Shown: piece by piece, positions 1 through 64,000 of the stretch
How positions within the stretch are numbered: the stretch's first letter is position 1
Layout of the letters: each line of letters begins with the position of its first letter
Assembly: GCA_965248535.1 (NCBI GenBank)
Contig: CBDFJR010000002.1
Coordinates: 992,001-1,056,000, forward strand
Source: Phormidesmis sp.
GTDB lineage: Bacteria > Cyanobacteriota > Cyanobacteriia > Leptolyngbyales > Leptolyngbyaceae
Direction of reading: 5' to 3'
DNA length: 64,000 nucleotides
Translations under genes and position numbers: made by a program
Notes under the pieces: model-generated
What the model was told of the DNA's origin: nothing
The model's input: the letters and a program-made list of their open reading frames with translations, nothing else
Database searches by the model: none

Positions 1-90
1 GGCTATACGGGCAAAGTAGCGCTTCAGGTTCAGCAAAATCCGCTTCAGTCAAACCCGCTGGTGTCGTTTGCTAATCTGCTTCGACTTTAG
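1..90 (+). CDS. 3' end of a CDS entering the window (GYTGKVALQVQQNPLQSNPLVSFANLLRL*)
   Basis: Frame 1 is open from base 1 to TAG at 88-90; product not identifiable. Confidence 0.35.
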   Translation, partial: GYTGKVALQVQQNPLQSNPLVSFANLLRL

Positions 91-282
91 ACCCGAGTTC
101 ATCGCCATCTGTTGAGAATTGTGGGTTAAATCCGATCGGTGACTAGTTTCGGCAGTGCAGCCCAGACGGAGATTCTGATGTTGTTTAATCCACAATTTAA
201 GCGGTTTGCCCGATCGGTTGACCGATCGAGCGGCTCGTCTTGCACTCTTAAGAAATTTTTCTAGCTTCAGCCCTTTAAACCA

Positions 283-2526
283 TTGAGCGCTACCCCTATG
301 CGTTTACAGCCTTCTGCTCCTGAGTCGATCGCAGAGAAAGCTCTGCCCAAAATTCGCACCCAAACGCTCGTTAACTCCTGGGTTTGGGGAGTTTTTGTGT
401 TTAGTTTGCTGTTTTGTTTGGGATCTATTTTCTTTACTAGCTGGACTAGCACCGGGCCGACGTTTTTCCCAGATCATCTGGTGAATCCGGTTAAGCAGGG
501 TGTGTTGCCCTATTTTTTGCAGTTTTCGCCCGACCAGTGGGATGTATTTTCCCCGATCGTTGCCGTGTGTGGACTGTGTGCGCTGCTGCGTTTCATTCCT
601 TCTAATAATCAAACGCGATTGGTGTTCAAATTATTGGTGCTGGTGTTGTCAGTGCGATATTTTGTCTGGCGCACCTTCGCTACGCTGAACTTTTCTCACT
701 GGACGAGCACCCTATTTAGCGTGGTTCTATACAGTGTTGAAGCGATCTCTTTTATCTCGTGTTGCCTATATCTAGTGCAAACGATTTGGTCTAGCGACAA
801 GCGGCGCACTGCTGAGGCAAATCGCTATGAGCACGATGTGATATCGGGTGACTATGCGCCGTCGGTGGATGTGTTCATCCCAACTTATAACGAGCCAGAC
901 TATATTGTACGGCGCACGGTGATTGGGTGTCAGGCGATGGATTACCCCCATAAGACGATCTATCTTTTAGATGACACTCGTCGCCCTGCAATGCGATCGC
1001 TAGCCGCAGAGTTGGGATGTGAATACATTACTCGCCCCACTAACGAGCACGCTAAAGCCGGAAATCTCAATCATGCGCTGATGCAGACCAGCGGTGAATT
1101 GATCACCGTGATGGATGCTGATTTTGTGCCGTTTAAGAACTTTTTGAATCGCACGATCGGGTTTTTTCAACGCTCGAAGATTGCTCTAGTGCAAACGCCA
1201 CAAAGTTTTTATAACCCTGACTATCACGCCCGAAACCTAGGGCTAGAGCACTTTTTACCCAACGATTTAGAAAACTTTTATGGCACACTGCAACCCCATC
1301 GCGATGTTGCCAATAGTGTGATTTGCTGCGGCAGTTCTTATGTGGTGCGCCGCGAAGCCATTGAAGCGATCGGAGGCTATTACACTCGCTGCTGTGTCGA
1401 AGATTTTCAAACGTCTTTGGTCATGTTGACGAGAGGGTTTCGGATTGTCTATCTCAATGAAACCCTGAGCATGGGCGAGTCTACCCGCACCTTTGCAGAC
1501 TTTATCGATCAGCGTTTGCGGTGGCTCCAGGGCAACTTGCAGGTCTATTACTGCACCGACGAAGTGCCGATGTGGACAAAGCTGACTCTGATTCAGCAAA
1601 GCTATTTGATTTCGCAGATGATTCACTGCTTTCAATCGGTGCTGCGAGTCGTCTTTTTGCTCACGCCATTAATTAGCGTTTACTTGGGAATTTCTCCTTA
1701 CGTTGCCAGTTTTTCAGAAATCTGTTACTACTTTTTACCGTTTTGGATTTTACACGTTTCAGTTTATGGTTGGGCAACCCATTATCGCATCTCTTATTTC
1801 TGGAACGAATTCTATGAAACGGTGTTCTGCTTTGCTGGGTTAAAACGATTGGGATTAGTGTTGTTTAACCCATTTGTCAAAGCTAGCCAGGTGACTCGCA
1901 AAGGGGTAAAAGCCAGTGCCAAAAACTATAATCTTGGAGCGATCGCTCCCTTTCTAGTTCTATTAGCGCTAACGCTGCTGATTATTGTCTGTCAGGTCTT
2001 TGGCTACTATCAAGGGCTGTGGGTCAGAATCAATTCCAATTCAGCGGTGCTGATCTTTTGGCTGGTCTACAACGCAGTCTTGATGGCGGTCGCTGTTTTT
2101 TCGGCGATCGACCAACCCGTGCGCCGCACCACCGATCGCTTTCCTCTCCATACAGGCTGCACGGTGAAAGTGGGCGATCGGGTCTATTCGGGCTACACCC
2201 GCAATCTATCAGATGGCGGTGCTCAGGTGACTTTAATGACCGATGGGTTTAGCGCCACTGAGACGATCGCCGAGATCACCTTTATCGAACACGATTTCTC
2301 AGTGCGGGCAGAGATCTTGCGCGTCGAGACCAACCCTCACGAGTCTCAGATCTCAGTGCAGTTTGAGAATGTGACGATCGCGCAGTCTCGGCATTTTGTG
2401 CAGATGCTCTATGCGCGCATGATGTGGTGGAAGCAGCGCAAACAGCCCGGCGCAACCGACTCTATTTTGGCGATGCTGACGGTGATGTTGCAAGCTCGCC
2501 CTGTGCTCAATCGCTACAGTAAATAA
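283..2526 (+). CDS. Cellulose synthase-like GT2 glycosyltransferase with C-terminal PilZ domain (BcsA/CesA-like)
   Basis: VDVFIPTYNE, DDT, HAKAGNLN, DADF, QTPQ, ED and QRLRW (QxxRW) motifs; several TM helices; PilZ-like RRTTDRF...NLSDGG; start may be ATG 298. Confidence 0.88.
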   Translation: MSATPMRLQPSAPESIAEKALPKIRTQTLVNSWVWGVFVFSLLFCLGSIFFTSWTSTGPTFFPDHLVNPVKQGVLPYFLQFSPDQWDVFSPIVAVCGLCALLRFIPSNNQTRLVFKLLVLVLSVRYFVWRTFATLNFSHWTSTLFSVVLYSVEAISFISCCLYLVQTIWSSDKRRTAEANRYEHDVISGDYAPSVDVFIPTYNEPDYIVRRTVIGCQAMDYPHKTIYLLDDTRRPAMRSLAAELGCEYITRPTNEHAKAGNLNHALMQTSGELITVMDADFVPFKNFLNRTIGFFQRSKIALVQTPQSFYNPDYHARNLGLEHFLPNDLENFYGTLQPHRDVANSVICCGSSYVVRREAIEAIGGYYTRCCVEDFQTSLVMLTRGFRIVYLNETLSMGESTRTFADFIDQRLRWLQGNLQVYYCTDEVPMWTKLTLIQQSYLISQMIHCFQSVLRVVFLLTPLISVYLGISPYVASFSEICYYFLPFWILHVSVYGWATHYRISYFWNEFYETVFCFAGLKRLGLVLFNPFVKASQVTRKGVKASAKNYNLGAIAPFLVLLALTLLIIVCQVFGYYQGLWVRINSNSAVLIFWLVYNAVLMAVAVFSAIDQPVRRTTDRFPLHTGCTVKVGDRVYSGYTRNLSDGGAQVTLMTDGFSATETIAEITFIEHDFSVRAEILRVETNPHESQISVQFENVTIAQSRHFVQMLYARMMWWKQRKQPGATDSILAMLTVMLQARPVLNRYSK

Positions 2527-3009
2527 GCAGAAACCGGAGTTCTGACGAGATGGGCGATCGCGCTTATTCCCAGCAGAACCCCGGTTTCTAGCTTTCATGT
2601 CATCAAGTGCGAACGACGGCGATGCTGAAACTGAGTCAATTGGTGTTAATATTTCCAAGTCTTGGAATCAGTTGTTGACTAACCTCAACTCACCCAGAAA
2701 ATGCGCCTTTGCCAAAGGGTCGGCCCGTTCTGGAACTATCCACCGTTTAACCTTGTCACCCATTGCTGAGACTCCAACCCTGTCAATTTGGGATTGTGAA
2801 CTAAATCATGTTGTTGAAGTCAGAGGAGTAAAGCCAGCAAACTGAGGAGTTTAGTCTATCAGTCTGTCAACGCCAAATTGCTAAACTGAGGGTTTATAGA
2901 AAGGTGACGATAACGCCCTGATAGACCGCAGCCCCGTCTTTTATCCTTGACGGATTTCTCTCTCATCTTTGTCTGCGTTTTGATGTTGTTTTTAATGCTA
3001 GGAGCAATC

Positions 3010-3783
3010 ATGAAATCATTGATTCGTTGGAGTGCTACGGTTGGTTTAGTCGGAACGACGATCGTCGGCTCTCTAGTGGGAGCGGGTCTGCGGGCGCTAG
3101 CGTTGACCCCAGAGCAGATTGTGCAAAAGCTTCGCCCCGTGCCGATGTTTACGATCGCTAATGCTCAAGGTGCGCCTTTAGTCGCTTCGCCGCCCAATGG
3201 ACAAAAAGGCAGCCCCGTTGCCGGAGTATTTGTCAGCCAGAAAGATGCTCAGGCATTTTTAGAGACCCTGAAGAGCAAAAACCCCAATCTCGCTAAAGAA
3301 GTGAAAGTGGTGCCTGTGTCGCTGGCAGAGGTTTATCAACTGGTTCAGTCCAATCAGGGCAAACCCGATCAGCTAGATTTTGCCTATGTGCCAACCAAGC
3401 AGCAGCTAGATTCAGCCGTAGCGGTCTTAAAAGTGGGCGATCAAAAAATCACTCAGTTTAATGGCACACCGTTGTTTGTAGCGCGGGCTGGCAAAGAAAA
3501 AGGCTTTCTGACGATTCAGCAGGGCGATAAGTCGGTGATTCCGATGTTCTTTAACAAAGAAGAACTGCAAAGTTTGCTCGATCGTTTCAAACAACAGCAG
3601 CCCAATCTAGCCTCTAGCATTGATATCCAAGTCTTTGCCTTAGAAGGCGTGGTCGAGGCGATGAAAAAGCAAAACGACCCGCAACTCGATAAAATTGTGT
3701 TGATTCCGCCGAGAGAATCGATCGAATTTGTGCGATCGCTGACCCCGGCTCAAAACAAGCCAGTCGCGCAACCCAAAAAATAG
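3010..3783 (+). CDS. tic22: Tic22 family periplasmic chaperone
   Basis: Signal peptide, then LTPEQIVQKLRPVPMFTIAN, VPVSLAEVYQL and FNGTPLF motifs; ATG 3010 follows GGAG. Confidence 0.85.
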   Translation: MKSLIRWSATVGLVGTTIVGSLVGAGLRALALTPEQIVQKLRPVPMFTIANAQGAPLVASPPNGQKGSPVAGVFVSQKDAQAFLETLKSKNPNLAKEVKVVPVSLAEVYQLVQSNQGKPDQLDFAYVPTKQQLDSAVAVLKVGDQKITQFNGTPLFVARAGKEKGFLTIQQGDKSVIPMFFNKEELQSLLDRFKQQQPNLASSIDIQVFALEGVVEAMKKQNDPQLDKIVLIPPRESIEFVRSLTPAQNKPVAQPKK

Positions 3784-3833
3784 AAAATCCGTGGGTCATT
3801 TGTGCGGGTGATTTGCAATCCAACAACAAACCG

Positions 3834-4748
3834 ATGACCTGTGACATTTCTGGATTAGAGCTATGGCAGTGGCGACAAGAAGCGCAAACTTCGGCGATCG
3901 CTGCTGCCATTTTGCCGTCTGAGGTCGATTGGCTGCTGCAAGAATTGACAGACCTCGATCGCCTATCGCTGCGGCTAGAATCGTTTAAGCATCAGTCTAG
4001 AATCAACTTAAAGATTCCCGTTTCAGACTTAAAGCAACGCTGGCGACAACGGCTCGAACAACGGGTTCCGATTCAATATTTAGCCGGGTCAACTCACTGG
4101 AGAAATTTTACCTTAACGGTTTCTCCAGCCGTGTTGATTCCGCGTCCTGAAACAGAAGAGTTAATTGATTTAGCAATAGCAGCAACAACAGCAAACCCAA
4201 TCTTAAAAACCGGATCTTGGGCAGATTTAGGAACGGGCAGTGGCGCGATCGCCATTGCTCTAGCCGATGCGTTGCCCCACGCGATCGTTCATGCCGTCGA
4301 TCGGAGCCGTGAGGCCCTAGCGATCGCCCACCAAAATGCTCAAAACCTTGGGTTTAGCGATCGCATTCAGTTTCATCAAGGCAACTGGCTAAAACCGTTA
4401 GACTTTCTCAAAGGCCACCTGAGCGGGCTGGTGTCAAATCCACCTTATATTCCCAGTCAGATGGTGCTAGAGCTTCAGCCCGAAGTCACCCACCACGAGC
4501 CGCATCTGGCCCTTGACGGCGGATCTGACGGGCTAGACTGCCTTCGTCGCCTAATCACCACGGCCCCTGACTATCTGCGATCGGGCGGCGTTTGGATGGT
4601 CGAAATCATGGCAGGTCAGGCCGATGCCGTGACTCAATTACTCACCGATCGCGGTAGCTATGATCAGATTCAAATTCACCGAGATTTAGCTGGGGTTGAG
4701 AGATTTGTAACCGCGATCGTCACTTCACCTTCTCAGCACCGTGACTAA
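3834..4748 (+). CDS. prmC: Release factor glutamine methyltransferase
   Basis: VLIPRPETEEL, DLGTGSGAIA and SNPPY motifs. Confidence 0.93.
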   Translation: MTCDISGLELWQWRQEAQTSAIAAAILPSEVDWLLQELTDLDRLSLRLESFKHQSRINLKIPVSDLKQRWRQRLEQRVPIQYLAGSTHWRNFTLTVSPAVLIPRPETEELIDLAIAATTANPILKTGSWADLGTGSGAIAIALADALPHAIVHAVDRSREALAIAHQNAQNLGFSDRIQFHQGNWLKPLDFLKGHLSGLVSNPPYIPSQMVLELQPEVTHHEPHLALDGGSDGLDCLRRLITTAPDYLRSGGVWMVEIMAGQADAVTQLLTDRGSYDQIQIHRDLAGVERFVTAIVTSPSQHRD

Positions 4749-5026
4749 GCGTAGAGCACCGCCGAACTCACTGCTTTTGTAACGAGTCTTGTCAAGAAGT
4801 GTGTCTGACCTTAAAAGTTCAGCACCCTCAAAAGATAATGAACTGTGGTAGAAAAGGACGACTGAGGGCTAGAGACACTGACGGCGCTGGCTTTCTGAGA
4901 CAGCTATAAAAATTGCTTAATTTTTGTAAAGTTTTGTGATACTTTTATAACCGGGAGTGAACCTGCACCATCAGCATGTCTTGTTCTACCCTTGCTCAGT
5001 TGAAAATTTAACGAGGTGGTTTTTCC

Positions 5027-5986
5027 ATGGCAATTACTATCGACTCCGCTCGTGGTATATTTCCCGGCACTCTGTCGGCTGATGCAGTTCCAGCTTTGAC
5101 TGCACGATTTAATCAACTCAGCGCTGAAGACCAGTTGGCGTGGACGTGGTTTGCGTTCTTAGAAATGGGCAAAACAGTTACGGTTGCCGCCCCCGGTGCC
5201 GCCAGTATGCAATTTGCAGAAGGCACCCTAAACGAGATCAAAACCATGACGTTTGAGGAACAAACTCAAGTCATGTGTGACCTGGCAAACCATGCCGACA
5301 CACCTATCTGTCGCACCTATGCCACTTGGTCACCCAACATTAAGCTAGGGTTTTGGGATCAGCTAGGAAAATGGATGGAGCAAGGCATCGTTGCGCCCAT
5401 TCCAGCAGGCTACAAGCTCTCAGCCAACGCCAACGCTGTGCTAGAAACCCTCAAAAATCTCGATCAAGGGCAACAGATCACCGTGTTGCGGAACTCTGTC
5501 GTAGACATGGGGTTTGATGCAGGCAAACTGGGCGGCTACACCCGCATTTCTGAGCCTGTGGTGGTGCCCAAAGAAGCGTCTCAGCGCACCAAGGTCAGCA
5601 TTGAAGGTCTCGACAACCCAACCGTGTTGAGCTATATGAACAACCTCAATGCCAACGACTTTGATGAACTGATCAAACTGTTTTTGGCCGATGGTGCATT
5701 GCAGCCTCCCTTCCAGAGACCGATCGTGGGCAAAGAGGCGATCATGCGGTTCTTCCGTGAAGAATGCCAAAACCTCAAGCTCATCCCAGAGCGGGGCGTG
5801 TCTGAACCCGCAGACGATGGCTACACTCAGGTGAAAGTCACAGGCAAAGTGCAGACTCCCTGGTTCGGCGCGGCCGTGGGCATGAACATGGCTTGGCGGT
5901 TTTTGATCAACCCTGAAGGCAAGATTTTCTTTGTGGCGATCGACCTGTTAGCCTCTCCTAAAGAGCTTCTAAACCTGGTTCGTTAA
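5027..5986 (+). CDS. ocp: Orange carotenoid protein
   Basis: 319 aa; N-terminal TIDSARGIFP...ADAVPA; NTF2-like C-terminal domain with KVQTPWFG and MNMAWRF; FRP gene follows. Confidence 0.96.
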   Translation: MAITIDSARGIFPGTLSADAVPALTARFNQLSAEDQLAWTWFAFLEMGKTVTVAAPGAASMQFAEGTLNEIKTMTFEEQTQVMCDLANHADTPICRTYATWSPNIKLGFWDQLGKWMEQGIVAPIPAGYKLSANANAVLETLKNLDQGQQITVLRNSVVDMGFDAGKLGGYTRISEPVVVPKEASQRTKVSIEGLDNPTVLSYMNNLNANDFDELIKLFLADGALQPPFQRPIVGKEAIMRFFREECQNLKLIPERGVSEPADDGYTQVKVTGKVQTPWFGAAVGMNMAWRFLINPEGKIFFVAIDLLASPKELLNLVR

Positions 5987-6109
5987 TCACGCCTTTGCAG
6001 CGATCGAGCATCGTGGGATTGAGCGTTCTCTTAACCCAGAGCGCTCATCCCTCTTAAGCCAACCACCAATCCCACCTAACTAACTACCGCAAACACCTTA
6101 GATTGAGTC

Positions 6110-6436
6110 ATGCAAGTGAGCGAAGCTGAATGGACTGACCCAGAGAAAGAAATAGCTCGAATGGCTTTTGATAAAGCTCACGAACGAGAAGTTGAAGCGT
6201 TGCTCAAACACGTTCGAGAAGAGGCTAGCACGATCGTAGACTTGGGCAATCTCTGGCAGTTACACGATTTTTTAAGTGCCAAACGCTATGAAATTGAAGG
6301 CAAATATGACTACCAATATCCCGCCCTGCTGTTTGTCTTTGCTGGATTAGTCAAAGAAGGCTGGATACATCTCAATGAACTGGAAGGGCTGAACAAAGAC
6401 AAGCTCTCCAAAGTCGCTGCGCTTGCCAGGATGTAG
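6110..6436 (+). CDS. frp: Fluorescence recovery protein
   Basis: 108 aa directly after ocp; LWQLHDFLSAKRYEIEGKYD motif. Confidence 0.93.
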   Translation: MQVSEAEWTDPEKEIARMAFDKAHEREVEALLKHVREEASTIVDLGNLWQLHDFLSAKRYEIEGKYDYQYPALLFVFAGLVKEGWIHLNELEGLNKDKLSKVAALARM

Positions 6437-7018
6437 TCTAGAGCGATCGCTAGGTAATGGGTGCAACGCCCTGCCTTTACACAGAGTCTAGGTTTAGTGA
6501 ATCCGATATTCTTAGGAATGTGGATTAAATAACTTGTAAAAGTCCTTTGACTGGTCATCGGCGAGACGTTTGCCCTTGTATCTTAAGAGAGTGGCGGACT
6601 TTGAAACTGGAGTCTTGGCTCAAAGTCCCCCTCCCTTTAGCGCAGCGACGTTGATGGCGATGGTGCAGAATTCTGCAAGCTGCCTTTCACATGACGAGAG
6701 ATACAATCACTGTCGCAATGTAGATCACGATCGTTGAGAGCGATTCTTGTGTGCTAATTTCCAAATTAAAGTATGGTAAAACTCGCTCTTTTAGCAGATG
6801 GTTAGGCAATTAGAGATTCATTCTAAGGATGATGGCAGTTCCATTATTTAGTGCTCTCAGCGATCGCGTTACTCATTGATAATGCATTGATTTTATATAT
6901 CAAACTCTATCTCTAGACAGATGCAAGTTCTGTTTAGAAGTTTTGATTCTAAAATACCTGTAGTATTGTAAGTTCCGCGCAGATGCTATCACATCCTGTA
7001 ATTTTATCGCTATAAAAA

Positions 7019-9232
7019 GTGAGCACTAAAGCAAATTCTAAACCTGCTGCCCACCCGCTAATCTTAAACCTCACCACAGGCGGCACCATGGGGCTTTTGA
7101 CCGTGATCACGAGCGTCTCATTTGCCTCGGTGATCTTCTCTGGAGACTTTCTCAGCGCCTTGCCCTTTGGCACCGGGTTGCTGCTGTTTAGTGCCACAGT
7201 GGTCAGCGCGATCGTGACGGCCTTCAGCGCTTACCCTGCGATGGTGGGCACCGTTTCAGAGCCGAGCATTCCTGTGTTGAGTTTGATTGCTCGTCAGATT
7301 ATTGAGCAGATGCCCAACGCTTCGGTTGAAGAAAAGTTATCAACTCTAACCGCCACGATCGTACTCAATGCAGTCGTGGGCGGGATTATTTTTACCCTGC
7401 TGGGTCGGTTTAAACTCGGCGGATTTATTCGCTATATTCCTTACCCGATCGTGGGCGGTTTTTTGGCCGGAACGGGCGTACTTTTAGTGCAGGGAGCGCT
7501 GCATTCTATTGATGGGCTAGACTTTCATCACCTGGATCTTTCAAGTTTGGTGCAGCCTAACATTTTGCTGCAATGGGTGCCCGCTCTGATTTTCGCTGTG
7601 GTGATGTTTGTCGTGCCCCAACTGATTGAGCACTTTCTGGTGATTCCGGGGATTTTGGTCGGGGCGGTGATTCTGTTTTATGTCGCTCTGGCGCTTACAG
7701 ATACCTCAATCGCGCAGGCCACCGATCGCAGCCTGTTGCTAGGAGCGCTTCCCCCGGGCGGCATTTATCACTTTGCTACCCTGTCGTCTCTAACTCAGGC
7801 TAATTGGAGCGTCTTCTTGCAGCAGGTGCCCAGTCTAGCCGCGCTCTGGCTGGTGGAGTCGATCGCGCTGTTGCTTAACGCTAGTGGCATCGAGCTAGCG
7901 GCTTCTCGTGATTTAGATCTCAACCACGAGCTAAAAGTGGCCGGGGCAGCCTCGATCGCTTCCGGTTTGGGGGGCGGCATTGGCGGGTTTGCCAGTTCTG
8001 GAGAAAACACGCTGGCTCATCATTTGGGGGGAACTCGGCGCATTGTCGGCTGGACAATTACGGGAATCTGTTTAGCGATGCTGCTAGGAGGCGCAGCGCT
8101 GCTTTCGTTCTTTCCCAAATTCATTTTGGTGGGCATTCCGCTGCTGCTGGCGCTAGAGTTTTTTTATGAATGGCTTTATCAAGCCTGGTTTAAGTTTTCA
8201 CGATCGGACTATGCGATTATCGTGCTGATTGTGGTGGTCACAGGCAGTGTCGGCTATCTGCCAGGCATCGGAGTCGGACTGATGGCGGCGATCGTGCTAT
8301 TTGTCGTCAACTATAGTCAGCTATCGGTTTCAAAGCGAGTCGGCTCAGGGGCATTTCAGCACAGCAACGTGATGCGAAACTCTGAAGAACTAGACGTTTT
8401 AGATGCTGAAGGCGAACAGATTTACATTCTAGAACTGCAAGGGCTGATCTTCTTTGGCACGGCTAATAAATTGCTGACTCAGATTCGCGATCGCCTCGAT
8501 CATCCCACGGCGATCTCTGTTCGGTTTGTGATTTTAGACTTTCGGCTGGTGAGCGGGCTAGATGCCTCGGCTGTGCTCAGTTTTGCCAAGCTTAAGCAAG
8601 TCGCCACATCCAAAGGGGTGCATTTGTTGTTTACTGATTTGTCTCTTGAAGCCGCACAGCGACTCAAGCAAGGCGACTGTCTTGAAGCCGATGACCCGTT
8701 TTGTCACACGTTTGCAGATCTCGATCGGGGGCTAGAGTGGTGTGAACAACAGATTCTAACTGCCAGCAATTTGAGTGAGCTAGAAGCCCGATCGCTGTCT
8801 GAACATCTCAAGTCAGATTTCTCAGATCCGATTCAAGTCGATCACTTGATGGATCGGCTAGAGGCGCGGCTCTTTGCAGAAGGAGACTATTTATTTCATC
8901 AGGATGACCCGTTTGATGGCTTATATTTTATTGGGTCGGGTCAAGTGAGCGTGGTGCTCGACTTTGGCGACGGGCAAACCAAACGCATTCGCACTTACAC
9001 CGTGGGCAACACGATCGGAGAAATGGGTCTCTATCGCAAGAGGCTGCGAATGGCTTCGGTTGTGGCTGACAAGCCCAGCACGGTCTACTTTCTATCCACT
9101 GAGGCGTTTGAGAAAATCGAAGCCGATGACCCGCTTTTAGCGTCTAATATTCATCGATTTGTGGTCAATCTGCTGGCCGAACGCCTCCAACACCGTGAGC
9201 AAGAATTGAAGCATTTGTTGCAGTCATCTTAA
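7019..9232 (+). CDS. SulP family anion transporter with STAS and cyclic-nucleotide-binding domains
   Basis: RYIPYPIVGGFLAG, many TM helices, LQGLIFFGTA/ILDFRLVSGLDASA (STAS), GEMGLY...RMASV (cNMP). Confidence 0.9.
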   Translation: MSTKANSKPAAHPLILNLTTGGTMGLLTVITSVSFASVIFSGDFLSALPFGTGLLLFSATVVSAIVTAFSAYPAMVGTVSEPSIPVLSLIARQIIEQMPNASVEEKLSTLTATIVLNAVVGGIIFTLLGRFKLGGFIRYIPYPIVGGFLAGTGVLLVQGALHSIDGLDFHHLDLSSLVQPNILLQWVPALIFAVVMFVVPQLIEHFLVIPGILVGAVILFYVALALTDTSIAQATDRSLLLGALPPGGIYHFATLSSLTQANWSVFLQQVPSLAALWLVESIALLLNASGIELAASRDLDLNHELKVAGAASIASGLGGGIGGFASSGENTLAHHLGGTRRIVGWTITGICLAMLLGGAALLSFFPKFILVGIPLLLALEFFYEWLYQAWFKFSRSDYAIIVLIVVVTGSVGYLPGIGVGLMAAIVLFVVNYSQLSVSKRVGSGAFQHSNVMRNSEELDVLDAEGEQIYILELQGLIFFGTANKLLTQIRDRLDHPTAISVRFVILDFRLVSGLDASAVLSFAKLKQVATSKGVHLLFTDLSLEAAQRLKQGDCLEADDPFCHTFADLDRGLEWCEQQILTASNLSELEARSLSEHLKSDFSDPIQVDHLMDRLEARLFAEGDYLFHQDDPFDGLYFIGSGQVSVVLDFGDGQTKRIRTYTVGNTIGEMGLYRKRLRMASVVADKPSTVYFLSTEAFEKIEADDPLLASNIHRFVVNLLAERLQHREQELKHLLQSS

Positions 9233-9296
9233 AGGATGTTTGAAAGGTGTTTTTTCGATGCTACAGTTCTCTGATCCCCTCTAGGGTGGCAAATGG

Positions 9297-10907
9297 TTAG
9301 TGGACAGAGGGGGCACTTCCGGCCCGGCCTTTGCCCAAAAATAACAGCAGCGGCAATGAACATAAGAACGCAATGCCTACAATCCGAAAAATATCTGCGA
9401 ATGACAAGATCGACGCTTGCAGATTGACGGTTTGGTCTAGTAAAGCGATCGCTTGTTGATGCGCCGTCACCGGATCGCTGCCTTGACGTTGCAACGTGCC
9501 CGTGAGTTGATCAAGCCGCTCATTGGTTGCCGGGTCATAAGAACTGAGATCAGAATGCAGCACAAAGCGATGAAAGGCTTCTCGTCGATCTAACAACGTG
9601 GTTAAAATCGCAATGCCAATGCTGCCGCCTAGTTGTCGAGTCAGATTATAAAAGCCAGAGCCAGCCGAAATTAAATGCTTAGGAAGTGAACCAAGAGTTG
9701 CTAAACTTAACGGCAAAAACATCAGCACTGTGAATGCACCGCGACCCAATAGGGGAAGGAATAAATCATGAGTTCCGGTCTGGGGGCTGATGTTGGCGAG
9801 TTGAAACATAACGCCTGCGGTTCCGGCGGCCCCGATCGCGATCAAAAATCGAGCGTCGATCTTGCCAGAGACTTTTCCTAGAAAAATCATCACGATCGCC
9901 GATGCTAACGCTCCTGGTGCCAAAACTTCTCCGGTCTGCGTGGCTGTGAAATGCAGCACGCTTTGAGCAAAAATTGGCACGGCAAACAGTGCGCCATAGA
10001 GACCCATTCCTACGATCGCCGAATATACACTACCTGCTGCCAACGATCGGTTTTGCAACACCCGCAAATTGACCGCAGGGTGGTCAATGCTGAGTTCTCG
10101 CCAGATGAATAGGCCTAAGCCGACGACGCTGGCGATCGCCAACGCCACAATTTCACCTGACTGAAACCAGTCGTTTTTCTCCCCTTCTTCGAGAAAGGTT
10201 TGCAGGCTGCCGACTGCGATGACTAAAAGGCCGATGCCCCACCAGTCAACGGCTTCATGACGTTGATCTTGCAAACGGTCTTTGGGCAAGAAGATCAAAG
10301 CCATCACGACGGCCAAAATCCCGAAGGGCAAGTTGACAAAGAAGATCCAGCGCCAGCCCAACCCATCGGTGAGATAGCCGCCGAGAGTCGGCCCGATCGC
10401 GGGCCCGGCAATCACACCCACGCCAAACACTGCTTGCGCGAGTCCTTGCTCGGATGGGGGAAACGTCTCAAAGAGAATTGCCTGAGCTTTTGCCAACAAT
10501 CCGCCGCCAAATATCCCTTGAGCAATGCGGGCCATCACCAGCATGGGCAAATTGATCGACAAACCACACAGCACCGAGGCAGCCGTAAACCCAATTAATG
10601 AAAAGACGAAGTAGTTTTTGCGCCCAAAATAGTCGCCCAACCAGGCTGAAAGTGGAATTAAAATAACGTTAGCGATGCCGTAGCCTGTGACAATCCACCC
10701 CACTTCGCTAACGGTTGCGCCTAAGCTGGCTTGAATATCGGTCAGCGCCACATTGACAATGCTAGTGTCAATGACTTCAAGAATGGCACCGAGGGAAGCC
10801 GTGAAAGCGATCGCCCACTTGAGATATCCTTGAACATAACCAGTTGATGAATCGGGTTGAGAAACGCTCAGTCTTTTGTCACTAGAAGTCATAAACCTAC
10901 CAGTCAA
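9297..10907 (-). CDS. DHA2 (EmrB-like) MFS efflux permease
   Basis: IDTSIVNVAL, GPAIGPTLGG and WRWIFFVNLP motifs; 14-TM pattern. Confidence 0.9.
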   Translation of the reverse strand: MTGRFMTSSDKRLSVSQPDSSTGYVQGYLKWAIAFTASLGAILEVIDTSIVNVALTDIQASLGATVSEVGWIVTGYGIANVILIPLSAWLGDYFGRKNYFVFSLIGFTAASVLCGLSINLPMLVMARIAQGIFGGGLLAKAQAILFETFPPSEQGLAQAVFGVGVIAGPAIGPTLGGYLTDGLGWRWIFFVNLPFGILAVVMALIFLPKDRLQDQRHEAVDWWGIGLLVIAVGSLQTFLEEGEKNDWFQSGEIVALAIASVVGLGLFIWRELSIDHPAVNLRVLQNRSLAAGSVYSAIVGMGLYGALFAVPIFAQSVLHFTATQTGEVLAPGALASAIVMIFLGKVSGKIDARFLIAIGAAGTAGVMFQLANISPQTGTHDLFLPLLGRGAFTVLMFLPLSLATLGSLPKHLISAGSGFYNLTRQLGGSIGIAILTTLLDRREAFHRFVLHSDLSSYDPATNERLDQLTGTLQRQGSDPVTAHQQAIALLDQTVNLQASILSFADIFRIVGIAFLCSLPLLLFLGKGRAGSAPSVH

Positions 10908-10990
10908 TCAATCTATTAACAATCTTAAGAACGGATATTAGATGCTGCCTCTATCGCAGTGGTCAACGTGCAGACACACCCGATAGAGAC

Positions 10991-13900
10991 TCAGCCGGAA
11001 TGGTTGGCTTTCTGACCTAAGAAAGCATATCGCCGCTTTGATTTTGGCTGACCGAGCTTTTCTCGCCACGCTTCCATGTAGATGTAGAAGACAGGAGTGA
11101 GATAAAGGGTCAAGATTTGCGAGAACAATAGACCCCCAACGATCGCGACCCCCAACGGCCGCCGCGCTTCTGATCCTGACCCGGTTCCTAGCGCGATCGG
11201 GAGGGTGCCAATCAGCGCCGCCAAAGTAGTCATCATAATCGGACGGAATCGCACCAGACAGGCTTCGTAAATGGCATCAAGCGGACGTTTGCCCTCAGTG
11301 CGCTGTTGCTCGATCGCAAAGTCTACCAGCATAATGCCGTTCTTTTTAACAATGCCGACTAGCAAAATAATGCCAATAAAGGAGTAGAGATTTAACTCGA
11401 CTTGAAAAATCAGCAGGGTCAATAATGCGCCAAATCCGGCCGAAGGCAGCCCTGAAAGAATCGTTAGGGGATGAATAAAATCTTCATAAAGAATGCCCAG
11501 AATCAGATAAATCACCACGATCGAGACCAGCAGCAGCCAGCCTAAATCATTAAACGACTGGTTAAACACCTGCGCCGAACCCTGAAAATTGGTCGTAACC
11601 GTAGCCGGGAGCAACTCACGCGCCGCTTGCTGAATCGCTGTGGTGGCTTGACTGAGCGAGACTCCGGGGGCCGTCTCAAAGGAGATCGTCGCGGATGGAA
11701 GTTGAGCGAGGTGAGTGACGGTGAGCGGCCCAACGGTTTGAGTAATGGTCGCGATCGCGCTCAACGGAATCGTTTGTCCGCCACTCGATTTGATATACAG
11801 CATCGACAGAGCGCTGGGATCACGCTGAAATTCTGGCTTCAGTTCCATGATTACGTAGAACTGATTGTTCGGCGTGTAGATTGTGGATACCTGCCCCGAA
11901 CCATAGGCTGCACTCAGGGTTTGTTCCACTTTTGCGGCGGTGATGCCCAGAGCGGCGGCTTTGTCGTGATTGACTTGCACCTGCACTTGCGGCGTGCTGA
12001 GTTGCAGATCGCTATCGACATTTCGCAACCCCGGCAAGGCTTTGACTTTATCTAACAGTTGCGGGGTGTATTGCCGGAGATCCTGCAAATTTAAACTCTG
12101 CAAGGTGAATTGATAGGTTGAATTGGTTTGTTGACCCCCGATCGGAATCGCCGGAGGAGCGCGCACAAACGCCTGAATGCCCGTCACGCGCCTCAGTTTG
12201 GGAGCAAGAGATTGCACCACTTGATCGGCACTGAGTGGGCGCTGCGATCGCGGCTTTAACCGAATCGTAATCCGTCCATTGTTCACCGAGGCATTGGGGC
12301 CGCTAGCTCCTACGGTGGAGTTAATCGCTTCGATGTTGGGGTCTTGACGAATAATATCGGCGATCGCCTGCTGGTGTTGCAGCATTTGATCAAAAGAGAT
12401 ATCTTGAGCAGCTTTGGTGTTGGCCATCAGTTGCCCCGTGTCTTCAGTCGGGACAAAGCCCTTGGGAACTAGCGTGAAAAGATAGACTGTGGAAACTAAA
12501 ATCAATCCCGATGCGATCAGGGTGACGAAACGGTATTTCAAAACAGGTTTAAGCGTCCATTCATAGCCGCGCAGCAGCCGATTGAATGCCCCTTCAGAAA
12601 TCCGGTAAAAGCGGCTGCGCTGGTGTGGATGAGATGTTTTAAGGAATCGGCTGCACAACATCGGAGTCAAGCTTAGAGAGACGAAGCCTGAAACCAAAAT
12701 TGCAACACTAATGGTCACGGCAAACTCATGAAATAATCGTCCGATTAATCCACTCATAAACATGATCGGGATAAACACCGCCACCAGCGAGAGCGTCATC
12801 GATAGAATCGTAAAACTGACCTCGCGGGAACCATTGAGAGCCGCTTCGAGACCAGATTCTCCCATTTCTTGGTGACGGACAATGTTTTCTAACACCACGA
12901 TCGCATCATCGACCACAAACCCAACAGAGAGCGTTAACGCCATCAGAGACAAATTATCCAGCGAGTAACCTAAGAGATACATCGCTGCGAATGTGCCAAT
13001 GATCGCTACAGGTAACGCTAAACTCGGAATAATTGTCGCCGTTAGATCACGCAAAAATAGAAAAATAACTAATACAACCAGACAAATCGACAACAGCAGC
13101 GTGAACTTGACATCATTTACTGAAGACCGAATCGATTCGGAGCGATCGTATAAAATTCCCATCTCGATCGATTGGGGAATCTGAGCGCGCAGACTGGGCA
13201 TCAGGGCTTTGATGGCATCGACAATCTCAACCGTGTTGGCATCGGGCTGAGGCTGAACTGCTAACACGATCGCAGGTTGATTAGTAATCGTTTCGTCGCT
13301 ATAGCGATTGGAGACTTTGTTATTTTGCACATCGTCAATCACCTGTCCTAGATCTTGCAGCCGCACGGCCGCCCCATTTTTATAGGACACGATCAGCGAT
13401 CGAAACCCATCGGCATCGGCGAGTTGTCCGTTTGCCTGAAGAATGTAGTTTTTGTTAGCCCCTGACAGGCTCCCCGTCGGCAAGGTGACGCTGCCTTGCT
13501 GAATCGCAGTTCTAATCTGATCGAGTCCAATTCCACGGCTTGCTAATTCTCGTGGGTCAAGCTGGACTCGCACTGCATATTGCTTTTGCCCAAAAACCTG
13601 CACCTGAGCCACGCCATTGAGGGCAGAAATGGGCTGCGCGATCGTGATCTCGGCGGCTTCGTCAACATCCGCGATCGAGAGCGTTTTTGAATAGAGATAG
13701 AGAAAGAGAATCGGCGCGGCAGACGGGTTAGCTTTTCGGTAGGTGGGCGGTCTGGGCATTCCAGCGGGCAGTTGTCCGGCGGCGGCTGAGATGGCTGATT
13801 GCACGTCTTTGGCGGCATCATCGACCCGACGGCTAAAATCGAACTGGAGAGAAATGCTAGTGCTGCCTGTTGAGCTGGTGGAGTTAAAGGAATTGAGTCC

Positions 13901-14125
13901 TGCAATTTCGGTAAATTGTCGTTCTAGGGGAGCCGCCACTGACGATGCCATTGTTTCGGGCGTGGCACCAGGGAGACTCGCAGAGACGTTAATTGAGGGA
14001 TATTCGACGTGGGGCAGAGCGCTGATTGGCAGCAGCCCATAGCTCATCAGACCGAAGATCACGATCCCCACCATGACTAATGTGGTCATGACCGGACGAC
14101 GAATAAAAAGTTCTGAAAGGTTCAT
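10991..14125 (-). CDS. RND efflux permease (MdtB/MdtC-like), copy B
   Basis: FIRRPVMTTL, GFVVDDAIVVLENI, GIVKKNGIMLVDFA, RFRPIMMTT. Confidence 0.93.
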   Translation of the reverse strand: MNLSELFIRRPVMTTLVMVGIVIFGLMSYGLLPISALPHVEYPSINVSASLPGATPETMASSVAAPLERQFTEIAGLNSFNSTSSTGSTSISLQFDFSRRVDDAAKDVQSAISAAAGQLPAGMPRPPTYRKANPSAAPILFLYLYSKTLSIADVDEAAEITIAQPISALNGVAQVQVFGQKQYAVRVQLDPRELASRGIGLDQIRTAIQQGSVTLPTGSLSGANKNYILQANGQLADADGFRSLIVSYKNGAAVRLQDLGQVIDDVQNNKVSNRYSDETITNQPAIVLAVQPQPDANTVEIVDAIKALMPSLRAQIPQSIEMGILYDRSESIRSSVNDVKFTLLLSICLVVLVIFLFLRDLTATIIPSLALPVAIIGTFAAMYLLGYSLDNLSLMALTLSVGFVVDDAIVVLENIVRHQEMGESGLEAALNGSREVSFTILSMTLSLVAVFIPIMFMSGLIGRLFHEFAVTISVAILVSGFVSLSLTPMLCSRFLKTSHPHQRSRFYRISEGAFNRLLRGYEWTLKPVLKYRFVTLIASGLILVSTVYLFTLVPKGFVPTEDTGQLMANTKAAQDISFDQMLQHQQAIADIIRQDPNIEAINSTVGASGPNASVNNGRITIRLKPRSQRPLSADQVVQSLAPKLRRVTGIQAFVRAPPAIPIGGQQTNSTYQFTLQSLNLQDLRQYTPQLLDKVKALPGLRNVDSDLQLSTPQVQVQVNHDKAAALGITAAKVEQTLSAAYGSGQVSTIYTPNNQFYVIMELKPEFQRDPSALSMLYIKSSGGQTIPLSAIATITQTVGPLTVTHLAQLPSATISFETAPGVSLSQATTAIQQAARELLPATVTTNFQGSAQVFNQSFNDLGWLLLVSIVVIYLILGILYEDFIHPLTILSGLPSAGFGALLTLLIFQVELNLYSFIGIILLVGIVKKNGIMLVDFAIEQQRTEGKRPLDAIYEACLVRFRPIMMTTLAALIGTLPIALGTGSGSEARRPLGVAIVGGLLFSQILTLYLTPVFYIYMEAWREKLGQPKSKRRYAFLGQKANHSG

Positions 14126-14172
14126 GAAGCTTGTTCTCCCAGAAATGCAGTGTAGATGCAATTCTCATCAAC

Positions 14173-14604
14173 TTATAAAATTGTTTGTTGTCTTTTTGGA
14201 CGTATATCGAACGCCAAACTAGCCCGGTAAAAGCACACATCAAACTCAGCAAAAAAATTCATATGTCCGAGAATTAAAGGCGCTTTCTGCGATGCTGTCC
14301 AAGCGAACGCCAATAGAACAGGCGAAAATCCAGCCACGATCGCTGACACCACCAAGCCTCGTGCTTCTAGAGAAGCTAAGTTTCCACCTAACTGGACTGG
14401 CACAGTTTGCTCTTCCCAAACAGCCCCCAGTTGTAGACCCATATCACGAGGCAAAACATTGACACTGGCTCCCGTATCTAGCAAGGCTATTGTCTCTAGG
14501 AATTGATTCCTATAAGTCAGCACTACGGGTAGATAGGGCAGGGTGCTGGAAAGACCGAGATTGCTAATTTTCTCAGTGAAAGGAAATCTTTGAGCGTCAA
14601 GCAT
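14173..14604 (-). CDS. Retroviral-like (clan AA) aspartyl protease domain protein
   Basis: ALLDTGASVNVLP catalytic motif and C-terminal LILGHMNFF. Confidence 0.8.
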   Translation of the reverse strand: MLDAQRFPFTEKISNLGLSSTLPYLPVVLTYRNQFLETIALLDTGASVNVLPRDMGLQLGAVWEEQTVPVQLGGNLASLEARGLVVSAIVAGFSPVLLAFAWTASQKAPLILGHMNFFAEFDVCFYRASLAFDIRPKRQQTIL

Positions 14605-14857
14605 CTCTCTCTTCCCTGGTTACCTCTAGTAAGTCTGACAAGGTTTGGGCGGCTCCATGCGACTCATAAGGAGACCAGACAACTGCTTCCGTTGAGGCTA
14701 GTTGCTGAAGCAATAATTCTTCTGACTGTCCATCCTGAGTGGCAGTTAAATTGCAGCCTTCTTCCTTAGCTACTGCTAGCAGCAAAAAATGGATCAGGCG
14801 TAATTTATCTTGGTGTGGGAGTTGACTAACGACAGGCAACAGTTCATTAAGAGGCAT
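14597..14857 (-). CDS. Small hypothetical protein coupled to the protease gene (antitoxin-like position)
   Basis: 86 aa, RBS GGAG, overlaps the protease start by 8 nt. Confidence 0.7.
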   Translation of the reverse strand: MPLNELLPVVSQLPHQDKLRLIHFLLLAVAKEEGCNLTATQDGQSEELLLQQLASTEAVVWSPYESHGAAQTLSDLLEVTREERDA

Positions 14858-14919
14858 ATCGAGACTCCTAAAAGGATTGAATCTAAGGTCAGCTTAACTT
14901 GGCAGATGGCATGAAATTC

Positions 14920-17900
14920 TCATCGACCTCCCATAAACGAGAAAACCTGACGAAATTTGACCTGGGTTATTTTTTTTCGCCACGCTTCCATGTAGATGTA
15001 GAACACAGGCGTGAGATAAAGCGTCAAGATCTGCGAGAAGACTAGCCCGCCCACTACGGCGATTCCCAACGGGCGACGAGATTCAGAACCTGCGCCAAAA
15101 CCGAGCGCGATCGGGAGGGTGCCCATCAGCGCCGCCATCGTGGTCATCATAATCGGACGAAATCGCACCAGACAGGCTTGATAAATGGCTTCCGAGGGTT
15201 TTTGGGCTTGCTCACGCTGGGCGGCGATCGCAAAGTCCACCATCATAATGCCGTTCTTTTTAACAATGCCGACTAACAGCATAATGCCAATGAATGAGTA
15301 AACGTTAAGCTCAACGTGAAAGATAATCAGGGTTAATAACGCTCCAAACCCTGCGGACGGCAAACCCGAAAGAATCGTGATCGGATGAATAAAATCTTCG
15401 TAGAGAATGCCGAGAATCAAGTAGATGACTAGAATCGCAATTAACAGCAAAAGCAACAGGCTGGGTAACGAACTTTGAAAAACCTGACTCGCTCCTTTAA
15501 AGCTGGTGCTAATGCTATCAGGAATGGTGGAATGAACGATCTCATCAATTTTGCTATTTGCTGCGCCGAGAGACACGCCAGGGGCGAGGTTAAACGAAAT
15601 CGTGGCGGCATTCATGCGACCCACATGATTCACCATTAGGGGTGCGGTTCCCGGCGAAATCGTCGCAAAAGTGCTGAGAGGAATCGCTTGTCCACTGCTA
15701 GAACTGTTGACGTTGCTATTACTCGCCGTGTCTCCAGTAGCATTGCTAACATTACTTCCCGTCGTGGTGATATAGAGCTTCATCAAAGCATTGGGATCTT
15801 GCTGATATTGAGGTTCCAGTTCTAAAATCACCTGATATTCATTGCTTGCAGCATAAATTGTTGAGACCTGATAGGCTCCGTAGGCATTTCTCAACGTGCT
15901 TTCGATCTGCTGGGCGGTGATTCCTAGGGCTGAAGCTTTGTCGCGATCGATATCCAGTTTGACCTGAGCCGTCATCTGAAGATCGCTATTGACATCCTGA
16001 AGTTCTGGCAGGGCTTTGAGTTTGTCAACCAGTTGCGGAACATATTGCTGCAAGGGCTGGACATCGGAATTTTGCAGCGAGAGTTGATAGAGTCCCGTGG
16101 TTTGCTGAGTGCCGATCGGGAGGGCCGGAGGATTTTGCAAAAAGACCTGAATGCCGGGAATGGTAGCGAGTCGCGATCGTAGACTTTGAATAATCTCATC
16201 CGCCTTCATCGAACGCTGATCTCGCGGCTTCAACCGAATAAATAAACTTCCAGAATTCCCGGCTACGGCGGCTCCGCTGCCACTGGCACTCGCACTCGCC
16301 CCGATCGTGGAGTTGACCGCATCCACATTGGGATCTTGACGAATCAAATCCGCAACGTCTTGCTGGTGACGCACTAGCTCATCAAACGAGGCATCCTGTG
16401 CAGCTTGAGTGATGCCCGTGATCTGCCCCGTATCTTGGCTGGGAATGAAACCCTTGGGCACCACCGCCAACAGCCCAACCGTAGCGATCAGCAGCGCCGC
16501 TGAAAAAATCATCATAGTGCGGTGATATTTTAAGGCTTTTTTGAGACTCCAATCATAGAGAGCAAGCACCCGATCGAAGGCCGCTTCAGAAGCCCGATAG
16601 AGCCGACTCTGGCGCGAGTGATCGACCGGACGCAGGAACCGACTGCACAGCATCGGAGTCAGACTGAGGGAGACAAACCCTGAGACGAGAATCGAGACCG
16701 CGATCGTCACGGCAAATTCATGAAACAATCGCCCCAGCAGTTCACTCATAAACAACATGGGAATGAACACGGCGACTAACGAAAGCGTCATCGATAAAAT
16801 GGTGAAACCAATCTCTCGTGAGCCATTCAGTGCTGCTTCAAGCGGACGTTCGCCCATTTCTAAGTGACGAACGATATTTTCGAGCATCACGATCGCGTCA
16901 TCGACCACAAATCCGACTGAGAGTGTTAACGCCATCAGAGACAGATTATCTAGCGAATAGTTCAACTGGTGCATTACCGCAAATGTGCCAATTAACGACA
17001 CAGGCAGAGCTAAACTAGGAATCACGGTCGCTGATAGATTTCTCAAAAATAAGAAAATGACCAGGACTACTAGCGCGATCGTCAAAATTAACGTGAACCG
17101 AACATCGTCTACCGATTCTCGAATCGACTGAGACGCATCATAAAGAACGCCGATCTCAACCGATGCCGGAATCTGTTCCCTCAGCTTTGGCAACAGTTTC
17201 TGAATCGTGTCAACGACCTGTACTGTATTGGTTCCAGGCTGACGTTGAATCGTTAAAATAATCGCTCGATCGTTGTTATACCAGCTTGCAACCTGATCGT
17301 TTTCTACGCTGTCAATCACTCGACCGAGTTGTTCAAGATAAATGGGTGCGCCATCTTTATAAGCAACGATGAGTTTTCGATAGGCAGCCGCATCTTGAAG
17401 TTGCCCGTTTGTTTGGACAGTATAGTTTTTGTTGGTTCCAGACAGGCTTCCCGTTGGCAGATTCACATTCCCCTGCTGAATTGCCGTTTGCACCTGATCA
17501 ATCCCCAGTTTTCGAGCCGCTAACGCTTGAGGGTTGAGTTGAATTCGAGCCGCATATTTTTGCGACCCATAGACGCTCACTTGGGCTACACCGCTAATTG
17601 TCGAGAGCTTTTGCGCTAAAAATGTCTCAGCATAATTGTCTACCTCCGACAGCGGCAGCGTTGGCGAATCGAGATAAAGATAGAGAATGGGCTGATCAGC
17701 AGGATTAACCTTGCTGTAGGTGGGCGGATTGGGCAAATCGTTGGGAATCTGCCCCGACGCTGACGAAATCGCCGCTTCCACGTCTTGGGCGGCATCATCA
17801 ATACTGCGGCTGAGATCAAATTGCAGCGTCAGTTGAGCTTTGCCAAAGGTGCTAGTTGAGTTGAGCGAGTCAAGTCCGGCAATGCTTGAAAACTGCTTTT

Positions 17901-18102
17901 CTAACGGGCGAGACACCGATGCCGCCATCGTTTCGGGGCTGGCTCCCGGTCGCGCCGCCGTCACCTGAATTGTCGGATAATCCACGCTGGGCAGGTCACT
18001 GATCGGCAGCGATCGGTAGCTCATCAACCCAAAAATAATGATCCCCGCCATCACCAAGGTCGTCATGATCGGACGGCGAATAAATAACTCCGAGAGATTC
18101 AT
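14920..18102 (-). CDS. RND efflux permease (MdtB/MdtC-like), copy A
   Basis: Same RND motifs as copy B; ATGA overlap with the adaptor gene. Confidence 0.93.
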   Translation of the reverse strand: MNLSELFIRRPIMTTLVMAGIIIFGLMSYRSLPISDLPSVDYPTIQVTAARPGASPETMAASVSRPLEKQFSSIAGLDSLNSTSTFGKAQLTLQFDLSRSIDDAAQDVEAAISSASGQIPNDLPNPPTYSKVNPADQPILYLYLDSPTLPLSEVDNYAETFLAQKLSTISGVAQVSVYGSQKYAARIQLNPQALAARKLGIDQVQTAIQQGNVNLPTGSLSGTNKNYTVQTNGQLQDAAAYRKLIVAYKDGAPIYLEQLGRVIDSVENDQVASWYNNDRAIILTIQRQPGTNTVQVVDTIQKLLPKLREQIPASVEIGVLYDASQSIRESVDDVRFTLILTIALVVLVIFLFLRNLSATVIPSLALPVSLIGTFAVMHQLNYSLDNLSLMALTLSVGFVVDDAIVMLENIVRHLEMGERPLEAALNGSREIGFTILSMTLSLVAVFIPMLFMSELLGRLFHEFAVTIAVSILVSGFVSLSLTPMLCSRFLRPVDHSRQSRLYRASEAAFDRVLALYDWSLKKALKYHRTMMIFSAALLIATVGLLAVVPKGFIPSQDTGQITGITQAAQDASFDELVRHQQDVADLIRQDPNVDAVNSTIGASASASGSGAAVAGNSGSLFIRLKPRDQRSMKADEIIQSLRSRLATIPGIQVFLQNPPALPIGTQQTTGLYQLSLQNSDVQPLQQYVPQLVDKLKALPELQDVNSDLQMTAQVKLDIDRDKASALGITAQQIESTLRNAYGAYQVSTIYAASNEYQVILELEPQYQQDPNALMKLYITTTGSNVSNATGDTASNSNVNSSSSGQAIPLSTFATISPGTAPLMVNHVGRMNAATISFNLAPGVSLGAANSKIDEIVHSTIPDSISTSFKGASQVFQSSLPSLLLLLLIAILVIYLILGILYEDFIHPITILSGLPSAGFGALLTLIIFHVELNVYSFIGIMLLVGIVKKNGIMMVDFAIAAQREQAQKPSEAIYQACLVRFRPIMMTTMAALMGTLPIALGFGAGSESRRPLGIAVVGGLVFSQILTLYLTPVFYIYMEAWRKKITQVKFRQVFSFMGGR

Positions 18103-19706
18103 GAATCGCCTCCTGCGGGCTTCAAGGGCTGACTTCCCCCCGATCGATTCCGTCTAGTTTTCTGAGTTCCTGTTGGGTTCGCATTTCCGTTATTAACAGT
18201 ATTTTGATTGCCGTCACTCGAACCGGGAGCACGATTTCCATTCATTGCCGGAGCCGTATTTCCGTTGACGTTGGGATTACTGTTACCCGCAGCGTTGCCA
18301 TTATTTCCACCCTGAGAGTCTGGTTTGGCGCGAATCTTGCTGCCAGTGACGAGATTTGCCTGACCATCGGTGACCACTTGATCGCCAGGTTGCAGTCCTT
18401 TTTGCACCACGTTTAACCCCCCGATCGAGTTGCTCACCGTCACCGGAACATTTTCAACCGTCGAGTCAGACTTAACAACAAACACAAACTGTCCGTTTGG
18501 CCCATTTTGCACCGCTTGAGCAGGCACCACGATCGCGTTTGGTTCTTGAGTCAACGTCAGCGTCGTGTTCACAAACTGACCCGGAAACAAATTCCCTTGA
18601 GCATTATCAAAGTCACCAATTAACTGAATCGTTCCCGTTGTGTTATCCACTGTATTGTTCACAAACGACAGCGTTCCCTGAGTTGGCGTATTGCTCCCCG
18701 CAAACGTCACTGAAACCTTGAGTTTGCCGTTTTCGGTATGTTTCTGAATCTCTGGCAAATTCGACTCTGGAACCGAGAAAGACACCTGAATCGGACGAAT
18801 CTGAGCGATCGTCACGAGCGGATTGGTGCTATTTGCCTGCACCACGTTGCCCTCGGTTACCAAGACGTTGCCAGCCCGACCGTCGATCGGGGCATAAATT
18901 TTAGTGTAAGACGACTGCACCTGGCTGCTCTGCAACGCTCCACCGTTGGCGCTAACCACAGCCTGAGCCGTCTCGATCGCCGCTTGATCGCCTTTCACCA
19001 CCTCTTGAGCATTGGCAATCGCCTCTCGATCAGACTGAAGCGTGGACTCAAAAACCTGGCTATTGGTCGCATATTGCTGCGCTTGATCTTGACTGATCGC
19101 CCCTTGCTTATACAAATTGTTGTAGCGATCGCTCTGGGCCTGAGCAAACTTAGCCTGAGCTTGATCTTTAACTAGGGTCGCCTCCGCCTGTCTCACCAGC
19201 CCCAAATCTCTTGCTAACGCGGCTCTCGCCTGCTGCACTTGGGACTGAGACACCGCCACCGTTCCCTGAGCTTGTTGAATCGAGGCGGTTTGAGTGCGAT
19301 CGTCGATCGTGAACAACAGATCACCTTTGCGGATATCTTGGCCCTTTTTGAAATAGACACCCGTGATCCGTCCGCCAACTTGCGGTGTGATAGAAACCGT
19401 CGATCCGGCTTGCACCGTCCCGATCGTTTGCAACTGTACCGGAACCGTTTTTTGAATCACCGTAGCCACTGTCACGGGCGTGATTTGCTCTCTGCTGTTC
19501 CTTCCGGACTGATCAGCAGGTTTAGCCGCAAACGATCTGATTCCAAAAAATCCCGCCGTCGCCAGCACTAACAGCCCGGCGATCGCCAGACCCAGCCGCT
19601 TTTTTGGGAGAGGTTGAGCGATCTGGGATACCTCCGTCTCCGTCAAATTTTGATCAGATTCATGAGCAATCTCATCCAGCGTTTCTTTAGGGATTTGTTG
19701 AGTCAT
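18099..19706 (-). CDS. RND periplasmic adaptor (membrane fusion protein, MdtA-like)
   Basis: N-terminal TM, coiled-coil hairpin, IYAPIDGRAG and LFPGQFV motifs; Asn/Gly-rich tail. Confidence 0.9.
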   Translation of the reverse strand: MTQQIPKETLDEIAHESDQNLTETEVSQIAQPLPKKRLGLAIAGLLVLATAGFFGIRSFAAKPADQSGRNSREQITPVTVATVIQKTVPVQLQTIGTVQAGSTVSITPQVGGRITGVYFKKGQDIRKGDLLFTIDDRTQTASIQQAQGTVAVSQSQVQQARAALARDLGLVRQAEATLVKDQAQAKFAQAQSDRYNNLYKQGAISQDQAQQYATNSQVFESTLQSDREAIANAQEVVKGDQAAIETAQAVVSANGGALQSSQVQSSYTKIYAPIDGRAGNVLVTEGNVVQANSTNPLVTIAQIRPIQVSFSVPESNLPEIQKHTENGKLKVSVTFAGSNTPTQGTLSFVNNTVDNTTGTIQLIGDFDNAQGNLFPGQFVNTTLTLTQEPNAIVVPAQAVQNGPNGQFVFVVKSDSTVENVPVTVSNSIGGLNVVQKGLQPGDQVVTDGQANLVTGSKIRAKPDSQGGNNGNAAGNSNPNVNGNTAPAMNGNRAPGSSDGNQNTVNNGNANPTGTQKTRRNRSGGSQPLKPAGGDS

Positions 19707-20281
19707 GGGATTCTTTAGAAGTCTCAAGTTCAAACAGCAGTCTATTAGTCTAAGAGACTAGCGTGTAGTCTGACCTAATGGGGTCGAGTCAAGCCTCACT
19801 CTGAGGGATAAGGTTCCCCCCGCGTCGGAAAGGTAGCCCGGCTGAAGGTCTGCGGCTCTTGAATTCACAGGAACGATGAACGCGATCGTGCCGACCAAAG
19901 CGAGTAAAACCAAGACGGGGAGAGGTTTGACATTGCACGGCATAAAATTCCCTTCATCTATATTCACAAGTCAATCATACGAAGTCTGCTTCCGTCAGCA
20001 CATCCCATCAGAGTCCTGACCCGACCTGTCAAATAGTACTCAACTATTTATGACTTTTTTCCTATTCAAAAGAGATTCACTCGGTCAAAATGCCTCTGTT
20101 AATTCCAGCGATAGATTCGCTATAACTCAACAATCCCTCAATAAACGATGGATAGATCTCTTTATTGCCTTGAACCTGAGCGCTCAAGAATGCCGATATG
20201 TTGTTAGATGGCTTGATCCCTTCTAGAATCAAAACACCGCGATCACTGTCGTCGCTTCAACTCCTAGCGGGGAACAATTCT

Positions 20282-21484
20282 ATGGCTCGTCTGCCCTATC
20301 AGTCGTTTCGATTGTTGCTCAACTTAGAGTGGTTGCTGCTGGCCACAGCAGTTTTTATGGAAGTGTTGCTGCCCTTTCGACCATCTTGGGCGGTGTTGGG
20401 GCGAGTCGGAGCGATCGCTATTTTCGCTTTAATGGGGCTGCGGCTCCCGATCGGAAAGCCTCGCATCCAACTACCTTACACCGCTTTAGAATTCGGATTG
20501 ATCCTCCTGCCCGCCATTCCAGACGGAATCTTCAATCGCTCTGTCTTTCTGCTGTGTTTAGTTCTAGTCATGCGGAGTTGCCTAATTTTTCAACAATTGG
20601 GGCAATTGATTGTTCTAGGATTATCACTCTTGACCTATGCAACCCTATTGTTAGCCAGACCCCTTGTGGTTGCAAAGATACCAACAATGATCCCAGACTG
20701 GCGATGGACTAATATTTTGTTGTCTAGTCTGACACTCATATTCGCCCTATTGTTGATCAATGCTCTGTTGTCTGAGTGCCAAAGCCGAGAGCAGTTAGAA
20801 ATTGCTCACCAAGAGCTAGAAACCACTCATGCTCAGTTGCGTCAATATGCTCTGCGAATCGAAGATCAAGCCACCCTGCAAGAACGTAATTGGATCGCCC
20901 GCGAAATCCACGATGGGTTGGGGCATACTCTCGCCGCCCAGACTATTCAGATCAACAATGCCCTACTGTTTTGGAAATCGGAAGAAGAGACGGCGCTAAT
21001 GTCTTTAAAACAAGCCAAGCAACTCGGAGCCGATGCCTTGCTCGAAGTCCGAAAATCTGTGTCTGTCTTGAGATCAAATCCCCTCAAAGGGCAGTCTCTC
21101 GAAGCTGCCATTCACAAGCTTCTCAGCGATTTTCAACGCACTACTGGCATGGTAGTTTCGAGCCACCTCCCCCGATCGCAGTCGTTGACCACAGAAATCA
21201 ACACCACACTCTACCGCATTGTTCAAGAATCCCTCACCAATATCTCTAAACACGCTCACGCGAAAGCGGTCACCGTTGAAATACAGCAACAGCCTGGCAT
21301 GATTCATCTGACGATCGTAGACAATGGCAATGGCTTCAACCCGACTCAAAACACCACAGGGTTTGGGCTGCAAGGAATGCAAGAACGGGCCGCCGCCGTA
21401 GGAGGCAAGTTCCATATCGAGACTCAGCCTGGCGCAGGTTGTCGCATTTCGATATCTCTCCCTCTACCGCAGCAATTACTATGA
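20282..21484 (+). CDS. Membrane sensor histidine kinase (HisKA_3, NarX/DesK-like)
   Basis: ERNWIAREIHDGLGH H-box, QESLTNISKHA N-box, DNGNGF and GFGLQGMQER G-boxes. Confidence 0.92.
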   Translation: MARLPYQSFRLLLNLEWLLLATAVFMEVLLPFRPSWAVLGRVGAIAIFALMGLRLPIGKPRIQLPYTALEFGLILLPAIPDGIFNRSVFLLCLVLVMRSCLIFQQLGQLIVLGLSLLTYATLLLARPLVVAKIPTMIPDWRWTNILLSSLTLIFALLLINALLSECQSREQLEIAHQELETTHAQLRQYALRIEDQATLQERNWIAREIHDGLGHTLAAQTIQINNALLFWKSEEETALMSLKQAKQLGADALLEVRKSVSVLRSNPLKGQSLEAAIHKLLSDFQRTTGMVVSSHLPRSQSLTTEINTTLYRIVQESLTNISKHAHAKAVTVEIQQQPGMIHLTIVDNGNGFNPTQNTTGFGLQGMQERAAAVGGKFHIETQPGAGCRISISLPLPQQLL

Positions 21485-22125
21485 TTCGGATTTTGTTAGT
21501 CGATGATCAGCATATCATTCGTCAAGGACTCAAGAGTATGCTTGAGTCAAATGCTGATATGCAGGTAATTGGAGAAGCCGAAAATGGGCAGCGCGCCCTC
21601 GACCAGATTCCACTCCTCCAGCCTGATCTGGTCTTAATGGATATCCGAATGCCCGTCATGGATGGCGTAGCGGCCACAGCAGCGATCGCCCAACACTACC
21701 CCGACACAAAAGTGCTTGTCTTGACCACCTTTGACGATGATGAATACGTTTCCCAGGCGATGCGATTGGGAGCAAAAGGCTACTTGCTCAAAGACACCGA
21801 ACCGGAGGAACTAACGCTAGCTATTCGGTCTGTCTATAGAGGACACACTCAATTCGGCCCCGGACTGTTTGAAAAAACGCTATCACCTGCCCCCATTTCA
21901 CTGCCTCCCCTAGAACCGCCACCCGAACTCGCACAACTCACCCATCGCGAATTGGAAGTCTTAAGGTTAATCGCCTCTGGGGCCAACAATCGAGAGATCG
22001 CCCACTCACTTTTCTTGTCAGAAAATACCGTCAAGAACTACGTCACCAACATCCTCAGTCGGCTGAATCTGCGCGATCGCACCCAAGCTGCTTTGTTTGC
22101 TCACTCACTATTTAATCAACCCTAG
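21481..22125 (+). CDS. NarL/LuxR family response regulator
   Basis: LLVDD, LMDIRMP and GYLLK receiver motifs; LTHRELEVL...TVKNYVTNILSRL HTH; ATGA overlap with the kinase. Confidence 0.94.
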   Translation: MIRILLVDDQHIIRQGLKSMLESNADMQVIGEAENGQRALDQIPLLQPDLVLMDIRMPVMDGVAATAAIAQHYPDTKVLVLTTFDDDEYVSQAMRLGAKGYLLKDTEPEELTLAIRSVYRGHTQFGPGLFEKTLSPAPISLPPLEPPPELAQLTHRELEVLRLIASGANNREIAHSLFLSENTVKNYVTNILSRLNLRDRTQAALFAHSLFNQP

Positions 22126-22203
22126 CGTTAGCGTTCATTCTAAAAGACAGTCTGCGTCTCATACGCAATCAATTTGTAAATGATATCACTCCAACTCCAT
22201 CCG

Positions 22204-22320
22204 GACGATCGCCCGCGGCCGCCGTCGAGGAAAAAACCATCAAAAAAAGAAGAAGGGCAAGACCGATAAAAGTCTTGCCCTTCTTACATTTTGCTGCATA
22301 CCCCCAGGAGAATTCGAATC
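22204..22320. repeat. Left attachment repeat (117 bp) including the displaced 3' fragment of tRNA-Glu
   Basis: Matches 36270-36386 with 4 mismatches; ends in TACCCCCAGGAGAATTCGAATC (tRNA acceptor and T-arm fragment). Confidence 0.93.
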
Positions 22321-22350
22321 ACAAATTTTGTAAACAGAGATAAAACCAGT

Positions 22351-22521
22351 CTAATGCTGTGGGGACTCTGCCCACTGTTTAGCCTTCCGTTGCCGGATCT
22401 CTGTCGCGACTTCTTCCATAGCCAGTGCCATCTCTAAGCCATCGGTCTCTAACTGCCCGATCATCAACCGCAGAAACCTTTTGTTACTCTCTACCAGAGC
22501 GATATTGAGATTAGTCGTCAT
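22351..22521 (-). CDS. Small hypothetical protein (56 aa), last gene of the element's long operon
   Basis: ATG 22521 overlaps the upstream gene end; similar to the 47-aa ORF at 22824-22967. Confidence 0.6.
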   Translation of the reverse strand: MTTNLNIALVESNKRFLRLMIGQLETDGLEMALAMEEVATEIRQRKAKQWAESPQH

Positions 22522-22837
22522 TCGCACCACTCGATCCATGCTTCTTTTCATAGCCGAGAATGCTCGAAACGCTTTCGTCTGTCTTTGCCAGCAAGACATT
22601 GAAGACAGCCGTTAAGGTTTTCATGTCAGCCATTAGTTCGTCAACTTCCTCTGACAACATCTTGATCGACTCCTTCATCTGCTCCTGGTTGCGCCTGAGA
22701 TGGTTAAAGTCTCGCTCTGCGGCATAAGCCTTTTTTTGAGAGTTGGCGTACCACTTCACCATACCGAACGCCGCAGACCCGGCACCCGCTAGAAAGGTAC
22801 TGAGGCTGATCAGGCTTTGCACATCAGGCTGATCCAT
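22511..22837 (-). CDS. Single-TM coiled-coil protein (108 aa)
   Basis: ATG 22837 after AGGAG; hydrophobic SLISLSTFLAGAGSAAFGMV followed by a heptad-rich segment. Confidence 0.7.
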   Translation of the reverse strand: MDQPDVQSLISLSTFLAGAGSAAFGMVKWYANSQKKAYAAERDFNHLRRNQEQMKESIKMLSEEVDELMADMKTLTAVFNVLLAKTDESVSSILGYEKKHGSSGANDD

Positions 22838-22967
22838 TTTGGCTCCTTGCCTCTGTTGCGATCGCTTCAAACACATCTGCCAGCGCACCCAAATCATTGA
22901 GTTGCCCGATCAAAATCTGAAAAGCGATCAACGAAATCTTTTGCTTCAATTCACGAGTAATTTTCAT
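22824..22967 (-). CDS. Small hypothetical protein (47 aa, MKITRELKQKISLIAFQILIGQLNDLGALADVFEAIATEARSQNGSA), absent from the ORF track
   Basis: Fills the operon gap; shares IGQL...A..E..ATE.R with 22351-22521. Confidence 0.6.
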   Translation of the reverse strand: MKITRELKQKISLIAFQILIGQLNDLGALADVFEAIATEARSQNGSA

Positions 22968-22974
22968 CTTTTAC

Positions 22975-23559
22975 CTAGCTAATAATTGCCCGATCGTGCA
23001 CCCGTCTCCAGTTGGTTCCGTCGCTGAAAGCCAACGTGCCCCCACCCGATTCATCCGACACATAAATAGTTGCCCCGGCTCTGCCCGACGGCGCGGGAAC
23101 GGTAGCCACCGTGCAAGAGCCAAACTGAACGAAACCAGCAACCGCCACATTTCCCGCACCGGGGCTAGGGAGAGACGTAAACGTCAGCGCGGGTGTCTCC
23201 CCATCAACCCGCAATCCTCCAAAAACCTGAACCTTTGCCGTATTGCCATCAATGGCAAAATTCATCTTCCCAGTAACCTCATTCGTGATGCAAAAACTAT
23301 TCCCGTTGCCCAGTAAATAGCTGTCGCTAAAGAAACTCCAGGCCCATGTAGACCCGTGAAAAAACCCAATCCCAGGGCTACCGGGGTGACTGATCACAGC
23401 GCGGGCATAGTATTGGTTACTGCCCGTGAACCGAACCGGGAAGGTTGACGAACTTGGATCACTCACCTCCAGATTTGTGAATTTCCCCGTGTTTGGAGTC
23501 GTTGCCCCGATCGCGCCGGGGCTACCCCAATTTGGCTCAGAGGAATGACGAACGGGCAT
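22975..23559 (-). CDS. Putative virion fibre/spike protein (194 aa)
   Basis: PGAIGATTPNTGKFTNL and C-terminal TVATVP...AGATIYVSDESGGGTLAFSDGTNWRRV motifs resemble phage fibre modules; beta/Gly-rich. Confidence 0.6.
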   Translation of the reverse strand: MPVRHSSEPNWGSPGAIGATTPNTGKFTNLEVSDPSSSTFPVRFTGSNQYYARAVISHPGSPGIGFFHGSTWAWSFFSDSYLLGNGNSFCITNEVTGKMNFAIDGNTAKVQVFGGLRVDGETPALTFTSLPSPGAGNVAVAGFVQFGSCTVATVPAPSGRAGATIYVSDESGGGTLAFSDGTNWRRVHDRAIIS

Positions 23560-23870
23560 CAGGTCAACTCCGTGATCAGCGCGTTCCCGTTGGCAGTTGC
23601 CCAGATGCCACTAATCACCCCCGTGTAGTTAAAGGGTGTCTCGTAGCAGTCACTCGGATCGAGCCGGGCTGTGAACGCTGATGAAGATGCCGTGGCCGCT
23701 AGCGCTAGATAGAGAGGCGATGTGCTCTGATTGGTGATGATCACCCCCTTTCTGGCAGCGTTAGCAGCAAGAAGCACGGTTGAGGCAGCCACAGAAGCAA
23801 CGGTGCTTAACGTGCCTGTAGCGCTCGTAGTTTGGATCGCGCCGCCCATTGACGTGTGAAATAGTGGCAT
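23559..23870 (-). CDS. Small beta-sandwich (jelly-roll-like) putative structural protein, paralog 2
   Basis: Starts MPLF; ANAARKGVIITNQS..LYL and YETPFNYTGVISGIW. Confidence 0.6.
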   Translation of the reverse strand: MPLFHTSMGGAIQTTSATGTLSTVASVAASTVLLAANAARKGVIITNQSTSPLYLALAATASSSAFTARLDPSDCYETPFNYTGVISGIWATANGNALITELT

Positions 23871-23896
23871 GGCTAGTTCTGTCCTTAGATAAGTAA

Positions 23897-24220
23897 TTAG
23901 CTCTCGATAAAACTGCGAATTGAGGCCTGTCCTTCGTCTGACTCCCAGAGTCCCCACACTTCCGTTGTCGAACTAAACGGGAATTCGTAATAGCCACCCG
24001 GCCCAATTTCAACCAGACAGTCATCAATGGCGACCCGCGCATCTACATCTAGAAAGAGCGCAACCGGGCTGTCATTGCGGATAGTCAACCCAATTCGATT
24101 GGCATCACCCGAAATGAGTTGCACTCGTGAGGCTTTCGCCTTCACTAACTCTTTGCGGATCGTGACCACCTTTCTGGTAACAGTCGAACTAGTTGAAGAA
24201 ACTCCATCAAATAACGGCAT
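23897..24220 (-). CDS. Small beta-sandwich (jelly-roll-like) putative structural protein, paralog 1
   Basis: Starts MPLF; DANRIGLTIRNDS..LFL and YEFPFSSTTEVWGLW. Confidence 0.6.
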   Translation of the reverse strand: MPLFDGVSSTSSTVTRKVVTIRKELVKAKASRVQLISGDANRIGLTIRNDSPVALFLDVDARVAIDDCLVEIGPGGYYEFPFSSTTEVWGLWESDEGQASIRSFIES

Positions 24221-24228
24221 TGTGGGAC

Positions 24229-24699
24229 TCAGGTTAAGTGGTCAATTTTGCTCTCAATCCGGCTGAGATCTGCTTGGAGGGAATCGATCAGCACTTCCGT
24301 ACTATCGACATCTGGCCCGATGTACTGATAGACAGTTAGCGTGATTTCTTGATGCCAGTAGGGCACCTCAAACCGCAGTTTGTAGTTGCTTGCCACTTGT
24401 GGCAGCATGACCAGTCGAGGGGCATTAAGCGGAATAGGAACCCGGTCAAGTTCAGCAAATCCAAAATCTGTGGCCCCGGTGTCGATCACGGGCCGGAGCC
24501 AGCCGCCCAAATACCAAGTTGACTTAGCCGTTTGGCTTGTGCAGCCAGCGACTAAAATCCGATGCTCACTCTGGACAGGTAGCGTTATGGGTGCCAGTGG
24601 TTCGTAGGTTGTCGGGCCCAAGAACCGAACCCGAAAGTATTGCCGATAGAAGAGAATCCAGTTACTAGCGTTTGCTAGCTGCAAGACGGGATGACTCAT
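24229..24699 (-). CDS. Hypothetical beta-rich protein with C-terminal coiled coil (156 aa), putative structural
   Basis: Alternating hydrophobic strands, then LIDSLQADLSRIESKID; ATGA overlap with the upstream gene. Confidence 0.65.
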   Translation of the reverse strand: MSHPVLQLANASNWILFYRQYFRVRFLGPTTYEPLAPITLPVQSEHRILVAGCTSQTAKSTWYLGGWLRPVIDTGATDFGFAELDRVPIPLNAPRLVMLPQVASNYKLRFEVPYWHQEITLTVYQYIGPDVDSTEVLIDSLQADLSRIESKIDHLT

Positions 24700-24953
24700 T
24701 GCAGCCCGACCGGAAACCCTTGACAGATAATCAGTTCAATCGTCTCCTCAACTCCCTCAACGTAAGCAAGTGGATCAATCGAGTGAGATTCAAGCAGATC
24801 CAAAACTACGTCTGGATGCTCTTTTCCGTCCAGACACGCGGCGATCGCTCTCTGTCGATCAACGTAGCGGATCATCTCTGCTCGTCGATCGGCTTCAGAG
24901 AAATCTGGATTGATAATTTCAAACGTGGTCAAGGGAAGGAGTTGATCGATCAC
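24696..24953 (-). CDS. Acidic hypothetical protein (85 aa)
   Basis: Co-oriented in the operon; 4-nt overlap with the next gene. Confidence 0.6.
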   Translation of the reverse strand: MIDQLLPLTTFEIINPDFSEADRRAEMIRYVDRQRAIAACLDGKEHPDVVLDLLESHSIDPLAYVEGVEETIELIICQGFPVGLQ

Positions 24954-25037
24954 AATGGCTTGCTTCTATTAGAGGTTAAAGAATCTCTCAACCGCAGACC
25001 ACAAAAGCTCTACGGTTGAGCAGCGCGAAGCACAAAC

Positions 25038-25559
25038 CTAGATCCGTTCAGGCGAGAGGTAAGCTCGGACGGTGGAACCCGTCGGAACGAGCAAGCCGCG
25101 AATCGTGTCGTAAACGCCCAGCTCGGTGTCACCCGCCGCCGCCTTACCAAACGGAATCGATCGGCTCGTGCCGCCATAGCTGAGATATTTCTGCTTGGTG
25201 ATGTGCGATTCTTTGACCACGCCGTTGTCTTGCCGTCCGGTGACAATGACCACACGAGCGGGTCGAAAGCCGCGAACCCGCAGAGCAGCCCCACCAGATG
25301 GCAAGGTTGCGAGAGCGTGGCTACCAAAGGAGCCTTCGTGTGCAACCCAAGCGGTTTGACTCGCACTCACCTGGAATAGATCGGATGTGGCCGCAGGGGC
25401 CCCAAACGGTTTGACAAAAAGGATTTGAGACTTATCTCGTTTCTTCCCGGTGCCAATTCCCGGTTGGCGGTTCGTCTTGCCCTCAATAAAGGCAACGTAG
25501 TTCGTGAGTGCCTGCTGGTAGCGGGCTGCCCCCGCGATTCGTGAATAGTGTCTGCCCAT
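25038..25559 (-). CDS. Basic hypothetical protein (173 aa), candidate capsid/nucleoprotein
   Basis: ATG start, co-oriented; Gly/Ala/Arg-rich with a basic N-terminal region. Confidence 0.65.
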   Translation of the reverse strand: MGRHYSRIAGAARYQQALTNYVAFIEGKTNRQPGIGTGKKRDKSQILFVKPFGAPAATSDLFQVSASQTAWVAHEGSFGSHALATLPSGGAALRVRGFRPARVVIVTGRQDNGVVKESHITKQKYLSYGGTSRSIPFGKAAAGDTELGVYDTIRGLLVPTGSTVRAYLSPERI

Positions 25560-25667
25560 GCGATGATTCTCAAAATTAAGATTGCTGCTGCATCATTTCT
25601 AGCAACGGTTTTAGAGTGTTTTGGATGGCTACGGAAGTATACTTGCGCTTTTGTTTTGAACCTTATG

Positions 25668-26477
25668 CTAAAAGGTCACTAGTGGCTTACCCAGTCCGTA
25701 GTGACCCACCAGCAAAATGGGCTTTGCTATTCCATTGATGTGCAGCTCGGCTTTACGGAATTGGACTTGAGTTGTGGGCCGCTGTCGGGGTTTCCTGCGA
25801 ACCTTGCCATAAACTTCCTGCGAGCCGGGACTCGTGGGAAATGGTTTGCGCGCTGTGTGAATCGTCAGAAGCTGTTCGTTAAAGGCGTGCCCTCGAATTT
25901 GTAGAACCTTCTCGATCACCTGCACGGCTTGACCCTCGTTCAGAACGAGCAAGCGGAAATCATAGCCGTGCTCTTTGTCGAGATAGGTCACCTTGACGGT
26001 GCCTCTCTCCCACTTGAAACCGTGGGCGGCTCCAAATAATTCTTTTATTTTGAGTGCGAGTGATTGAGCTTTACCAGGGGTCATCGTTGTTGAGGTTTCA
26101 TTGATCAATCGGAACCCGATCGATGAGTGAATAGGGGCGTATCCTTCCGCCTCTAGTTGGGGTTGATAAACCTCCTGAAAAATCAGGTGAACTTGAGGAC
26201 GAAATTTAACTTCACCCTGGTAGTCTGCAACGGGCAACGCATAGACCGGAGTTGGTAACTTACCCTCAAATACGAAGTAGAACAACATCAACCGTAATAA
26301 GGTCATATCTACGGTGTCGTCTGTGTCCATCAAACAGGCCACTTTCATCCCACTTAAGGGATTTGCTAAGTCGTCGGACGGAACATCTAAAAACGTTTGT
26401 ACTACGTTGCGATTGTGGGCACCCGTCAGCATCTCGTGGAGGTGTTGCCACGGTGAAAAATCATCAGGTAATGGCAT
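25668..26477 (-). CDS. Hypothetical protein (269 aa), putative structural
   Basis: TAATG coupling to the 867-aa gene; basic patch KVRRKPRQRP. Confidence 0.7.
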   Translation of the reverse strand: MPLPDDFSPWQHLHEMLTGAHNRNVVQTFLDVPSDDLANPLSGMKVACLMDTDDTVDMTLLRLMLFYFVFEGKLPTPVYALPVADYQGEVKFRPQVHLIFQEVYQPQLEAEGYAPIHSSIGFRLINETSTTMTPGKAQSLALKIKELFGAAHGFKWERGTVKVTYLDKEHGYDFRLLVLNEGQAVQVIEKVLQIRGHAFNEQLLTIHTARKPFPTSPGSQEVYGKVRRKPRQRPTTQVQFRKAELHINGIAKPILLVGHYGLGKPLVTF

Positions 26478-29080
26478 TACAAGTTCCTTATGTGTTCTTC
26501 GCTGGGAGTAGGTGAGGAACTGTGGGCTTTTGCGTCTGCTTCTGCCTTTGCAGTTGCCTTGTGTTCCGGTGGCTTGTTGGGGTTAGTGGCTTCAGCAAGG
26601 TCTTTACTAAGTTCTGCTGATTGCTTTGTTATTTCATCTACAGCCTGTCTACCGTTCAATATCGATTGGGCAACAAAATCGATATTGTTAACAATGTTGA
26701 GGGCATTGTTGATGTTAGTAAAAAACTTGTTGTGAAAGTTCGGATTTGGGTTAAACCATTCCATCGCACGCTGACCAATCACACCATATTTTTTAAGCGC
26801 GTTTCCGATTTTAGCGTTCCAACTTCCAATGATTTCGAGCGAACTTAAAATAGACCATCCGATATTCTGAACCGAATAAATAATGTTGGCACCTGCTTGA
26901 TAAATTCGATTCAGTGCCTTCCATTCTTTCTTCATTCCTTCCAGCGATTCCGTTCCCAATATCGACTTAAGTAAATCGTCGATTTGTTTATCGATAATTT
27001 TGTTGAGTTGAACCGGATCACCATCCTTGTCTTTAATGCCAATCACACTCAATCCATCGGCCACCATTTGCAGCGTTACAACTTTGAGGCTGTCGCATAA
27101 GAAATAGGCGTTTTGTACTGTGACAATGAACGTCATCACATTCAACAATCGATCCAAGTGGAACCACTCGCTGAACTTGCCCAAAAACCCAGAAATGCCG
27201 CCGGGAACTTGATTACCTAACTTGGTATTGATGGTGTTCAACAGAGCTAGATCTGCCACGTTTAACCCAGCGTCAGCAACTTTGCCCAACTTGTCGAGAA
27301 TCGATTGCTGTCCGTCCTCCAAACCAGCCATACAACCGTTCTGGCATTTAGGTTTAGTGCCGATCGGGGGTTTGGGTGGCTCCTTACTCTTAGTGATGTC
27401 ATCTGCGGTCTGTGGGTCGATCGTGCCCTTGGGCCCGGTCGGTCTGGTGAAGATCAGTGGCGGAATAAGTGCTAGCGGCGCTAGCGGCGCAAGAGAGTCT
27501 TTATATTCTTCTAGGGGATCTGTTTTAGGTTTTGTCTTGGGAGGCGTGGGGTTGAGCGGGTGAAGGCGAACCGGGTCGCCACCGATTTGCTTGTCAGGAG
27601 ATAGCGGACTACCCGAAATCGTTGCAGTGACATCTGCCTTTCTTGCGGGGAAGATGCCCCGATCGTTCAACCGTTGCTCAGGAGTTTGAGGCGTTGTTGG
27701 CTGAAAGGAAGGAGGCGTGGGGCTAAGGTCTGGGATGGTTGGCAGTTTCGGCGTTTCGGTCGGGTTGAACGCGGGAAAAATTGGTGCGGTTGGATTTGCG
27801 TCTCGCTCCTTCTTTTCTTCCTTCAACGGGTCGAAGGGGGGTGGATCTAGAAATGGAGTGGGAGCGATCGTGGGGGACGGTTGATGAGGTGGCAAGAAGT
27901 CATCCGGGCCAAACAACCTCATGGGGGGAGGCAGATCAACGCCTGGTGGCAACTCAGGATCGGAGGGATTGGGAGGGGTTCGCCCTGGCGCTGGCCCAAT
28001 AATTTCAAGTGTCCACGGCTCAATTAACGCGGCACCATGCGAGACCTCCAGAGGTGTAATCGACTTGAAAAAACTCCAGCGAATTGAATAGGTATCGGTT
28101 CCCTCTCTTAAAAAAACCTGATTGAGAGAGTTGTCTCTCCTTGGGCCTTGCGTGATGTCGTATCCCAGAACTTGCAAGGTCAAATACGTCCTGTTGTTCG
28201 GGGAATAAAATTTGATTAGAGTCTCGACTGGAAACCAGGCTTTTGATTCAGCGTTTGGTTTGCCGTCTGAGGGGTTGTCTTGATGATCAGGCTCGAACCG
28301 CTTAAACGGATTCAACCAATCAGGGATACCCATATCTCTGGTCTGCTTCTCAGCTTTCCGCATGGCATCCCCATATCCGGCCTTTTCAGCGGCCCATTTC
28401 CCGAAGTCGAGAGCTTTCTGGGCTAGGGTCGGGTTGAGGGCTTGATGCTCAGGGGAATACTCGCCACCGTGACCAATTTTATTCAGCGTATCGGCATATC
28501 TAGAAATACCATTAGCCCAGTTCGGGGGAAAACCAGCAGTCTTTAAGAGTTCCTCTAGGTTTTTTCTACCCTGCTCGTGAAACTGATTAATTTGATCGCC
28601 CACAATCGGATTGAGCAATCCCGGCCCTAGCGCACGCGGATCAAGAACTCCCTTCAAATTTCTCGCAATGCGAGAAGAGAGCGGCCCGGCGATCGGGGGC
28701 GCAGATATTGGGTTACGGTTGCCCAACTGAGTAGCCGGGCCATCTCCCACTAGGCGGTTAATGCCCCGCTCGAAAAAGTTCGGACTGCGGGGTGCTAAGG
28801 GATTGGCACCGCCGCCGCCCGGTGAGATTTTCTGACCCGGTATTAGAGAGCGATCGATGTTGGGGTTGTTTTGAAGCGGTCGAGCGGTGTTGAAGCCCTG
28901 GTTGAGTCGAAACTCACGCAAAACCCCGTTGTCATTGACGGCTTTAGGTGCGACGAGTGGCGGTGGCGGTGGATATTTGGGCTTAAAGTAGCCGTTGCCT
29001 TCGTTTGCAGCAGGTTTGTAGAGAGTCCTCTCAAGCTGCGCCCGGGCCGATAAAATTTCGAGATCTTTGGGGGATACCAT
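26477..29080 (-). CDS. Large Pro-rich protein (867 aa) with helical C-terminal region; putative adsorption/entry protein
   Basis: Long ORF coupled by TAATG at both ends; central Pro-rich linker, CQNGC, then amphipathic helices. Confidence 0.75.
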   Translation of the reverse strand: MVSPKDLEILSARAQLERTLYKPAANEGNGYFKPKYPPPPPLVAPKAVNDNGVLREFRLNQGFNTARPLQNNPNIDRSLIPGQKISPGGGGANPLAPRSPNFFERGINRLVGDGPATQLGNRNPISAPPIAGPLSSRIARNLKGVLDPRALGPGLLNPIVGDQINQFHEQGRKNLEELLKTAGFPPNWANGISRYADTLNKIGHGGEYSPEHQALNPTLAQKALDFGKWAAEKAGYGDAMRKAEKQTRDMGIPDWLNPFKRFEPDHQDNPSDGKPNAESKAWFPVETLIKFYSPNNRTYLTLQVLGYDITQGPRRDNSLNQVFLREGTDTYSIRWSFFKSITPLEVSHGAALIEPWTLEIIGPAPGRTPPNPSDPELPPGVDLPPPMRLFGPDDFLPPHQPSPTIAPTPFLDPPPFDPLKEEKKERDANPTAPIFPAFNPTETPKLPTIPDLSPTPPSFQPTTPQTPEQRLNDRGIFPARKADVTATISGSPLSPDKQIGGDPVRLHPLNPTPPKTKPKTDPLEEYKDSLAPLAPLALIPPLIFTRPTGPKGTIDPQTADDITKSKEPPKPPIGTKPKCQNGCMAGLEDGQQSILDKLGKVADAGLNVADLALLNTINTKLGNQVPGGISGFLGKFSEWFHLDRLLNVMTFIVTVQNAYFLCDSLKVVTLQMVADGLSVIGIKDKDGDPVQLNKIIDKQIDDLLKSILGTESLEGMKKEWKALNRIYQAGANIIYSVQNIGWSILSSLEIIGSWNAKIGNALKKYGVIGQRAMEWFNPNPNFHNKFFTNINNALNIVNNIDFVAQSILNGRQAVDEITKQSAELSKDLAEATNPNKPPEHKATAKAEADAKAHSSSPTPSEEHIRNL

Positions 29081-29385
29081 TAGTTCTCTTTGAAGGCGGT
29101 TGGGATAGCGACGTTAGAGAATTCTTTTGCAAACATCCAGAGCTTCTTGGTGCGATCGCTGATGAAGTTAGGGTCAACGGCAAATGAGGAGCGAATCAGC
29201 AGACGGTTGGAATTGTCGGCGGCGCTAAAAATTCCGGTTTGCATCACAAACTGGGCTAGGTTTTCAGCCTCTAACACAGCCAGAGAGGGATTGATGCGAT
29301 CAAGGGTCAGTCCGCTCCAGGCGTGAAGCTGCTCAAGCGTGACGATCGAGTTGGGGATATCCGTAGCTAGGTTAATGACAGTCAT
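29080..29385 (-). CDS. Hypothetical protein (101 aa), first gene of the long operon
   Basis: ATG start; stop overlaps the start of the 867-aa gene. Confidence 0.7.
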   Translation of the reverse strand: MTVINLATDIPNSIVTLEQLHAWSGLTLDRINPSLAVLEAENLAQFVMQTGIFSAADNSNRLLIRSSFAVDPNFISDRTKKLWMFAKEFSNVAIPTAFKEN

Positions 29386-29596
29386 AGGAAGAGGTAGTAA
29401 ATGTGACCTCTACAGCGTTCCCATACCGAGACTCATCTGTATTACCTGAGTCCGCGTACTACATCCAGTGGACTAAAAACGGACTAAAAAGGGCTTGTAG
29501 CACGAAACTACAAACCCTGAAAGTGTGATTCTCCCGTGACAGTCGATCACCGGAAAGCTGATTCTCTCGTTGGACTTCTGCGGCAACTGCAACGGT

Positions 29597-29845
29597 TCAA
29601 GAGGGATTTCCAGCGAATCTATAAAATCTCTGTCTCATTCCGCCACGCTTATGTAAACGCACCTCATCCCAGTAAGCGACAACAAATCCCTTTCTCTCTA
29701 GTCTCCACATCGTCGTGGTGAAAATTTCATAGCCTAGCTGCTTTTGCAGCATTGGAGCCGTCATCGGGCAATCAAGCAAGGCAAGTAAAATTTGTCTGTC
29801 ACGGTCTTTAGTGGCGACCAGGTTAAACCACAGGGATTTGAACAT
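29597..29845 (-). CDS. PadR-like winged-helix regulator
   Basis: QILLALL...TTMWRLERKGFV..W...GGMRQRFYR; ATG 29845 after AAGGA. Confidence 0.7.
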   Translation of the reverse strand: MFKSLWFNLVATKDRDRQILLALLDCPMTAPMLQKQLGYEIFTTTMWRLERKGFVVAYWDEVRLHKRGGMRQRFYRFAGNPS

Positions 29846-29858
29846 TTCCGTTCCTTGA

Positions 29859-30182
29859 TCAACGCCGATCGCGAATAATATCCCATTTGATCTTGTCCCA
29901 AATCCACGCATCTGACTGGTGAGGGTAGCCCGCTCTCAGGTTGTCATAGAGTCGATAAGCCGTCTCTTTGTTGTGAGTCAAAGCGATGATCTCGATCGGC
30001 ACTGGGATGATGCCAAAGTCGAGTTCGCGGGTTCGAGGTTTTGGCGCACGTCGCTTGCGTTGTCTAGGCTGAGGGTTTCGTGCGCCTCTATCGTAAGCCT
30101 CGTTGATCAGGAAGAACATCAAGAAAATCGAGCCGATCACCGATAAGATGATCGCCAACGCTGTCGGCGGATCTAGTTTCAT
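29859..30182 (-). CDS. Membrane-anchored hypothetical protein (107 aa)
   Basis: N-terminal TM, basic linker, C-terminal PHQSDAWIWDKIKWDIIRDRR. Confidence 0.65.
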   Translation of the reverse strand: MKLDPPTALAIILSVIGSIFLMFFLINEAYDRGARNPQPRQRKRRAPKPRTRELDFGIIPVPIEIIALTHNKETAYRLYDNLRAGYPHQSDAWIWDKIKWDIIRDRR

Positions 30183-30298
30183 GGGAAGAATAGCGCGTAG
30201 GTTAGGACAAACCGGATTCAGTCCCTCTCAGAGCTAACTGAGGGGGACTTTGCTATTTATCCCAACGGGGCGAGCACCCTCCCCAGACGATCGCCGTT

Positions 30299-32169
30299 TC
30301 AACTCTGCAAGTCGGCTTTGTGATAAATCTGTACGTCATTTATCGCAAACACGCTATTTCGACCCGTCACCTGGTTTCGCACTCGAATGCGATCGCCCTT
30401 GATCTCCAGCACCCTGCTAGGTTGACGCAACTCATCAAAGAAGACTTCCCCTACAAATTTGATAGGAATTGAGCTTGCATCTTTCTTACTTCCCGGTAAT
30501 TCCTTGGATGGTGGCTTGTCACTTCCGGCACGAAACCATGTAGCTGAGGTGTTAGCGATGATGATGTCACCAGGCGCAATCGAATGATCGCCATTGTCAA
30601 TTGGAGGGGGGGCGATCATTAGGCGATCATTAGGTCGATCATTAGGTTTTTCCTTATTTAATGCGGGGGTGAGGGGGTTAATGATCGGTCGATCGCCATT
30701 TTCGGGGTTTCTCAACAGTGAAATTTTTTCATTTTGGCGATCGCTCGGATCACTCACCCCTTCAGATGGCGGTATAGCGTTGTTTTTCGAGTGATCGATC
30801 GAGTGATCGCCGAGCGATCGCGGGTCAATCTGGCGATCACTCGATCGCTTGGTTCCGACGTAGTAAAGCATCGTGCTGCCCTGTCCTTTTGGGCACCTCG
30901 ATATCAAACCTTTGTTCCACATCTCCTTAACGACTTTCCTGATCGTGTTCTTGTGATTTGGAGGTGATGGGCTAGCTCTTCCACTTCGTAGGGCAAGCCA
31001 TAATGCTCATCCTCGTTTAGCCAAAGTTCGATCCGCTTTTCGGTGTGGGCTGTCTCTTCTTGTCCCTCATCTCCCTCCTTCCCTAGATACGCAAAGGTAA
31101 ACGCCTCTTCATCAAACTGGAACTTATAGCGCCCTGGTGGTCGGCCCATTCGAGTTTTCTGAACTCTCAGCACTCGTTCCCCGCTACTTTCATCAGCGAC
31201 GGTTAAACCCCACACCTCAGAGGCTGAGTTGTAGAGGGCTTTGGTGCCGCGTGACTCCCCTTCTGAGTTGGAGTGGTGAATCACGGCAAAGGTGCAGCCG
31301 TAGCGATCGCCCAAGTCATTCAGCTTGAGCATGAAGCGGGCATACTCGGTATCGTTCTCACTGATCAGCGTGTTTCGGTTAACGGAGGTCACCGAGTCGA
31401 TCATGCAGAACCTAACCGGATCACCTGCTTCTTTGTAGGACTTAAGGTAAGCCTCAAGCCGAGCCATGTTTTCAATTTGCCAGCCGGGAACGACGCGGAC
31501 GGGGTGATCATTGGTGAGTTGGCGGATCTGCATTCTCTCGCTGGTCACGACGACGGGTTCGTCAGACTGCATGACTAAGACTCGACCCTGAGCCACGGGG
31601 TAGCCGTTCCAGGGTTGCCCTTTGGCGATGCACTCAATCAGTTCGTAGAGCATCAATGATTTGCCCGCGCCGCCCATCGCGTGAAGTAAGAGCACGATGC
31701 CTTGCGGAATCCAGCCACTGACGACCCAATCTTTGACGGACTGGCAGAGTTTCCCTAGATCTTCAACGCCATAGTCAATAAACGGAGTCTGGTTGATGAG
31801 TGCTTTGTAGTAGCAGTTCATCATGGAGTTTTTGGAGATTTTGAAGCGCTTGGAAAGTTTTTCGAGCTTGAAGTCCCTCACACCTTCATCAAGAAGAGAT
31901 TCTACTTTCTTGATCTGCTCAACCATTTTGCTAAATTCGACCTCCTCAAGGTCAATGCCATGGGGCGCTAGGAGGTCTTGAGCAATTTGATCGACGAGTT
32001 CAAGGGGAACCTCATTTTGTTTGGCGATTCGAGCTAGTTTGACCTTTGCTCTTTGAGCGTCCATCGTCAGTTCTATGCCAGCAGAGAGGATGTCCTCTTC
32101 AAACCGTCGCTGCATCTCGAATTCGATTTCGGCCCAGTGGTTTTTTTCTTTCTTGAATTCTGATACCAT
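30299..32169 (-). pseudogene. RepA/AAA_25 (SF4-like) helicase-replication gene split by a 1-nt frameshift near 30953
   Basis: Walker A AMGGAGKS, Walker B CMIDS, VIHHSN, SRGTKAL, VQKTR; a wHTH (EELAHHLQI / KNTIRKVVKEMWNKGLI) is continuous only across two frames. Confidence 0.75.
30586..30846. repeat. GATC-dense tract with three CGATCATTAGG repeats (putative origin)
   Basis: 14 GATC counted in 261 bp; repeats at 30613, 30624 and 30636. Confidence 0.7.
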
Positions 32170-32301
32170 TTGGCTATCTCACTTTTTTAGGTGTATTTGC
32201 TGTCAAAAGTTCCCTGTAAACGTTGTTTACTGGGTTTCGTGAATACACGAGAAAAAGCCTGACCTTGTTGCCTCGTAAGCGTTGGTCGGGCTTTTTGCTG
32301 C

Positions 32302-32514
32302 TTAAATGTGATTGGCGATCGCTCTAATCAACCCCTTGGCATCGTCGATCGTGAGGGATTCAAAGTCTGGTTCAGCTTCTAAGATGCCGTCTAGCTCGTA
32401 GTACCTAAAGCCTCGATTAGCCTGTGGGTAGAGCATTCGATCTGATAGTGCGCTGATCAGTTGAATCTTTTGAGTCTGGTCAAGGGAGGGGATTAGCTGC
32501 ATTAGCGGTGTCAT
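32302..32514 (-). CDS. Hypothetical protein (70 aa)
   Basis: ATG preceded by AGAGG; co-oriented with the replication gene. Confidence 0.55.
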   Translation of the reverse strand: MTPLMQLIPSLDQTQKIQLISALSDRMLYPQANRGFRYYELDGILEAEPDFESLTIDDAKGLIRAIANHI

Positions 32515-32586
32515 AAAGTAACCTCTAGGTAATTAATCAAGTTGCGATCGCGCTGCCGTCTGGGGAGTGCGATCGCTTTTTTGTGG

Positions 32587-32790
32587 TCAGTCTTGTAGAT
32601 GTTTAGGGACGAGCCATCCATCGTCCTCAGGGTCGTCGTATGGCAGGAAATCGCTGAGTTTAGACAAGACGGCTATCTGTCTATCTAGAGGAAGTTCTTT
32701 AAACCTGGCTAGAACCTCTTCTTCTATCGCCTCTGGGTCATTGAGGTCTAGCAGATCTTCTTGTCTGGCTTTCCAGTCTTGCTGGGTCAT
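32587..32790 (-). CDS. Acidic hypothetical protein (67 aa)
   Basis: ATG preceded by AGGAG. Confidence 0.6.
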   Translation of the reverse strand: MTQQDWKARQEDLLDLNDPEAIEEEVLARFKELPLDRQIAVLSKLSDFLPYDDPEDDGWLVPKHLQD

Positions 32791-32973
32791 TTGACACTCC
32801 TAAAAATGGCTGAATTGATCAAGGGGCAACGGTTTGAGCGATTATTGGGGGGCAGTGCGGCTAGCTCTAGAGATGGGGATTTCCATAGATAGCTGCTGCG
32901 TACCTCTAAACAACGTTCTAGGCAACGTGTGCTGATACACACGGTCACTTCGTGCTGTTTGTTGTTTAGCGGT

Positions 32974-33032
32974 AGACATTTATGTCTTGTCAAAGTTTAC
33001 CAGACAAAAATGTCTATCGGACAAAAATGTCT
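32974..33032. promoter_or_regulatory. Three palindromic operator-like sites (A/G)GACA-N4-TGTCT between divergent units
   Basis: AGACATTTATGTCT 32974-32987, AGACAAAAATGTCT 33002-33015, GGACAAAAATGTCT 33019-33032. Confidence 0.75.
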
Positions 33033-33038
33033 GGTAAT

Positions 33039-33317
33039 ATGAACGAAGATAATCCAATTCGAGGCAATGCAGCTTTGAAAGCTTTAAGGGAAAAAGCTGG
33101 ACTCAACAGAATGCAGATAGCAAAGGCTATGGGCATTACTACCCGTATGTGGCAAAGGTATGAAAACGAAGGACGACCACCAGACAAGATTGATTTCGTT
33201 CTCAAACTTGCTGCCCTTACAGATACACCTGTTGATGAGGTACTGAAACTACTAGGTTTCAAAGTCCCAGACCGAGAAGAACTGCTTTCACTTATAGATA
33301 AAAGCGCTGAAGTATGA
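33039..33317 (+). CDS. Xre/Cro-CI family HTH repressor
   Basis: LKALREKAGLNRMQIAKAMGITTRMWQRYENEG HTH; start uncertain (33039, 33027 or 32982). Confidence 0.85.
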   Translation: MNEDNPIRGNAALKALREKAGLNRMQIAKAMGITTRMWQRYENEGRPPDKIDFVLKLAALTDTPVDEVLKLLGFKVPDREELLSLIDKSAEV

Positions 33318-33473
33318 CTCGCTCACACTTCAGCGCTTGTAACGATCACATTTAGGAGAGGAGAGTTTGAATTCTAAAACCAGGGCAGAGCTGTAACTCT
33401 CCCTGGATGCTCCACAGAAGACTTAAACCACCTATGGAGACTTACATTGTCTACTCAATCGTTGACATTGATT

Positions 33474-33520
33474 AAAAAAGGGCGATCGCCTCCACTAGCC
33501 GGAAGCGATCGCCCTTTTTT
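33474..33520. terminator. Bidirectional intrinsic terminator whose stem is two HIP1 sites
   Basis: Perfect 16-bp inverted repeat AAAAAAGGGCGATCGC / GCGATCGCCCTTTTTT. Confidence 0.75.
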
Positions 33521-33544
33521 GTCTAAAACATCTCACTCAAAATT

Positions 33545-33853
33545 ATGACCCAAATCACCAAACTTAGACCCGTGCCTCGGTGGGAGTCACCCCCCAACAA
33601 TCTCTATCCAATCATCAAGCAGCAGGGCATCGACTATCAGCTAGTGCCCCTATCCCTCATTGAGCAGTTGAAAACTGATCGCGAAAATCTAGTCTGGCTT
33701 GCCACGGGCGCGGCGGCAATGGCGATCGCCGCCGCCGTCGCCCTGGTCGCGGGTGCCTTCCGGCAAGAGACAAAAGTGATGACGATCGATAAGCCCGTCA
33801 TCGTCGAAAAGCAAGTCGTCGTCCCTACCAACTGCGTTCTGTTCTGCAAATAA
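33545..33853 (+). CDS. Single-TM hypothetical protein with C-terminal CxxxC (102 aa)
   Basis: Hydrophobic WLATGAAAMAIAAAVALVAG; ends NCVLFCK. Confidence 0.7.
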   Translation: MTQITKLRPVPRWESPPNNLYPIIKQQGIDYQLVPLSLIEQLKTDRENLVWLATGAAAMAIAAAVALVAGAFRQETKVMTIDKPVIVEKQVVVPTNCVLFCK

Positions 33854-33865
33854 GGAGAAACTCAA

Positions 33866-34354
33866 ATGTCATTACTCGGAAAAACCATCTCAGCCAACAA
33901 CTATGGCGGCACCAGCATGAAGCCCAACGACGTGATGAACGTTGGCAGTCATGCCGTCACCCCCTGGAACCCCGGCGATAGCTCAGAAATTCGCACTGAG
34001 CAGGTCGTTAACCGTCATAAAAACTTCGCAAAAAAGGAGGCAGACGATCTGCGGGTCAAAGCCAAAACTCGTCAACGTCAGGCTAAAACCAATCGTCAGG
34101 CCTATAAAGCACTGACCGCGATCGAGAGGGCAGACAGTTCAGATCAAACTGCATTCCGGGGTTACCAGACCGCCGTCGCCACCGTCACCGCCGCTAAGAA
34201 AGGGGCAGACGTTTCTAAAGCCAAAGTGCTCAACGGACTCACACCCAAGTACGCCAACATGGGCTATAGCCTGGGAGCTTCCAGCGATGAAGCCCAAGTG
34301 AAAGTCCGTGAATATCAAGCGCTTTACACCGAAGTTAACAGTCGTTGGAACTAA
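33866..34354 (+). CDS. Basic helical hypothetical protein (162 aa)
   Basis: Strong RBS AAGGAG; Ala/Lys-rich. Confidence 0.75.
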   Translation: MSLLGKTISANNYGGTSMKPNDVMNVGSHAVTPWNPGDSSEIRTEQVVNRHKNFAKKEADDLRVKAKTRQRQAKTNRQAYKALTAIERADSSDQTAFRGYQTAVATVTAAKKGADVSKAKVLNGLTPKYANMGYSLGASSDEAQVKVREYQALYTEVNSRWN

Positions 34355-34373
34355 CCACCAGGAGGAAAACTAA

Positions 34374-34646
34374 ATGATACGAATGGCTAGACTCACCAAT
34401 TACGCATGGTTGGGTCTAGCCATTAGTTCTTTATTAGGGCTAATGGCTAGACACGTCGCACCGCTAGGAGTTGGAGTATGGGTCACGCTCCTGCTACTGC
34501 TATTTGGACTCGGAACTGCACTGATTGCAGGAAACCTGTTAGACCACCACTTTGGATGGGTTCAAGACACCTCATTGGCACTCGCGATCGGCTTACTCGG
34601 AATCTTCATCATAGGGAGCGTGATCGGATGGTTAATCCTGCTCTAA
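34374..34646 (+). CDS. Small three-TM membrane protein (90 aa)
   Basis: RBS AGGAGG; three hydrophobic segments. Confidence 0.7.
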   Translation: MIRMARLTNYAWLGLAISSLLGLMARHVAPLGVGVWVTLLLLLFGLGTALIAGNLLDHHFGWVQDTSLALAIGLLGIFIIGSVIGWLILL

Positions 34647-35299
34647 AACGACTGCCCTACGGCATCCAGTGGGGAATGTCGATCGGCGTAGGCATCGTCA
34701 CCTGGTTCGTTGCCGTCAGTTTTGTGCGGCTGCTACCCGCCCCATTGCAACTACTGTCGATGCTCATCCCGATCGCCTGCTTCAGCTACGGGCTTTATGT
34801 CCTTCCCCGATGGAAAGATGAAGGCAAGCGCCGCGACTTGATTGAATCCCTGAAAGAGCGCGAATACGCTCACCGCATAATGCAACAGCATCATCTCAAC
34901 ATCGCAACCGATGATATCGAGTTCAACAGCACCATGAGAGAACTTGAGGCGATGTATCCCGTCGATAACCCTGCGGATAGAACGCCATCGGGCACAACTC
35001 CACACTCACAACTGGCACTACCAGAACAAGCAACCTACCTCTTAAAAGTGCAGCAGGAGGTCATGCAATCGTGTGGCGATATTGGCTGGGCCCTTGTGGA
35101 ATGGGCAAGCGGTTCAGGCTCTAAATACTGTGGACAAGATGGATGGATTTCCGTCGAGGGTTTACGCGCTAATTGGGGCAAAAAATACGGCTTAAAAACA
35201 GACGATCTTAAAACCCTGCTATCAGCATTAGTCGGAATTCAGATCGGAGAGTGGCGCAATTCTGAACTCAAAGAATGGCGATTAATCCTAACACTTTGA
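34628..35299 (+). CDS. Two-TM protein with soluble C-terminal domain (223 aa)
   Basis: In-frame ATG 34628 overlaps the previous gene; two TM helices, a helical linker and a small C-terminal domain. Confidence 0.7.
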   Translation: MVNPALKRLPYGIQWGMSIGVGIVTWFVAVSFVRLLPAPLQLLSMLIPIACFSYGLYVLPRWKDEGKRRDLIESLKEREYAHRIMQQHHLNIATDDIEFNSTMRELEAMYPVDNPADRTPSGTTPHSQLALPEQATYLLKVQQEVMQSCGDIGWALVEWASGSGSKYCGQDGWISVEGLRANWGKKYGLKTDDLKTLLSALVGIQIGEWRNSELKEWRLILTL

Positions 35300-35317
35300 A
35301 CGCTTGCTATTTTTTGC

Positions 35318-35413
35318 GGATCGGACGATCGGACAATCGGACGGATTTGCGGATACCTAGTCCGATTTCTGTCCGATCCGGAATCCGCAAATCTGTCCGA
35401 TTTCTGTCCGATC
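35318..35413. repeat. Nested inverted/direct repeat cluster upstream of the integrase
   Basis: 20-bp inverted repeat 35335-35354 / 35383-35402 (19/20); 19-bp direct repeat at 35360 and 35395; ATCGGAC/GTCCGAT units. Confidence 0.8.
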
Positions 35414-35477
35414 TCTCTAAGTCAAATTTGACGACTGAACAGACGCTAAGAATTACTGTTAGTTGAACGCTTAATAA

Positions 35478-36335
35478 ATGGCTCGTGACTGCCGCTACTG
35501 GATTGAAAAATTTAAGGAGGATTACTTCCAGCGTGGTAGCTCTGAAACAACGTGGAGAACCGAGTATCACAAGATGCTCAAACTACTCCCGTCAGACAAA
35601 CCTTTAACTGCCAAATTACTGCACCAATTAGTAGTATCAACCGAGGTCAATACTCGCACTCGCATCCGCGCCTGCATGGTGGCCGGACAGCTTGCCCGGT
35701 TCGCGAAACTCAACTACGACCCGTCACCTTATCGAGGCAAGTATTCAGCAAAAAGTGTTTCACCCCGCAATGTTCCCAGTGATGATCTAATTGTTGATTG
35801 GTACGATCGCCTCAAAAATCCCAACTGGAAGTGGGTCTACGGGATGCTCATCACCTATGGGCTTAGACCTCATGAGGCTTTCAGACTCGACTTTGAACAA
35901 TTACGGCAGCGCGATCGCGTTCTCTGGGTTGAGAACGAAACCAAGACCGGGAGCCGTCAAGTCTGGGCCTTTCATCCTGAATGGTTTGATGAATTCGACC
36001 TCCACTTGGTGCGGCTGCCCAACATCCAGCTAGACCGAACCAACGATCGAGTAGGACACAGCGCCACCGCCTATTTTAGTGAGTTTGGCTTGCCCTTCCA
36101 TCTCTACGATCTGCGACATCGATGGGCAATCAGAACCCTCGAATATGGGCTAGATATCGGTCTAGCTGCAAAGCAGATGGGTCATAGCCGCGAAGTGCAT
36201 GAGCGCGTCTATCACCGATGGATCAACGTCACGATTCATCAGCGCGCTTACGAGTCGATATTGAGTCGAGACGATCGCCCGCGGCCGCCGTCGAGGAAGA
36301 AACCATCAAAAAAAGAAGAAGGGCAAGACCGATAA
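35478..36335 (+). CDS. Tyrosine recombinase/integrase
   Basis: YGLRPHE (R), KTG (K), YDLRH, MGH and VYHRW (Y) catalytic motifs; adjacent to the tRNA att site. Confidence 0.93.
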   Translation: MARDCRYWIEKFKEDYFQRGSSETTWRTEYHKMLKLLPSDKPLTAKLLHQLVVSTEVNTRTRIRACMVAGQLARFAKLNYDPSPYRGKYSAKSVSPRNVPSDDLIVDWYDRLKNPNWKWVYGMLITYGLRPHEAFRLDFEQLRQRDRVLWVENETKTGSRQVWAFHPEWFDEFDLHLVRLPNIQLDRTNDRVGHSATAYFSEFGLPFHLYDLRHRWAIRTLEYGLDIGLAAKQMGHSREVHERVYHRWINVTIHQRAYESILSRDDRPRPPSRKKPSKKEEGQDR

Positions 36336-36386
36336 AAGTCTTGCCCTTCTTACGTTTTGCTACATACCCCCAGGGGAATTCGAATC
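36270..36386. repeat. Right attachment repeat (117 bp)
   Basis: Copy of 22204-22320; contains the integrase C-terminus, a terminator hairpin and the tRNA 3' end. Confidence 0.93.
36316..36351. terminator. Terminator hairpin between the convergent integrase and tRNA-Glu
   Basis: AAGAAGGGCAAGAC / GTCTTGCCCTTCTT 14-bp stem; adjacent A-run gives a U-tract on the minus strand. Confidence 0.75.
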
Positions 36387-36437
36387 CCCGTCGCCTCCGT
36401 GAAAGGGAGGTGTCCTAGGCCTCTAGACGATGGGGGC
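36365..36437 (-). tRNA. trnE: tRNA-Glu (TTC)
   Basis: Reverse complement GCCCCCATCGTCTAGAGGCCTAGGACACCTCCCTTTCACGGAGGCGACGGGGATTCGAATTCCCCTGGGGGTA folds as a cloverleaf. Confidence 0.97.
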
Positions 36438-36809
36438 GTATTTCACACTTTAGTTAAATTAGCAGATGGAACCGAAGTCTGTCAACCCCACCCAAACTTC
36501 TGGCGAGGTCAGCGTCTACCAACAAAACAGACAGCCGTGGAAGTGTCCTTTTAAAAAACTCAACGACTGCAAAACCCATTACGTTATCAACAAAGGGTAC
36601 GTCTACCCGCTCTACGAAGCCTCTACTTGTTTCCTATTGCGCTCATGATCTCGCTCAATCCCATGACTCCGCCAGAATCCGACTGCGATCGCGTTCCCTC
36701 GCGTCTCAAAAATGCTGACATTGCTTTATTAACAAACTGTCAGATCGATGAAAATCCCTTGATAATTAAGCAGAATAAAAAATCTGATAGAAGCGCTTCC
36801 CCTTCCCCA

Positions 36810-37505
36810 ATGACGGCAAAGGCTAATGCTACGAGTTCTCGTCTCTCGCCTTGGTTGGCTTCTCTAGTCTATCCACTGGGGCGCTATGGGCTGCTGCCAT
36901 TTTATTTTCGGCGCATTGAAGTCGTAGGTCGAGAACACCTTCCAGAGCAAGGTGCCGTGATTTTAGCGCCTACTCATCGTTCTAGGTGGGATGCTTTTAT
37001 GGTGCCTTATGCTGCAGGTCAAGACCTGACAGGACGGGCATTGCGATTTATGGTGACAGTAGATGAACTGAGGGGACTTCAGGGCTGGTTCATCAGGCGG
37101 TTAGGCGGGTTTGCGATCGACACAAAACATCCGGCGATCGCCAGTCTTCGTCACAGCGTTGAGTTGCTGCAAAACGGAGAGGTGTTGGTGATCTTTCCAG
37201 AGGGGGGAGACTTGCGGGGAAATCGCTCCTGCAAGCTCAACCGACTGCAACCGGGTTTAGCGCGTCTAGCTCTGCAATCACAGGCAGGTCAAGCGGGTCT
37301 AGGTGTGCAAATCGTCCCCATTGACATCTCCTATAGCTGCCCCTCAGTTCCGTGGCGCTCAAAAGTCAGAATTTGCATCGGTGCGCCGCTCAAGCTTGCC
37401 GACTACAATGCTAAGTCTTCTAAACTGGCGGCAAAGGAGTTGACTGCCGACTTAGAGCAAGCCCTTCAAGATTTGAATCGCTGTGGCACCACCGACAGAG
37501 GCTAG
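36810..37505 (+). CDS. plsC: 1-acyl-sn-glycerol-3-phosphate acyltransferase
   Basis: HRSRWD (HX4D) and IFPEG motifs; start uncertain. Confidence 0.82.
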   Translation: MTAKANATSSRLSPWLASLVYPLGRYGLLPFYFRRIEVVGREHLPEQGAVILAPTHRSRWDAFMVPYAAGQDLTGRALRFMVTVDELRGLQGWFIRRLGGFAIDTKHPAIASLRHSVELLQNGEVLVIFPEGGDLRGNRSCKLNRLQPGLARLALQSQAGQAGLGVQIVPIDISYSCPSVPWRSKVRICIGAPLKLADYNAKSSKLAAKELTADLEQALQDLNRCGTTDRG

Positions 37506-37741
37506 CTGTCGAGTCTGGGATCTGAGCCTTGGTGACCCGAATCAACTACATTGTCTCTTCAAGGCTCCTCATGGCTCATGGTGAGCAACCTTGTTTTCGT
37601 GTGCGTTTGATGAAATTTCCTGCGGCGGTTGCCTATAGGAGAACGTTCCCTAGTCCTGAGAAGAATCTGAAGCTCAAAGTCCTCTAAAACTGGGAGACTT
37701 AGGAGGCTGAAGCCATGAGCATCACAGAACTGATGGTGCTT

Positions 37742-39325
37742 TTAGGCAACTGCCTTCACGTCTTGCTGTCGAAACTCAGTCTCTCCTTGGAGAAATTCGT
37801 CTACCTGCACGCCAATCTCATCACTAACAATTTGGCGATATTCTAAGAAGTGCTCGATTTGGGCACAGACAGCCAGATAGCTGCTTACGCCGCCGGGGTT
37901 ATGACGATACATGCTTGCCAGGTTACGCCAAAATTGCCAGCGAGTTTCGCGAACAATGCCCTGTCGCCAGCAAATCGTGAGGAGGGCCCGGATCATAATC
38001 CAATTCACATTCTTGCGAGTCGCTTTGCCCTTGTTGGGGTAGGTTGCTTCTCCTAGAAGACGATAGTGACGATAGGCGCGATCGAGAAACCGTTTCGGGT
38101 CATATAGTTGCCAAAATGCTTCAACATACTCTTGAGCAATGCCTTCTAACGGCCGTGTTGGCACAAAATTCATCAGAGTAGTCTGATTGATGTTGGCAGA
38201 TTTGCTGCGTAACCGACCTTCTTTTTCAAGTCGATGCCAAAGTGCCGTATCAGGAAGCGCCTGTAACATACTAAACAGCGCTGTTGGAATGGAGGTTTCT
38301 TCGACAAATTTAACGATGCGCGCCCCGGCTCCTGGCTTCTCTCCATCAAATCCGATGATGAACCCTGCCATAACTCGTAGCCCTGTGCGCGTAATGGTAT
38401 GCACGGCTTCACTCAGTGAATCGCGTGTGTTCTGATATTTTTGAGTCAGTGCCAGGCTTTCTTCATCGGGGGTTTCAATTCCTAAAAAAACGGCACCAAA
38501 ATTGCAGAGCACCATTAAATCCATCAGTTCTTGATCTTGGGCCAGATCGACAGAGGCTTCGGTGGCAAAGGAAAACGGATAGCGATGGTCTATCATCCAA
38601 GGCTGAAGGTCTTTGAGAAAGAGTTTGACATTGCGTTTATTGCCGATGAAGTTGTCATCCACCATAAAAATGCTGCGTCGCCAACCAAGTTGGTAGAGCC
38701 GATCGAGTTCGGCTAGCAATTGTTCAGGGTTTTTGGTTCTGGGTTTGCGACCATAAAGCACGATGATGTCGCAAAATTCACACTGAAAAGGACACCCTCG
38801 CGAGAACTGAACTGACATCTCAGCGTAAGCATCAAATTCGAGTAGATCAAATCGGGGAACTGGCGTTTGGGTGACATCCGGTTTAACGCCGTCCGATCGA
38901 AAAATGCCAGAGCGATCGCCCCGTGAAATTGCTTCAATAAACAGGGGCAGCGTGATTTCTCCCTCATCTAAAATTAGGTAGTCGGCACCTGCTAACTTTG
39001 CATCGTCTGGTAGGGCAGTGGGGTAAGGCCCACCCACAGCAACCTGCTTGTGGCGGCGCTTTGCCTCTTGAATCTGGTCGAGTAAATCCTCTTTCTGCAC
39101 AATCATGGCAGATAGGATGACTAAATCTGCCCAAGCCCATTCATCTTCTGTAACAGCACGCACGTTGCGATCGACTAACTTAAACTCCCACGCCTGCGGC
39201 AACATCGCGGCCACTGTGACCAACCCTAAAGGTGGCAACATTGCTTTCCGGTCTAGCAATGCCAGCGTTTTCTCAAACGACCAAAAACTTTTAGGAAAGA
39301 GCGGATACAAAAGTAAGACGTTCAT
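37742..39325 (-). CDS. B12-binding domain radical SAM protein
   Basis: PPLGL, GGPYPT and RGCPFQCEFC (CxxxCxxC). Confidence 0.9.
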   Translation of the reverse strand: MNVLLLYPLFPKSFWSFEKTLALLDRKAMLPPLGLVTVAAMLPQAWEFKLVDRNVRAVTEDEWAWADLVILSAMIVQKEDLLDQIQEAKRRHKQVAVGGPYPTALPDDAKLAGADYLILDEGEITLPLFIEAISRGDRSGIFRSDGVKPDVTQTPVPRFDLLEFDAYAEMSVQFSRGCPFQCEFCDIIVLYGRKPRTKNPEQLLAELDRLYQLGWRRSIFMVDDNFIGNKRNVKLFLKDLQPWMIDHRYPFSFATEASVDLAQDQELMDLMVLCNFGAVFLGIETPDEESLALTQKYQNTRDSLSEAVHTITRTGLRVMAGFIIGFDGEKPGAGARIVKFVEETSIPTALFSMLQALPDTALWHRLEKEGRLRSKSANINQTTLMNFVPTRPLEGIAQEYVEAFWQLYDPKRFLDRAYRHYRLLGEATYPNKGKATRKNVNWIMIRALLTICWRQGIVRETRWQFWRNLASMYRHNPGGVSSYLAVCAQIEHFLEYRQIVSDEIGVQVDEFLQGETEFRQQDVKAVA

Positions 39326-39529
39326 TTTAAACTCAGCTAGTGAAAAGGAGACGGTTGAATCAAGTCACAATCCTTGACCACAGATTAGCGACGCAAGTCA
39401 AATCTTTCTCCTCTGAAGGGAGACTCAACTAATATCAAAATGTTCCACCAGCATAGAACTCTGTGTGAATAACTCATTTATTGAAAGCTGGAGAACGATC
39501 GTCGAACTAAGTCCTGACACGTTCCAGCA

Positions 39530-39560
39530 AAAAGCCCTCCACGTGATGTGGAGGGCTTTT
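39530..39560. terminator. Intrinsic terminator downstream of psbA
   Basis: AAAAGCCCTCCAC-GTGAT-GTGGAGGGCTTTT hairpin. Confidence 0.75.
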
Positions 39561-39591
39561 TTGATTCAGACTCACTCAACCGAAGCTGAGA

Positions 39592-40674
39592 TTATCCGTG
39601 GATGGAAGGCGCAGAGAGTGCGACAGGTGCAGCATCTCCCGATGCCAAATCTAGAGGGAAGTTGTGAGCGTTCCGCTCGTGCATCACTTCCATCCCCAAG
39701 TTGGCACGGTTGATCACATCCGCCCAGGTGCTCACCACTCGACCCTGAGAGTCGATGATGCTCTGGTTGAAGTTGAACCCGTTCAGGTTGAATGCCATCG
39801 TGCTCACGCCCAGTGCCGTGAACCAGATGCCTACGACTGGCCATGCGCCGAGGAGGAAGTGCAGGGAACGTGAGTTGTTGAACGAGGCGTATTGGAAGAT
39901 CAACCGACCGAAGTAGCCGTGCGCTGCCACGATGTTGTAGGTCTCTTCCTCTTGCCCAAACTTGTAGCCTGCATTCTGCGATTCGTTCTCGGTCGTCTCT
40001 CTCACTAGCGAGGAGGTCACCAATGAACCGTGCATGGCACTGAATAAGCTACCACCGAAGACTCCAGCGACTCCCAACATGTGGAAGGGGTGCATCAAGA
40101 TGTTGTGCTCGGCTTGAAACACTAACATGAAGTTGAACGTGCCACTGATGCCGAGGGGCATGCCGTCCGAGAAAGACCCTTGTCCGATCGGGTAGATCAA
40201 AAAGACCGCCGTTGCAGCCGCCACAGGTGCGGAGTAAGCGACGCAGATCCACGGACGCATCCCGAGTCGGTAGGAGAGTTCCCACTCACGTCCCATGTAG
40301 CAGAAGATGCCGAGTAGGAAGTGCAGAACCACGAGTTGGTAAGGTCCGCCGTTGTACAGCCACTCGTCTAAGGATGCGGCTTCCCAAATCGGGTAGAAGT
40401 GTAAGCCAATGGCGTTAGAGGACGGAACCACAGCACCGGAGATGATGTTGTTGCCGTACATTAAGGAACCGGCTACTGGCTCGCGGATGCCGTCGATGTC
40501 TACAGGAGGCGCTGCGATGAACGCGATGATGAAGCAGATGGTCGCAGAAAGTAGGGTGGGAATCATCAGAACCCCGAACCAGCCTACATACAGGCGGTTG
40601 TCGGTGCTGGTGACCCAAGAGCAAAACTGCTCCCAGAGGTTGGCGCTTTCGCGTCTTTGAATCGTAGTTGTCAT
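39592..40674 (-). CDS. psbA: Photosystem II D1 protein (Glu130 form)
   Basis: 360 aa [10 protein letters not shown]...[13 protein letters not shown]; Mn-cluster ligands intact. Confidence 0.98.
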
Positions 40675-40734
40675 GGTAATAATGAGTGCTTTGGAATGTA
40701 TGGGTGGCAGGGCGGTTTCCCGACCTACCTCTCT

Positions 40735-40763
40735 ACAATAAAGCAATTATTTCTTTTTGTAAA
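40735..40763 (-). promoter_or_regulatory. sigma70-type psbA promoter
   Basis: TTTACA-N17-TATTGT on the minus strand, ~60 nt upstream of the ATG. Confidence 0.6.
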
Positions 40764-40887
40764 GCAGCAAATTAAGATTGCTCTCGTATTGTGTGAATTA
40801 ACCGTAACAAAGCCTGATCTCTGGGGTCTGAGATCGGACTTTCTGAGAAGAAGATGAAGTCTCTGTCAGGCTGTTTATAAAAGTTGA

Positions 40888-41907
40888 CTAAAGTTTGAGA
40901 TTGGTTAGAGCTTGTTTAATATCCAGGTTGACAAACCGATCGGCGGCTAGATAAACCCAAGAATAAGAGCGCTGAGTGTCTTGGTAGATGCGCTCAAACC
41001 CCAGCACCCGTCTCAGTTCTTCGTGAATTGGGTGAAGCACGAGCGAGTAGAGGTCGCAAAGCTGAGGAAAGTCAGACTGCATCCGCTTTAAGGTTTCTTG
41101 CGTGTCTTCTAAAAGCTGATAGAGAGTTGCAGGATTAAAAAAGGGAGGGTCGATAATCCAGGCGCGGATGTAAACCGAGGTGCAGTTCTCATCTTTTAGG
41201 GCTGCCATTTTAAAAGGGTCTACCGGGTTGTCAGAGGTGAGATAAAAACTTTTGCTGGGCGGTTGGAAGAAATTAAACTCTGACTCACTGCTGACGGGAA
41301 ACAGAATCATCACGCCAGCCACATTCAGGTTGTCTGTTCGCCGAATGACCCGCATCCCTGCTGGATAGTCTTGGGCCCAAGCTCTCAAGACTCTGGCGAT
41401 TTTGGCAATCACCGATCCGTCTCGAATCAGTTCGGCATAGCTACGGGCATAGAGATAAGCAACCGGAATGGCATCGGTGCGAGGGTTAAAATCGTCCATG
41501 AACAACTCTACTGGCTCTTCAATTTGAAGCAGGGTCAGTTCAGGTAAAGACCGCACTTGCAAACACAGCGTCTGGCCGTCGTATTGCTTCTCTAACAGAC
41601 CTAGGGCAGCTAGGCGATCGATCATCATGCCAGCGGCCCGATCGCTGCCCCGTTCTTGATCTCCATAAAACAATTCTGCTGCCTCTCGGTGAGTGCAGGC
41701 GATCGAGCCTTCGGGCGGTTCTAGACTCATGAGGGGCTGCGGCAAGATTCCTGCTAGCTCTTCTTGTTTTTTAAGCAGCAAATAAGCCCAAAGTCTGACA
41801 AAACACTCTGCTCGACGACGAGTTAACCCGCCTCGTTTTTGAAGCATGGAAGCATAGAGCTTTTGGCGATCGAGCGGGAATAATTTATCTAGGAAACTGG
41901 GGTTCAT
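40888..41907 (-). CDS. Hypothetical protein (339 aa), possibly N-terminal wHTH plus GNAT-like C-terminal region
   Basis: Long ORF; THREAAELFY...RAAGMMIDRLAALGLL is wHTH-like. Confidence 0.7.
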   Translation of the reverse strand: MNPSFLDKLFPLDRQKLYASMLQKRGGLTRRRAECFVRLWAYLLLKKQEELAGILPQPLMSLEPPEGSIACTHREAAELFYGDQERGSDRAAGMMIDRLAALGLLEKQYDGQTLCLQVRSLPELTLLQIEEPVELFMDDFNPRTDAIPVAYLYARSYAELIRDGSVIAKIARVLRAWAQDYPAGMRVIRRTDNLNVAGVMILFPVSSESEFNFFQPPSKSFYLTSDNPVDPFKMAALKDENCTSVYIRAWIIDPPFFNPATLYQLLEDTQETLKRMQSDFPQLCDLYSLVLHPIHEELRRVLGFERIYQDTQRSYSWVYLAADRFVNLDIKQALTNLKL

Positions 41908-42411
41908 GGGGCAGACCCATTCTATGAGAGTGGATTTGGAAAAAGACCCGATCGGGTGAAGCGTTTACAAACTAGTCAATCGATAATCCGGTGCATAGGC
42001 TGCTTATTAGCTTTGCGCGAATCGATCGGTCTTAAGAATTTGTTTCACCAAAAAATTCAGTCAAACTGCCGAGAGAGTAGGCTGGGTGCTGTTGTGACAG
42101 GCACTTACTAGTCTAGGTTGGAACTATTAAACTTTCACAAATGTTGAGTCACAGATTTGGCGGTCACCACTGAGCTTTGGGTTTAACTGACCATTGCTCA
42201 CGGTTAACTGCGCGTCTGGGACAGTCGTCCTAGAGTCATATTATTTCCTCTAGATGGAAAACCTCGAAAACTTCATACTACTTCAGGTTGTTTCACCTTC
42301 TTTCAGATTGTTGAGAGTCTCTTCACTATCTTAGACAGCCTTGCAGCCTGCTCATTGCGTGTTCAGAATCACAGGTAGCAATATATCTCCAGTGCCTGAG
42401 GATTTTGCCCC

Positions 42412-43146
42412 ATGACAGCCCGTTTGTTTGCAGTGCCCCCACAGCTTCAGCTATCAGTTCGCGCTCGATCGAAATTTCAATTGTCTAAGCGAGACCTAGA
42501 AGACACGACTTCTCGTGTGGTCTCTGCTCAATGCCCAACGCCTCCTGACACAAAGCATTTAGAAGCAGATATGCCTCTAGAAAGCCTTGAGTCAGATGAG
42601 CTTTGGAGTCATTTGGTCGAGTCAATGCCAGAAGGCGTGATCGTCGTTAGTCAAACTGTACGACCCATCTACACCAACTCAAAAGCGAAGCGGCTTTGTC
42701 AGCAGCTAAACTCAGAAGAAGGGCAGAGTGCCAGTCTTTTAGACGTAGTTGCCGAGGTCTGTCGGCGGTTGCTCAAAGCAGAGCCGCAGCACAAGTTTCT
42801 GATTGCGGAGTATCAGGGGCTTCAGGGACGCAGCGTTCGCTTACGGGCTAGTTGGTTGTCTACTAACACCCCCCGACCTGGCTTGAAAAACAATGAGCCA
42901 CACATTCTAGTTTTGCTAGAGGATTGTTATGAGACGCTGAAGGAAAATCTGTGGATCGATCGTCAAAAATATGACTTGACCGATCGAGAAGCCGAAATCT
43001 GGATGCTGTTGCGCCAGGAATATACCTACCAGGAAATTGCAGAGATTTTGCAGATTAGTCTTAATACTGTCAAGACTCATGTGAAAAACGTCTATGCCAA
43101 GCGCCGAAGCGTAGTCGGGCAGGAAAAAATTTGGTATTCCAACTAA
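42412..43146 (+). CDS. PAS-like plus LuxR HTH transcriptional regulator
   Basis: ESMPEGVIVV..IYTN (PAS-like); LTDREAEI...ISLNTVKTHVKNVYAK. Confidence 0.85.
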   Translation: MTARLFAVPPQLQLSVRARSKFQLSKRDLEDTTSRVVSAQCPTPPDTKHLEADMPLESLESDELWSHLVESMPEGVIVVSQTVRPIYTNSKAKRLCQQLNSEEGQSASLLDVVAEVCRRLLKAEPQHKFLIAEYQGLQGRSVRLRASWLSTNTPRPGLKNNEPHILVLLEDCYETLKENLWIDRQKYDLTDREAEIWMLLRQEYTYQEIAEILQISLNTVKTHVKNVYAKRRSVVGQEKIWYSN

Positions 43147-43277
43147 ATTCAGTTGACTGGCTTAGGTCACCCATTCTCGATCAACCATGCTAGAGATTAA
43201 AGAAGACTCTAGATTTTAGACTCTTAGGGTCTTGGGTCTAGAGTTTCGACTTTTTAACCCGTCAACTGGCAAGGTCA

Positions 43278-44261
43278 ATGGGATTTTTTTCACCGATCGT
43301 GACATATAGCCCCGCTTATACCCTGGTTCCCACCTATGAGTGCTTTAACCGATGTGCTTACTGCAACTTTCGAGCCGATCCGGGTACGAGTCCCTGGTTA
43401 ACGCTGGCTGAGGCAGAAAGGGTTCTACATCGTCTAAAAAATCAAGGAGTGATCGAAATTCTGGTCTTGAGTGGGGAAGTTCATCCTCAAAGCGCTCGAC
43501 GATCGGACTGGGTGCAGCATATTTATAATCTTTGTGAACTGGCGCTAACGATGGGATTTTTGCCTCACACCAATGCGGGGCCTCTCAGCTTTGCGGAGAT
43601 GAAAAAGCTGAAGGAAGTCAATGTCTCAATGGGGCTGATGCTAGAGCAACTCACGCCAGAGCTTCTCAAAACCGTTCATCGATATGCACCCAGTAAATTG
43701 CCGGAGGTGAGATCGCAGCAGCTAGCCTGGGCAGGGGCGTTACAAATTCCGTTTACGACCGGGCTGCTGTTGGGCATTGGAGAAACAGAAAGCGATCGCT
43801 GGGAAACGCTAGCCGCGATCGCCCACTTTCAAGAACGCTGGGGCAATATTCAGGAAGTGATTTTGCAGCCCTACAGCCCTGGGCAGACAGAAGCCTGGGG
43901 AGAATCTGCCTTTGAATCAAAGGACTTGCTAGAGATGATTAAAGGGGCCCGCCAAATTTTGCCAGAGACGATCGCCCTACAAATTCCTCCTAATCTTCTG
44001 CAATCAGAGATGTTAATCGAGTGTTTGAGGGCTGGAGCCAATGACTTAGGCGGAATTAGTCCTCACGATGAGGTGAATCCTGATTATCCCCACCCGCGGG
44101 TGGATCAGTTAACGTCCACACTTAAACAGTCTGGGTGGGAGGTGGTGCCCCGGTTGCCGATCTACCCACACTATGATCGATGGCTGCCGTTGCCCTTGCA
44201 AAAAGTGGTGGGCGAGTGGCGATCGCGGCTGGTGCAATCTATCAAACACGAGGAACTCTGA
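43278..44261 (+). CDS. cofG: FO synthase subunit 1
   Basis: VTYSPAYTLVPTYECFNRCAYCNF, PHTNAG, IPFTTGLLLGIGE, DLGGISPHDEVNPDYPHP. Confidence 0.9.
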   Translation: MGFFSPIVTYSPAYTLVPTYECFNRCAYCNFRADPGTSPWLTLAEAERVLHRLKNQGVIEILVLSGEVHPQSARRSDWVQHIYNLCELALTMGFLPHTNAGPLSFAEMKKLKEVNVSMGLMLEQLTPELLKTVHRYAPSKLPEVRSQQLAWAGALQIPFTTGLLLGIGETESDRWETLAAIAHFQERWGNIQEVILQPYSPGQTEAWGESAFESKDLLEMIKGARQILPETIALQIPPNLLQSEMLIECLRAGANDLGGISPHDEVNPDYPHPRVDQLTSTLKQSGWEVVPRLPIYPHYDRWLPLPLQKVVGEWRSRLVQSIKHEEL

Positions 44262-44288
44262 GAGTAGCTTATTTTGTTTTGAAATTTT

Positions 44289-44916
44289 ATGGTTTTAAGA
44301 AAAAACACCCGGACAGAGTTTGAGTGGTTGCTACAAGCTCGCAATGATTACCCTGACCAAACGGCAGCGATCGATCAGCAAATCCAAGACTTGTTTAGCT
44401 GCACTCAAGCCATTTTTGTTCTGGATATGTCAGGCTTTTCACGGCTGACGCTGCGCCACGGCATCCTGCATTTTTTAGGCATGATTCGCCGCATGAGGGT
44501 GATCAGTGAGCCGATCGTGCTTCAGTTTGAAGGCCGAGTGATTAAGCAAGAAGCCGATAACTTATTTGCGGTGTTTCCCAATGTGATGTCAGCGATCGCT
44601 GCGTCTTTCTCGATCTTAGAAGACCTCGCGGCGGTCAACACTGGCTTGCCAGACGATCAAGATATTCATGTTGGCATTGGCTATGGAGGTGCTAATGGTC
44701 GGAGACAACGACCTCTATGGAAGCGAGATGAATCTGGCCTGTAAACTTGGTGAAGACCTAGCCCGCCGAGGTGAGATTTTGCTGACCCAAGCGGCTTTTC
44801 AGGAAGTTCGGCACCATCCTGGAGTTTGGGAGTCCCTCGATCTATCAATTTCTGGCGTGGCTGCCCACAGAGTCCGATCCTCCTCGGCGTTTCGCAAATC
44901 CGTTAAAGTTCTCTAA
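44289..44916 (+). pseudogene. Class III adenylate/guanylate cyclase domain gene, frameshifted near 44685
   Basis: VLDMSGFSRL, KQEADN and GIGYG in one frame; EVLMVGDNDLYGSEMNLACKLGEDLA continues in another. Confidence 0.78.
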
Positions 44917-45805
44917 CTTGGGCAGAGTGGGTTACCCCTAAGAACTCTCGCACCTTATGAAGATAGGTTGGGGTATCTTCTAACATAGGAAAGTGCGCCG
45001 TATTCGGCATCAAAAAATATTCAATCCTGTCATTCAGTTCGGCCGCATGGCGACCTAGCGCTGCCGGAATGATCACGTCATGCTCTCCAGAGACCAAAAG
45101 AGTGGGCACGTTGAGTCGAGCAAATTCATCAGGCATGACTTCTGCCGCCTTTTTGCTGACGCAAGTGAAGATCGTTCCTAACGCTGCATCATAGTCTGCC
45201 ATCAGAAAGTCATCTAGAAAAGCGCGACTGATTTCACCCGATAGAGGACGGTGCAAAAACCGCTGCATAAATAGCCGATCCATAAACGGCAGCTTATAAA
45301 GCCAACGCGGCCGATATTTGACCACATAGCCGCCAAATTTGTAGAACGCATTAAAGGCTTTTTCGTCATATTCAAAAATGCCGCTACAGGTGAGAATGGC
45401 TTTTTTGACCCGATCGCCGTGCAAGTTCAAAAAAAACGTTCCCACAGAAGCGCCCATTGAGTGGGCATTGAGATAGATTTGCCCCAGCCCCAGAGCGTCT
45501 AGCAGCCTCGCCAAGTCTTCCGCATAGCTTTCAAGCTCATAGCTGAGGTCTTCTGGGGTGGCGGGAGGTTGAGCAAGCGGCGGGGTTTCTTGACCATTGA
45601 CCCGTGAGCGGCCAAACCCGCGCATGTCGTAGAGTAAGCAATCAAAGGTATCAGAAAGCGCTCTAGCTGTGCTTTCCCAATAGCGCGAAGACCCACCCCA
45701 CCCGTGGACGAATACCATAATCGGTTTCCCCGTAGGCTGAGGTTGTCCTGAGTCTGTCACCCATTCGTAATAGTGCTGAAATCGATTGACCGTTGCGTAT
45801 GCCAT
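44903..45805 (-). CDS. Alpha/beta fold hydrolase
   Basis: HGWGG, YDMRGFG, AHSMG nucleophile elbow, GEHD, AHFPMLE. Confidence 0.9.
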   Translation of the reverse strand: MAYATVNRFQHYYEWVTDSGQPQPTGKPIMVFVHGWGGSSRYWESTARALSDTFDCLLYDMRGFGRSRVNGQETPPLAQPPATPEDLSYELESYAEDLARLLDALGLGQIYLNAHSMGASVGTFFLNLHGDRVKKAILTCSGIFEYDEKAFNAFYKFGGYVVKYRPRWLYKLPFMDRLFMQRFLHRPLSGEISRAFLDDFLMADYDAALGTIFTCVSKKAAEVMPDEFARLNVPTLLVSGEHDVIIPAALGRHAAELNDRIEYFLMPNTAHFPMLEDTPTYLHKVREFLGVTHSAQVREL

Positions 45806-45872
45806 GGTGGAGCTTCGAGTTTTAAGGGTTGAGTTTTAACAGGATTTGACCTCCGAAACTCAAGCCTTAATT

Positions 45873-47222
45873 TTAAGCTGATTCAGGCTTCGGCAACGAT
45901 GAAGGATGCACTAAAAGCTCGGCAGTAGAGCGTTTTTCAACCATCTCCCGTGTGATCGAGCAGCGAGTCACATCTTTGCGAGAGGGTAGCTCATACATCA
46001 CGTCTAGCATCAGTTCTTCGACAATGCTGCGAAGCGCTCTGGCTCCAGTCTTGCGACGGTAGGCCTCTTGAGCGATCGCTCTCACTGCGTCTTGTTTAAA
46101 GTCAAGCTGCACGTTGTCCATCTTCAGCAGCTTTTGAAATTGTTTCACTAGAGCATTGCGAGGCTCAGTTAGAATCTCCGCCAGTGCGTCTTCATCTAGC
46201 GGGTCAACGACGGCCATCACTGGAATCCGTCCGATGAACTCTGGAATCATGCCAAACTTCACCAGATCATCGGGTTCGAGATGTTTGAGAATATCAGCCG
46301 TGCGCTTGTCTTTAGAGGGCTGATTGTCGCCGCCTTGAACAAAGCCCATCGATCGCTTGCCGATGCGTTGTTCGATAGACTTATCTAGCCCAACAAACGC
46401 CCCACCGCAAATAAACAAAATATTGCCCGTGTCGATCTGAATGCAGTCTTGATAAGGGTGCTTGCGTCCACCCTGGGGAGGAACGTTGGCGACCGTGCCC
46501 TCCAGCATCTTAAGCAAAGCCTGTTGAACTCCTTCGCCAGAGACATCGCGAGTGATGGAAGGATTTTCACTTTTGCGAGCAATTTTGTCGATCTCGTCAA
46601 TATAGATAATGCCGCGCTGGGCTTCTTCAACATCTAGGTCGGCGACTTGCAGCAGCCGCAGCAGAATGTTCTCTACATCTTCACCGACATACCCTGCCTC
46701 AGTCAGCGTCGTCGCATCAGCCACGGCAAAGGGCACATCTAAGATCTCTGCCAGGGTTTGCGCCAGCAGGGTTTTACCACAACCCGTTGGGCCGATCAGC
46801 AAAATGTTAGACTTCTGTAGCTCTACTGCATCATCAGTAGTTGCCTTTCCGCCGCCACTATTTTTGGTTTGAATGAAGCTGAGGCGCTTGTAGTGGTTAT
46901 AGACCGCGACCGAAAGGACTTTCTTGGCTTCATCTTGCCCAATCACCTGCTCGTCGAGATATTTTTTGATCTCTCGCGGCTTAGGAATCTGGCTTAGGGA
47001 AATGTTGGCAGACCTCACTCGACGCTTTTCGGGGGCTTGCTCTTTGCGGGGCACTGGTTGAGGAACAGCGCTAGAGTCAAACAACTCCTCATCTAAAATT
47101 TCGTTGCACAGGTCTACACACTCATCGCAGATGTAAACGCCTGGCCCCGCAATCAGTTTGCGTACTTGCTCCTGAGACTTGCCACAAAAAGAACATTTTA
47201 GATGGGAGTCGTATTTGGACAT
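45873..47222 (-). CDS. clpX: ATP-dependent Clp protease ATP-binding subunit
   Basis: CSFCGK zinc finger, [17 protein letters not shown]. Confidence 0.98.
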
Positions 47223-47231
47223 ACCTTCCTC

Positions 47232-47924
47232 TTAACCTAGTGCGGCGACAGGCACTTCCACTTTGGGAAGATTCTGCCGAGTGATTACCTGATCAATTAA
47301 GCCGTAGTCTTTGGCCTCATGAGCCGACATAAAGAAATCGCGCTCGGTGTCGGCTTCAATCCTTTCAAACGGCTGACCTGTGTGTTCAGCCAATAGCTCA
47401 TTGAGCTTGCGCTTATGATAGAGGATTTCTTTGGCCTGGATCTCAATATCCACCGCTTGCCCTTGAGCACCGCCTAGGGGTTGGTGAATCATGATGCGGG
47501 AGCTAGGCAGAGACATTCGCTTACCGTGGGTGCCACCAGAGAGCAGAAATGCCCCCATGCTGGCAGCTAGACCAAAGCAAATAGTCACTACGTCGCAACG
47601 CACCTGCTGCATTGTGTCATAGATGGCCATGCCTGCGGTGACCGAGCCACCGGGAGAATTAATGTAAATTTGGATGTCTTTTTCAGGATCTTCGGCTTCT
47701 AGGAAGAGCATTTGAGCCACTAACGAGTCTGCTACAGCATCATCGACTTGGGTTCCTAGAAAAACGATGCGCTCGCGCAGGAGGCGAGAGTAAATGTCAA
47801 ATGATCGATCCCCGCGCCCGGACTGCTCAACCACCATCGGAACGACGCTAGTCGGAGTCACAGACAGCACTTCTAAGGGAGTCTGGTTGGTAATGAAATG
47901 GTTGGGAGACTTAGATTGCAGCAT
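47232..47924 (-). CDS. clpP: Clp protease proteolytic subunit
   Basis: [30 protein letters not shown]; start uncertain. Confidence 0.95.
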
Positions 47925-48096
47925 AGAGTCAAAGCGTTGCTTGAAGGCACTTTTGATCAAATTGACTGGCGGATTTTCACGCTGGTCATGCACACATTAT
48001 GCCTTAACTCACCTGAGACTGGGGTCGATCCTCTAAAAAGACTTCCCTTGATCGAGAAGCTCAGTCTCAGGGGGGTTTTAAAGTCTAGGTGAGACT

Positions 48097-49518
48097 CTAC
48101 TCAGCTTCGATCGTGGTGGCTTCGACCTCGATCGCGTCGTCTGTCTCAACCTCGATCGCGTCATCTTCGAGAATCTCTTCCTCTTTTTTCAGGGTTCCTT
48201 CAGGTACTAGCTCGATCGTGTTGTGCTCTTCTAGCCAGGTGAGAATTTTTTCTTTGAGCAAGTCTTCAGCGACCGCAGTGCGGAGCCGATCGGAATCGAC
48301 CTCTCGCCCTTCTAGATCGGCCATGACTTCGAGCACCCGATCGTTGACTTCAGACTCGCTGGTAGTGAGTGACTCTCGCTTGGCAACTTCGCCTAGGGCT
48401 AGAGTGCGCTTGATGCGATCGATCGCGTCGGGGCGAGAGCGCTCTTTGAGCATCGGCAGCGTTTCTTGATTGAGCAAGCGCTTGATGTCGATGCCCTGGT
48501 TTTGAAGCTGCATCGCTGTCTGAGTGATCATAAACTCGACTTCGCGCTCTACGAGCGTTTCAGGAAGCTCGACTTCAACTTGAGTCAGCAACCCATCTAG
48601 AATTGCCTGCTCTTTGTTAGCTTTGGTTTTTTGCTCAGCTTCTTCGGTGAATCGCTTTTCTAGAGACTCGCGCAGATCGGCGATCGTTTGATAGTCTCCA
48701 CCGCTAGCATCTTGGGCAAAGTCGTCATCCAGATCGGGCAGTTCTTTGGCTTTTAATTCTTTTAGCGTCATGGTGAAGGTTGCAGGGCGACCCGCCAACT
48801 CTTCTTGAGGATAGTCGTCTGGGAAGTTAACCGACACTTCTTTAGTGTCTCCAGGATTCATCTCGACGATGCCATCGATAAAGCCAGGAATGAATTTTCC
48901 GTCATCTAGCTCGACCTGGAAATCTTGAGCCTGACCACCCGGAACGTCCTGTTCTTCAACGTCTTCACCCGCAGGCATAAAGCGCCCGTGATAGTCAACC
49001 ACCGCCGTATCGCCCTTTTGTGCAGCTCTGCCCTCAACCGGGACGAGCGTCGCCATCTGAGTCTGATAGTTGCCGAGGACTGTATCGACTTTGCCAGCTT
49101 CAGGCTCGACTGCTTCGGCTTGGACGCTTAAACCTGTGTATTGTTTCAGATCGACTTCTGGTTGAATATCCACTGCCGCCGAGAACGTGAGCGGATTGCC
49201 TGGCTCAAACTGAGTCACCAACTCCTCGAACGATGAGCGCAGTTGAAAGTTGCCGATCGCTTCAATTTTTTCCTGCTCTAGTGCTGCCTTGAGAGCCTTG
49301 TCTACAAGGTCTTCAACCGCTGCCGCTTTGATGCGAGTCGGGCCAAAGCGCTGAATCAGCACTTGACGAGGCACTTTTCCCTTGCGAAACCCAGGAATAT
49401 TGGTGGAGCGGGTGAAATCTTGTAGCACTCGCTCATAAGCCTGTTTAGACATCTCTGGCGTGATTTCAATTTCCAGACCAACCTGGCTGGCGGGAAGTTT
49501 TTCCTGGGTAACTTTCAT
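48097..49518 (-). CDS. tig: Trigger factor
   Basis: IPGFRKGKVP signature and FKBP domain; tig-clpP-clpX order. Confidence 0.97.
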   Translation of the reverse strand: MKVTQEKLPASQVGLEIEITPEMSKQAYERVLQDFTRSTNIPGFRKGKVPRQVLIQRFGPTRIKAAAVEDLVDKALKAALEQEKIEAIGNFQLRSSFEELVTQFEPGNPLTFSAAVDIQPEVDLKQYTGLSVQAEAVEPEAGKVDTVLGNYQTQMATLVPVEGRAAQKGDTAVVDYHGRFMPAGEDVEEQDVPGGQAQDFQVELDDGKFIPGFIDGIVEMNPGDTKEVSVNFPDDYPQEELAGRPATFTMTLKELKAKELPDLDDDFAQDASGGDYQTIADLRESLEKRFTEEAEQKTKANKEQAILDGLLTQVEVELPETLVEREVEFMITQTAMQLQNQGIDIKRLLNQETLPMLKERSRPDAIDRIKRTLALGEVAKRESLTTSESEVNDRVLEVMADLEGREVDSDRLRTAVAEDLLKEKILTWLEEHNTIELVPEGTLKKEEEILEDDAIEVETDDAIEVEATTIEAE

Positions 49519-49996
49519 GGGCGTATGAGTTGCAAACGATATGGGGTTGGGTGAGCGGGGCGAAGTCTAACGATCGTCGCTAAATCTTCTTCTCTCCAAA
49601 AATCTTCTGAGTTGAAAGGATCGAAATTCAACCCCCTGATTAAGAGACTTTGGGCACCGTTGACACCACCGCAGTTAGCCATAGTAACCGATTCTCGACC
49701 TGCTTAACTCAATTCTGTGGTTGAATCTTAAGAATCTGCTTAAGATAAATTGCGCGATCGAGTCCGCTTGAAAGGGTGAGCATTTTTAAGAAAATTAACG
49801 TCAATCTTTGGCAGAACTTTCCAAAATCACGATAGTCTCTAGGTGAAATCTCGAATTTGCTACTAGACCTTGCCAAGAGTTAGCAGCGATCGCCTGAGCG
49901 CGACTGAGATCTTCTATGTAAAGCTGCTTTTACATAAAACTGTACTAGTAAAGGTTTATTCTTAATTCAGAAAATAGCGTTTGGAGGAAACAAACT

Positions 49997-51037
49997 TTGG
50001 GTCAATCCTATCGAGTCGCCATTTTGGGGGCAACGGGTGCTGTGGGCACAGAACTGCTGGAGCTTTTGGAGAGCCGCCACTTTCCATTGGCCGATCTGAA
50101 GCTGCTGGCTTCTCCCCGATCGGCCGGAACGACCCTAGAGTTTCGAGGGGAAACACTGACGGTGGAAGCGGTTGAAGCTCACTCTTTTGATGGGGTTGAT
50201 ATTGTGCTGGCCTCGGCAGGCGGTTCTATTTCTAAAGCTTGGGCGAAGGCGGCGATCGCCGCTGGGGCAGTGATGATCGACAACTCCAGCGCCTTCCGCA
50301 TGGATGCTAACGTGCCGCTAATTGTGCCAGAAGTCAATCCTCAAGCCGCCGCCAGCCATCAGGGCTTGATCGCTAACCCCAACTGCACGACGATTTTAAT
50401 GTCGGTGGCGGTTTATCCCCTTCACCAGGTTCAGCCCATCCAGCGAATTGTTGCCTCAACTTACCAGTCAGCAAGTGGGGCGGGGGCACGAGCGATGGAA
50501 GAGGTCAAAATTCAAGCGCAGGCCATTCTCAACGGGCAAACGCCCCAACCAGAGATTTTTCCCTATCCGCTAGCCTTCAATCTGTTTCCCCACAACTCCC
50601 CGCTCAATGAGCAAGGCTATTGTGAAGAAGAAATGAAAATGGTCAACGAGACCCGCAAGATTTTTGGGGTCGATGACCTAAGAATTACGGCAACTTGTGT
50701 ACGGGTTCCCGTGCTACGCGCCCACTCAGAATCGATTAACCTAGAGTTTGAGAGTCCGTTTGACGTGGCAAAAGCTAGAGAGATTCTCAGCGCTGCGCCT
50801 GGGGTGAAGCTGGTTGAAGACTGGCAGGCAAATTACTTCCCGATGCCGATCGACGCAAGCGGCAAAGACGAGGTTCTGGTTGGCAGAATTCGTCAAGACC
50901 TTTCAAACCCCAATGGGCTAGAGTTATGGCTCTGCGGCGATCAAATCCGCAAAGGAGCCGCTCTCAACGCTATTCAGATTGCAGAACTACTGGTTGAGAA
51001 AAACCTATTAAAGCCTCAGATGGCAGCAACCGTTTAG
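49997..51037 (+). CDS. asd: Aspartate-semialdehyde dehydrogenase
   Basis: GATGAVG, ANPNCTT, CVRVPV, DQIRKGAALNA. Confidence 0.96.
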   Translation: MGQSYRVAILGATGAVGTELLELLESRHFPLADLKLLASPRSAGTTLEFRGETLTVEAVEAHSFDGVDIVLASAGGSISKAWAKAAIAAGAVMIDNSSAFRMDANVPLIVPEVNPQAAASHQGLIANPNCTTILMSVAVYPLHQVQPIQRIVASTYQSASGAGARAMEEVKIQAQAILNGQTPQPEIFPYPLAFNLFPHNSPLNEQGYCEEEMKMVNETRKIFGVDDLRITATCVRVPVLRAHSESINLEFESPFDVAKAREILSAAPGVKLVEDWQANYFPMPIDASGKDEVLVGRIRQDLSNPNGLELWLCGDQIRKGAALNAIQIAELLVEKNLLKPQMAATV

Positions 51038-51092
51038 AGTCTTGTCGAGACGCAGTACAAGACCGAAGATCTTTAAGGAGTGATAACCGAGT

Positions 51093-51980
51093 GTGGTGAA
51101 TTTTGGATGTGTTTTAACGGCAATGATTACGCCATTTAACCCAGATGGCACGGTCAACTACGCAGTGACCGAGAAACTAGCGGCTCATTTAACTGCCCAC
51201 GGCACCGATACACTGGTGGTTTGTGGCACGACGGGCGAGTCACCCACCTTAAGTTGGGATGAAGAATTTGAGCTATTTAGGGTGGTAAAGAGCGCGATCG
51301 CTGGGAATGCTAAAGTCATGGCAGGAACCGGGTCAAACTCGACGGCGGAGGCGATCGCAGCGACCCAAAAAGCCGCTAAAATGGGGCTAGACGGAAGTTT
51401 GCAAGTGGTTCCTTACTACAACAAGCCGCCTCAGTTGGGGCTTTATCACCACTTTAGAGCGATCGCTGAGTCTGCTGCCGATCTGCCGATCATGCTCTAC
51501 AATGTGCCTGGGCGCACCAGCCAAAACCTTTTGCCCGAAACCATTGCAAAACTGGCTGAAATCCCAAACGTCGTGGCCGTGAAGGAAGCCAGTGGAAATC
51601 TAGACCAGGTTAGCCAAATCAGGCAGTTGACACCTGCTGAGTTTGCCATCTACTCTGGAGACGATTCTCTAACGCTGCCAATATTGGCGATCGGGGGCAA
51701 AGGGGTCGTCAGTGTGGCGAGTCACTTGGTGGGTTCTCAACTTCAGCAAATGATTCAAGCCTTTGAAAGCGGTCAGGTGCAAGCAGCCACTCAGATTCAT
51801 CTCAAGCTCTTTTCACTGTTCAAGGCGTTGTTTATCACGACCAACCCGATTCCGGTCAAAGAAGCTTTAAAGCTGCAAGGGTGGGATGTTGGCTCCTTCC
51901 GTCTTCCTCTCTGCGATCCAGGTGAAGAAGTTCGCGCTATGCTAAAGACTGTGATGGCAGAGCTTAATCTTCTCAACTAG
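51093..51980 (+). CDS. dapA: 4-hydroxy-tetrahydrodipicolinate synthase
   Basis: [32 protein letters not shown]. Confidence 0.96.
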
Positions 51981-52299
51981 CTCCCAAAAGTTTTCCGAAA
52001 ACTGAATAGTCTACTAGCGGTGCTGAGATTGAGTCCTAGAGTCTCCTCAGTGATTCCGATGTTCACCATTAGACCTTGACTTTGATTGACTGGCTCGATC
52101 ATAAAGATCTACAGGTCACGCTTCAAAGCCTTGAACTGTCTGCCGATCAGTGCCTCTCACTAAACTCTTTACTCTTTTAACCGACCTCACCATGCACTGA
52201 ATTCTTCTCTCTCATTAAACTTTCCTCCTTCGTAATTTGCAAAACCTAACTGTCAATCCATTGAAAACTAATCTTCCAAAACCCACTACAAAGACCCAA

Positions 52300-54063
52300 A
52301 TGACCCAAACCAGTTCTGCTGAAGCGTTGAAAATTATTCCCCTCGGTGGGCTACACGAAATTGGTAAAAATACCTGCGTGTTTGAATACGGTGATGAAAT
52401 CATCCTGCTGGATGCCGGGTTAGCCTTTCCGACCGATGGAATGCACGGCGTTAATATCGTGTTGCCCGACATGACCTATCTGCGCGAAAATCGCCACAAA
52501 ATCAAGGGCATGATCGTCACCCACGGGCACGAAGACCACATTGGCGGCATTCCCTTCCACCTCAAGCAGTTTGACATTCCAGTCATCTACGGGCCGCGCT
52601 TGGCGATGGCGCTGTTAGAAGGCAAGCTAGAAGAAGCGGGCGTGGCTGACCGCACCGAAATCCGCACCGTTCGCCCTCGCGATATTGTCAGAATTGGCTC
52701 TTATTTCTTCGTCGAGTTTATTCGCAACACTCACTCGATCGCTGACAGTTTCACGGTGGCCATTCACACTCCAGTAGGGATTGTCATTCACACAGGTGAC
52801 TTCAAATTTGACCACACTCCCGTCGATGGCGAGTTCTTTGACTTTCAGAAGCTAGCAGAATACGGCGAGAAAGGCGTTCACTGTCTGATCAGCGACTCAA
52901 CTAACTCAGAGGTTCCTGGCTTTACGCCCTCTGAGCGCGCAGTGTTTCCTAACCTCGATCGCATTTTTAGCCAAGCTCAAGGACGTTTGCTCGTCACCAC
53001 CTTTGCGTCGTCAGTGCACCGGATCAATATGATCTTGGAATTGGCGAAAAAGCACAACCGAGTTGTGTCAGTGATTGGGCGCTCAATGCTCAACGTGATC
53101 GCCCACGCTCGTAATTTGGGCTATATCAAGTGCGAAGATGATCTGCTGCAACCGTTGCATATGACCCACAAGCTGCCCGACAGCAGCGTGCTGATCCTGA
53201 CCACTGGGTCACAGGGTGAGCCAATGTCTGCCATGACTCGGATTGCCAACGGAGAGCACCGTCAAGTCAAAGCCAGACAGGGCGACACGATCGTGTTCTC
53301 GGCCAACCCGATTCCGGGCAACACGATCGCGGTGGTCAACACGATCGACAAACTGATGATGCAAGGAGCCAAAGTCGTCTACGGCAAAGACCAAGGCATC
53401 CACGTTTCGGGTCACGGCTGTCAAGAAGACCAGAAGCTGATGATTGGGTTGACTCGTCCCCGGTTCTTCTTGCCCGTTCACGGTGAGCATCGAATGTTGG
53501 TCAAACACTCTCAGACGGCTCAGAGCACAGGCATTCCGGCTGAGAATATGGTGATTATCGATAACGGAGACGTGATCGAATTGGGCAAAGACTCCCTGCG
53601 CAAGGTTGGCAAGGTGCCCGCCGGAATCGAGCTTGTAGACACCTCTCGCTCTGGCATGGTCAATGACAAAGTGTTGAAAGAGCGGCAGCAGTTGGCAGGC
53701 GATGGCATTGTGACGATCGCTGCCACCATCGACGGAGATGGTCATCTGTTTTCAAAGCCAGAAGTGCATTTGCGCGGTGTTGTGTCTGCGATCGAGCGCC
53801 CGGTTTTGCAGTCAAAAGCTGAAGCCGCGATCGAGGCTGTGTTGCGCGATCGCTGGAAGGAGTTTACCCGCGAGTTAGAAGGTCAGATCGAAACCGATTG
53901 GGCGGGCTTGCAGGTGCAGATCGAGCGTGAGCTACACCGATTGCTGAAGCGTGAGTTGCAGAGCAATCCGCTCTTGGTGTTTTTGATGCAAAATCCTGAG
54001 CCTGCGGAGGTCAAATCGACGGCTCCGACTCGGCAACGAGCAGCCGTAAAGGTTGCGTCTTAG
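52300..54063 (+). CDS. rnj: Ribonuclease J
   Basis: LGGLHEIGKN, THGHEDHIGG, HTGDFK, HVSGH. Confidence 0.96.
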   Translation: MTQTSSAEALKIIPLGGLHEIGKNTCVFEYGDEIILLDAGLAFPTDGMHGVNIVLPDMTYLRENRHKIKGMIVTHGHEDHIGGIPFHLKQFDIPVIYGPRLAMALLEGKLEEAGVADRTEIRTVRPRDIVRIGSYFFVEFIRNTHSIADSFTVAIHTPVGIVIHTGDFKFDHTPVDGEFFDFQKLAEYGEKGVHCLISDSTNSEVPGFTPSERAVFPNLDRIFSQAQGRLLVTTFASSVHRINMILELAKKHNRVVSVIGRSMLNVIAHARNLGYIKCEDDLLQPLHMTHKLPDSSVLILTTGSQGEPMSAMTRIANGEHRQVKARQGDTIVFSANPIPGNTIAVVNTIDKLMMQGAKVVYGKDQGIHVSGHGCQEDQKLMIGLTRPRFFLPVHGEHRMLVKHSQTAQSTGIPAENMVIIDNGDVIELGKDSLRKVGKVPAGIELVDTSRSGMVNDKVLKERQQLAGDGIVTIAATIDGDGHLFSKPEVHLRGVVSAIERPVLQSKAEAAIEAVLRDRWKEFTRELEGQIETDWAGLQVQIERELHRLLKRELQSNPLLVFLMQNPEPAEVKSTAPTRQRAAVKVAS

Positions 54064-54129
54064 GAGTTCCATAAACTGAAAAAAGCCCTGGCCACCTGGC
54101 TAGGGCTTTTCTGTAGACACAAAGAAACT

Positions 54130-54477
54130 TTATTCTTTACCCGTCACTTTCTCGATCAACTCTTTAGCGCCTTCAACCACTGGGTTATCGCTGGGGTGTT
54201 CTTCTTTGAAAGTTTCTAAATCCTTTTCATACTCTTTTTCTACGCCGTTTGACTTCTTGGCAGTGTCGATCGCTTCTTCATAAGCCGCTTCACGGTTGGT
54301 TGCCGTTTGCGGCTCGTCTAAAACAAATGGCTGCTCTTTCACGGGTTGCTTTAAGATGTCTGCGTAGCTAGGCTGCTCGGCGACAAAGAATCCAGAAGTG
54401 TAGATGAGACTCACCAGCCCCACCAGCACCATCGTTTTATAAACGGTTTGTTTCAGCGTTAAAAAAACCTGTCTCAT
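54130..54477 (-). CDS. Small membrane-anchored/secreted hypothetical protein
   Basis: N-terminal hydrophobic segment and charged C-terminus. Confidence 0.65.
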   Translation of the reverse strand: MRQVFLTLKQTVYKTMVLVGLVSLIYTSGFFVAEQPSYADILKQPVKEQPFVLDEPQTATNREAAYEEAIDTAKKSNGVEKEYEKDLETFKEEHPSDNPVVEGAKELIEKVTGKE

Positions 54478-54710
54478 AAAAAATTCCTCTCTACGAATGT
54501 TTGTCACTCACGGTTTGCGATGTGAACTTGACCCGTAATTTAAACTCAAATCCTATTTAATCCCTCTATCAGAGGAACGATTTAGCAATTGTCAGGAATT
54601 TTTGATAGTTGAGAGCAACGATCGTCCCCGTTTGATCTCTAAAATATTCAGAGGCAGTCCAATAATTGTTTGCGGCTGCTGCCTTGATCTATCCGCCGGA
54701 ATGATTTTTC

Positions 54711-54724
54711 GTAACCGAAGATAC
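54711..54724. promoter_or_regulatory. Putative NtcA site GTA-N8-TAC upstream of argZ/agrE
   Basis: GTAACCGAAGATAC, 75 nt before the ATG; no ideally spaced -10 box seen. Confidence 0.45.
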
Positions 54725-54798
54725 AACCATTAGCGCCAATTTCTCATTCACTAGGCTGATTGGTCGCGTCTAATTCCCCTCACAACCCCGATTTTTCT

Positions 54799-56907
54799 AT
54801 GACTTCCTCGCTTCGATTTCTCATGTGTCCCCCTGATCACTACGATGTGGATTATGTCATCAATCCTTGGATGGAGGGCAACATCCACAAGTCGTCGCGC
54901 GATCGGGCGGTTGAGCAGTGGCAAAAGTTGCACAACGTGATTCAACAGCACGCAGTGGTCAACCTGGTCAGCCCCCAAAAGGGGATTCCAGATATGGTCT
55001 TCACCGCCAATGCAGGCTTAGTCTTAGGCAAGACGGTTGTTTTGAGCCGCTTTTTTCACAAAGAGAGACAGGGAGAAGAACCCTTCTTTAAAGCGTGGTT
55101 TGAGGAGAATGACTACACCGTTCACGAATTGCCCAAAGATCTGCCGTTTGAAGGGGCAGGCGATGCTTTGCTCGATCGAGAAGGTCGCTGGCTCTGGGCA
55201 GGCTATGGTTTTCGGTCTGAGTTAGATTCGCATCCCTATCTGGCAAAGTGGCTAGATATTGAAGTTCTATCGCTGCGGCTGATGGATGAGCGGTTTTATC
55301 ATTTAGACACCTGCTTTTGCCCCCTGAGCAATGGCTATCTGCTCTACTATCCGCCTGCGTTTGATGCTTACTCCAATCGCTTGATTGAGATGCGCGTCCC
55401 GGAAGCCAAGCGGATTGCGATCGCCGAACCTGATGCGGTCACCTTTGCCTGCAACGCGGTCAACATTGAAGAAATTGTGATTCTCAATCAGGCCAGTGAT
55501 GACCTCAAACGCAAGCTGTCTAAAGTAGGGTTTCGCGTGATTGAAACTCCGCTCACAGAGTTTCTCAAAGCGGGGGGTGCGTCTAAATGTCTAACGCTGC
55601 GGGTCACAGAGCCAGTGCGCGTCGAGCTTCATGCTAGTGCGGCGATCGAGAGTCGCGTCATGCGGCTAGAAGGGCATTTGCTCGATTCGGGGTTGATCAA
55701 CCAAGCGCTAGATGTAGTGGTCGAAGCGGGCGGCAGCTTTCAGGTGCTCAATTTTCATCTCGGTGAGCAGCGGCAAAGCACCTCGTCGGCTGAGGTGAAG
55801 GTAACGGCTCCGTCTCACGCGATCATGGAAACGATCATGAGCCAGTGGATCGATCTCGGAGCGCTGCCGCCGCCCCAAGAAATTTGTGACTGTGAGTTAG
55901 AAACCGTGATTCAGACGGGCGTTGCCCCCGATGATTTCTATGTGACTACAATTTATCCGACTGAGGTGCGGGTGCAGGGGCTGTGGCTGAAAGTGCAGAA
56001 ACAGCGCATGGATGCCGCGATCGTGCTCCCAAAAGATGACAGTGCGCCTGTCTGCAAGCTATTGCGAGATGTGGAAACGGGCGATCGTGTGGTCGTGGGC
56101 GTAGACGGCATTCGCACGGTTCGCAAAACTGAGTCGCGTGAGCAGCGCAACACCCAAGAGTTTAGCTTCATGGGGGCGGGCGTTTCGAGTGAGCGGCGCG
56201 TTGAGTTAGTGGTTGAGCAAATCGCCTGGGAACTGCGAAAGATTCGCGATCACGGCGGCAAGGTGGTGGTGACGGCGGGCCCGGTGGTGATTCACACGGG
56301 CGGCGGTGAGCATCTGGCGCACCTAGTGAGAGAAGGCTATGTGCAGGCGCTGCTGGGCGGAAACGCGATCGCCGTTCACGACATGGAGCAGTCTTTGATG
56401 GGCACATCGCTGGGCATGGATATGAAGCGAGGCGTGTCAGTCAGAGGCGGGCATCGTCATCATCTCAAGGTGATCAACTTGGTTCGTCGGCACGGCAGCA
56501 TTGCAGAAACGGTGAAAAGTGGCGTTCTGACCAGCGGCATTCTCTATGAATGCGTCAAGCACAAAGTGCCCTTCTCGCTAGCTGGCTCGATTCGCGATGA
56601 TGGCCCGTTGCCAGATACGCAAATGGATCTGGTTAAAGCCCAAGAGGACTATAGCCGCCTGATTGAAGGGGCAGATATGATCCTGATGCTGTCATCAATG
56701 CTGCACTCGATCGGGGTGGGCAATATGACTCCATCGGGGGTCAAAATGGTGTGTGTGGATATCAACCCGGCCGTGGTGACGAAGTTGAGCGATCGTGGCT
56801 CGGTGGAGTCAGTTGGGGTAGTGACTGACGTAGGGTTGTTCCTGAGTTTGTTGGTGCAGCAGTTAGATAAGCTGACGCATCCCTATCCGATGGCTTCGGT
56901 GGGCTGA
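54799..56907 (+). CDS. argZ: Bifunctional arginine dihydrolase / ornithine cyclodeaminase (ArgZ/AgrE)
   Basis: Amidinotransferase N-domain (YVINPWM, DMVFTANAG, FEGAGD, YHLDTC, KCLTL) fused to a C-terminal domain with LAGSIRDDGPLPD. Confidence 0.88.
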   Translation: MTSSLRFLMCPPDHYDVDYVINPWMEGNIHKSSRDRAVEQWQKLHNVIQQHAVVNLVSPQKGIPDMVFTANAGLVLGKTVVLSRFFHKERQGEEPFFKAWFEENDYTVHELPKDLPFEGAGDALLDREGRWLWAGYGFRSELDSHPYLAKWLDIEVLSLRLMDERFYHLDTCFCPLSNGYLLYYPPAFDAYSNRLIEMRVPEAKRIAIAEPDAVTFACNAVNIEEIVILNQASDDLKRKLSKVGFRVIETPLTEFLKAGGASKCLTLRVTEPVRVELHASAAIESRVMRLEGHLLDSGLINQALDVVVEAGGSFQVLNFHLGEQRQSTSSAEVKVTAPSHAIMETIMSQWIDLGALPPPQEICDCELETVIQTGVAPDDFYVTTIYPTEVRVQGLWLKVQKQRMDAAIVLPKDDSAPVCKLLRDVETGDRVVVGVDGIRTVRKTESREQRNTQEFSFMGAGVSSERRVELVVEQIAWELRKIRDHGGKVVVTAGPVVIHTGGGEHLAHLVREGYVQALLGGNAIAVHDMEQSLMGTSLGMDMKRGVSVRGGHRHHLKVINLVRRHGSIAETVKSGVLTSGILYECVKHKVPFSLAGSIRDDGPLPDTQMDLVKAQEDYSRLIEGADMILMLSSMLHSIGVGNMTPSGVKMVCVDINPAVVTKLSDRGSVESVGVVTDVGLFLSLLVQQLDKLTHPYPMASVG

Positions 56908-56908
56908 G

Positions 56909-57124
56909 GATCGTGGGTTAAACGCTGTCGGGGAGTGGCATGGTTACTGGGCACGGCAGTGCCGTGCCCTTACGGCGATCGTGGATTAAACGCTGTCAGG
57001 GAGTGGCATGGTTATTGGGCACGGCAGTGCCGTGCCCTTACGGCGATCGATCGTGGATTAAATTCTGTCGGGGAGTGGCATGGTTACAGGGCACGGCAGT
57101 GCCGTGCCCTTACGGCGATCGATC
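56909..57124. repeat. Three tandem ~68-72-bp units, each with a REP-like hairpin GGGCACGGCAGTGCCGTGCCCTTAC
   Basis: Units start at 56909, 56977 and 57049, are near-identical and are joined at GATCG. Confidence 0.9.
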
Positions 57125-57149
57125 AGGGGTTCTGCTGCCTTCTGTAGAG

Positions 57150-57503
57150 CTATTTGGTTTTGTTTAATCCATTATTCTTGAGCAGGGCGGCACAGGCTTG
57201 AACGAGTTGTCTGAGAGTTTCTGGCATTGGTTTGCCTGCATCAAGATCGGTGCTGAGGGTTGTAAATTCCTTTAGGGTATATTGCTCTTGAATTCCTTCG
57301 ATCGAGCAGGTGCAGACCGATTTCATCGTTTCAGGATCATTCGTTTTGCCGCCGCCCGCCGTGCAAGCATCAACAAAAGTTTTTACGAGCACTTCAGGAT
57401 AGACGTGTTCGCTCTGATCGGTCTGCTGCGCCTGCCCCGGAGATGAGACAACCAAAATAGATAAACCCGCGCTGAGAGCTAGGAAGATGGAACGCGATCG
57501 CAT
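57150..57503 (-). CDS. Secreted hypothetical protein with four Cys
   Basis: Signal peptide ending GQA; FVDAC...CTC...QAC. Confidence 0.7.
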   Translation of the reverse strand: MRSRSIFLALSAGLSILVVSSPGQAQQTDQSEHVYPEVLVKTFVDACTAGGGKTNDPETMKSVCTCSIEGIQEQYTLKEFTTLSTDLDAGKPMPETLRQLVQACAALLKNNGLNKTK

Positions 57504-57584
57504 AGTGAAATTCTCAAAAAAGAGCTGGATTTTTTCTTTTTATACCAATTTTGGATGCGATTGCGACTGATCGTTCAATCCGAC

Positions 57585-57641
57585 GGGGCACGGCAATGCC
57601 ATGCCCCTACGATTTTTGTACGGGCATGGCACTGCCGTGCC
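57585..57641. repeat. Inverted pair of REP-like palindromes
   Basis: GGGGCACGGCAATGCCATGCCCCTAC...GTACGGGCATGGCACTGCCGTGCCC; same family as 56909-57124. Confidence 0.75.
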
Positions 57642-57775
57642 CTCTTGCGGATCTGTCGCATTCACAAATCAAATTGGCATCACATTCTAGCGCTGGCCTC
57701 TAGATAGGCTCAAAAACTCTTTAAAATCCTTCAAAATCAGGCTGCTAAACTCAAGAGACGTAAATCACGGGATCT

Positions 57776-58768
57776 ATGGATATTTCTGAATTTGTGCCTA
57801 TTTTAGCAACCGCGATCGCCACATCTACGCCCCTCGTGCTGGCTTGTCTGGGTGAAACCATCACCGAACGCGCCGGAGTCATCAATCTCTCGGCCGAAGG
57901 CACAATTTTGCTAGGAGCGATGACGAGCTTTGCGATCGCCAAAACTCTCGAAGGATCGGGAACAGTGCCCAGTCTATTAGCCGGATTTGCTGGAGCCGCT
58001 TTGGTCGGAGCCGCGATCGCGCTGATCGTCGCTTTCGGAACGCTAACTCTCAAACAATCCCAAGTGGCGATCGGGTTTGTGTTGGCCTTGTTAGGCGCAA
58101 ATTTATCATCGTTTTTGGGCAACTCTTTTGTGAGAATTCCCGGCCCGACGGTGCCCAGTTTTAAGATTCCTGGGCTGGAGTCAATTCCGTTTGTCGGCAG
58201 TCTGCTGTTTCAAAGCGATCTGCTGGTCTATCTGAGCTATGGCGCGATCGCGCTGGTGTGGGTCTACTTCTATCGGACTCGTGCAGGTCTGATGCTGAGA
58301 GCGATCGGAGAACAGCCCAACGCCGCCTTTGCGCGAGGAACCAATGTCGTCAAGATGCGCTATGTCTACACGCTGATCGGTGGAGCCATGATGGGAATCG
58401 CCGGAGCCGCTTTTTCTCTAGATTTCAAGGCGGGCTGGAGTCATATGCACACGGCTGGCTATGGCTGGATTGCCTTAGCGATCGTGATTTTTGGCGGCTG
58501 GAATCCGCTGCGGGTGGCGTTAAGCTGTTATTTGTTTGGCATTCTCCAATCTTTGGCTAGCGTTGCTCAAAGCACGATTCCTGCCGTTCCGAGTCAGGTG
58601 TTTAACGTCGCTCCTTTCATGTTGATGATTTTATTATTGGTGCTGACTTCTAGCGAATGGGTCGAGCGATTATTAAAGCTATTGCCTTCACCGATCGATC
58701 GAGCAGCATCAGAATTGATTCGCAGTACGCCACCTGCTGCATTAGGCAAAGTGTTTGAACAAGATTAA
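57776..58768 (+). CDS. ABC transporter permease (nucleoside/sugar type)
   Basis: GETITERAGVINLSAEG, LRAIGEQP, GWIALAIVIFGGWNP. Confidence 0.88.
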   Translation: MDISEFVPILATAIATSTPLVLACLGETITERAGVINLSAEGTILLGAMTSFAIAKTLEGSGTVPSLLAGFAGAALVGAAIALIVAFGTLTLKQSQVAIGFVLALLGANLSSFLGNSFVRIPGPTVPSFKIPGLESIPFVGSLLFQSDLLVYLSYGAIALVWVYFYRTRAGLMLRAIGEQPNAAFARGTNVVKMRYVYTLIGGAMMGIAGAAFSLDFKAGWSHMHTAGYGWIALAIVIFGGWNPLRVALSCYLFGILQSLASVAQSTIPAVPSQVFNVAPFMLMILLLVLTSSEWVERLLKLLPSPIDRAASELIRSTPPAALGKVFEQD

Positions 58769-58788
58769 TAGCACCGATCAAAATCGTG

Positions 58789-60237
58789 TCACGATCGACA
58801 GCGATCGCACCGTCCACATTTAAAGTCCACCGCTTCTGCTTCAAATCCAAACGCCCGCAGCAAGAAGCTCCAGCGACACGATCGCGTCTTTAAATAATCT
58901 CGCATTGGCTGCGTCGAGTTAGACGAGTTTGCAGATTGAGGACTGTGAGCCGGATCAGCCGCGTGAATCGTGTAGTGAAATGGGTCAGCCCAAGTTAACC
59001 GTCCCTGACTTTGCAAGAGCGAAAGCGCGATCGGGCTTTCTTTATGCTGTTTAGCAATCTCATTCACATTGCCGTGCTGAGGCAGGTTTTTTAGAAGTTT
59101 TTGGGCTGCTTGCTGCTGCGATCGCGTTTGTGTTTCAAAAAATTTCCAGCGCTGTTGATCTTCCGAATCTAGCCAGCCACTCACCAGCGTTAACGCTTTT
59201 GCAAATTTGCCATCGCGTCCGGCTCGTCCAATCTCCTGCACATATTCACTCAACAAAAACGGGGCGTGAAAGTGCACAATCCATCGGACATTTGACTTGT
59301 TAACCCCCATCCCAAAGGCGCAGGTGCAGACCACAAACTGAAGCGCATCAGTTAACCAGGCTTGCTCAATGCGGCGGCGATCGCTGGCTCCTAACCCGGC
59401 ATGATAAGCCGCCGTTTGATAGCCCATTTGCCGCAGCCAGTCTGACAGTTCTTCGCTGTCGCGTCGCGTCCGCACATAGACTAATCCTGCCTGTTTGGGT
59501 TGAGCCTGAATGAATTTTAGCAACTGGTCTCGTCGCCCTCGCGGAGTCTGCACGGTTTGAACGGTGAGACTGAGATTGCTGCGATAGGGATTGAGCCGAA
59601 AGATCTGCGGATTCTGTAATTGCAAAACTTGCTCGATCGTGGCTTGAGTTTGAGGATCAGCCGTCGCCGTAAAGGCCGCGATCGCGATCTGAGTTCCAGC
59701 AGGTTTGTGCTGCAAGAGCGCCGATCGCACCGCGCCCAAACGATAATAAGCAGGTCGAAAAGCTTGCCCCCACTGCGTTAGACAATGGGCTTCATCTAAA
59801 ATCAGTCCGTTGATTTGCAAGTTGGGATTGCACAGCCGTTGCCAAACCGGAGTGCTCAACAGCGTTTCTGGCGAGAGATAAAGCAGCCGCAGTCGTTGAG
59901 CCTCGATCGCCGAGAGCACCTGTTTGCGCTGCGGGGCAGCCAATTCACTATGCAATAGCGCCGCAGGCAACCGCCGTTGCCGCAACTCCTGCACCTGATT
60001 TTCCATTAAGGCAACTAGGGGCGAAACGACGATCGTTAATCCGGTTTGCAGCAGAGCAGGAAGCTGAAAGCAGATCGACTTGCCGCCGCCCGTTGGCATA
60101 ATGATCAGAGCATCCGTTTGAGCTAGCAAGGTTTCCACGATTTCACCTTGGGGCGGTCGAAAGTTGTCATAGCCCCAAATTTTCTGGAAGAGCGATCGCA
60201 CATCGGTTGCCGAATGCGGAGGTCGAGCAAGATTCAT
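58789..60237 (-). CDS. recQ: RecQ family DNA helicase (short form)
   Basis: PTGGGKS, DEAH, TATA, QEIGRAGRDG and C-terminal Zn-binding Cys. Confidence 0.9.
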   Translation of the reverse strand: MNLARPPHSATDVRSLFQKIWGYDNFRPPQGEIVETLLAQTDALIIMPTGGGKSICFQLPALLQTGLTIVVSPLVALMENQVQELRQRRLPAALLHSELAAPQRKQVLSAIEAQRLRLLYLSPETLLSTPVWQRLCNPNLQINGLILDEAHCLTQWGQAFRPAYYRLGAVRSALLQHKPAGTQIAIAAFTATADPQTQATIEQVLQLQNPQIFRLNPYRSNLSLTVQTVQTPRGRRDQLLKFIQAQPKQAGLVYVRTRRDSEELSDWLRQMGYQTAAYHAGLGASDRRRIEQAWLTDALQFVVCTCAFGMGVNKSNVRWIVHFHAPFLLSEYVQEIGRAGRDGKFAKALTLVSGWLDSEDQQRWKFFETQTRSQQQAAQKLLKNLPQHGNVNEIAKQHKESPIALSLLQSQGRLTWADPFHYTIHAADPAHSPQSANSSNSTQPMRDYLKTRSCRWSFLLRAFGFEAEAVDFKCGRCDRCRS

Positions 60238-60353
60238 AAACGTCTGAAAAACGCTTTCAGTAGAGTGCCCATCAAACCCGGTTGACTAGAATCGCAGTGC
60301 GGGCGATCGCCAAATATGCGAGACTGCTAGAATCGCGTTCCTCACGGTTTGAC

Positions 60354-60917
60354 ATGACGCAATCTGATGCCTCACCCACACTCAAGCAAATCGCTAGCAC
60401 CTTCCGACTCACAGGCTGGATCAGTTTTTGGTCGCAACTTGTTTTAACGATCGTGTCGGGTGCGATTTTGCTGTTTGCCCCGATCGCGAGCCGAGGAGTT
60501 GACTCTGCCAACAACCCCGGAACGAATGTAGGCGTGGTTTTAACCGTCTGTGGAATTGCGGTCTTGGGCTTTAATATGTATTGGGCTGTGTTGCGCTACA
60601 TTCCGATCGGTCGTCGCTTGCAGGGGGCCGCGGCTGCCCGTCCCAAAAAGGCAGAAGCCATTCAAGTCTTGAGAACTGGACTGATTGCCAGCTTAGTCGG
60701 AATTTTGCTGGCCCTGCTAGGAGCCGAGGCGATCATCGGGCTGCTGTTTGGCAAAGCGTTGAGTCAAGGCGCGGCCGGGTTTATCAACACCGACCAATCA
60801 AAATTTATTAAGCCGCTCGATATTCTAGTCGTGCAGGCTAGCATCAACGTGATCTTGGCGCATTTTGTGGCGATCGCCACTTCACTTTGGCTCTTAAACA
60901 AGATGAGCCGCCAGTAA
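60354..60917 (+). CDS. DUF3611-like membrane protein
   Basis: FRLTGWISFWSQLVL and LDILVVQAS motifs; four TM. Confidence 0.75.
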   Translation: MTQSDASPTLKQIASTFRLTGWISFWSQLVLTIVSGAILLFAPIASRGVDSANNPGTNVGVVLTVCGIAVLGFNMYWAVLRYIPIGRRLQGAAAARPKKAEAIQVLRTGLIASLVGILLALLGAEAIIGLLFGKALSQGAAGFINTDQSKFIKPLDILVVQASINVILAHFVAIATSLWLLNKMSRQ

Positions 60918-60921
60918 GCTC

Positions 60922-61167
60922 CTAATTTTCTAGCCAGTCTAAAATCTGATTGAGTTGCTCTAGCGAGACTAACCCATAGTGCCAAAGCACCATCGGCAGC
61001 GGCCCATTTTCTTGCTTGGCATAGCGAATGGCCATCGCGATCGCCGAGGGCGATAGACAAAGCTCTTCTTGCAGAAAGTGGATCAGGTGAGCATTTTGAC
61101 GGTTAAGCCCCCGCTCATCGGCTTCTAGTTGGTATTGTTCAATAATTTCAAACGGCAGCACAGACAT
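60922..61167 (-). CDS. DUF2949-like protein
   Basis: FLQEEL...GPLPMVLWHYGLVSLEQLNQILDWLE. Confidence 0.75.
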   Translation of the reverse strand: MSVLPFEIIEQYQLEADERGLNRQNAHLIHFLQEELCLSPSAIAMAIRYAKQENGPLPMVLWHYGLVSLEQLNQILDWLEN

Positions 61168-61423
61168 GGTAGAGAACCCTTGATGAAAGGAGCGATCAGT
61201 GAATTTAGGTGTTTATACTAACATCTAAATTGTGGGTTGAAAAATAAATTCAGTGAATTCTCGGTAGGCGATTGAATCAGCATTTTTACCTACAGAATCG
61301 CAGGTCTAGGGGCTTTGAGAATGCGTTTCAACCAGTTAAGCATTAGTTCAGAGATACTGATCATTAAATTTGAGTAAAGAGTATAGTGATGCAGTCAACT
61401 AATTGGAGCTAATTTAGCCAATT

Positions 61424-62263
61424 TTAGGGCTGCTCCAAAGCTTCATCTCGCTCTCTGGCTAGGTTTGCTTTTGCCTGCTGCCAAAAGGCTTCTAACTCAT
61501 CGAGGCTATAGTCTGAAAGCGGACGATCGGCGATCGCTTCGATCTGCGCCAATCGCTGAATAAATCGCTGATTGGTGCCCTGCACGGCGGCAGATGGGTC
61601 AAGATCATACCAGCGGCCCAAATTGATCAGCGTAAAAAACAGATCGCCTAGCTCTGCTTGCTGGGCGGCTTTGCTTTCGTGGGCTAGGGCGTGCTGAAAT
61701 TCGCCTAGCTCTTCTTGAAACTTGGCCCAAACATCCTCCACGGTTTCCCACTCAAACCCGGCGGCAGCGGCTTTTTGAGAAATTTTCATGCCTGCCATTA
61801 GGGGCGGCAGCGATCGGGCAGCGCGCTTTAGCTGATAGGTCAGACGTTGGGTTTCTGCAAAATCGTGCCCTTTTTCGGCCGCTTTGATCTGCTCCCAGTT
61901 GCGGTGAATCTGATCGATATCTTCAACTGCTAAATCAGCAAACACATGGGGATGCCTGCGGATCAGTTTTTGAGTAATCGTCTCTGCAACTCGCGACAGA
62001 TCAAACTGACCCTGATCGCTGGCGACCTGAGCTTGCAGCACCACTTGCAGCAGCAAATCGCCTAGCTCTTCGGCGATCGCGTCTTGATCGCCACTGCGAA
62101 TGGCATCGACCACTTCATAAGCCTCCTCAATCACGTAGGGAATCAGCGTTTCGCGAGTTTGGGCTAGATCCCACGGGCAGCCACCATCGGGCGATCGCAG
62201 TTGGGCAACGACTTCAATCAACTGTTGCAGCGCCGTTAAAATTGCGGTTTGATTCGATGACAT
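61424..62263 (-). CDS. mazG: Nucleoside triphosphate pyrophosphohydrolase
   Basis: GCPWD, EEAYE, EELGDLLLQV, KLIRRHPHVF, second ELGD. Confidence 0.94.
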   Translation of the reverse strand: MSSNQTAILTALQQLIEVVAQLRSPDGGCPWDLAQTRETLIPYVIEEAYEVVDAIRSGDQDAIAEELGDLLLQVVLQAQVASDQGQFDLSRVAETITQKLIRRHPHVFADLAVEDIDQIHRNWEQIKAAEKGHDFAETQRLTYQLKRAARSLPPLMAGMKISQKAAAAGFEWETVEDVWAKFQEELGEFQHALAHESKAAQQAELGDLFFTLINLGRWYDLDPSAAVQGTNQRFIQRLAQIEAIADRPLSDYSLDELEAFWQQAKANLARERDEALEQP

Positions 62264-62306
62264 TATGTTGAGTCCTTTAACAGGTTGACCCTTTTTACTC
62301 TATCGT

Positions 62307-62867
62307 TCATCCCTTGGCTCGGTTCTTTCGTCGCTTTTGCGATCGCTTATAGCGAGACACCAGCCAATCACTAGCGCTGTGACTGAGTGCGCCTAATTCC
62401 AACCCGATCGTGCCTGCCATCCATTCATTTCTGTGCTGCTGTAGCGATTGGTGAATCATTGCAATACTGTTAATCAATCCATATTCAGCATGACTTTGCC
62501 AGTGATCGATTTTGCCCAGAAGTTGCTGCGCGATCGCTCCACTCAAAATGATCAGACTACCAACGATCGCGACCCAAATGGCAAGATAGAGAATTCGCCC
62601 GATCGTGCCCACTATCAGCCCATGAGAAAGAAACGATCGATGCCGCACACTTTTTCGGTAGGGCAACCAGATCCAGCGCAGCAGCCCCCAGCGCTGATAT
62701 TGCTGAGAATAGATGTCGAGGTCGGGGCCAAACATCAATCCGCCGACCAAAAATGTGCCCGCCACTACGAGGGTCAGGTTGCTGCTTTGCGTTAGCCCAA
62801 ACGCCCCGCCCGCCACGAAGGGCAGACTCCAGAGGGTGATGCTGTCATGGGTGCGACCAGAAGGCAT
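62307..62867 (-). CDS. DUF2227-like putative metal-binding membrane protein
   Basis: MPSGRTHD, GPDLD, HRSFLSHG, SHSASD. Confidence 0.8.
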   Translation of the reverse strand: MPSGRTHDSITLWSLPFVAGGAFGLTQSSNLTLVVAGTFLVGGLMFGPDLDIYSQQYQRWGLLRWIWLPYRKSVRHRSFLSHGLIVGTIGRILYLAIWVAIVGSLIILSGAIAQQLLGKIDHWQSHAEYGLINSIAMIHQSLQQHRNEWMAGTIGLELGALSHSASDWLVSRYKRSQKRRKNRAKG

Positions 62868-62943
62868 AAACCTAAAAACTCAAAGAATCTCTATCAAATT
62901 CTATAGAGAATTGGCGCGGTCTGATATTATAGATGAAGCGATC

Positions 62944-63015
<72 letters not shown>

Positions 63016-64000
63016 TAGATTTTAGCCTTTGCATCATCAAGGTTCCGCCAAAAAAGCGACCTCACGGGAGCGATAAAGCTCCGAAATCTTTCATTATTCT
63101 TGATTCAGATCTGAATTGGGAGTCTTAAACCTATGATTTGTCTCAAAAAACGCAGCGCAGAATGCGGACGACTCAGGAGCGGTTTGCTAAGGCGTTAGAC
63201 ACAAGTCATCAGTAACCGAACCCGATCGCTCGTTGGGAGAGTAGACTGCTATCCCAACTCTCGCCCTGAAAGATTTATCTATCCGCTTTTGCTGCACGAT
63301 TAAAGATGTGACGAATAAGACGATTAACTAGATAAAACCTAGTCATGAAAACTGAAGAGATTAGTCCGTACAAAAAGGCAAAAATTCTCTTAAGCTAATC
63401 GATCAATTGATGGAATTAGTGATAGCTCTCAGTGAAATTAACCGCTACTTAAGCAACACTTTCTGAAAAGTTCAGCAAGATCACTGATTTTTTAGGGCGA
63501 CTGGTTAAACCGCCAAACCGAAACCCAAACGCTATGGTCTGTGCTTCTAAGCAGGTTGTTTTAACCGTTAGCCCCATGACTAAAAAGAACGAAATCTATA
63601 AATCTGAACCGTTTCAGGGTAGTATGAAGTGCTGGTGAAGTCACCAGTGCTGAAAGCTCTTTGTCATCCGTATATTTTCAGTGCTTAGAAAGTGCCCCCG
63701 CAAGATTCTTTCTGACCTGCTCAACCTCTATAGCCACTGGTGCAAATGTATCGCTTTTAATTAGGTCAGGGTGGTTGTGTTTAAGTCTTAGTTCATCAGA
63801 CAGATTCTTTGAGCTTCTAAGGCTTAAAGATGTGTGAATTTTGACCCTGGCAAAAGCCTGTGGCATTCTCTATTTTGTGGTGCATTTGATCTTGCAAAAA
63901 GACTCAAACCAGCACTCTCATCGCTTGCTAAAAACTCGCTTGCGTTGAGGGTTGACAATCTTAAAATTAACCGCTATCACTAGTAGGAAGCCAAGAGCAA

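Follow-up and report, generated by a model that had tools for sequence, protein, structure and literature searches.

The window, a 64,000-nucleotide stretch of DNA from a filamentous cyanobacterium, contains at positions 22204-36386 what is probably an integrated, temperate, virus-like mobile element, belonging to an undescribed family that is widespread in cyanobacteria. The late operon encodes probable particle proteins that fall outside any known virus class, and the best reading is that the element builds a particle or an adsorption device from unfamiliar folds, autonomous and helper-dependent propagation being alike possible. The particle would be either a complete virion of new architecture or one that depends on the capsid of a helper phage. 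A sequence-only reading had described a small temperate element with a structural-looking operon and interpreted it as an unclassified virus, satellite or particle-forming element; the observation is confirmed and the interpretation partly supported.

Integration at a tRNA-Glu gene

A direct repeat of 117 nt, with 97% identity between its aligned copies, delimits the 14.2-kb element.

22204-22320, left repeat copy, with a displaced 3′ fragment of tRNA-Glu at 22299-22320
22204-22269, leftover integrase 3′ end within the left copy
22250-22285, terminator hairpin within the left copy
36270-36386, right repeat copy, overlapping the intact tRNA-Glu(UUC) gene
36365-36437, minus strand, intact tRNA-Glu(ttc) gene, anticodon UUC

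Given the position of the tRNA gene, the repeat corresponds to the last 22 nt of tRNA-Glu plus 95 nt downstream. The 76 nt at 22245-22320 share 94.7% identity with the tRNA-Glu site of a congener (G007) that lacks the element and in which host genes come next. Part of the repeat is thus host sequence together with the leftover integrase 3′ end, rather than a pure att core. Two further congeners (G002 and G006) carry relatives at tRNA-Glu, with integrases 84-88% identical to that of the window, so the same tRNA is found among congeners either without the element or with a relative of it. This range of 84-88% is that of the integrases of L011 and L020, which are located at tRNA-Glu. The claim of a 14-kb, tRNA-Glu-integrated element with att repeats and an integrase thus holds, on the evidence of the repeat, the tRNA-Glu(UUC) gene and the PF00589 and phrog_1 matches given below.

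Control and replication genes

Of the 23 ORFs scanned, only three reached a curated Pfam cut-off: the integrase, the HTH regulator and the AAA_25 protein.

35478-36335, plus strand, tyrosine integrase, 285 aa (PF00589, E 3.6e-7; phrog_1, E 9.6e-16)
35360-35413, two perfect 19-nt direct repeats upstream of the integrase gene
33545-35299, plus strand, four ORFs of 102, 162, 90 and 273 aa, three of them with membrane segments, co-conserved in L011 and L023
32982-33317, plus strand, XRE-family HTH regulator, candidate repressor (HTH_31, E 1.2e-10; phrog_8 and phrog_3)
32974-33032, three operator-like palindromes, AGACA-N4/5-TGTCT, starting at 32974, 33002 and 33019
32302-32790, minus strand, two small early ORFs of 70 and 67 aa, with a 33-nt hairpin between them
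30299-32169, minus strand, replication protein of AAA_25/primase-helicase type, split into ORFs of 421 and 207 aa that overlap at 30904-30922
29597-30182, minus strand, two small early ORFs of 104 and 107 aa, the latter with a membrane segment at its N-terminus
29490-29518, minus strand, terminator-like hairpin at the early/late operon boundary, a 12-bp stem followed by a T run

The helicase ORF (30904-32169, minus strand) matches AAA_25 (E 5.6e-23) and the primase/helicase family phrog_239 (E 7.7e-14). It is the sole carrier of a Walker A motif among the real ORFs of the element, as had been stated, and the reported repressor with operators is recovered as the HTH_31 regulator beside three operator-like palindromes. 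The replication gene, a single 632-aa ORF in L011 and L020, is split by a frameshift in the window copy, which may therefore be impaired; population variants have one additional base behind 30953.

The late operon

Eleven minus-strand ORFs run from 29385 to 22351 over 7 kb, with start/stop overlaps at 29080, 26477, 24696-24699 and 23559, in keeping with the tight coupling described earlier. They are listed in operon order; family counts refer to 13 fetched related loci and, where stated, to 29 phylum-wide loci (±1.5 kb).

29080-29385, minus strand, 101-aa protein, first late gene; family in 10 of 13 loci
26477-29080, minus strand, 867-aa 'BIG' protein; family in 13 of 13, its C-terminus in 20 of 29 phylum-wide
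25668-26477, minus strand, 269-aa core protein, predicted to combine an N-terminal three-helix bundle with an alpha/beta domain; family in 13 of 13
25038-25559, minus strand, 173-aa basic core protein, a confidently predicted orphan fold; family in 20 of 29 phylum-wide
24696-24953, minus strand, 85-aa acidic core protein (17 D+E versus 6 K+R); family in 11 of 13 and 18 of 29 phylum-wide
24229-24699, minus strand, 156-aa core protein ending C-terminally in a heptad-like tail; family in 9 of 13 and 18 of 29 phylum-wide
23897-24220, minus strand, 107-aa paralogue of the 132-aa protein
23559-23957, minus strand, 132-aa ORF, same family as the 107-aa protein, with L015:2491-3129 as a fused double form
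22975-23559, minus strand, 194-aa fibre-like protein, probably receptor-binding
22511-22897, minus strand, 128-aa holin-like protein that spans the membrane once and has a coiled coil; family in 7 of 13
22351-22599, minus strand, 82-aa ORF, last late gene; family in 5 of 13; no Pfam or PHROG match

In the window, the HMM scan gave the operon's proteins no Pfam match and no significant PHROG match. The operon is not without recognisable features, since in relatives homologues of the 867-aa protein match a tape-measure family and distal genes match tail-fibre families. The 867-aa protein has a variable N-terminal part, a proline-rich middle and a conserved, helical C-terminal region of about 300 aa. 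Two of its 13 homologues, L022:5414-9088 and L018:2398-5250, match phrog_167 (tape measure; E 5.5e-14 and 5.8e-5), and one homologue contains internal 84-nt tandem repeats. Judging from these two of 13, the protein appears tape-measure- or ejection-protein-like, while the window protein itself has no tape-measure or other match in Pfam, PHROG or the phage-genome search. The 101-aa protein is the most conserved (80-88% identity among the closest elements); neither it nor the 156-aa protein matches PDB sequence profiles.

Folds were modelled for two of the 11 late proteins, those of 269 and 173 aa. Both models are confident, have no PDB neighbours and gave no recognisable hallmark or capsid fold in the fold search. 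The earlier mention of beta-sandwich proteins finds no support, both models being alpha/beta. Residues 95-194 of the 194-aa fibre-like protein share 33% identity with a tail fibre protein from Burkholderia phage AH2 (E 1e-3). The 194-aa protein is also 59% identical to a 203-aa protein (L099:10698-11309) of a second, otherwise divergent element in this genome, and is the best-conserved protein between the two. Invariant columns of the 269 family are N22, P94, F100, R123, Y165, G171, G224 and A243.

Hydrophobic residues 29-47 form the membrane segment of the 128-aa protein, which has the best, albeit weak, PHROG match of the late operon (phrog_1296 holin, E 4.7e-4) and also matches the Rz-like spanin family phrog_739 (E 7.5e-3); its positional counterpart L012:15134-15628 matches the 'hol-like' phrog_2658 (E 1.2e-8). 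With a holin-like membrane protein ending the operon here and in seven of the 13 related loci, the suggested release without lysis is doubtful. Two annotated starts probably lie too far upstream: that of the 132-aa ORF is probably near 23870, since its relatives have 103 aa, and that of the 82-aa ORF is probably internal, since its relatives have 51-66 aa.

Relatives across the cyanobacteria

Of 401 cyanobacterial genomes sampled, 43, about one in ten, have the 269 family, which is present in 28 of 156 genera with at most four matches per genome. The order of the core genes (867, 269, 173, 85 and 156 aa) is conserved across the phylum, and those core genes that occur in the 29 phylum-wide loci keep it. 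An hhalign comparison (probability 94%, E 1e-7) shows the 173 family to be homologous to its positional analogues. Around this core, the integration genes vary between small tyrosine recombinases of 183-220 aa, larger integrases and serine resolvases, and the replication genes between VapE, DUF3854 or D5_N primase-helicases, DnaB with AAA_25, and none. Such interchangeable integrases and primase-helicases look like the module swapping typical of viruses and satellites. The variable distal genes resemble fibres or lectins, with Pfam matches to F5_F8_type_C, Laminin_G_3 and Peptidase_S74; L023:2000-2794 matches a fibre N-terminus (E 1e-7), and tail-fibre/lectin signatures also occur in variable genes of L017 and L020.

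The tape-measure-like protein, small genes, fibre-like genes and holin-like gene recall the distal half of a siphophage late operon, as if a larger tailed prophage had decayed by losing its head half and keeping its tail. This origin is extremely improbable. The relatives are consistently small, about 9-15 kb with a common core, and 33 fetched loci of many genera repeat this compact layout. Integrase or host genes directly adjoin the operon there, and the Pfam scan of the 266 neighbouring and module ORFs found no terminase, portal or capsid family. In the window, the att repeats enclose exactly the 22204-36386 block, and its ORFs are intact and closely packed, the block being 89% coding.

That the operon is non-virion cargo of an integrative island, such as a defence or metabolic system, is very unlikely: no enzyme family was found in any core protein, the alignment of the 269 family has no conserved histidine, and both the fibre/lectin variability and the giant tape-measure-like protein are structural in character.

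A non-replicating particle or surface device carried by integrative elements, whether a tailocin-like killer particle, an adhesin or an injection apparatus, with the small recombinase serving integration or on/off switching, is a distinctly unlikely reading with some points to commend it. In many relatives, the stretch seen comprises just a 183-220-aa tyrosine recombinase and the operon and lacks replication and repressor genes; L019, L021, L013, L081 and L083, in which the stretch examined has no replication gene, fit a non-autonomous or domesticated unit. Genome packaging is absent, and tape-measure-like, lectin/fibre-like and holin-like genes also characterize F-type tailocin clusters. However, tube, sheath and baseplate went unmatched by HMM, the 173- and 269-aa models have no tube, Dit or hub fold, and the five loci examined show no promoter segment flanked by inverted repeats. 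Primase-helicases recur in L014, L016, L023, L078, L082, L084, L087, L092, L094 and L095, and an XRE switch is present in the window element, L011 and L023, an association that points to a self-propagating element.

Virus hallmarks and known systems

Pfam and PHROG HMMs detected no hallmark of tailed, filamentous, microvirus-like or double-jelly-roll viruses in the window, nor did the element show an endolysin or packaging ATPase. The 269-, 867- and 173-aa proteins had no match in 50,697 phage genomes, and the 269- and 101-aa queries none in IMG/VR. Together with the Pfam search of the related loci and the fold search of two proteins, this agrees with the earlier statement that hallmark genes of known phage classes are lacking.

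P4-like and PICI-type satellites, including capsid-forming PICIs, have an integrase, an XRE-type switch and a primase-helicase and no terminase large subunit. The element resembles them in its size class (9-15 kb), integrase-mediated insertion at a tRNA or other site, XRE-type switch, AAA_25/VapE/D5 primase-helicase and lack of a terminase large subunit. A helper-dependent satellite would excise and replicate by itself, travel in a tailed cyanophage capsid and supply either proteins that remodel the capsid or a module of its own for adsorption/injection (tape-measure-like protein and fibres). We regard this as unlikely but worth serious attention, since this architecture, the tape-measure-like and fibre-like genes, the failure to find capsid or packaging genes of its own and an HNH endonuclease at the module head in L014 all speak for it. 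Nevertheless, Pfam and PHROG detected neither a small terminase nor anything Sid/Psu- or Cpm-like, and the element has no capsid-size-redirecting homologue. The conserved 8-kb module, with 8-11 structural-type genes including the giant protein and fibres, far exceeds the load of known satellites, and the 269- and 173-aa folds are unlike tail or capsid-accessory folds. No resident helper is seen, since TerL_ATPase, Terminase_6N, Phage_capsid and Phage_portal are unmatched in the 99.76%-complete host genome; a lytic helper is possible.

The distal tail modules of siphophages and F-type tailocins share with the element the succession of a giant tape-measure-like protein, small proteins, variable fibre or lectin and holin-like gene, as well as the tandem repeats and tape-measure matches in homologues of the giant protein. 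Unlike them, the element has no tube, terminator, Dit or Tal matches by HMM, a single small gene ahead of the giant protein and, after it, two confidently modelled proteins with no PDB neighbour.

Corticovirus-like prophages, Plasmaviridae L2 and pleolipoviruses are small non-tailed temperate viruses without a classical terminase. They are similar in being integrated and about 10-15 kb long, with several small membrane proteins and mostly unrecognizable gene content, whereas the element has no FtsK/HerA-type ATPase and no jelly-roll candidate in its two folded proteins. The 269-aa core protein has the length of the PM2 capsid protein, but it is predicted to be alpha/beta and not a double beta-barrel.

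Proposed mechanism

As a virus-like element, the integrated form would be kept quiet by the regulator, which would silence the leftward early operon. Upon induction, the integrase would excise the element and its own helicase would replicate it, and transcription would pass the hairpin at 29490-29518 and continue into the late genes. Their products may form an extracellular particle or adsorption-injection device, with the 269-aa and basic 173-aa proteins as main building blocks, the 867-aa protein as an internal tape-measure- or ejection-like component and the 85- and 156-aa proteins as adaptors. The 107/132-aa paralogues and the 194-aa fibre-like protein would make up the host-recognition end, and the 128-aa holin-like protein could open the membrane for release.

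The GCGATCGC motif has a density of 0.99 per kb in the element versus 1.04 and 1.23 per kb in the flanks; by this measure the element equals the flanks, in line with host adaptation. The 33-nt hairpin at 32544-32576, between the 70-aa and 67-aa ORFs, is bounded by GCGATCGC motifs.

Architecture and integration site

An element with a precise integration site, a patchy occurrence in its genus, the gene content of a temperate element and a late operon conserved across a whole family occupies 22204-36386. We favour, with fair confidence, the reading that it is a virus-like temperate mobile element and that its late operon would build an extracellular particle or an adsorption-injection device from proteins without an assigned fold. 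In kind, it belongs with the phage-like integrative elements and satellites. Its main features are as follows.

22204-22320 and 36270-36386: copies of a 117-nt direct repeat, 97% identical by alignment
29385-22351, minus strand: late operon of eleven ORFs (101, 867, 269, 173, 85, 156, 107, 132, 194, 128 and 82 aa), several overlapping start-to-stop
29490-29518: terminator-like hairpin preceding the late operon
30904-32169: AAA_25 protein, 421 aa (AAA_25 E 5.6e-23; phrog_239 primase/helicase E 7.7e-14)
32974, 33002 and 33019 (starts): three palindromes AGACA-N4/5-TGTCT around the start of the HTH gene
32982-33317: XRE-type HTH protein (HTH_31 E 1.2e-10)
35478-36335: tyrosine integrase, 285 aa (PF00589 E 3.6e-7; phrog_1 E 9.6e-16)
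36365-36437, minus strand: intact tRNA-Glu(UUC), its 3′ end overlapping the right repeat copy

The repeats enclose 14.2 kb, 89% of it coding. Of 23 window ORFs scanned, only those for the integrase, the HTH protein and the AAA_25 protein reach the Pfam curated cut-off, and a six-frame motif scan places the sole Walker A of a real ORF in the helicase. The sequence-only reading had reported repeats, an integrase, a repressor with operators, a helicase and a structural-looking operon lacking the hallmark genes of known phage classes, and repeat, Pfam, PHROG and motif data bear this out. From this layout we infer a cycle in which a switch, a replication step, late read-through, assembly by the late proteins and holin-mediated release would each play a part.

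Syntenic relatives with integrases 84-88% identical to that of the window lie at tRNA-Glu in two other genomes (G002 and G006), while a genome of the same genus, G007, is free of the element; it is therefore site-specific, and present in some congeners and absent in others. In G007, the tRNA-Glu gene is followed by 54 nt matching the repeat and then by host genes, including an exonuclease III-like ORF; compared with 22245-22320, the empty site matches over 76 nt in all, at 94.7% identity. Because the element-free genome has these 76 nt, part of the repeat, including the tRNA terminator hairpin, is native attB-side sequence. The other 41 nt of the repeat (22204-22244), and with them the sequence as far as 22269, are a copy of about the last 22 codons of the integrase gene, and a 108-aa integrase C-terminal remnant lies at the far end of one relative (L020:17107-17433). 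Both would be scars of earlier serial integrations at the same tRNA. The density of the motif GCGATCGC in the element equals that of its flanks (0.99 versus 1.04 and 1.23 per kb), which fits a long residence in cyanobacteria.

Five small relatives, searched for att-type direct repeats and for promoter-flanking inverted repeats, gave no convincing pair of either kind; in the same search, heptamer-repeat arrays were seen to flank one locus, L081. At another (L083:16685-17450, in genome G153), a CRISPR-like array of 11 repeats with a period of about 72 nt directly follows an element-like block. The element is listed in four sequencing runs, none recorded as RNA; in the three examined as Logan contigs it lies in fragmented contigs whose ends are neither bridged nor joined, which is uninformative on excision, circles and expression. 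A metagenome scan with the 101-aa protein returned three contigs of 1-3 kb, too short to judge circularity. Other metagenome contigs bearing the core measure 8-16 kb, the longest being, for example, 9,941, 12,658 and 13,066.

Distribution and gene order of the family

Relatives of the 269-aa protein occur in 11 of 61 related genomes and, with the family alignment as query, in 43 of 401 genomes of an even sample across the cyanobacterial phylum (28 of 156 genera, with at most four matches per genome). Thirteen loci were fetched and their genes assigned to families by iterative HMM searches.

Late-operon families at the 13 fetched loci
Family: loci
867 aa: 13/13
269 aa: 13/13
85 aa: 11/13
101 aa: 10/13
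156 aa: 9/13
128 aa: 7/13
173 aa: 6/13

At other loci, the position of the 173-aa gene is taken by proteins of about 180-195 aa that are homologous to that family (hhalign probability 94%, E 1e-7). A further 29 loci of ±1.5 kb, the window's own included, keep the same order, with the 867-aa C-terminus in 20, the 173-aa family in 20, and the 85-aa and 156-aa families in 18 each. Large protein collections hold 37 relatives of the 269-aa protein and 58 of the 867-aa C-terminus, while the profile of the 173-aa family finds 631 clusters (50% identity clustering) at E<=1e-3 and 298 at E<=1e-10, nearly all of 165-200 aa. The source annotation of the relatives is 'hypothetical protein' throughout. All named organisms are cyanobacteria (Nostoc, Anabaena, Microcystis, Calothrix and Aphanocapsa), and the closest copies are in records of Phormidesmis, Thermoleptolyngbya and Almyronema. 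The family was not found in 50,697 phage genomes, and two IMG/VR queries, the 269-aa protein and an alignment of the 101-aa family, gave no confirmed relative. The literature listings and openings of abstracts searched contain no description of it.

Late proteins and their predicted structures

None of the eleven late ORFs has a Pfam match at cut-off, and the operon's best PHROG match, at E 4.7e-4, is to a holin family and belongs to the 128-aa protein, a single-pass membrane protein. The 867-aa protein, present as a single copy in its own genome, is variable at the N-terminus, rich in proline in its middle part, and conserved and helical over about the last 300 residues; its homologues range from about 790 to 1,224 aa. 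Two of 13 homologues match the tape-measure family phrog_167 (L022, E 5.5e-14; L018, E 5.8e-5), and the window's own protein has no match in Pfam, PHROG or the phage genomes. The ESM Atlas clusters matched by its C-terminus all lack names; they are cyanobacterial (0.91) and Uroviricota (0.80), which gives a lead only. The homologues also differ in internal repeats, with 84-nt tandem units at L094:11316-11507 and collagen triple-helix repeats at L013:9843-12215.

The genes that vary between relatives bear tail-fibre or lectin signatures, among them a tail-fibre N-terminus at L023:2000-2794 (E 1e-7), fibre-related PHROGs at L017 and L020, and, in other variable genes, F5_F8_type_C, Laminin_G_3 and the fibre chaperone Peptidase_S74. 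In the window, the 194-aa protein shares 33% identity over its C-terminal half with a Burkholderia phage tail fibre protein (E 1e-3). A 59% identical fibre-like protein is encoded by a second, otherwise divergent element of the same genome (L099, G000:C2:1424000-1443999, outside the window). Since two such different elements of one host share this copy, the 194-aa product is a candidate receptor-binding protein tuned to that host. That the operon is instead non-virion cargo appears very improbable.

Structures were predicted for two of the eleven late proteins. The 269-aa model (46 sequences; pLDDT 85.6) has a three-helix bundle at residues 1-80 and an alpha/beta domain at residues 92-260, and its best Foldseek matches are at E 0.015 in the PDB and at E 2.8e-3 with TM 0.36 in BFVD. 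The 173-aa model (150 sequences; pLDDT 94.1, pTM 0.82) combines a helix at the N-terminus with two packing helices and a sheet that includes one long hairpin; its best PDB match is at E 0.44. By DSSP both are alpha/beta and not beta-barrels, and neither has an HK97, tube or Dit-type neighbour. PDB sequence-profile searches with the 269-, 173-, 156- and 101-aa families gave nothing below E 0.26, the ESM Atlas no usable match to the 269-aa protein, and among 150 members of the 173-aa family no Pfam family occurs in more than one. The two predicted folds are confident yet orphan, and a missing match is not proof of a new fold.

Two assignments to known coat proteins were considered. The capsid protein of PM2 has the same length as the 269-aa protein, and a PM2-like double-jelly-roll capsid was rejected on the predicted alpha/beta structure. 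For the 173-aa protein, neither a jelly-roll capsid with a basic arm nor a tail tube is supported by its model. In some genomes, the C-terminal alpha/beta domain of the 269-aa family (about 85-269) matches alone, inside frames of 350-524 aa (phylum search; for example G079:C1:2400389-2400934 and G363:C3:419293-419853); so the domain is also found joined to N-terminal parts of other kinds.

Comparison with known virus and particle classes

Few temperate viruses are known in cyanobacteria, and virus discovery relies on a handful of hallmark genes. For the Caudoviricetes, the terminase large subunit has no Pfam or PHROG match in the 23 window ORFs, nor any among the relatives' 266 Pfam-scanned ORFs, and apart from the 867-aa protein no unassigned window ORF exceeds 285 aa; the portal has no match in the window or the relatives, and no ORF of suitable size. 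An HK97-fold capsid has no HMM match in the window and no HK97-fold chain was found for the 269- and 173-aa models, which does not exclude the fold. With regard to Inoviridae, the window has no second P-loop ORF and no Pfam or PHROG match to a pI/Zot-type assembly ATPase. The replication protein is of the AAA_25 type, in contrast to the HUH rolling-circle Rep of Microviridae, for which, as for their large jelly-roll capsid, there is no HMM match and no capsid candidate of 400-550 aa. An FtsK/HerA-type packaging ATPase, as in Tectiviridae, Corticoviridae and their relatives, was not found by Pfam, PHROG or motif scan.

A further reading would make the block the deleted remnant of a larger tailed prophage. 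The Pfam scan covered 266 ORFs (84 + 46 + 136) from 33 related loci and the PHROG scan 115 ORFs, and terminase, portal, prohead protease and major capsid families are missing from all of them. The PHROG 'head and packaging' rows of the relatives comprise a collagen-like match of one 867-aa homologue, and otherwise only a lectin-domain protein (L023:900-2003) that matches 'structural protein' entries twice and weakly (E 1.8e-4 and 3.8e-4). Since none of these four kinds of family occurs among the scanned ORFs of these neighbourhoods, the remnant reading is ruled against and can practically be set aside. Around the conserved operon, the integration and replication genes change from locus to locus.

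Integration and replication genes at related loci
Small tyrosine recombinases (183-220 aa) adjoining the operon: L017, L018, L019, L021, L079, L081, L083, L086, L087, L088, L090
Larger integrases: L022, L023, L080
Serine resolvases: L012, L093
VapE / DUF3854 / D5_N / DUF5906 primase-helicases: L014, L016, L078, L082, L092, L094, L095; fragments at L085, L089
DnaB+AAA_25: L084
AAA_25: L023, L087

Some loci have no replication gene in the stretch examined. Such changing sets show modules being exchanged in the manner usual for viruses and satellites. At L021 (12024-15484, genome G056), a 596-aa ORF carrying a Mu-transposase C-terminal domain interrupts the gene of the 269-aa family, and the same locus has two tandem 173-family paralogues of 197 and 193 aa.

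A helper-dependent satellite would share with P4-like and PICI satellites the combination of an integrase and a primase/replicase in a small island, which is also found here. Genes for exploiting a helper (small terminase, capsid-size redirection) have no HMM match, and in the host genome, which is 99.76% complete, searches with TerL_ATPase, Terminase_6N, Phage_capsid and Phage_portal gave no match, so that no resident tailed helper is seen by those four families; we regard this explanation as unlikely. Less likely still is a device that does not replicate, tailocin-like or located at the surface, with integrative elements as its carriers; tube, sheath and baseplate proteins of R- and F-type tailocins have no HMM match in the window or the relatives.

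As the boldest reading, less likely than not, an autonomous new virus lineage can be proposed tentatively, with a new-fold capsid outside HK97, jelly-roll and the other known classes and with no packaging ATPase. Its virion would be made of the 269-aa helical-bundle/alpha-beta protein and the basic, orphan-fold 173-aa protein and would enclose 9-15 kb of DNA without such an ATPase, while the tape-measure-like giant protein and the fibres would deliver the DNA. Such a lineage would be present in roughly a tenth of cyanobacterial genomes, unseen by current virus-detection pipelines. The family has no recognisable hallmark gene. Its genes are organised in modules, as in a temperate virus or a satellite. 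If it forms particles, these would represent either a virion of new architecture or a novel type of satellite bringing its own adsorption and injection gear, and a large block of 'hypothetical' cyanobacterial genes could be named, the 173-aa family with its hundreds of clusters foremost; if the particles consist of its own proteins only, there is a real chance of something categorically new. If domesticated, the operon would give filamentous and bloom-forming cyanobacteria a new system for particles or for the surface, with named relatives in Nostoc, Anabaena, Microcystis and Calothrix.

Replication gene, candidate control sites and related loci in the host genome

The replication gene is split in the window into ORFs of 421 and 207 aa with a 19-nt overlap, compared with a single 632-aa ORF in two relatives (L011 and L020); this copy may therefore be replication-impaired, or two separate chains may make up a working product. 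In part of the population contigs, an additional base stands behind 30953 and would restore a single frame (12.5 of 20.8 depth in sequencing run X1 and 31.1 of 80.1 in X2), and because both runs show it in part of their depth, split and unsplit forms both seem to exist in nature. Inside the 207-aa ORF, three tandem units of 11-12 nt, GGCGATCATTAGG-like (30610-30646), could encode a peptide repeat or be iteron-like sites. A pair of perfect 19-nt direct repeats, GTCCGATTTCTGTCCGATC, lies upstream of the integrase gene (35360-35413); set 35 nt apart within inverted repeats, they may be binding sites.

Besides the fibre-like gene, the second element, L099, carries genes for its own integrase (42% identity), for an HTH protein, for a 101-like protein, for a fused double 107/132-like protein and for a coiled-coil/proline-rich protein of 831 aa; genes of the 269 and 173 families are missing from it, and a LysM+Peptidase_M23 protein is encoded just before its integrase. 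A third locus (L100, G000:C2:2346000-2365999) has homologues of the 70-aa ORF, the 102-aa ORF and the HTH gene; over 385 nt it is 77% identical to window 33376-33747, and it further contains an ORF for a ParE/RelE-type toxin and a trio of genes (195, 113 and 933 aa) without family assignment. A 33-nt hairpin at 32544-32576, with a GCGATCGC motif at either end and a T run behind it, is repeated with 100% identity (29-33 nt) at three other places in the genome, all in L099 and L100, and may be a shared terminator or control site; one copy, in L099, lies just upstream of the homologue of the 70-aa ORF.
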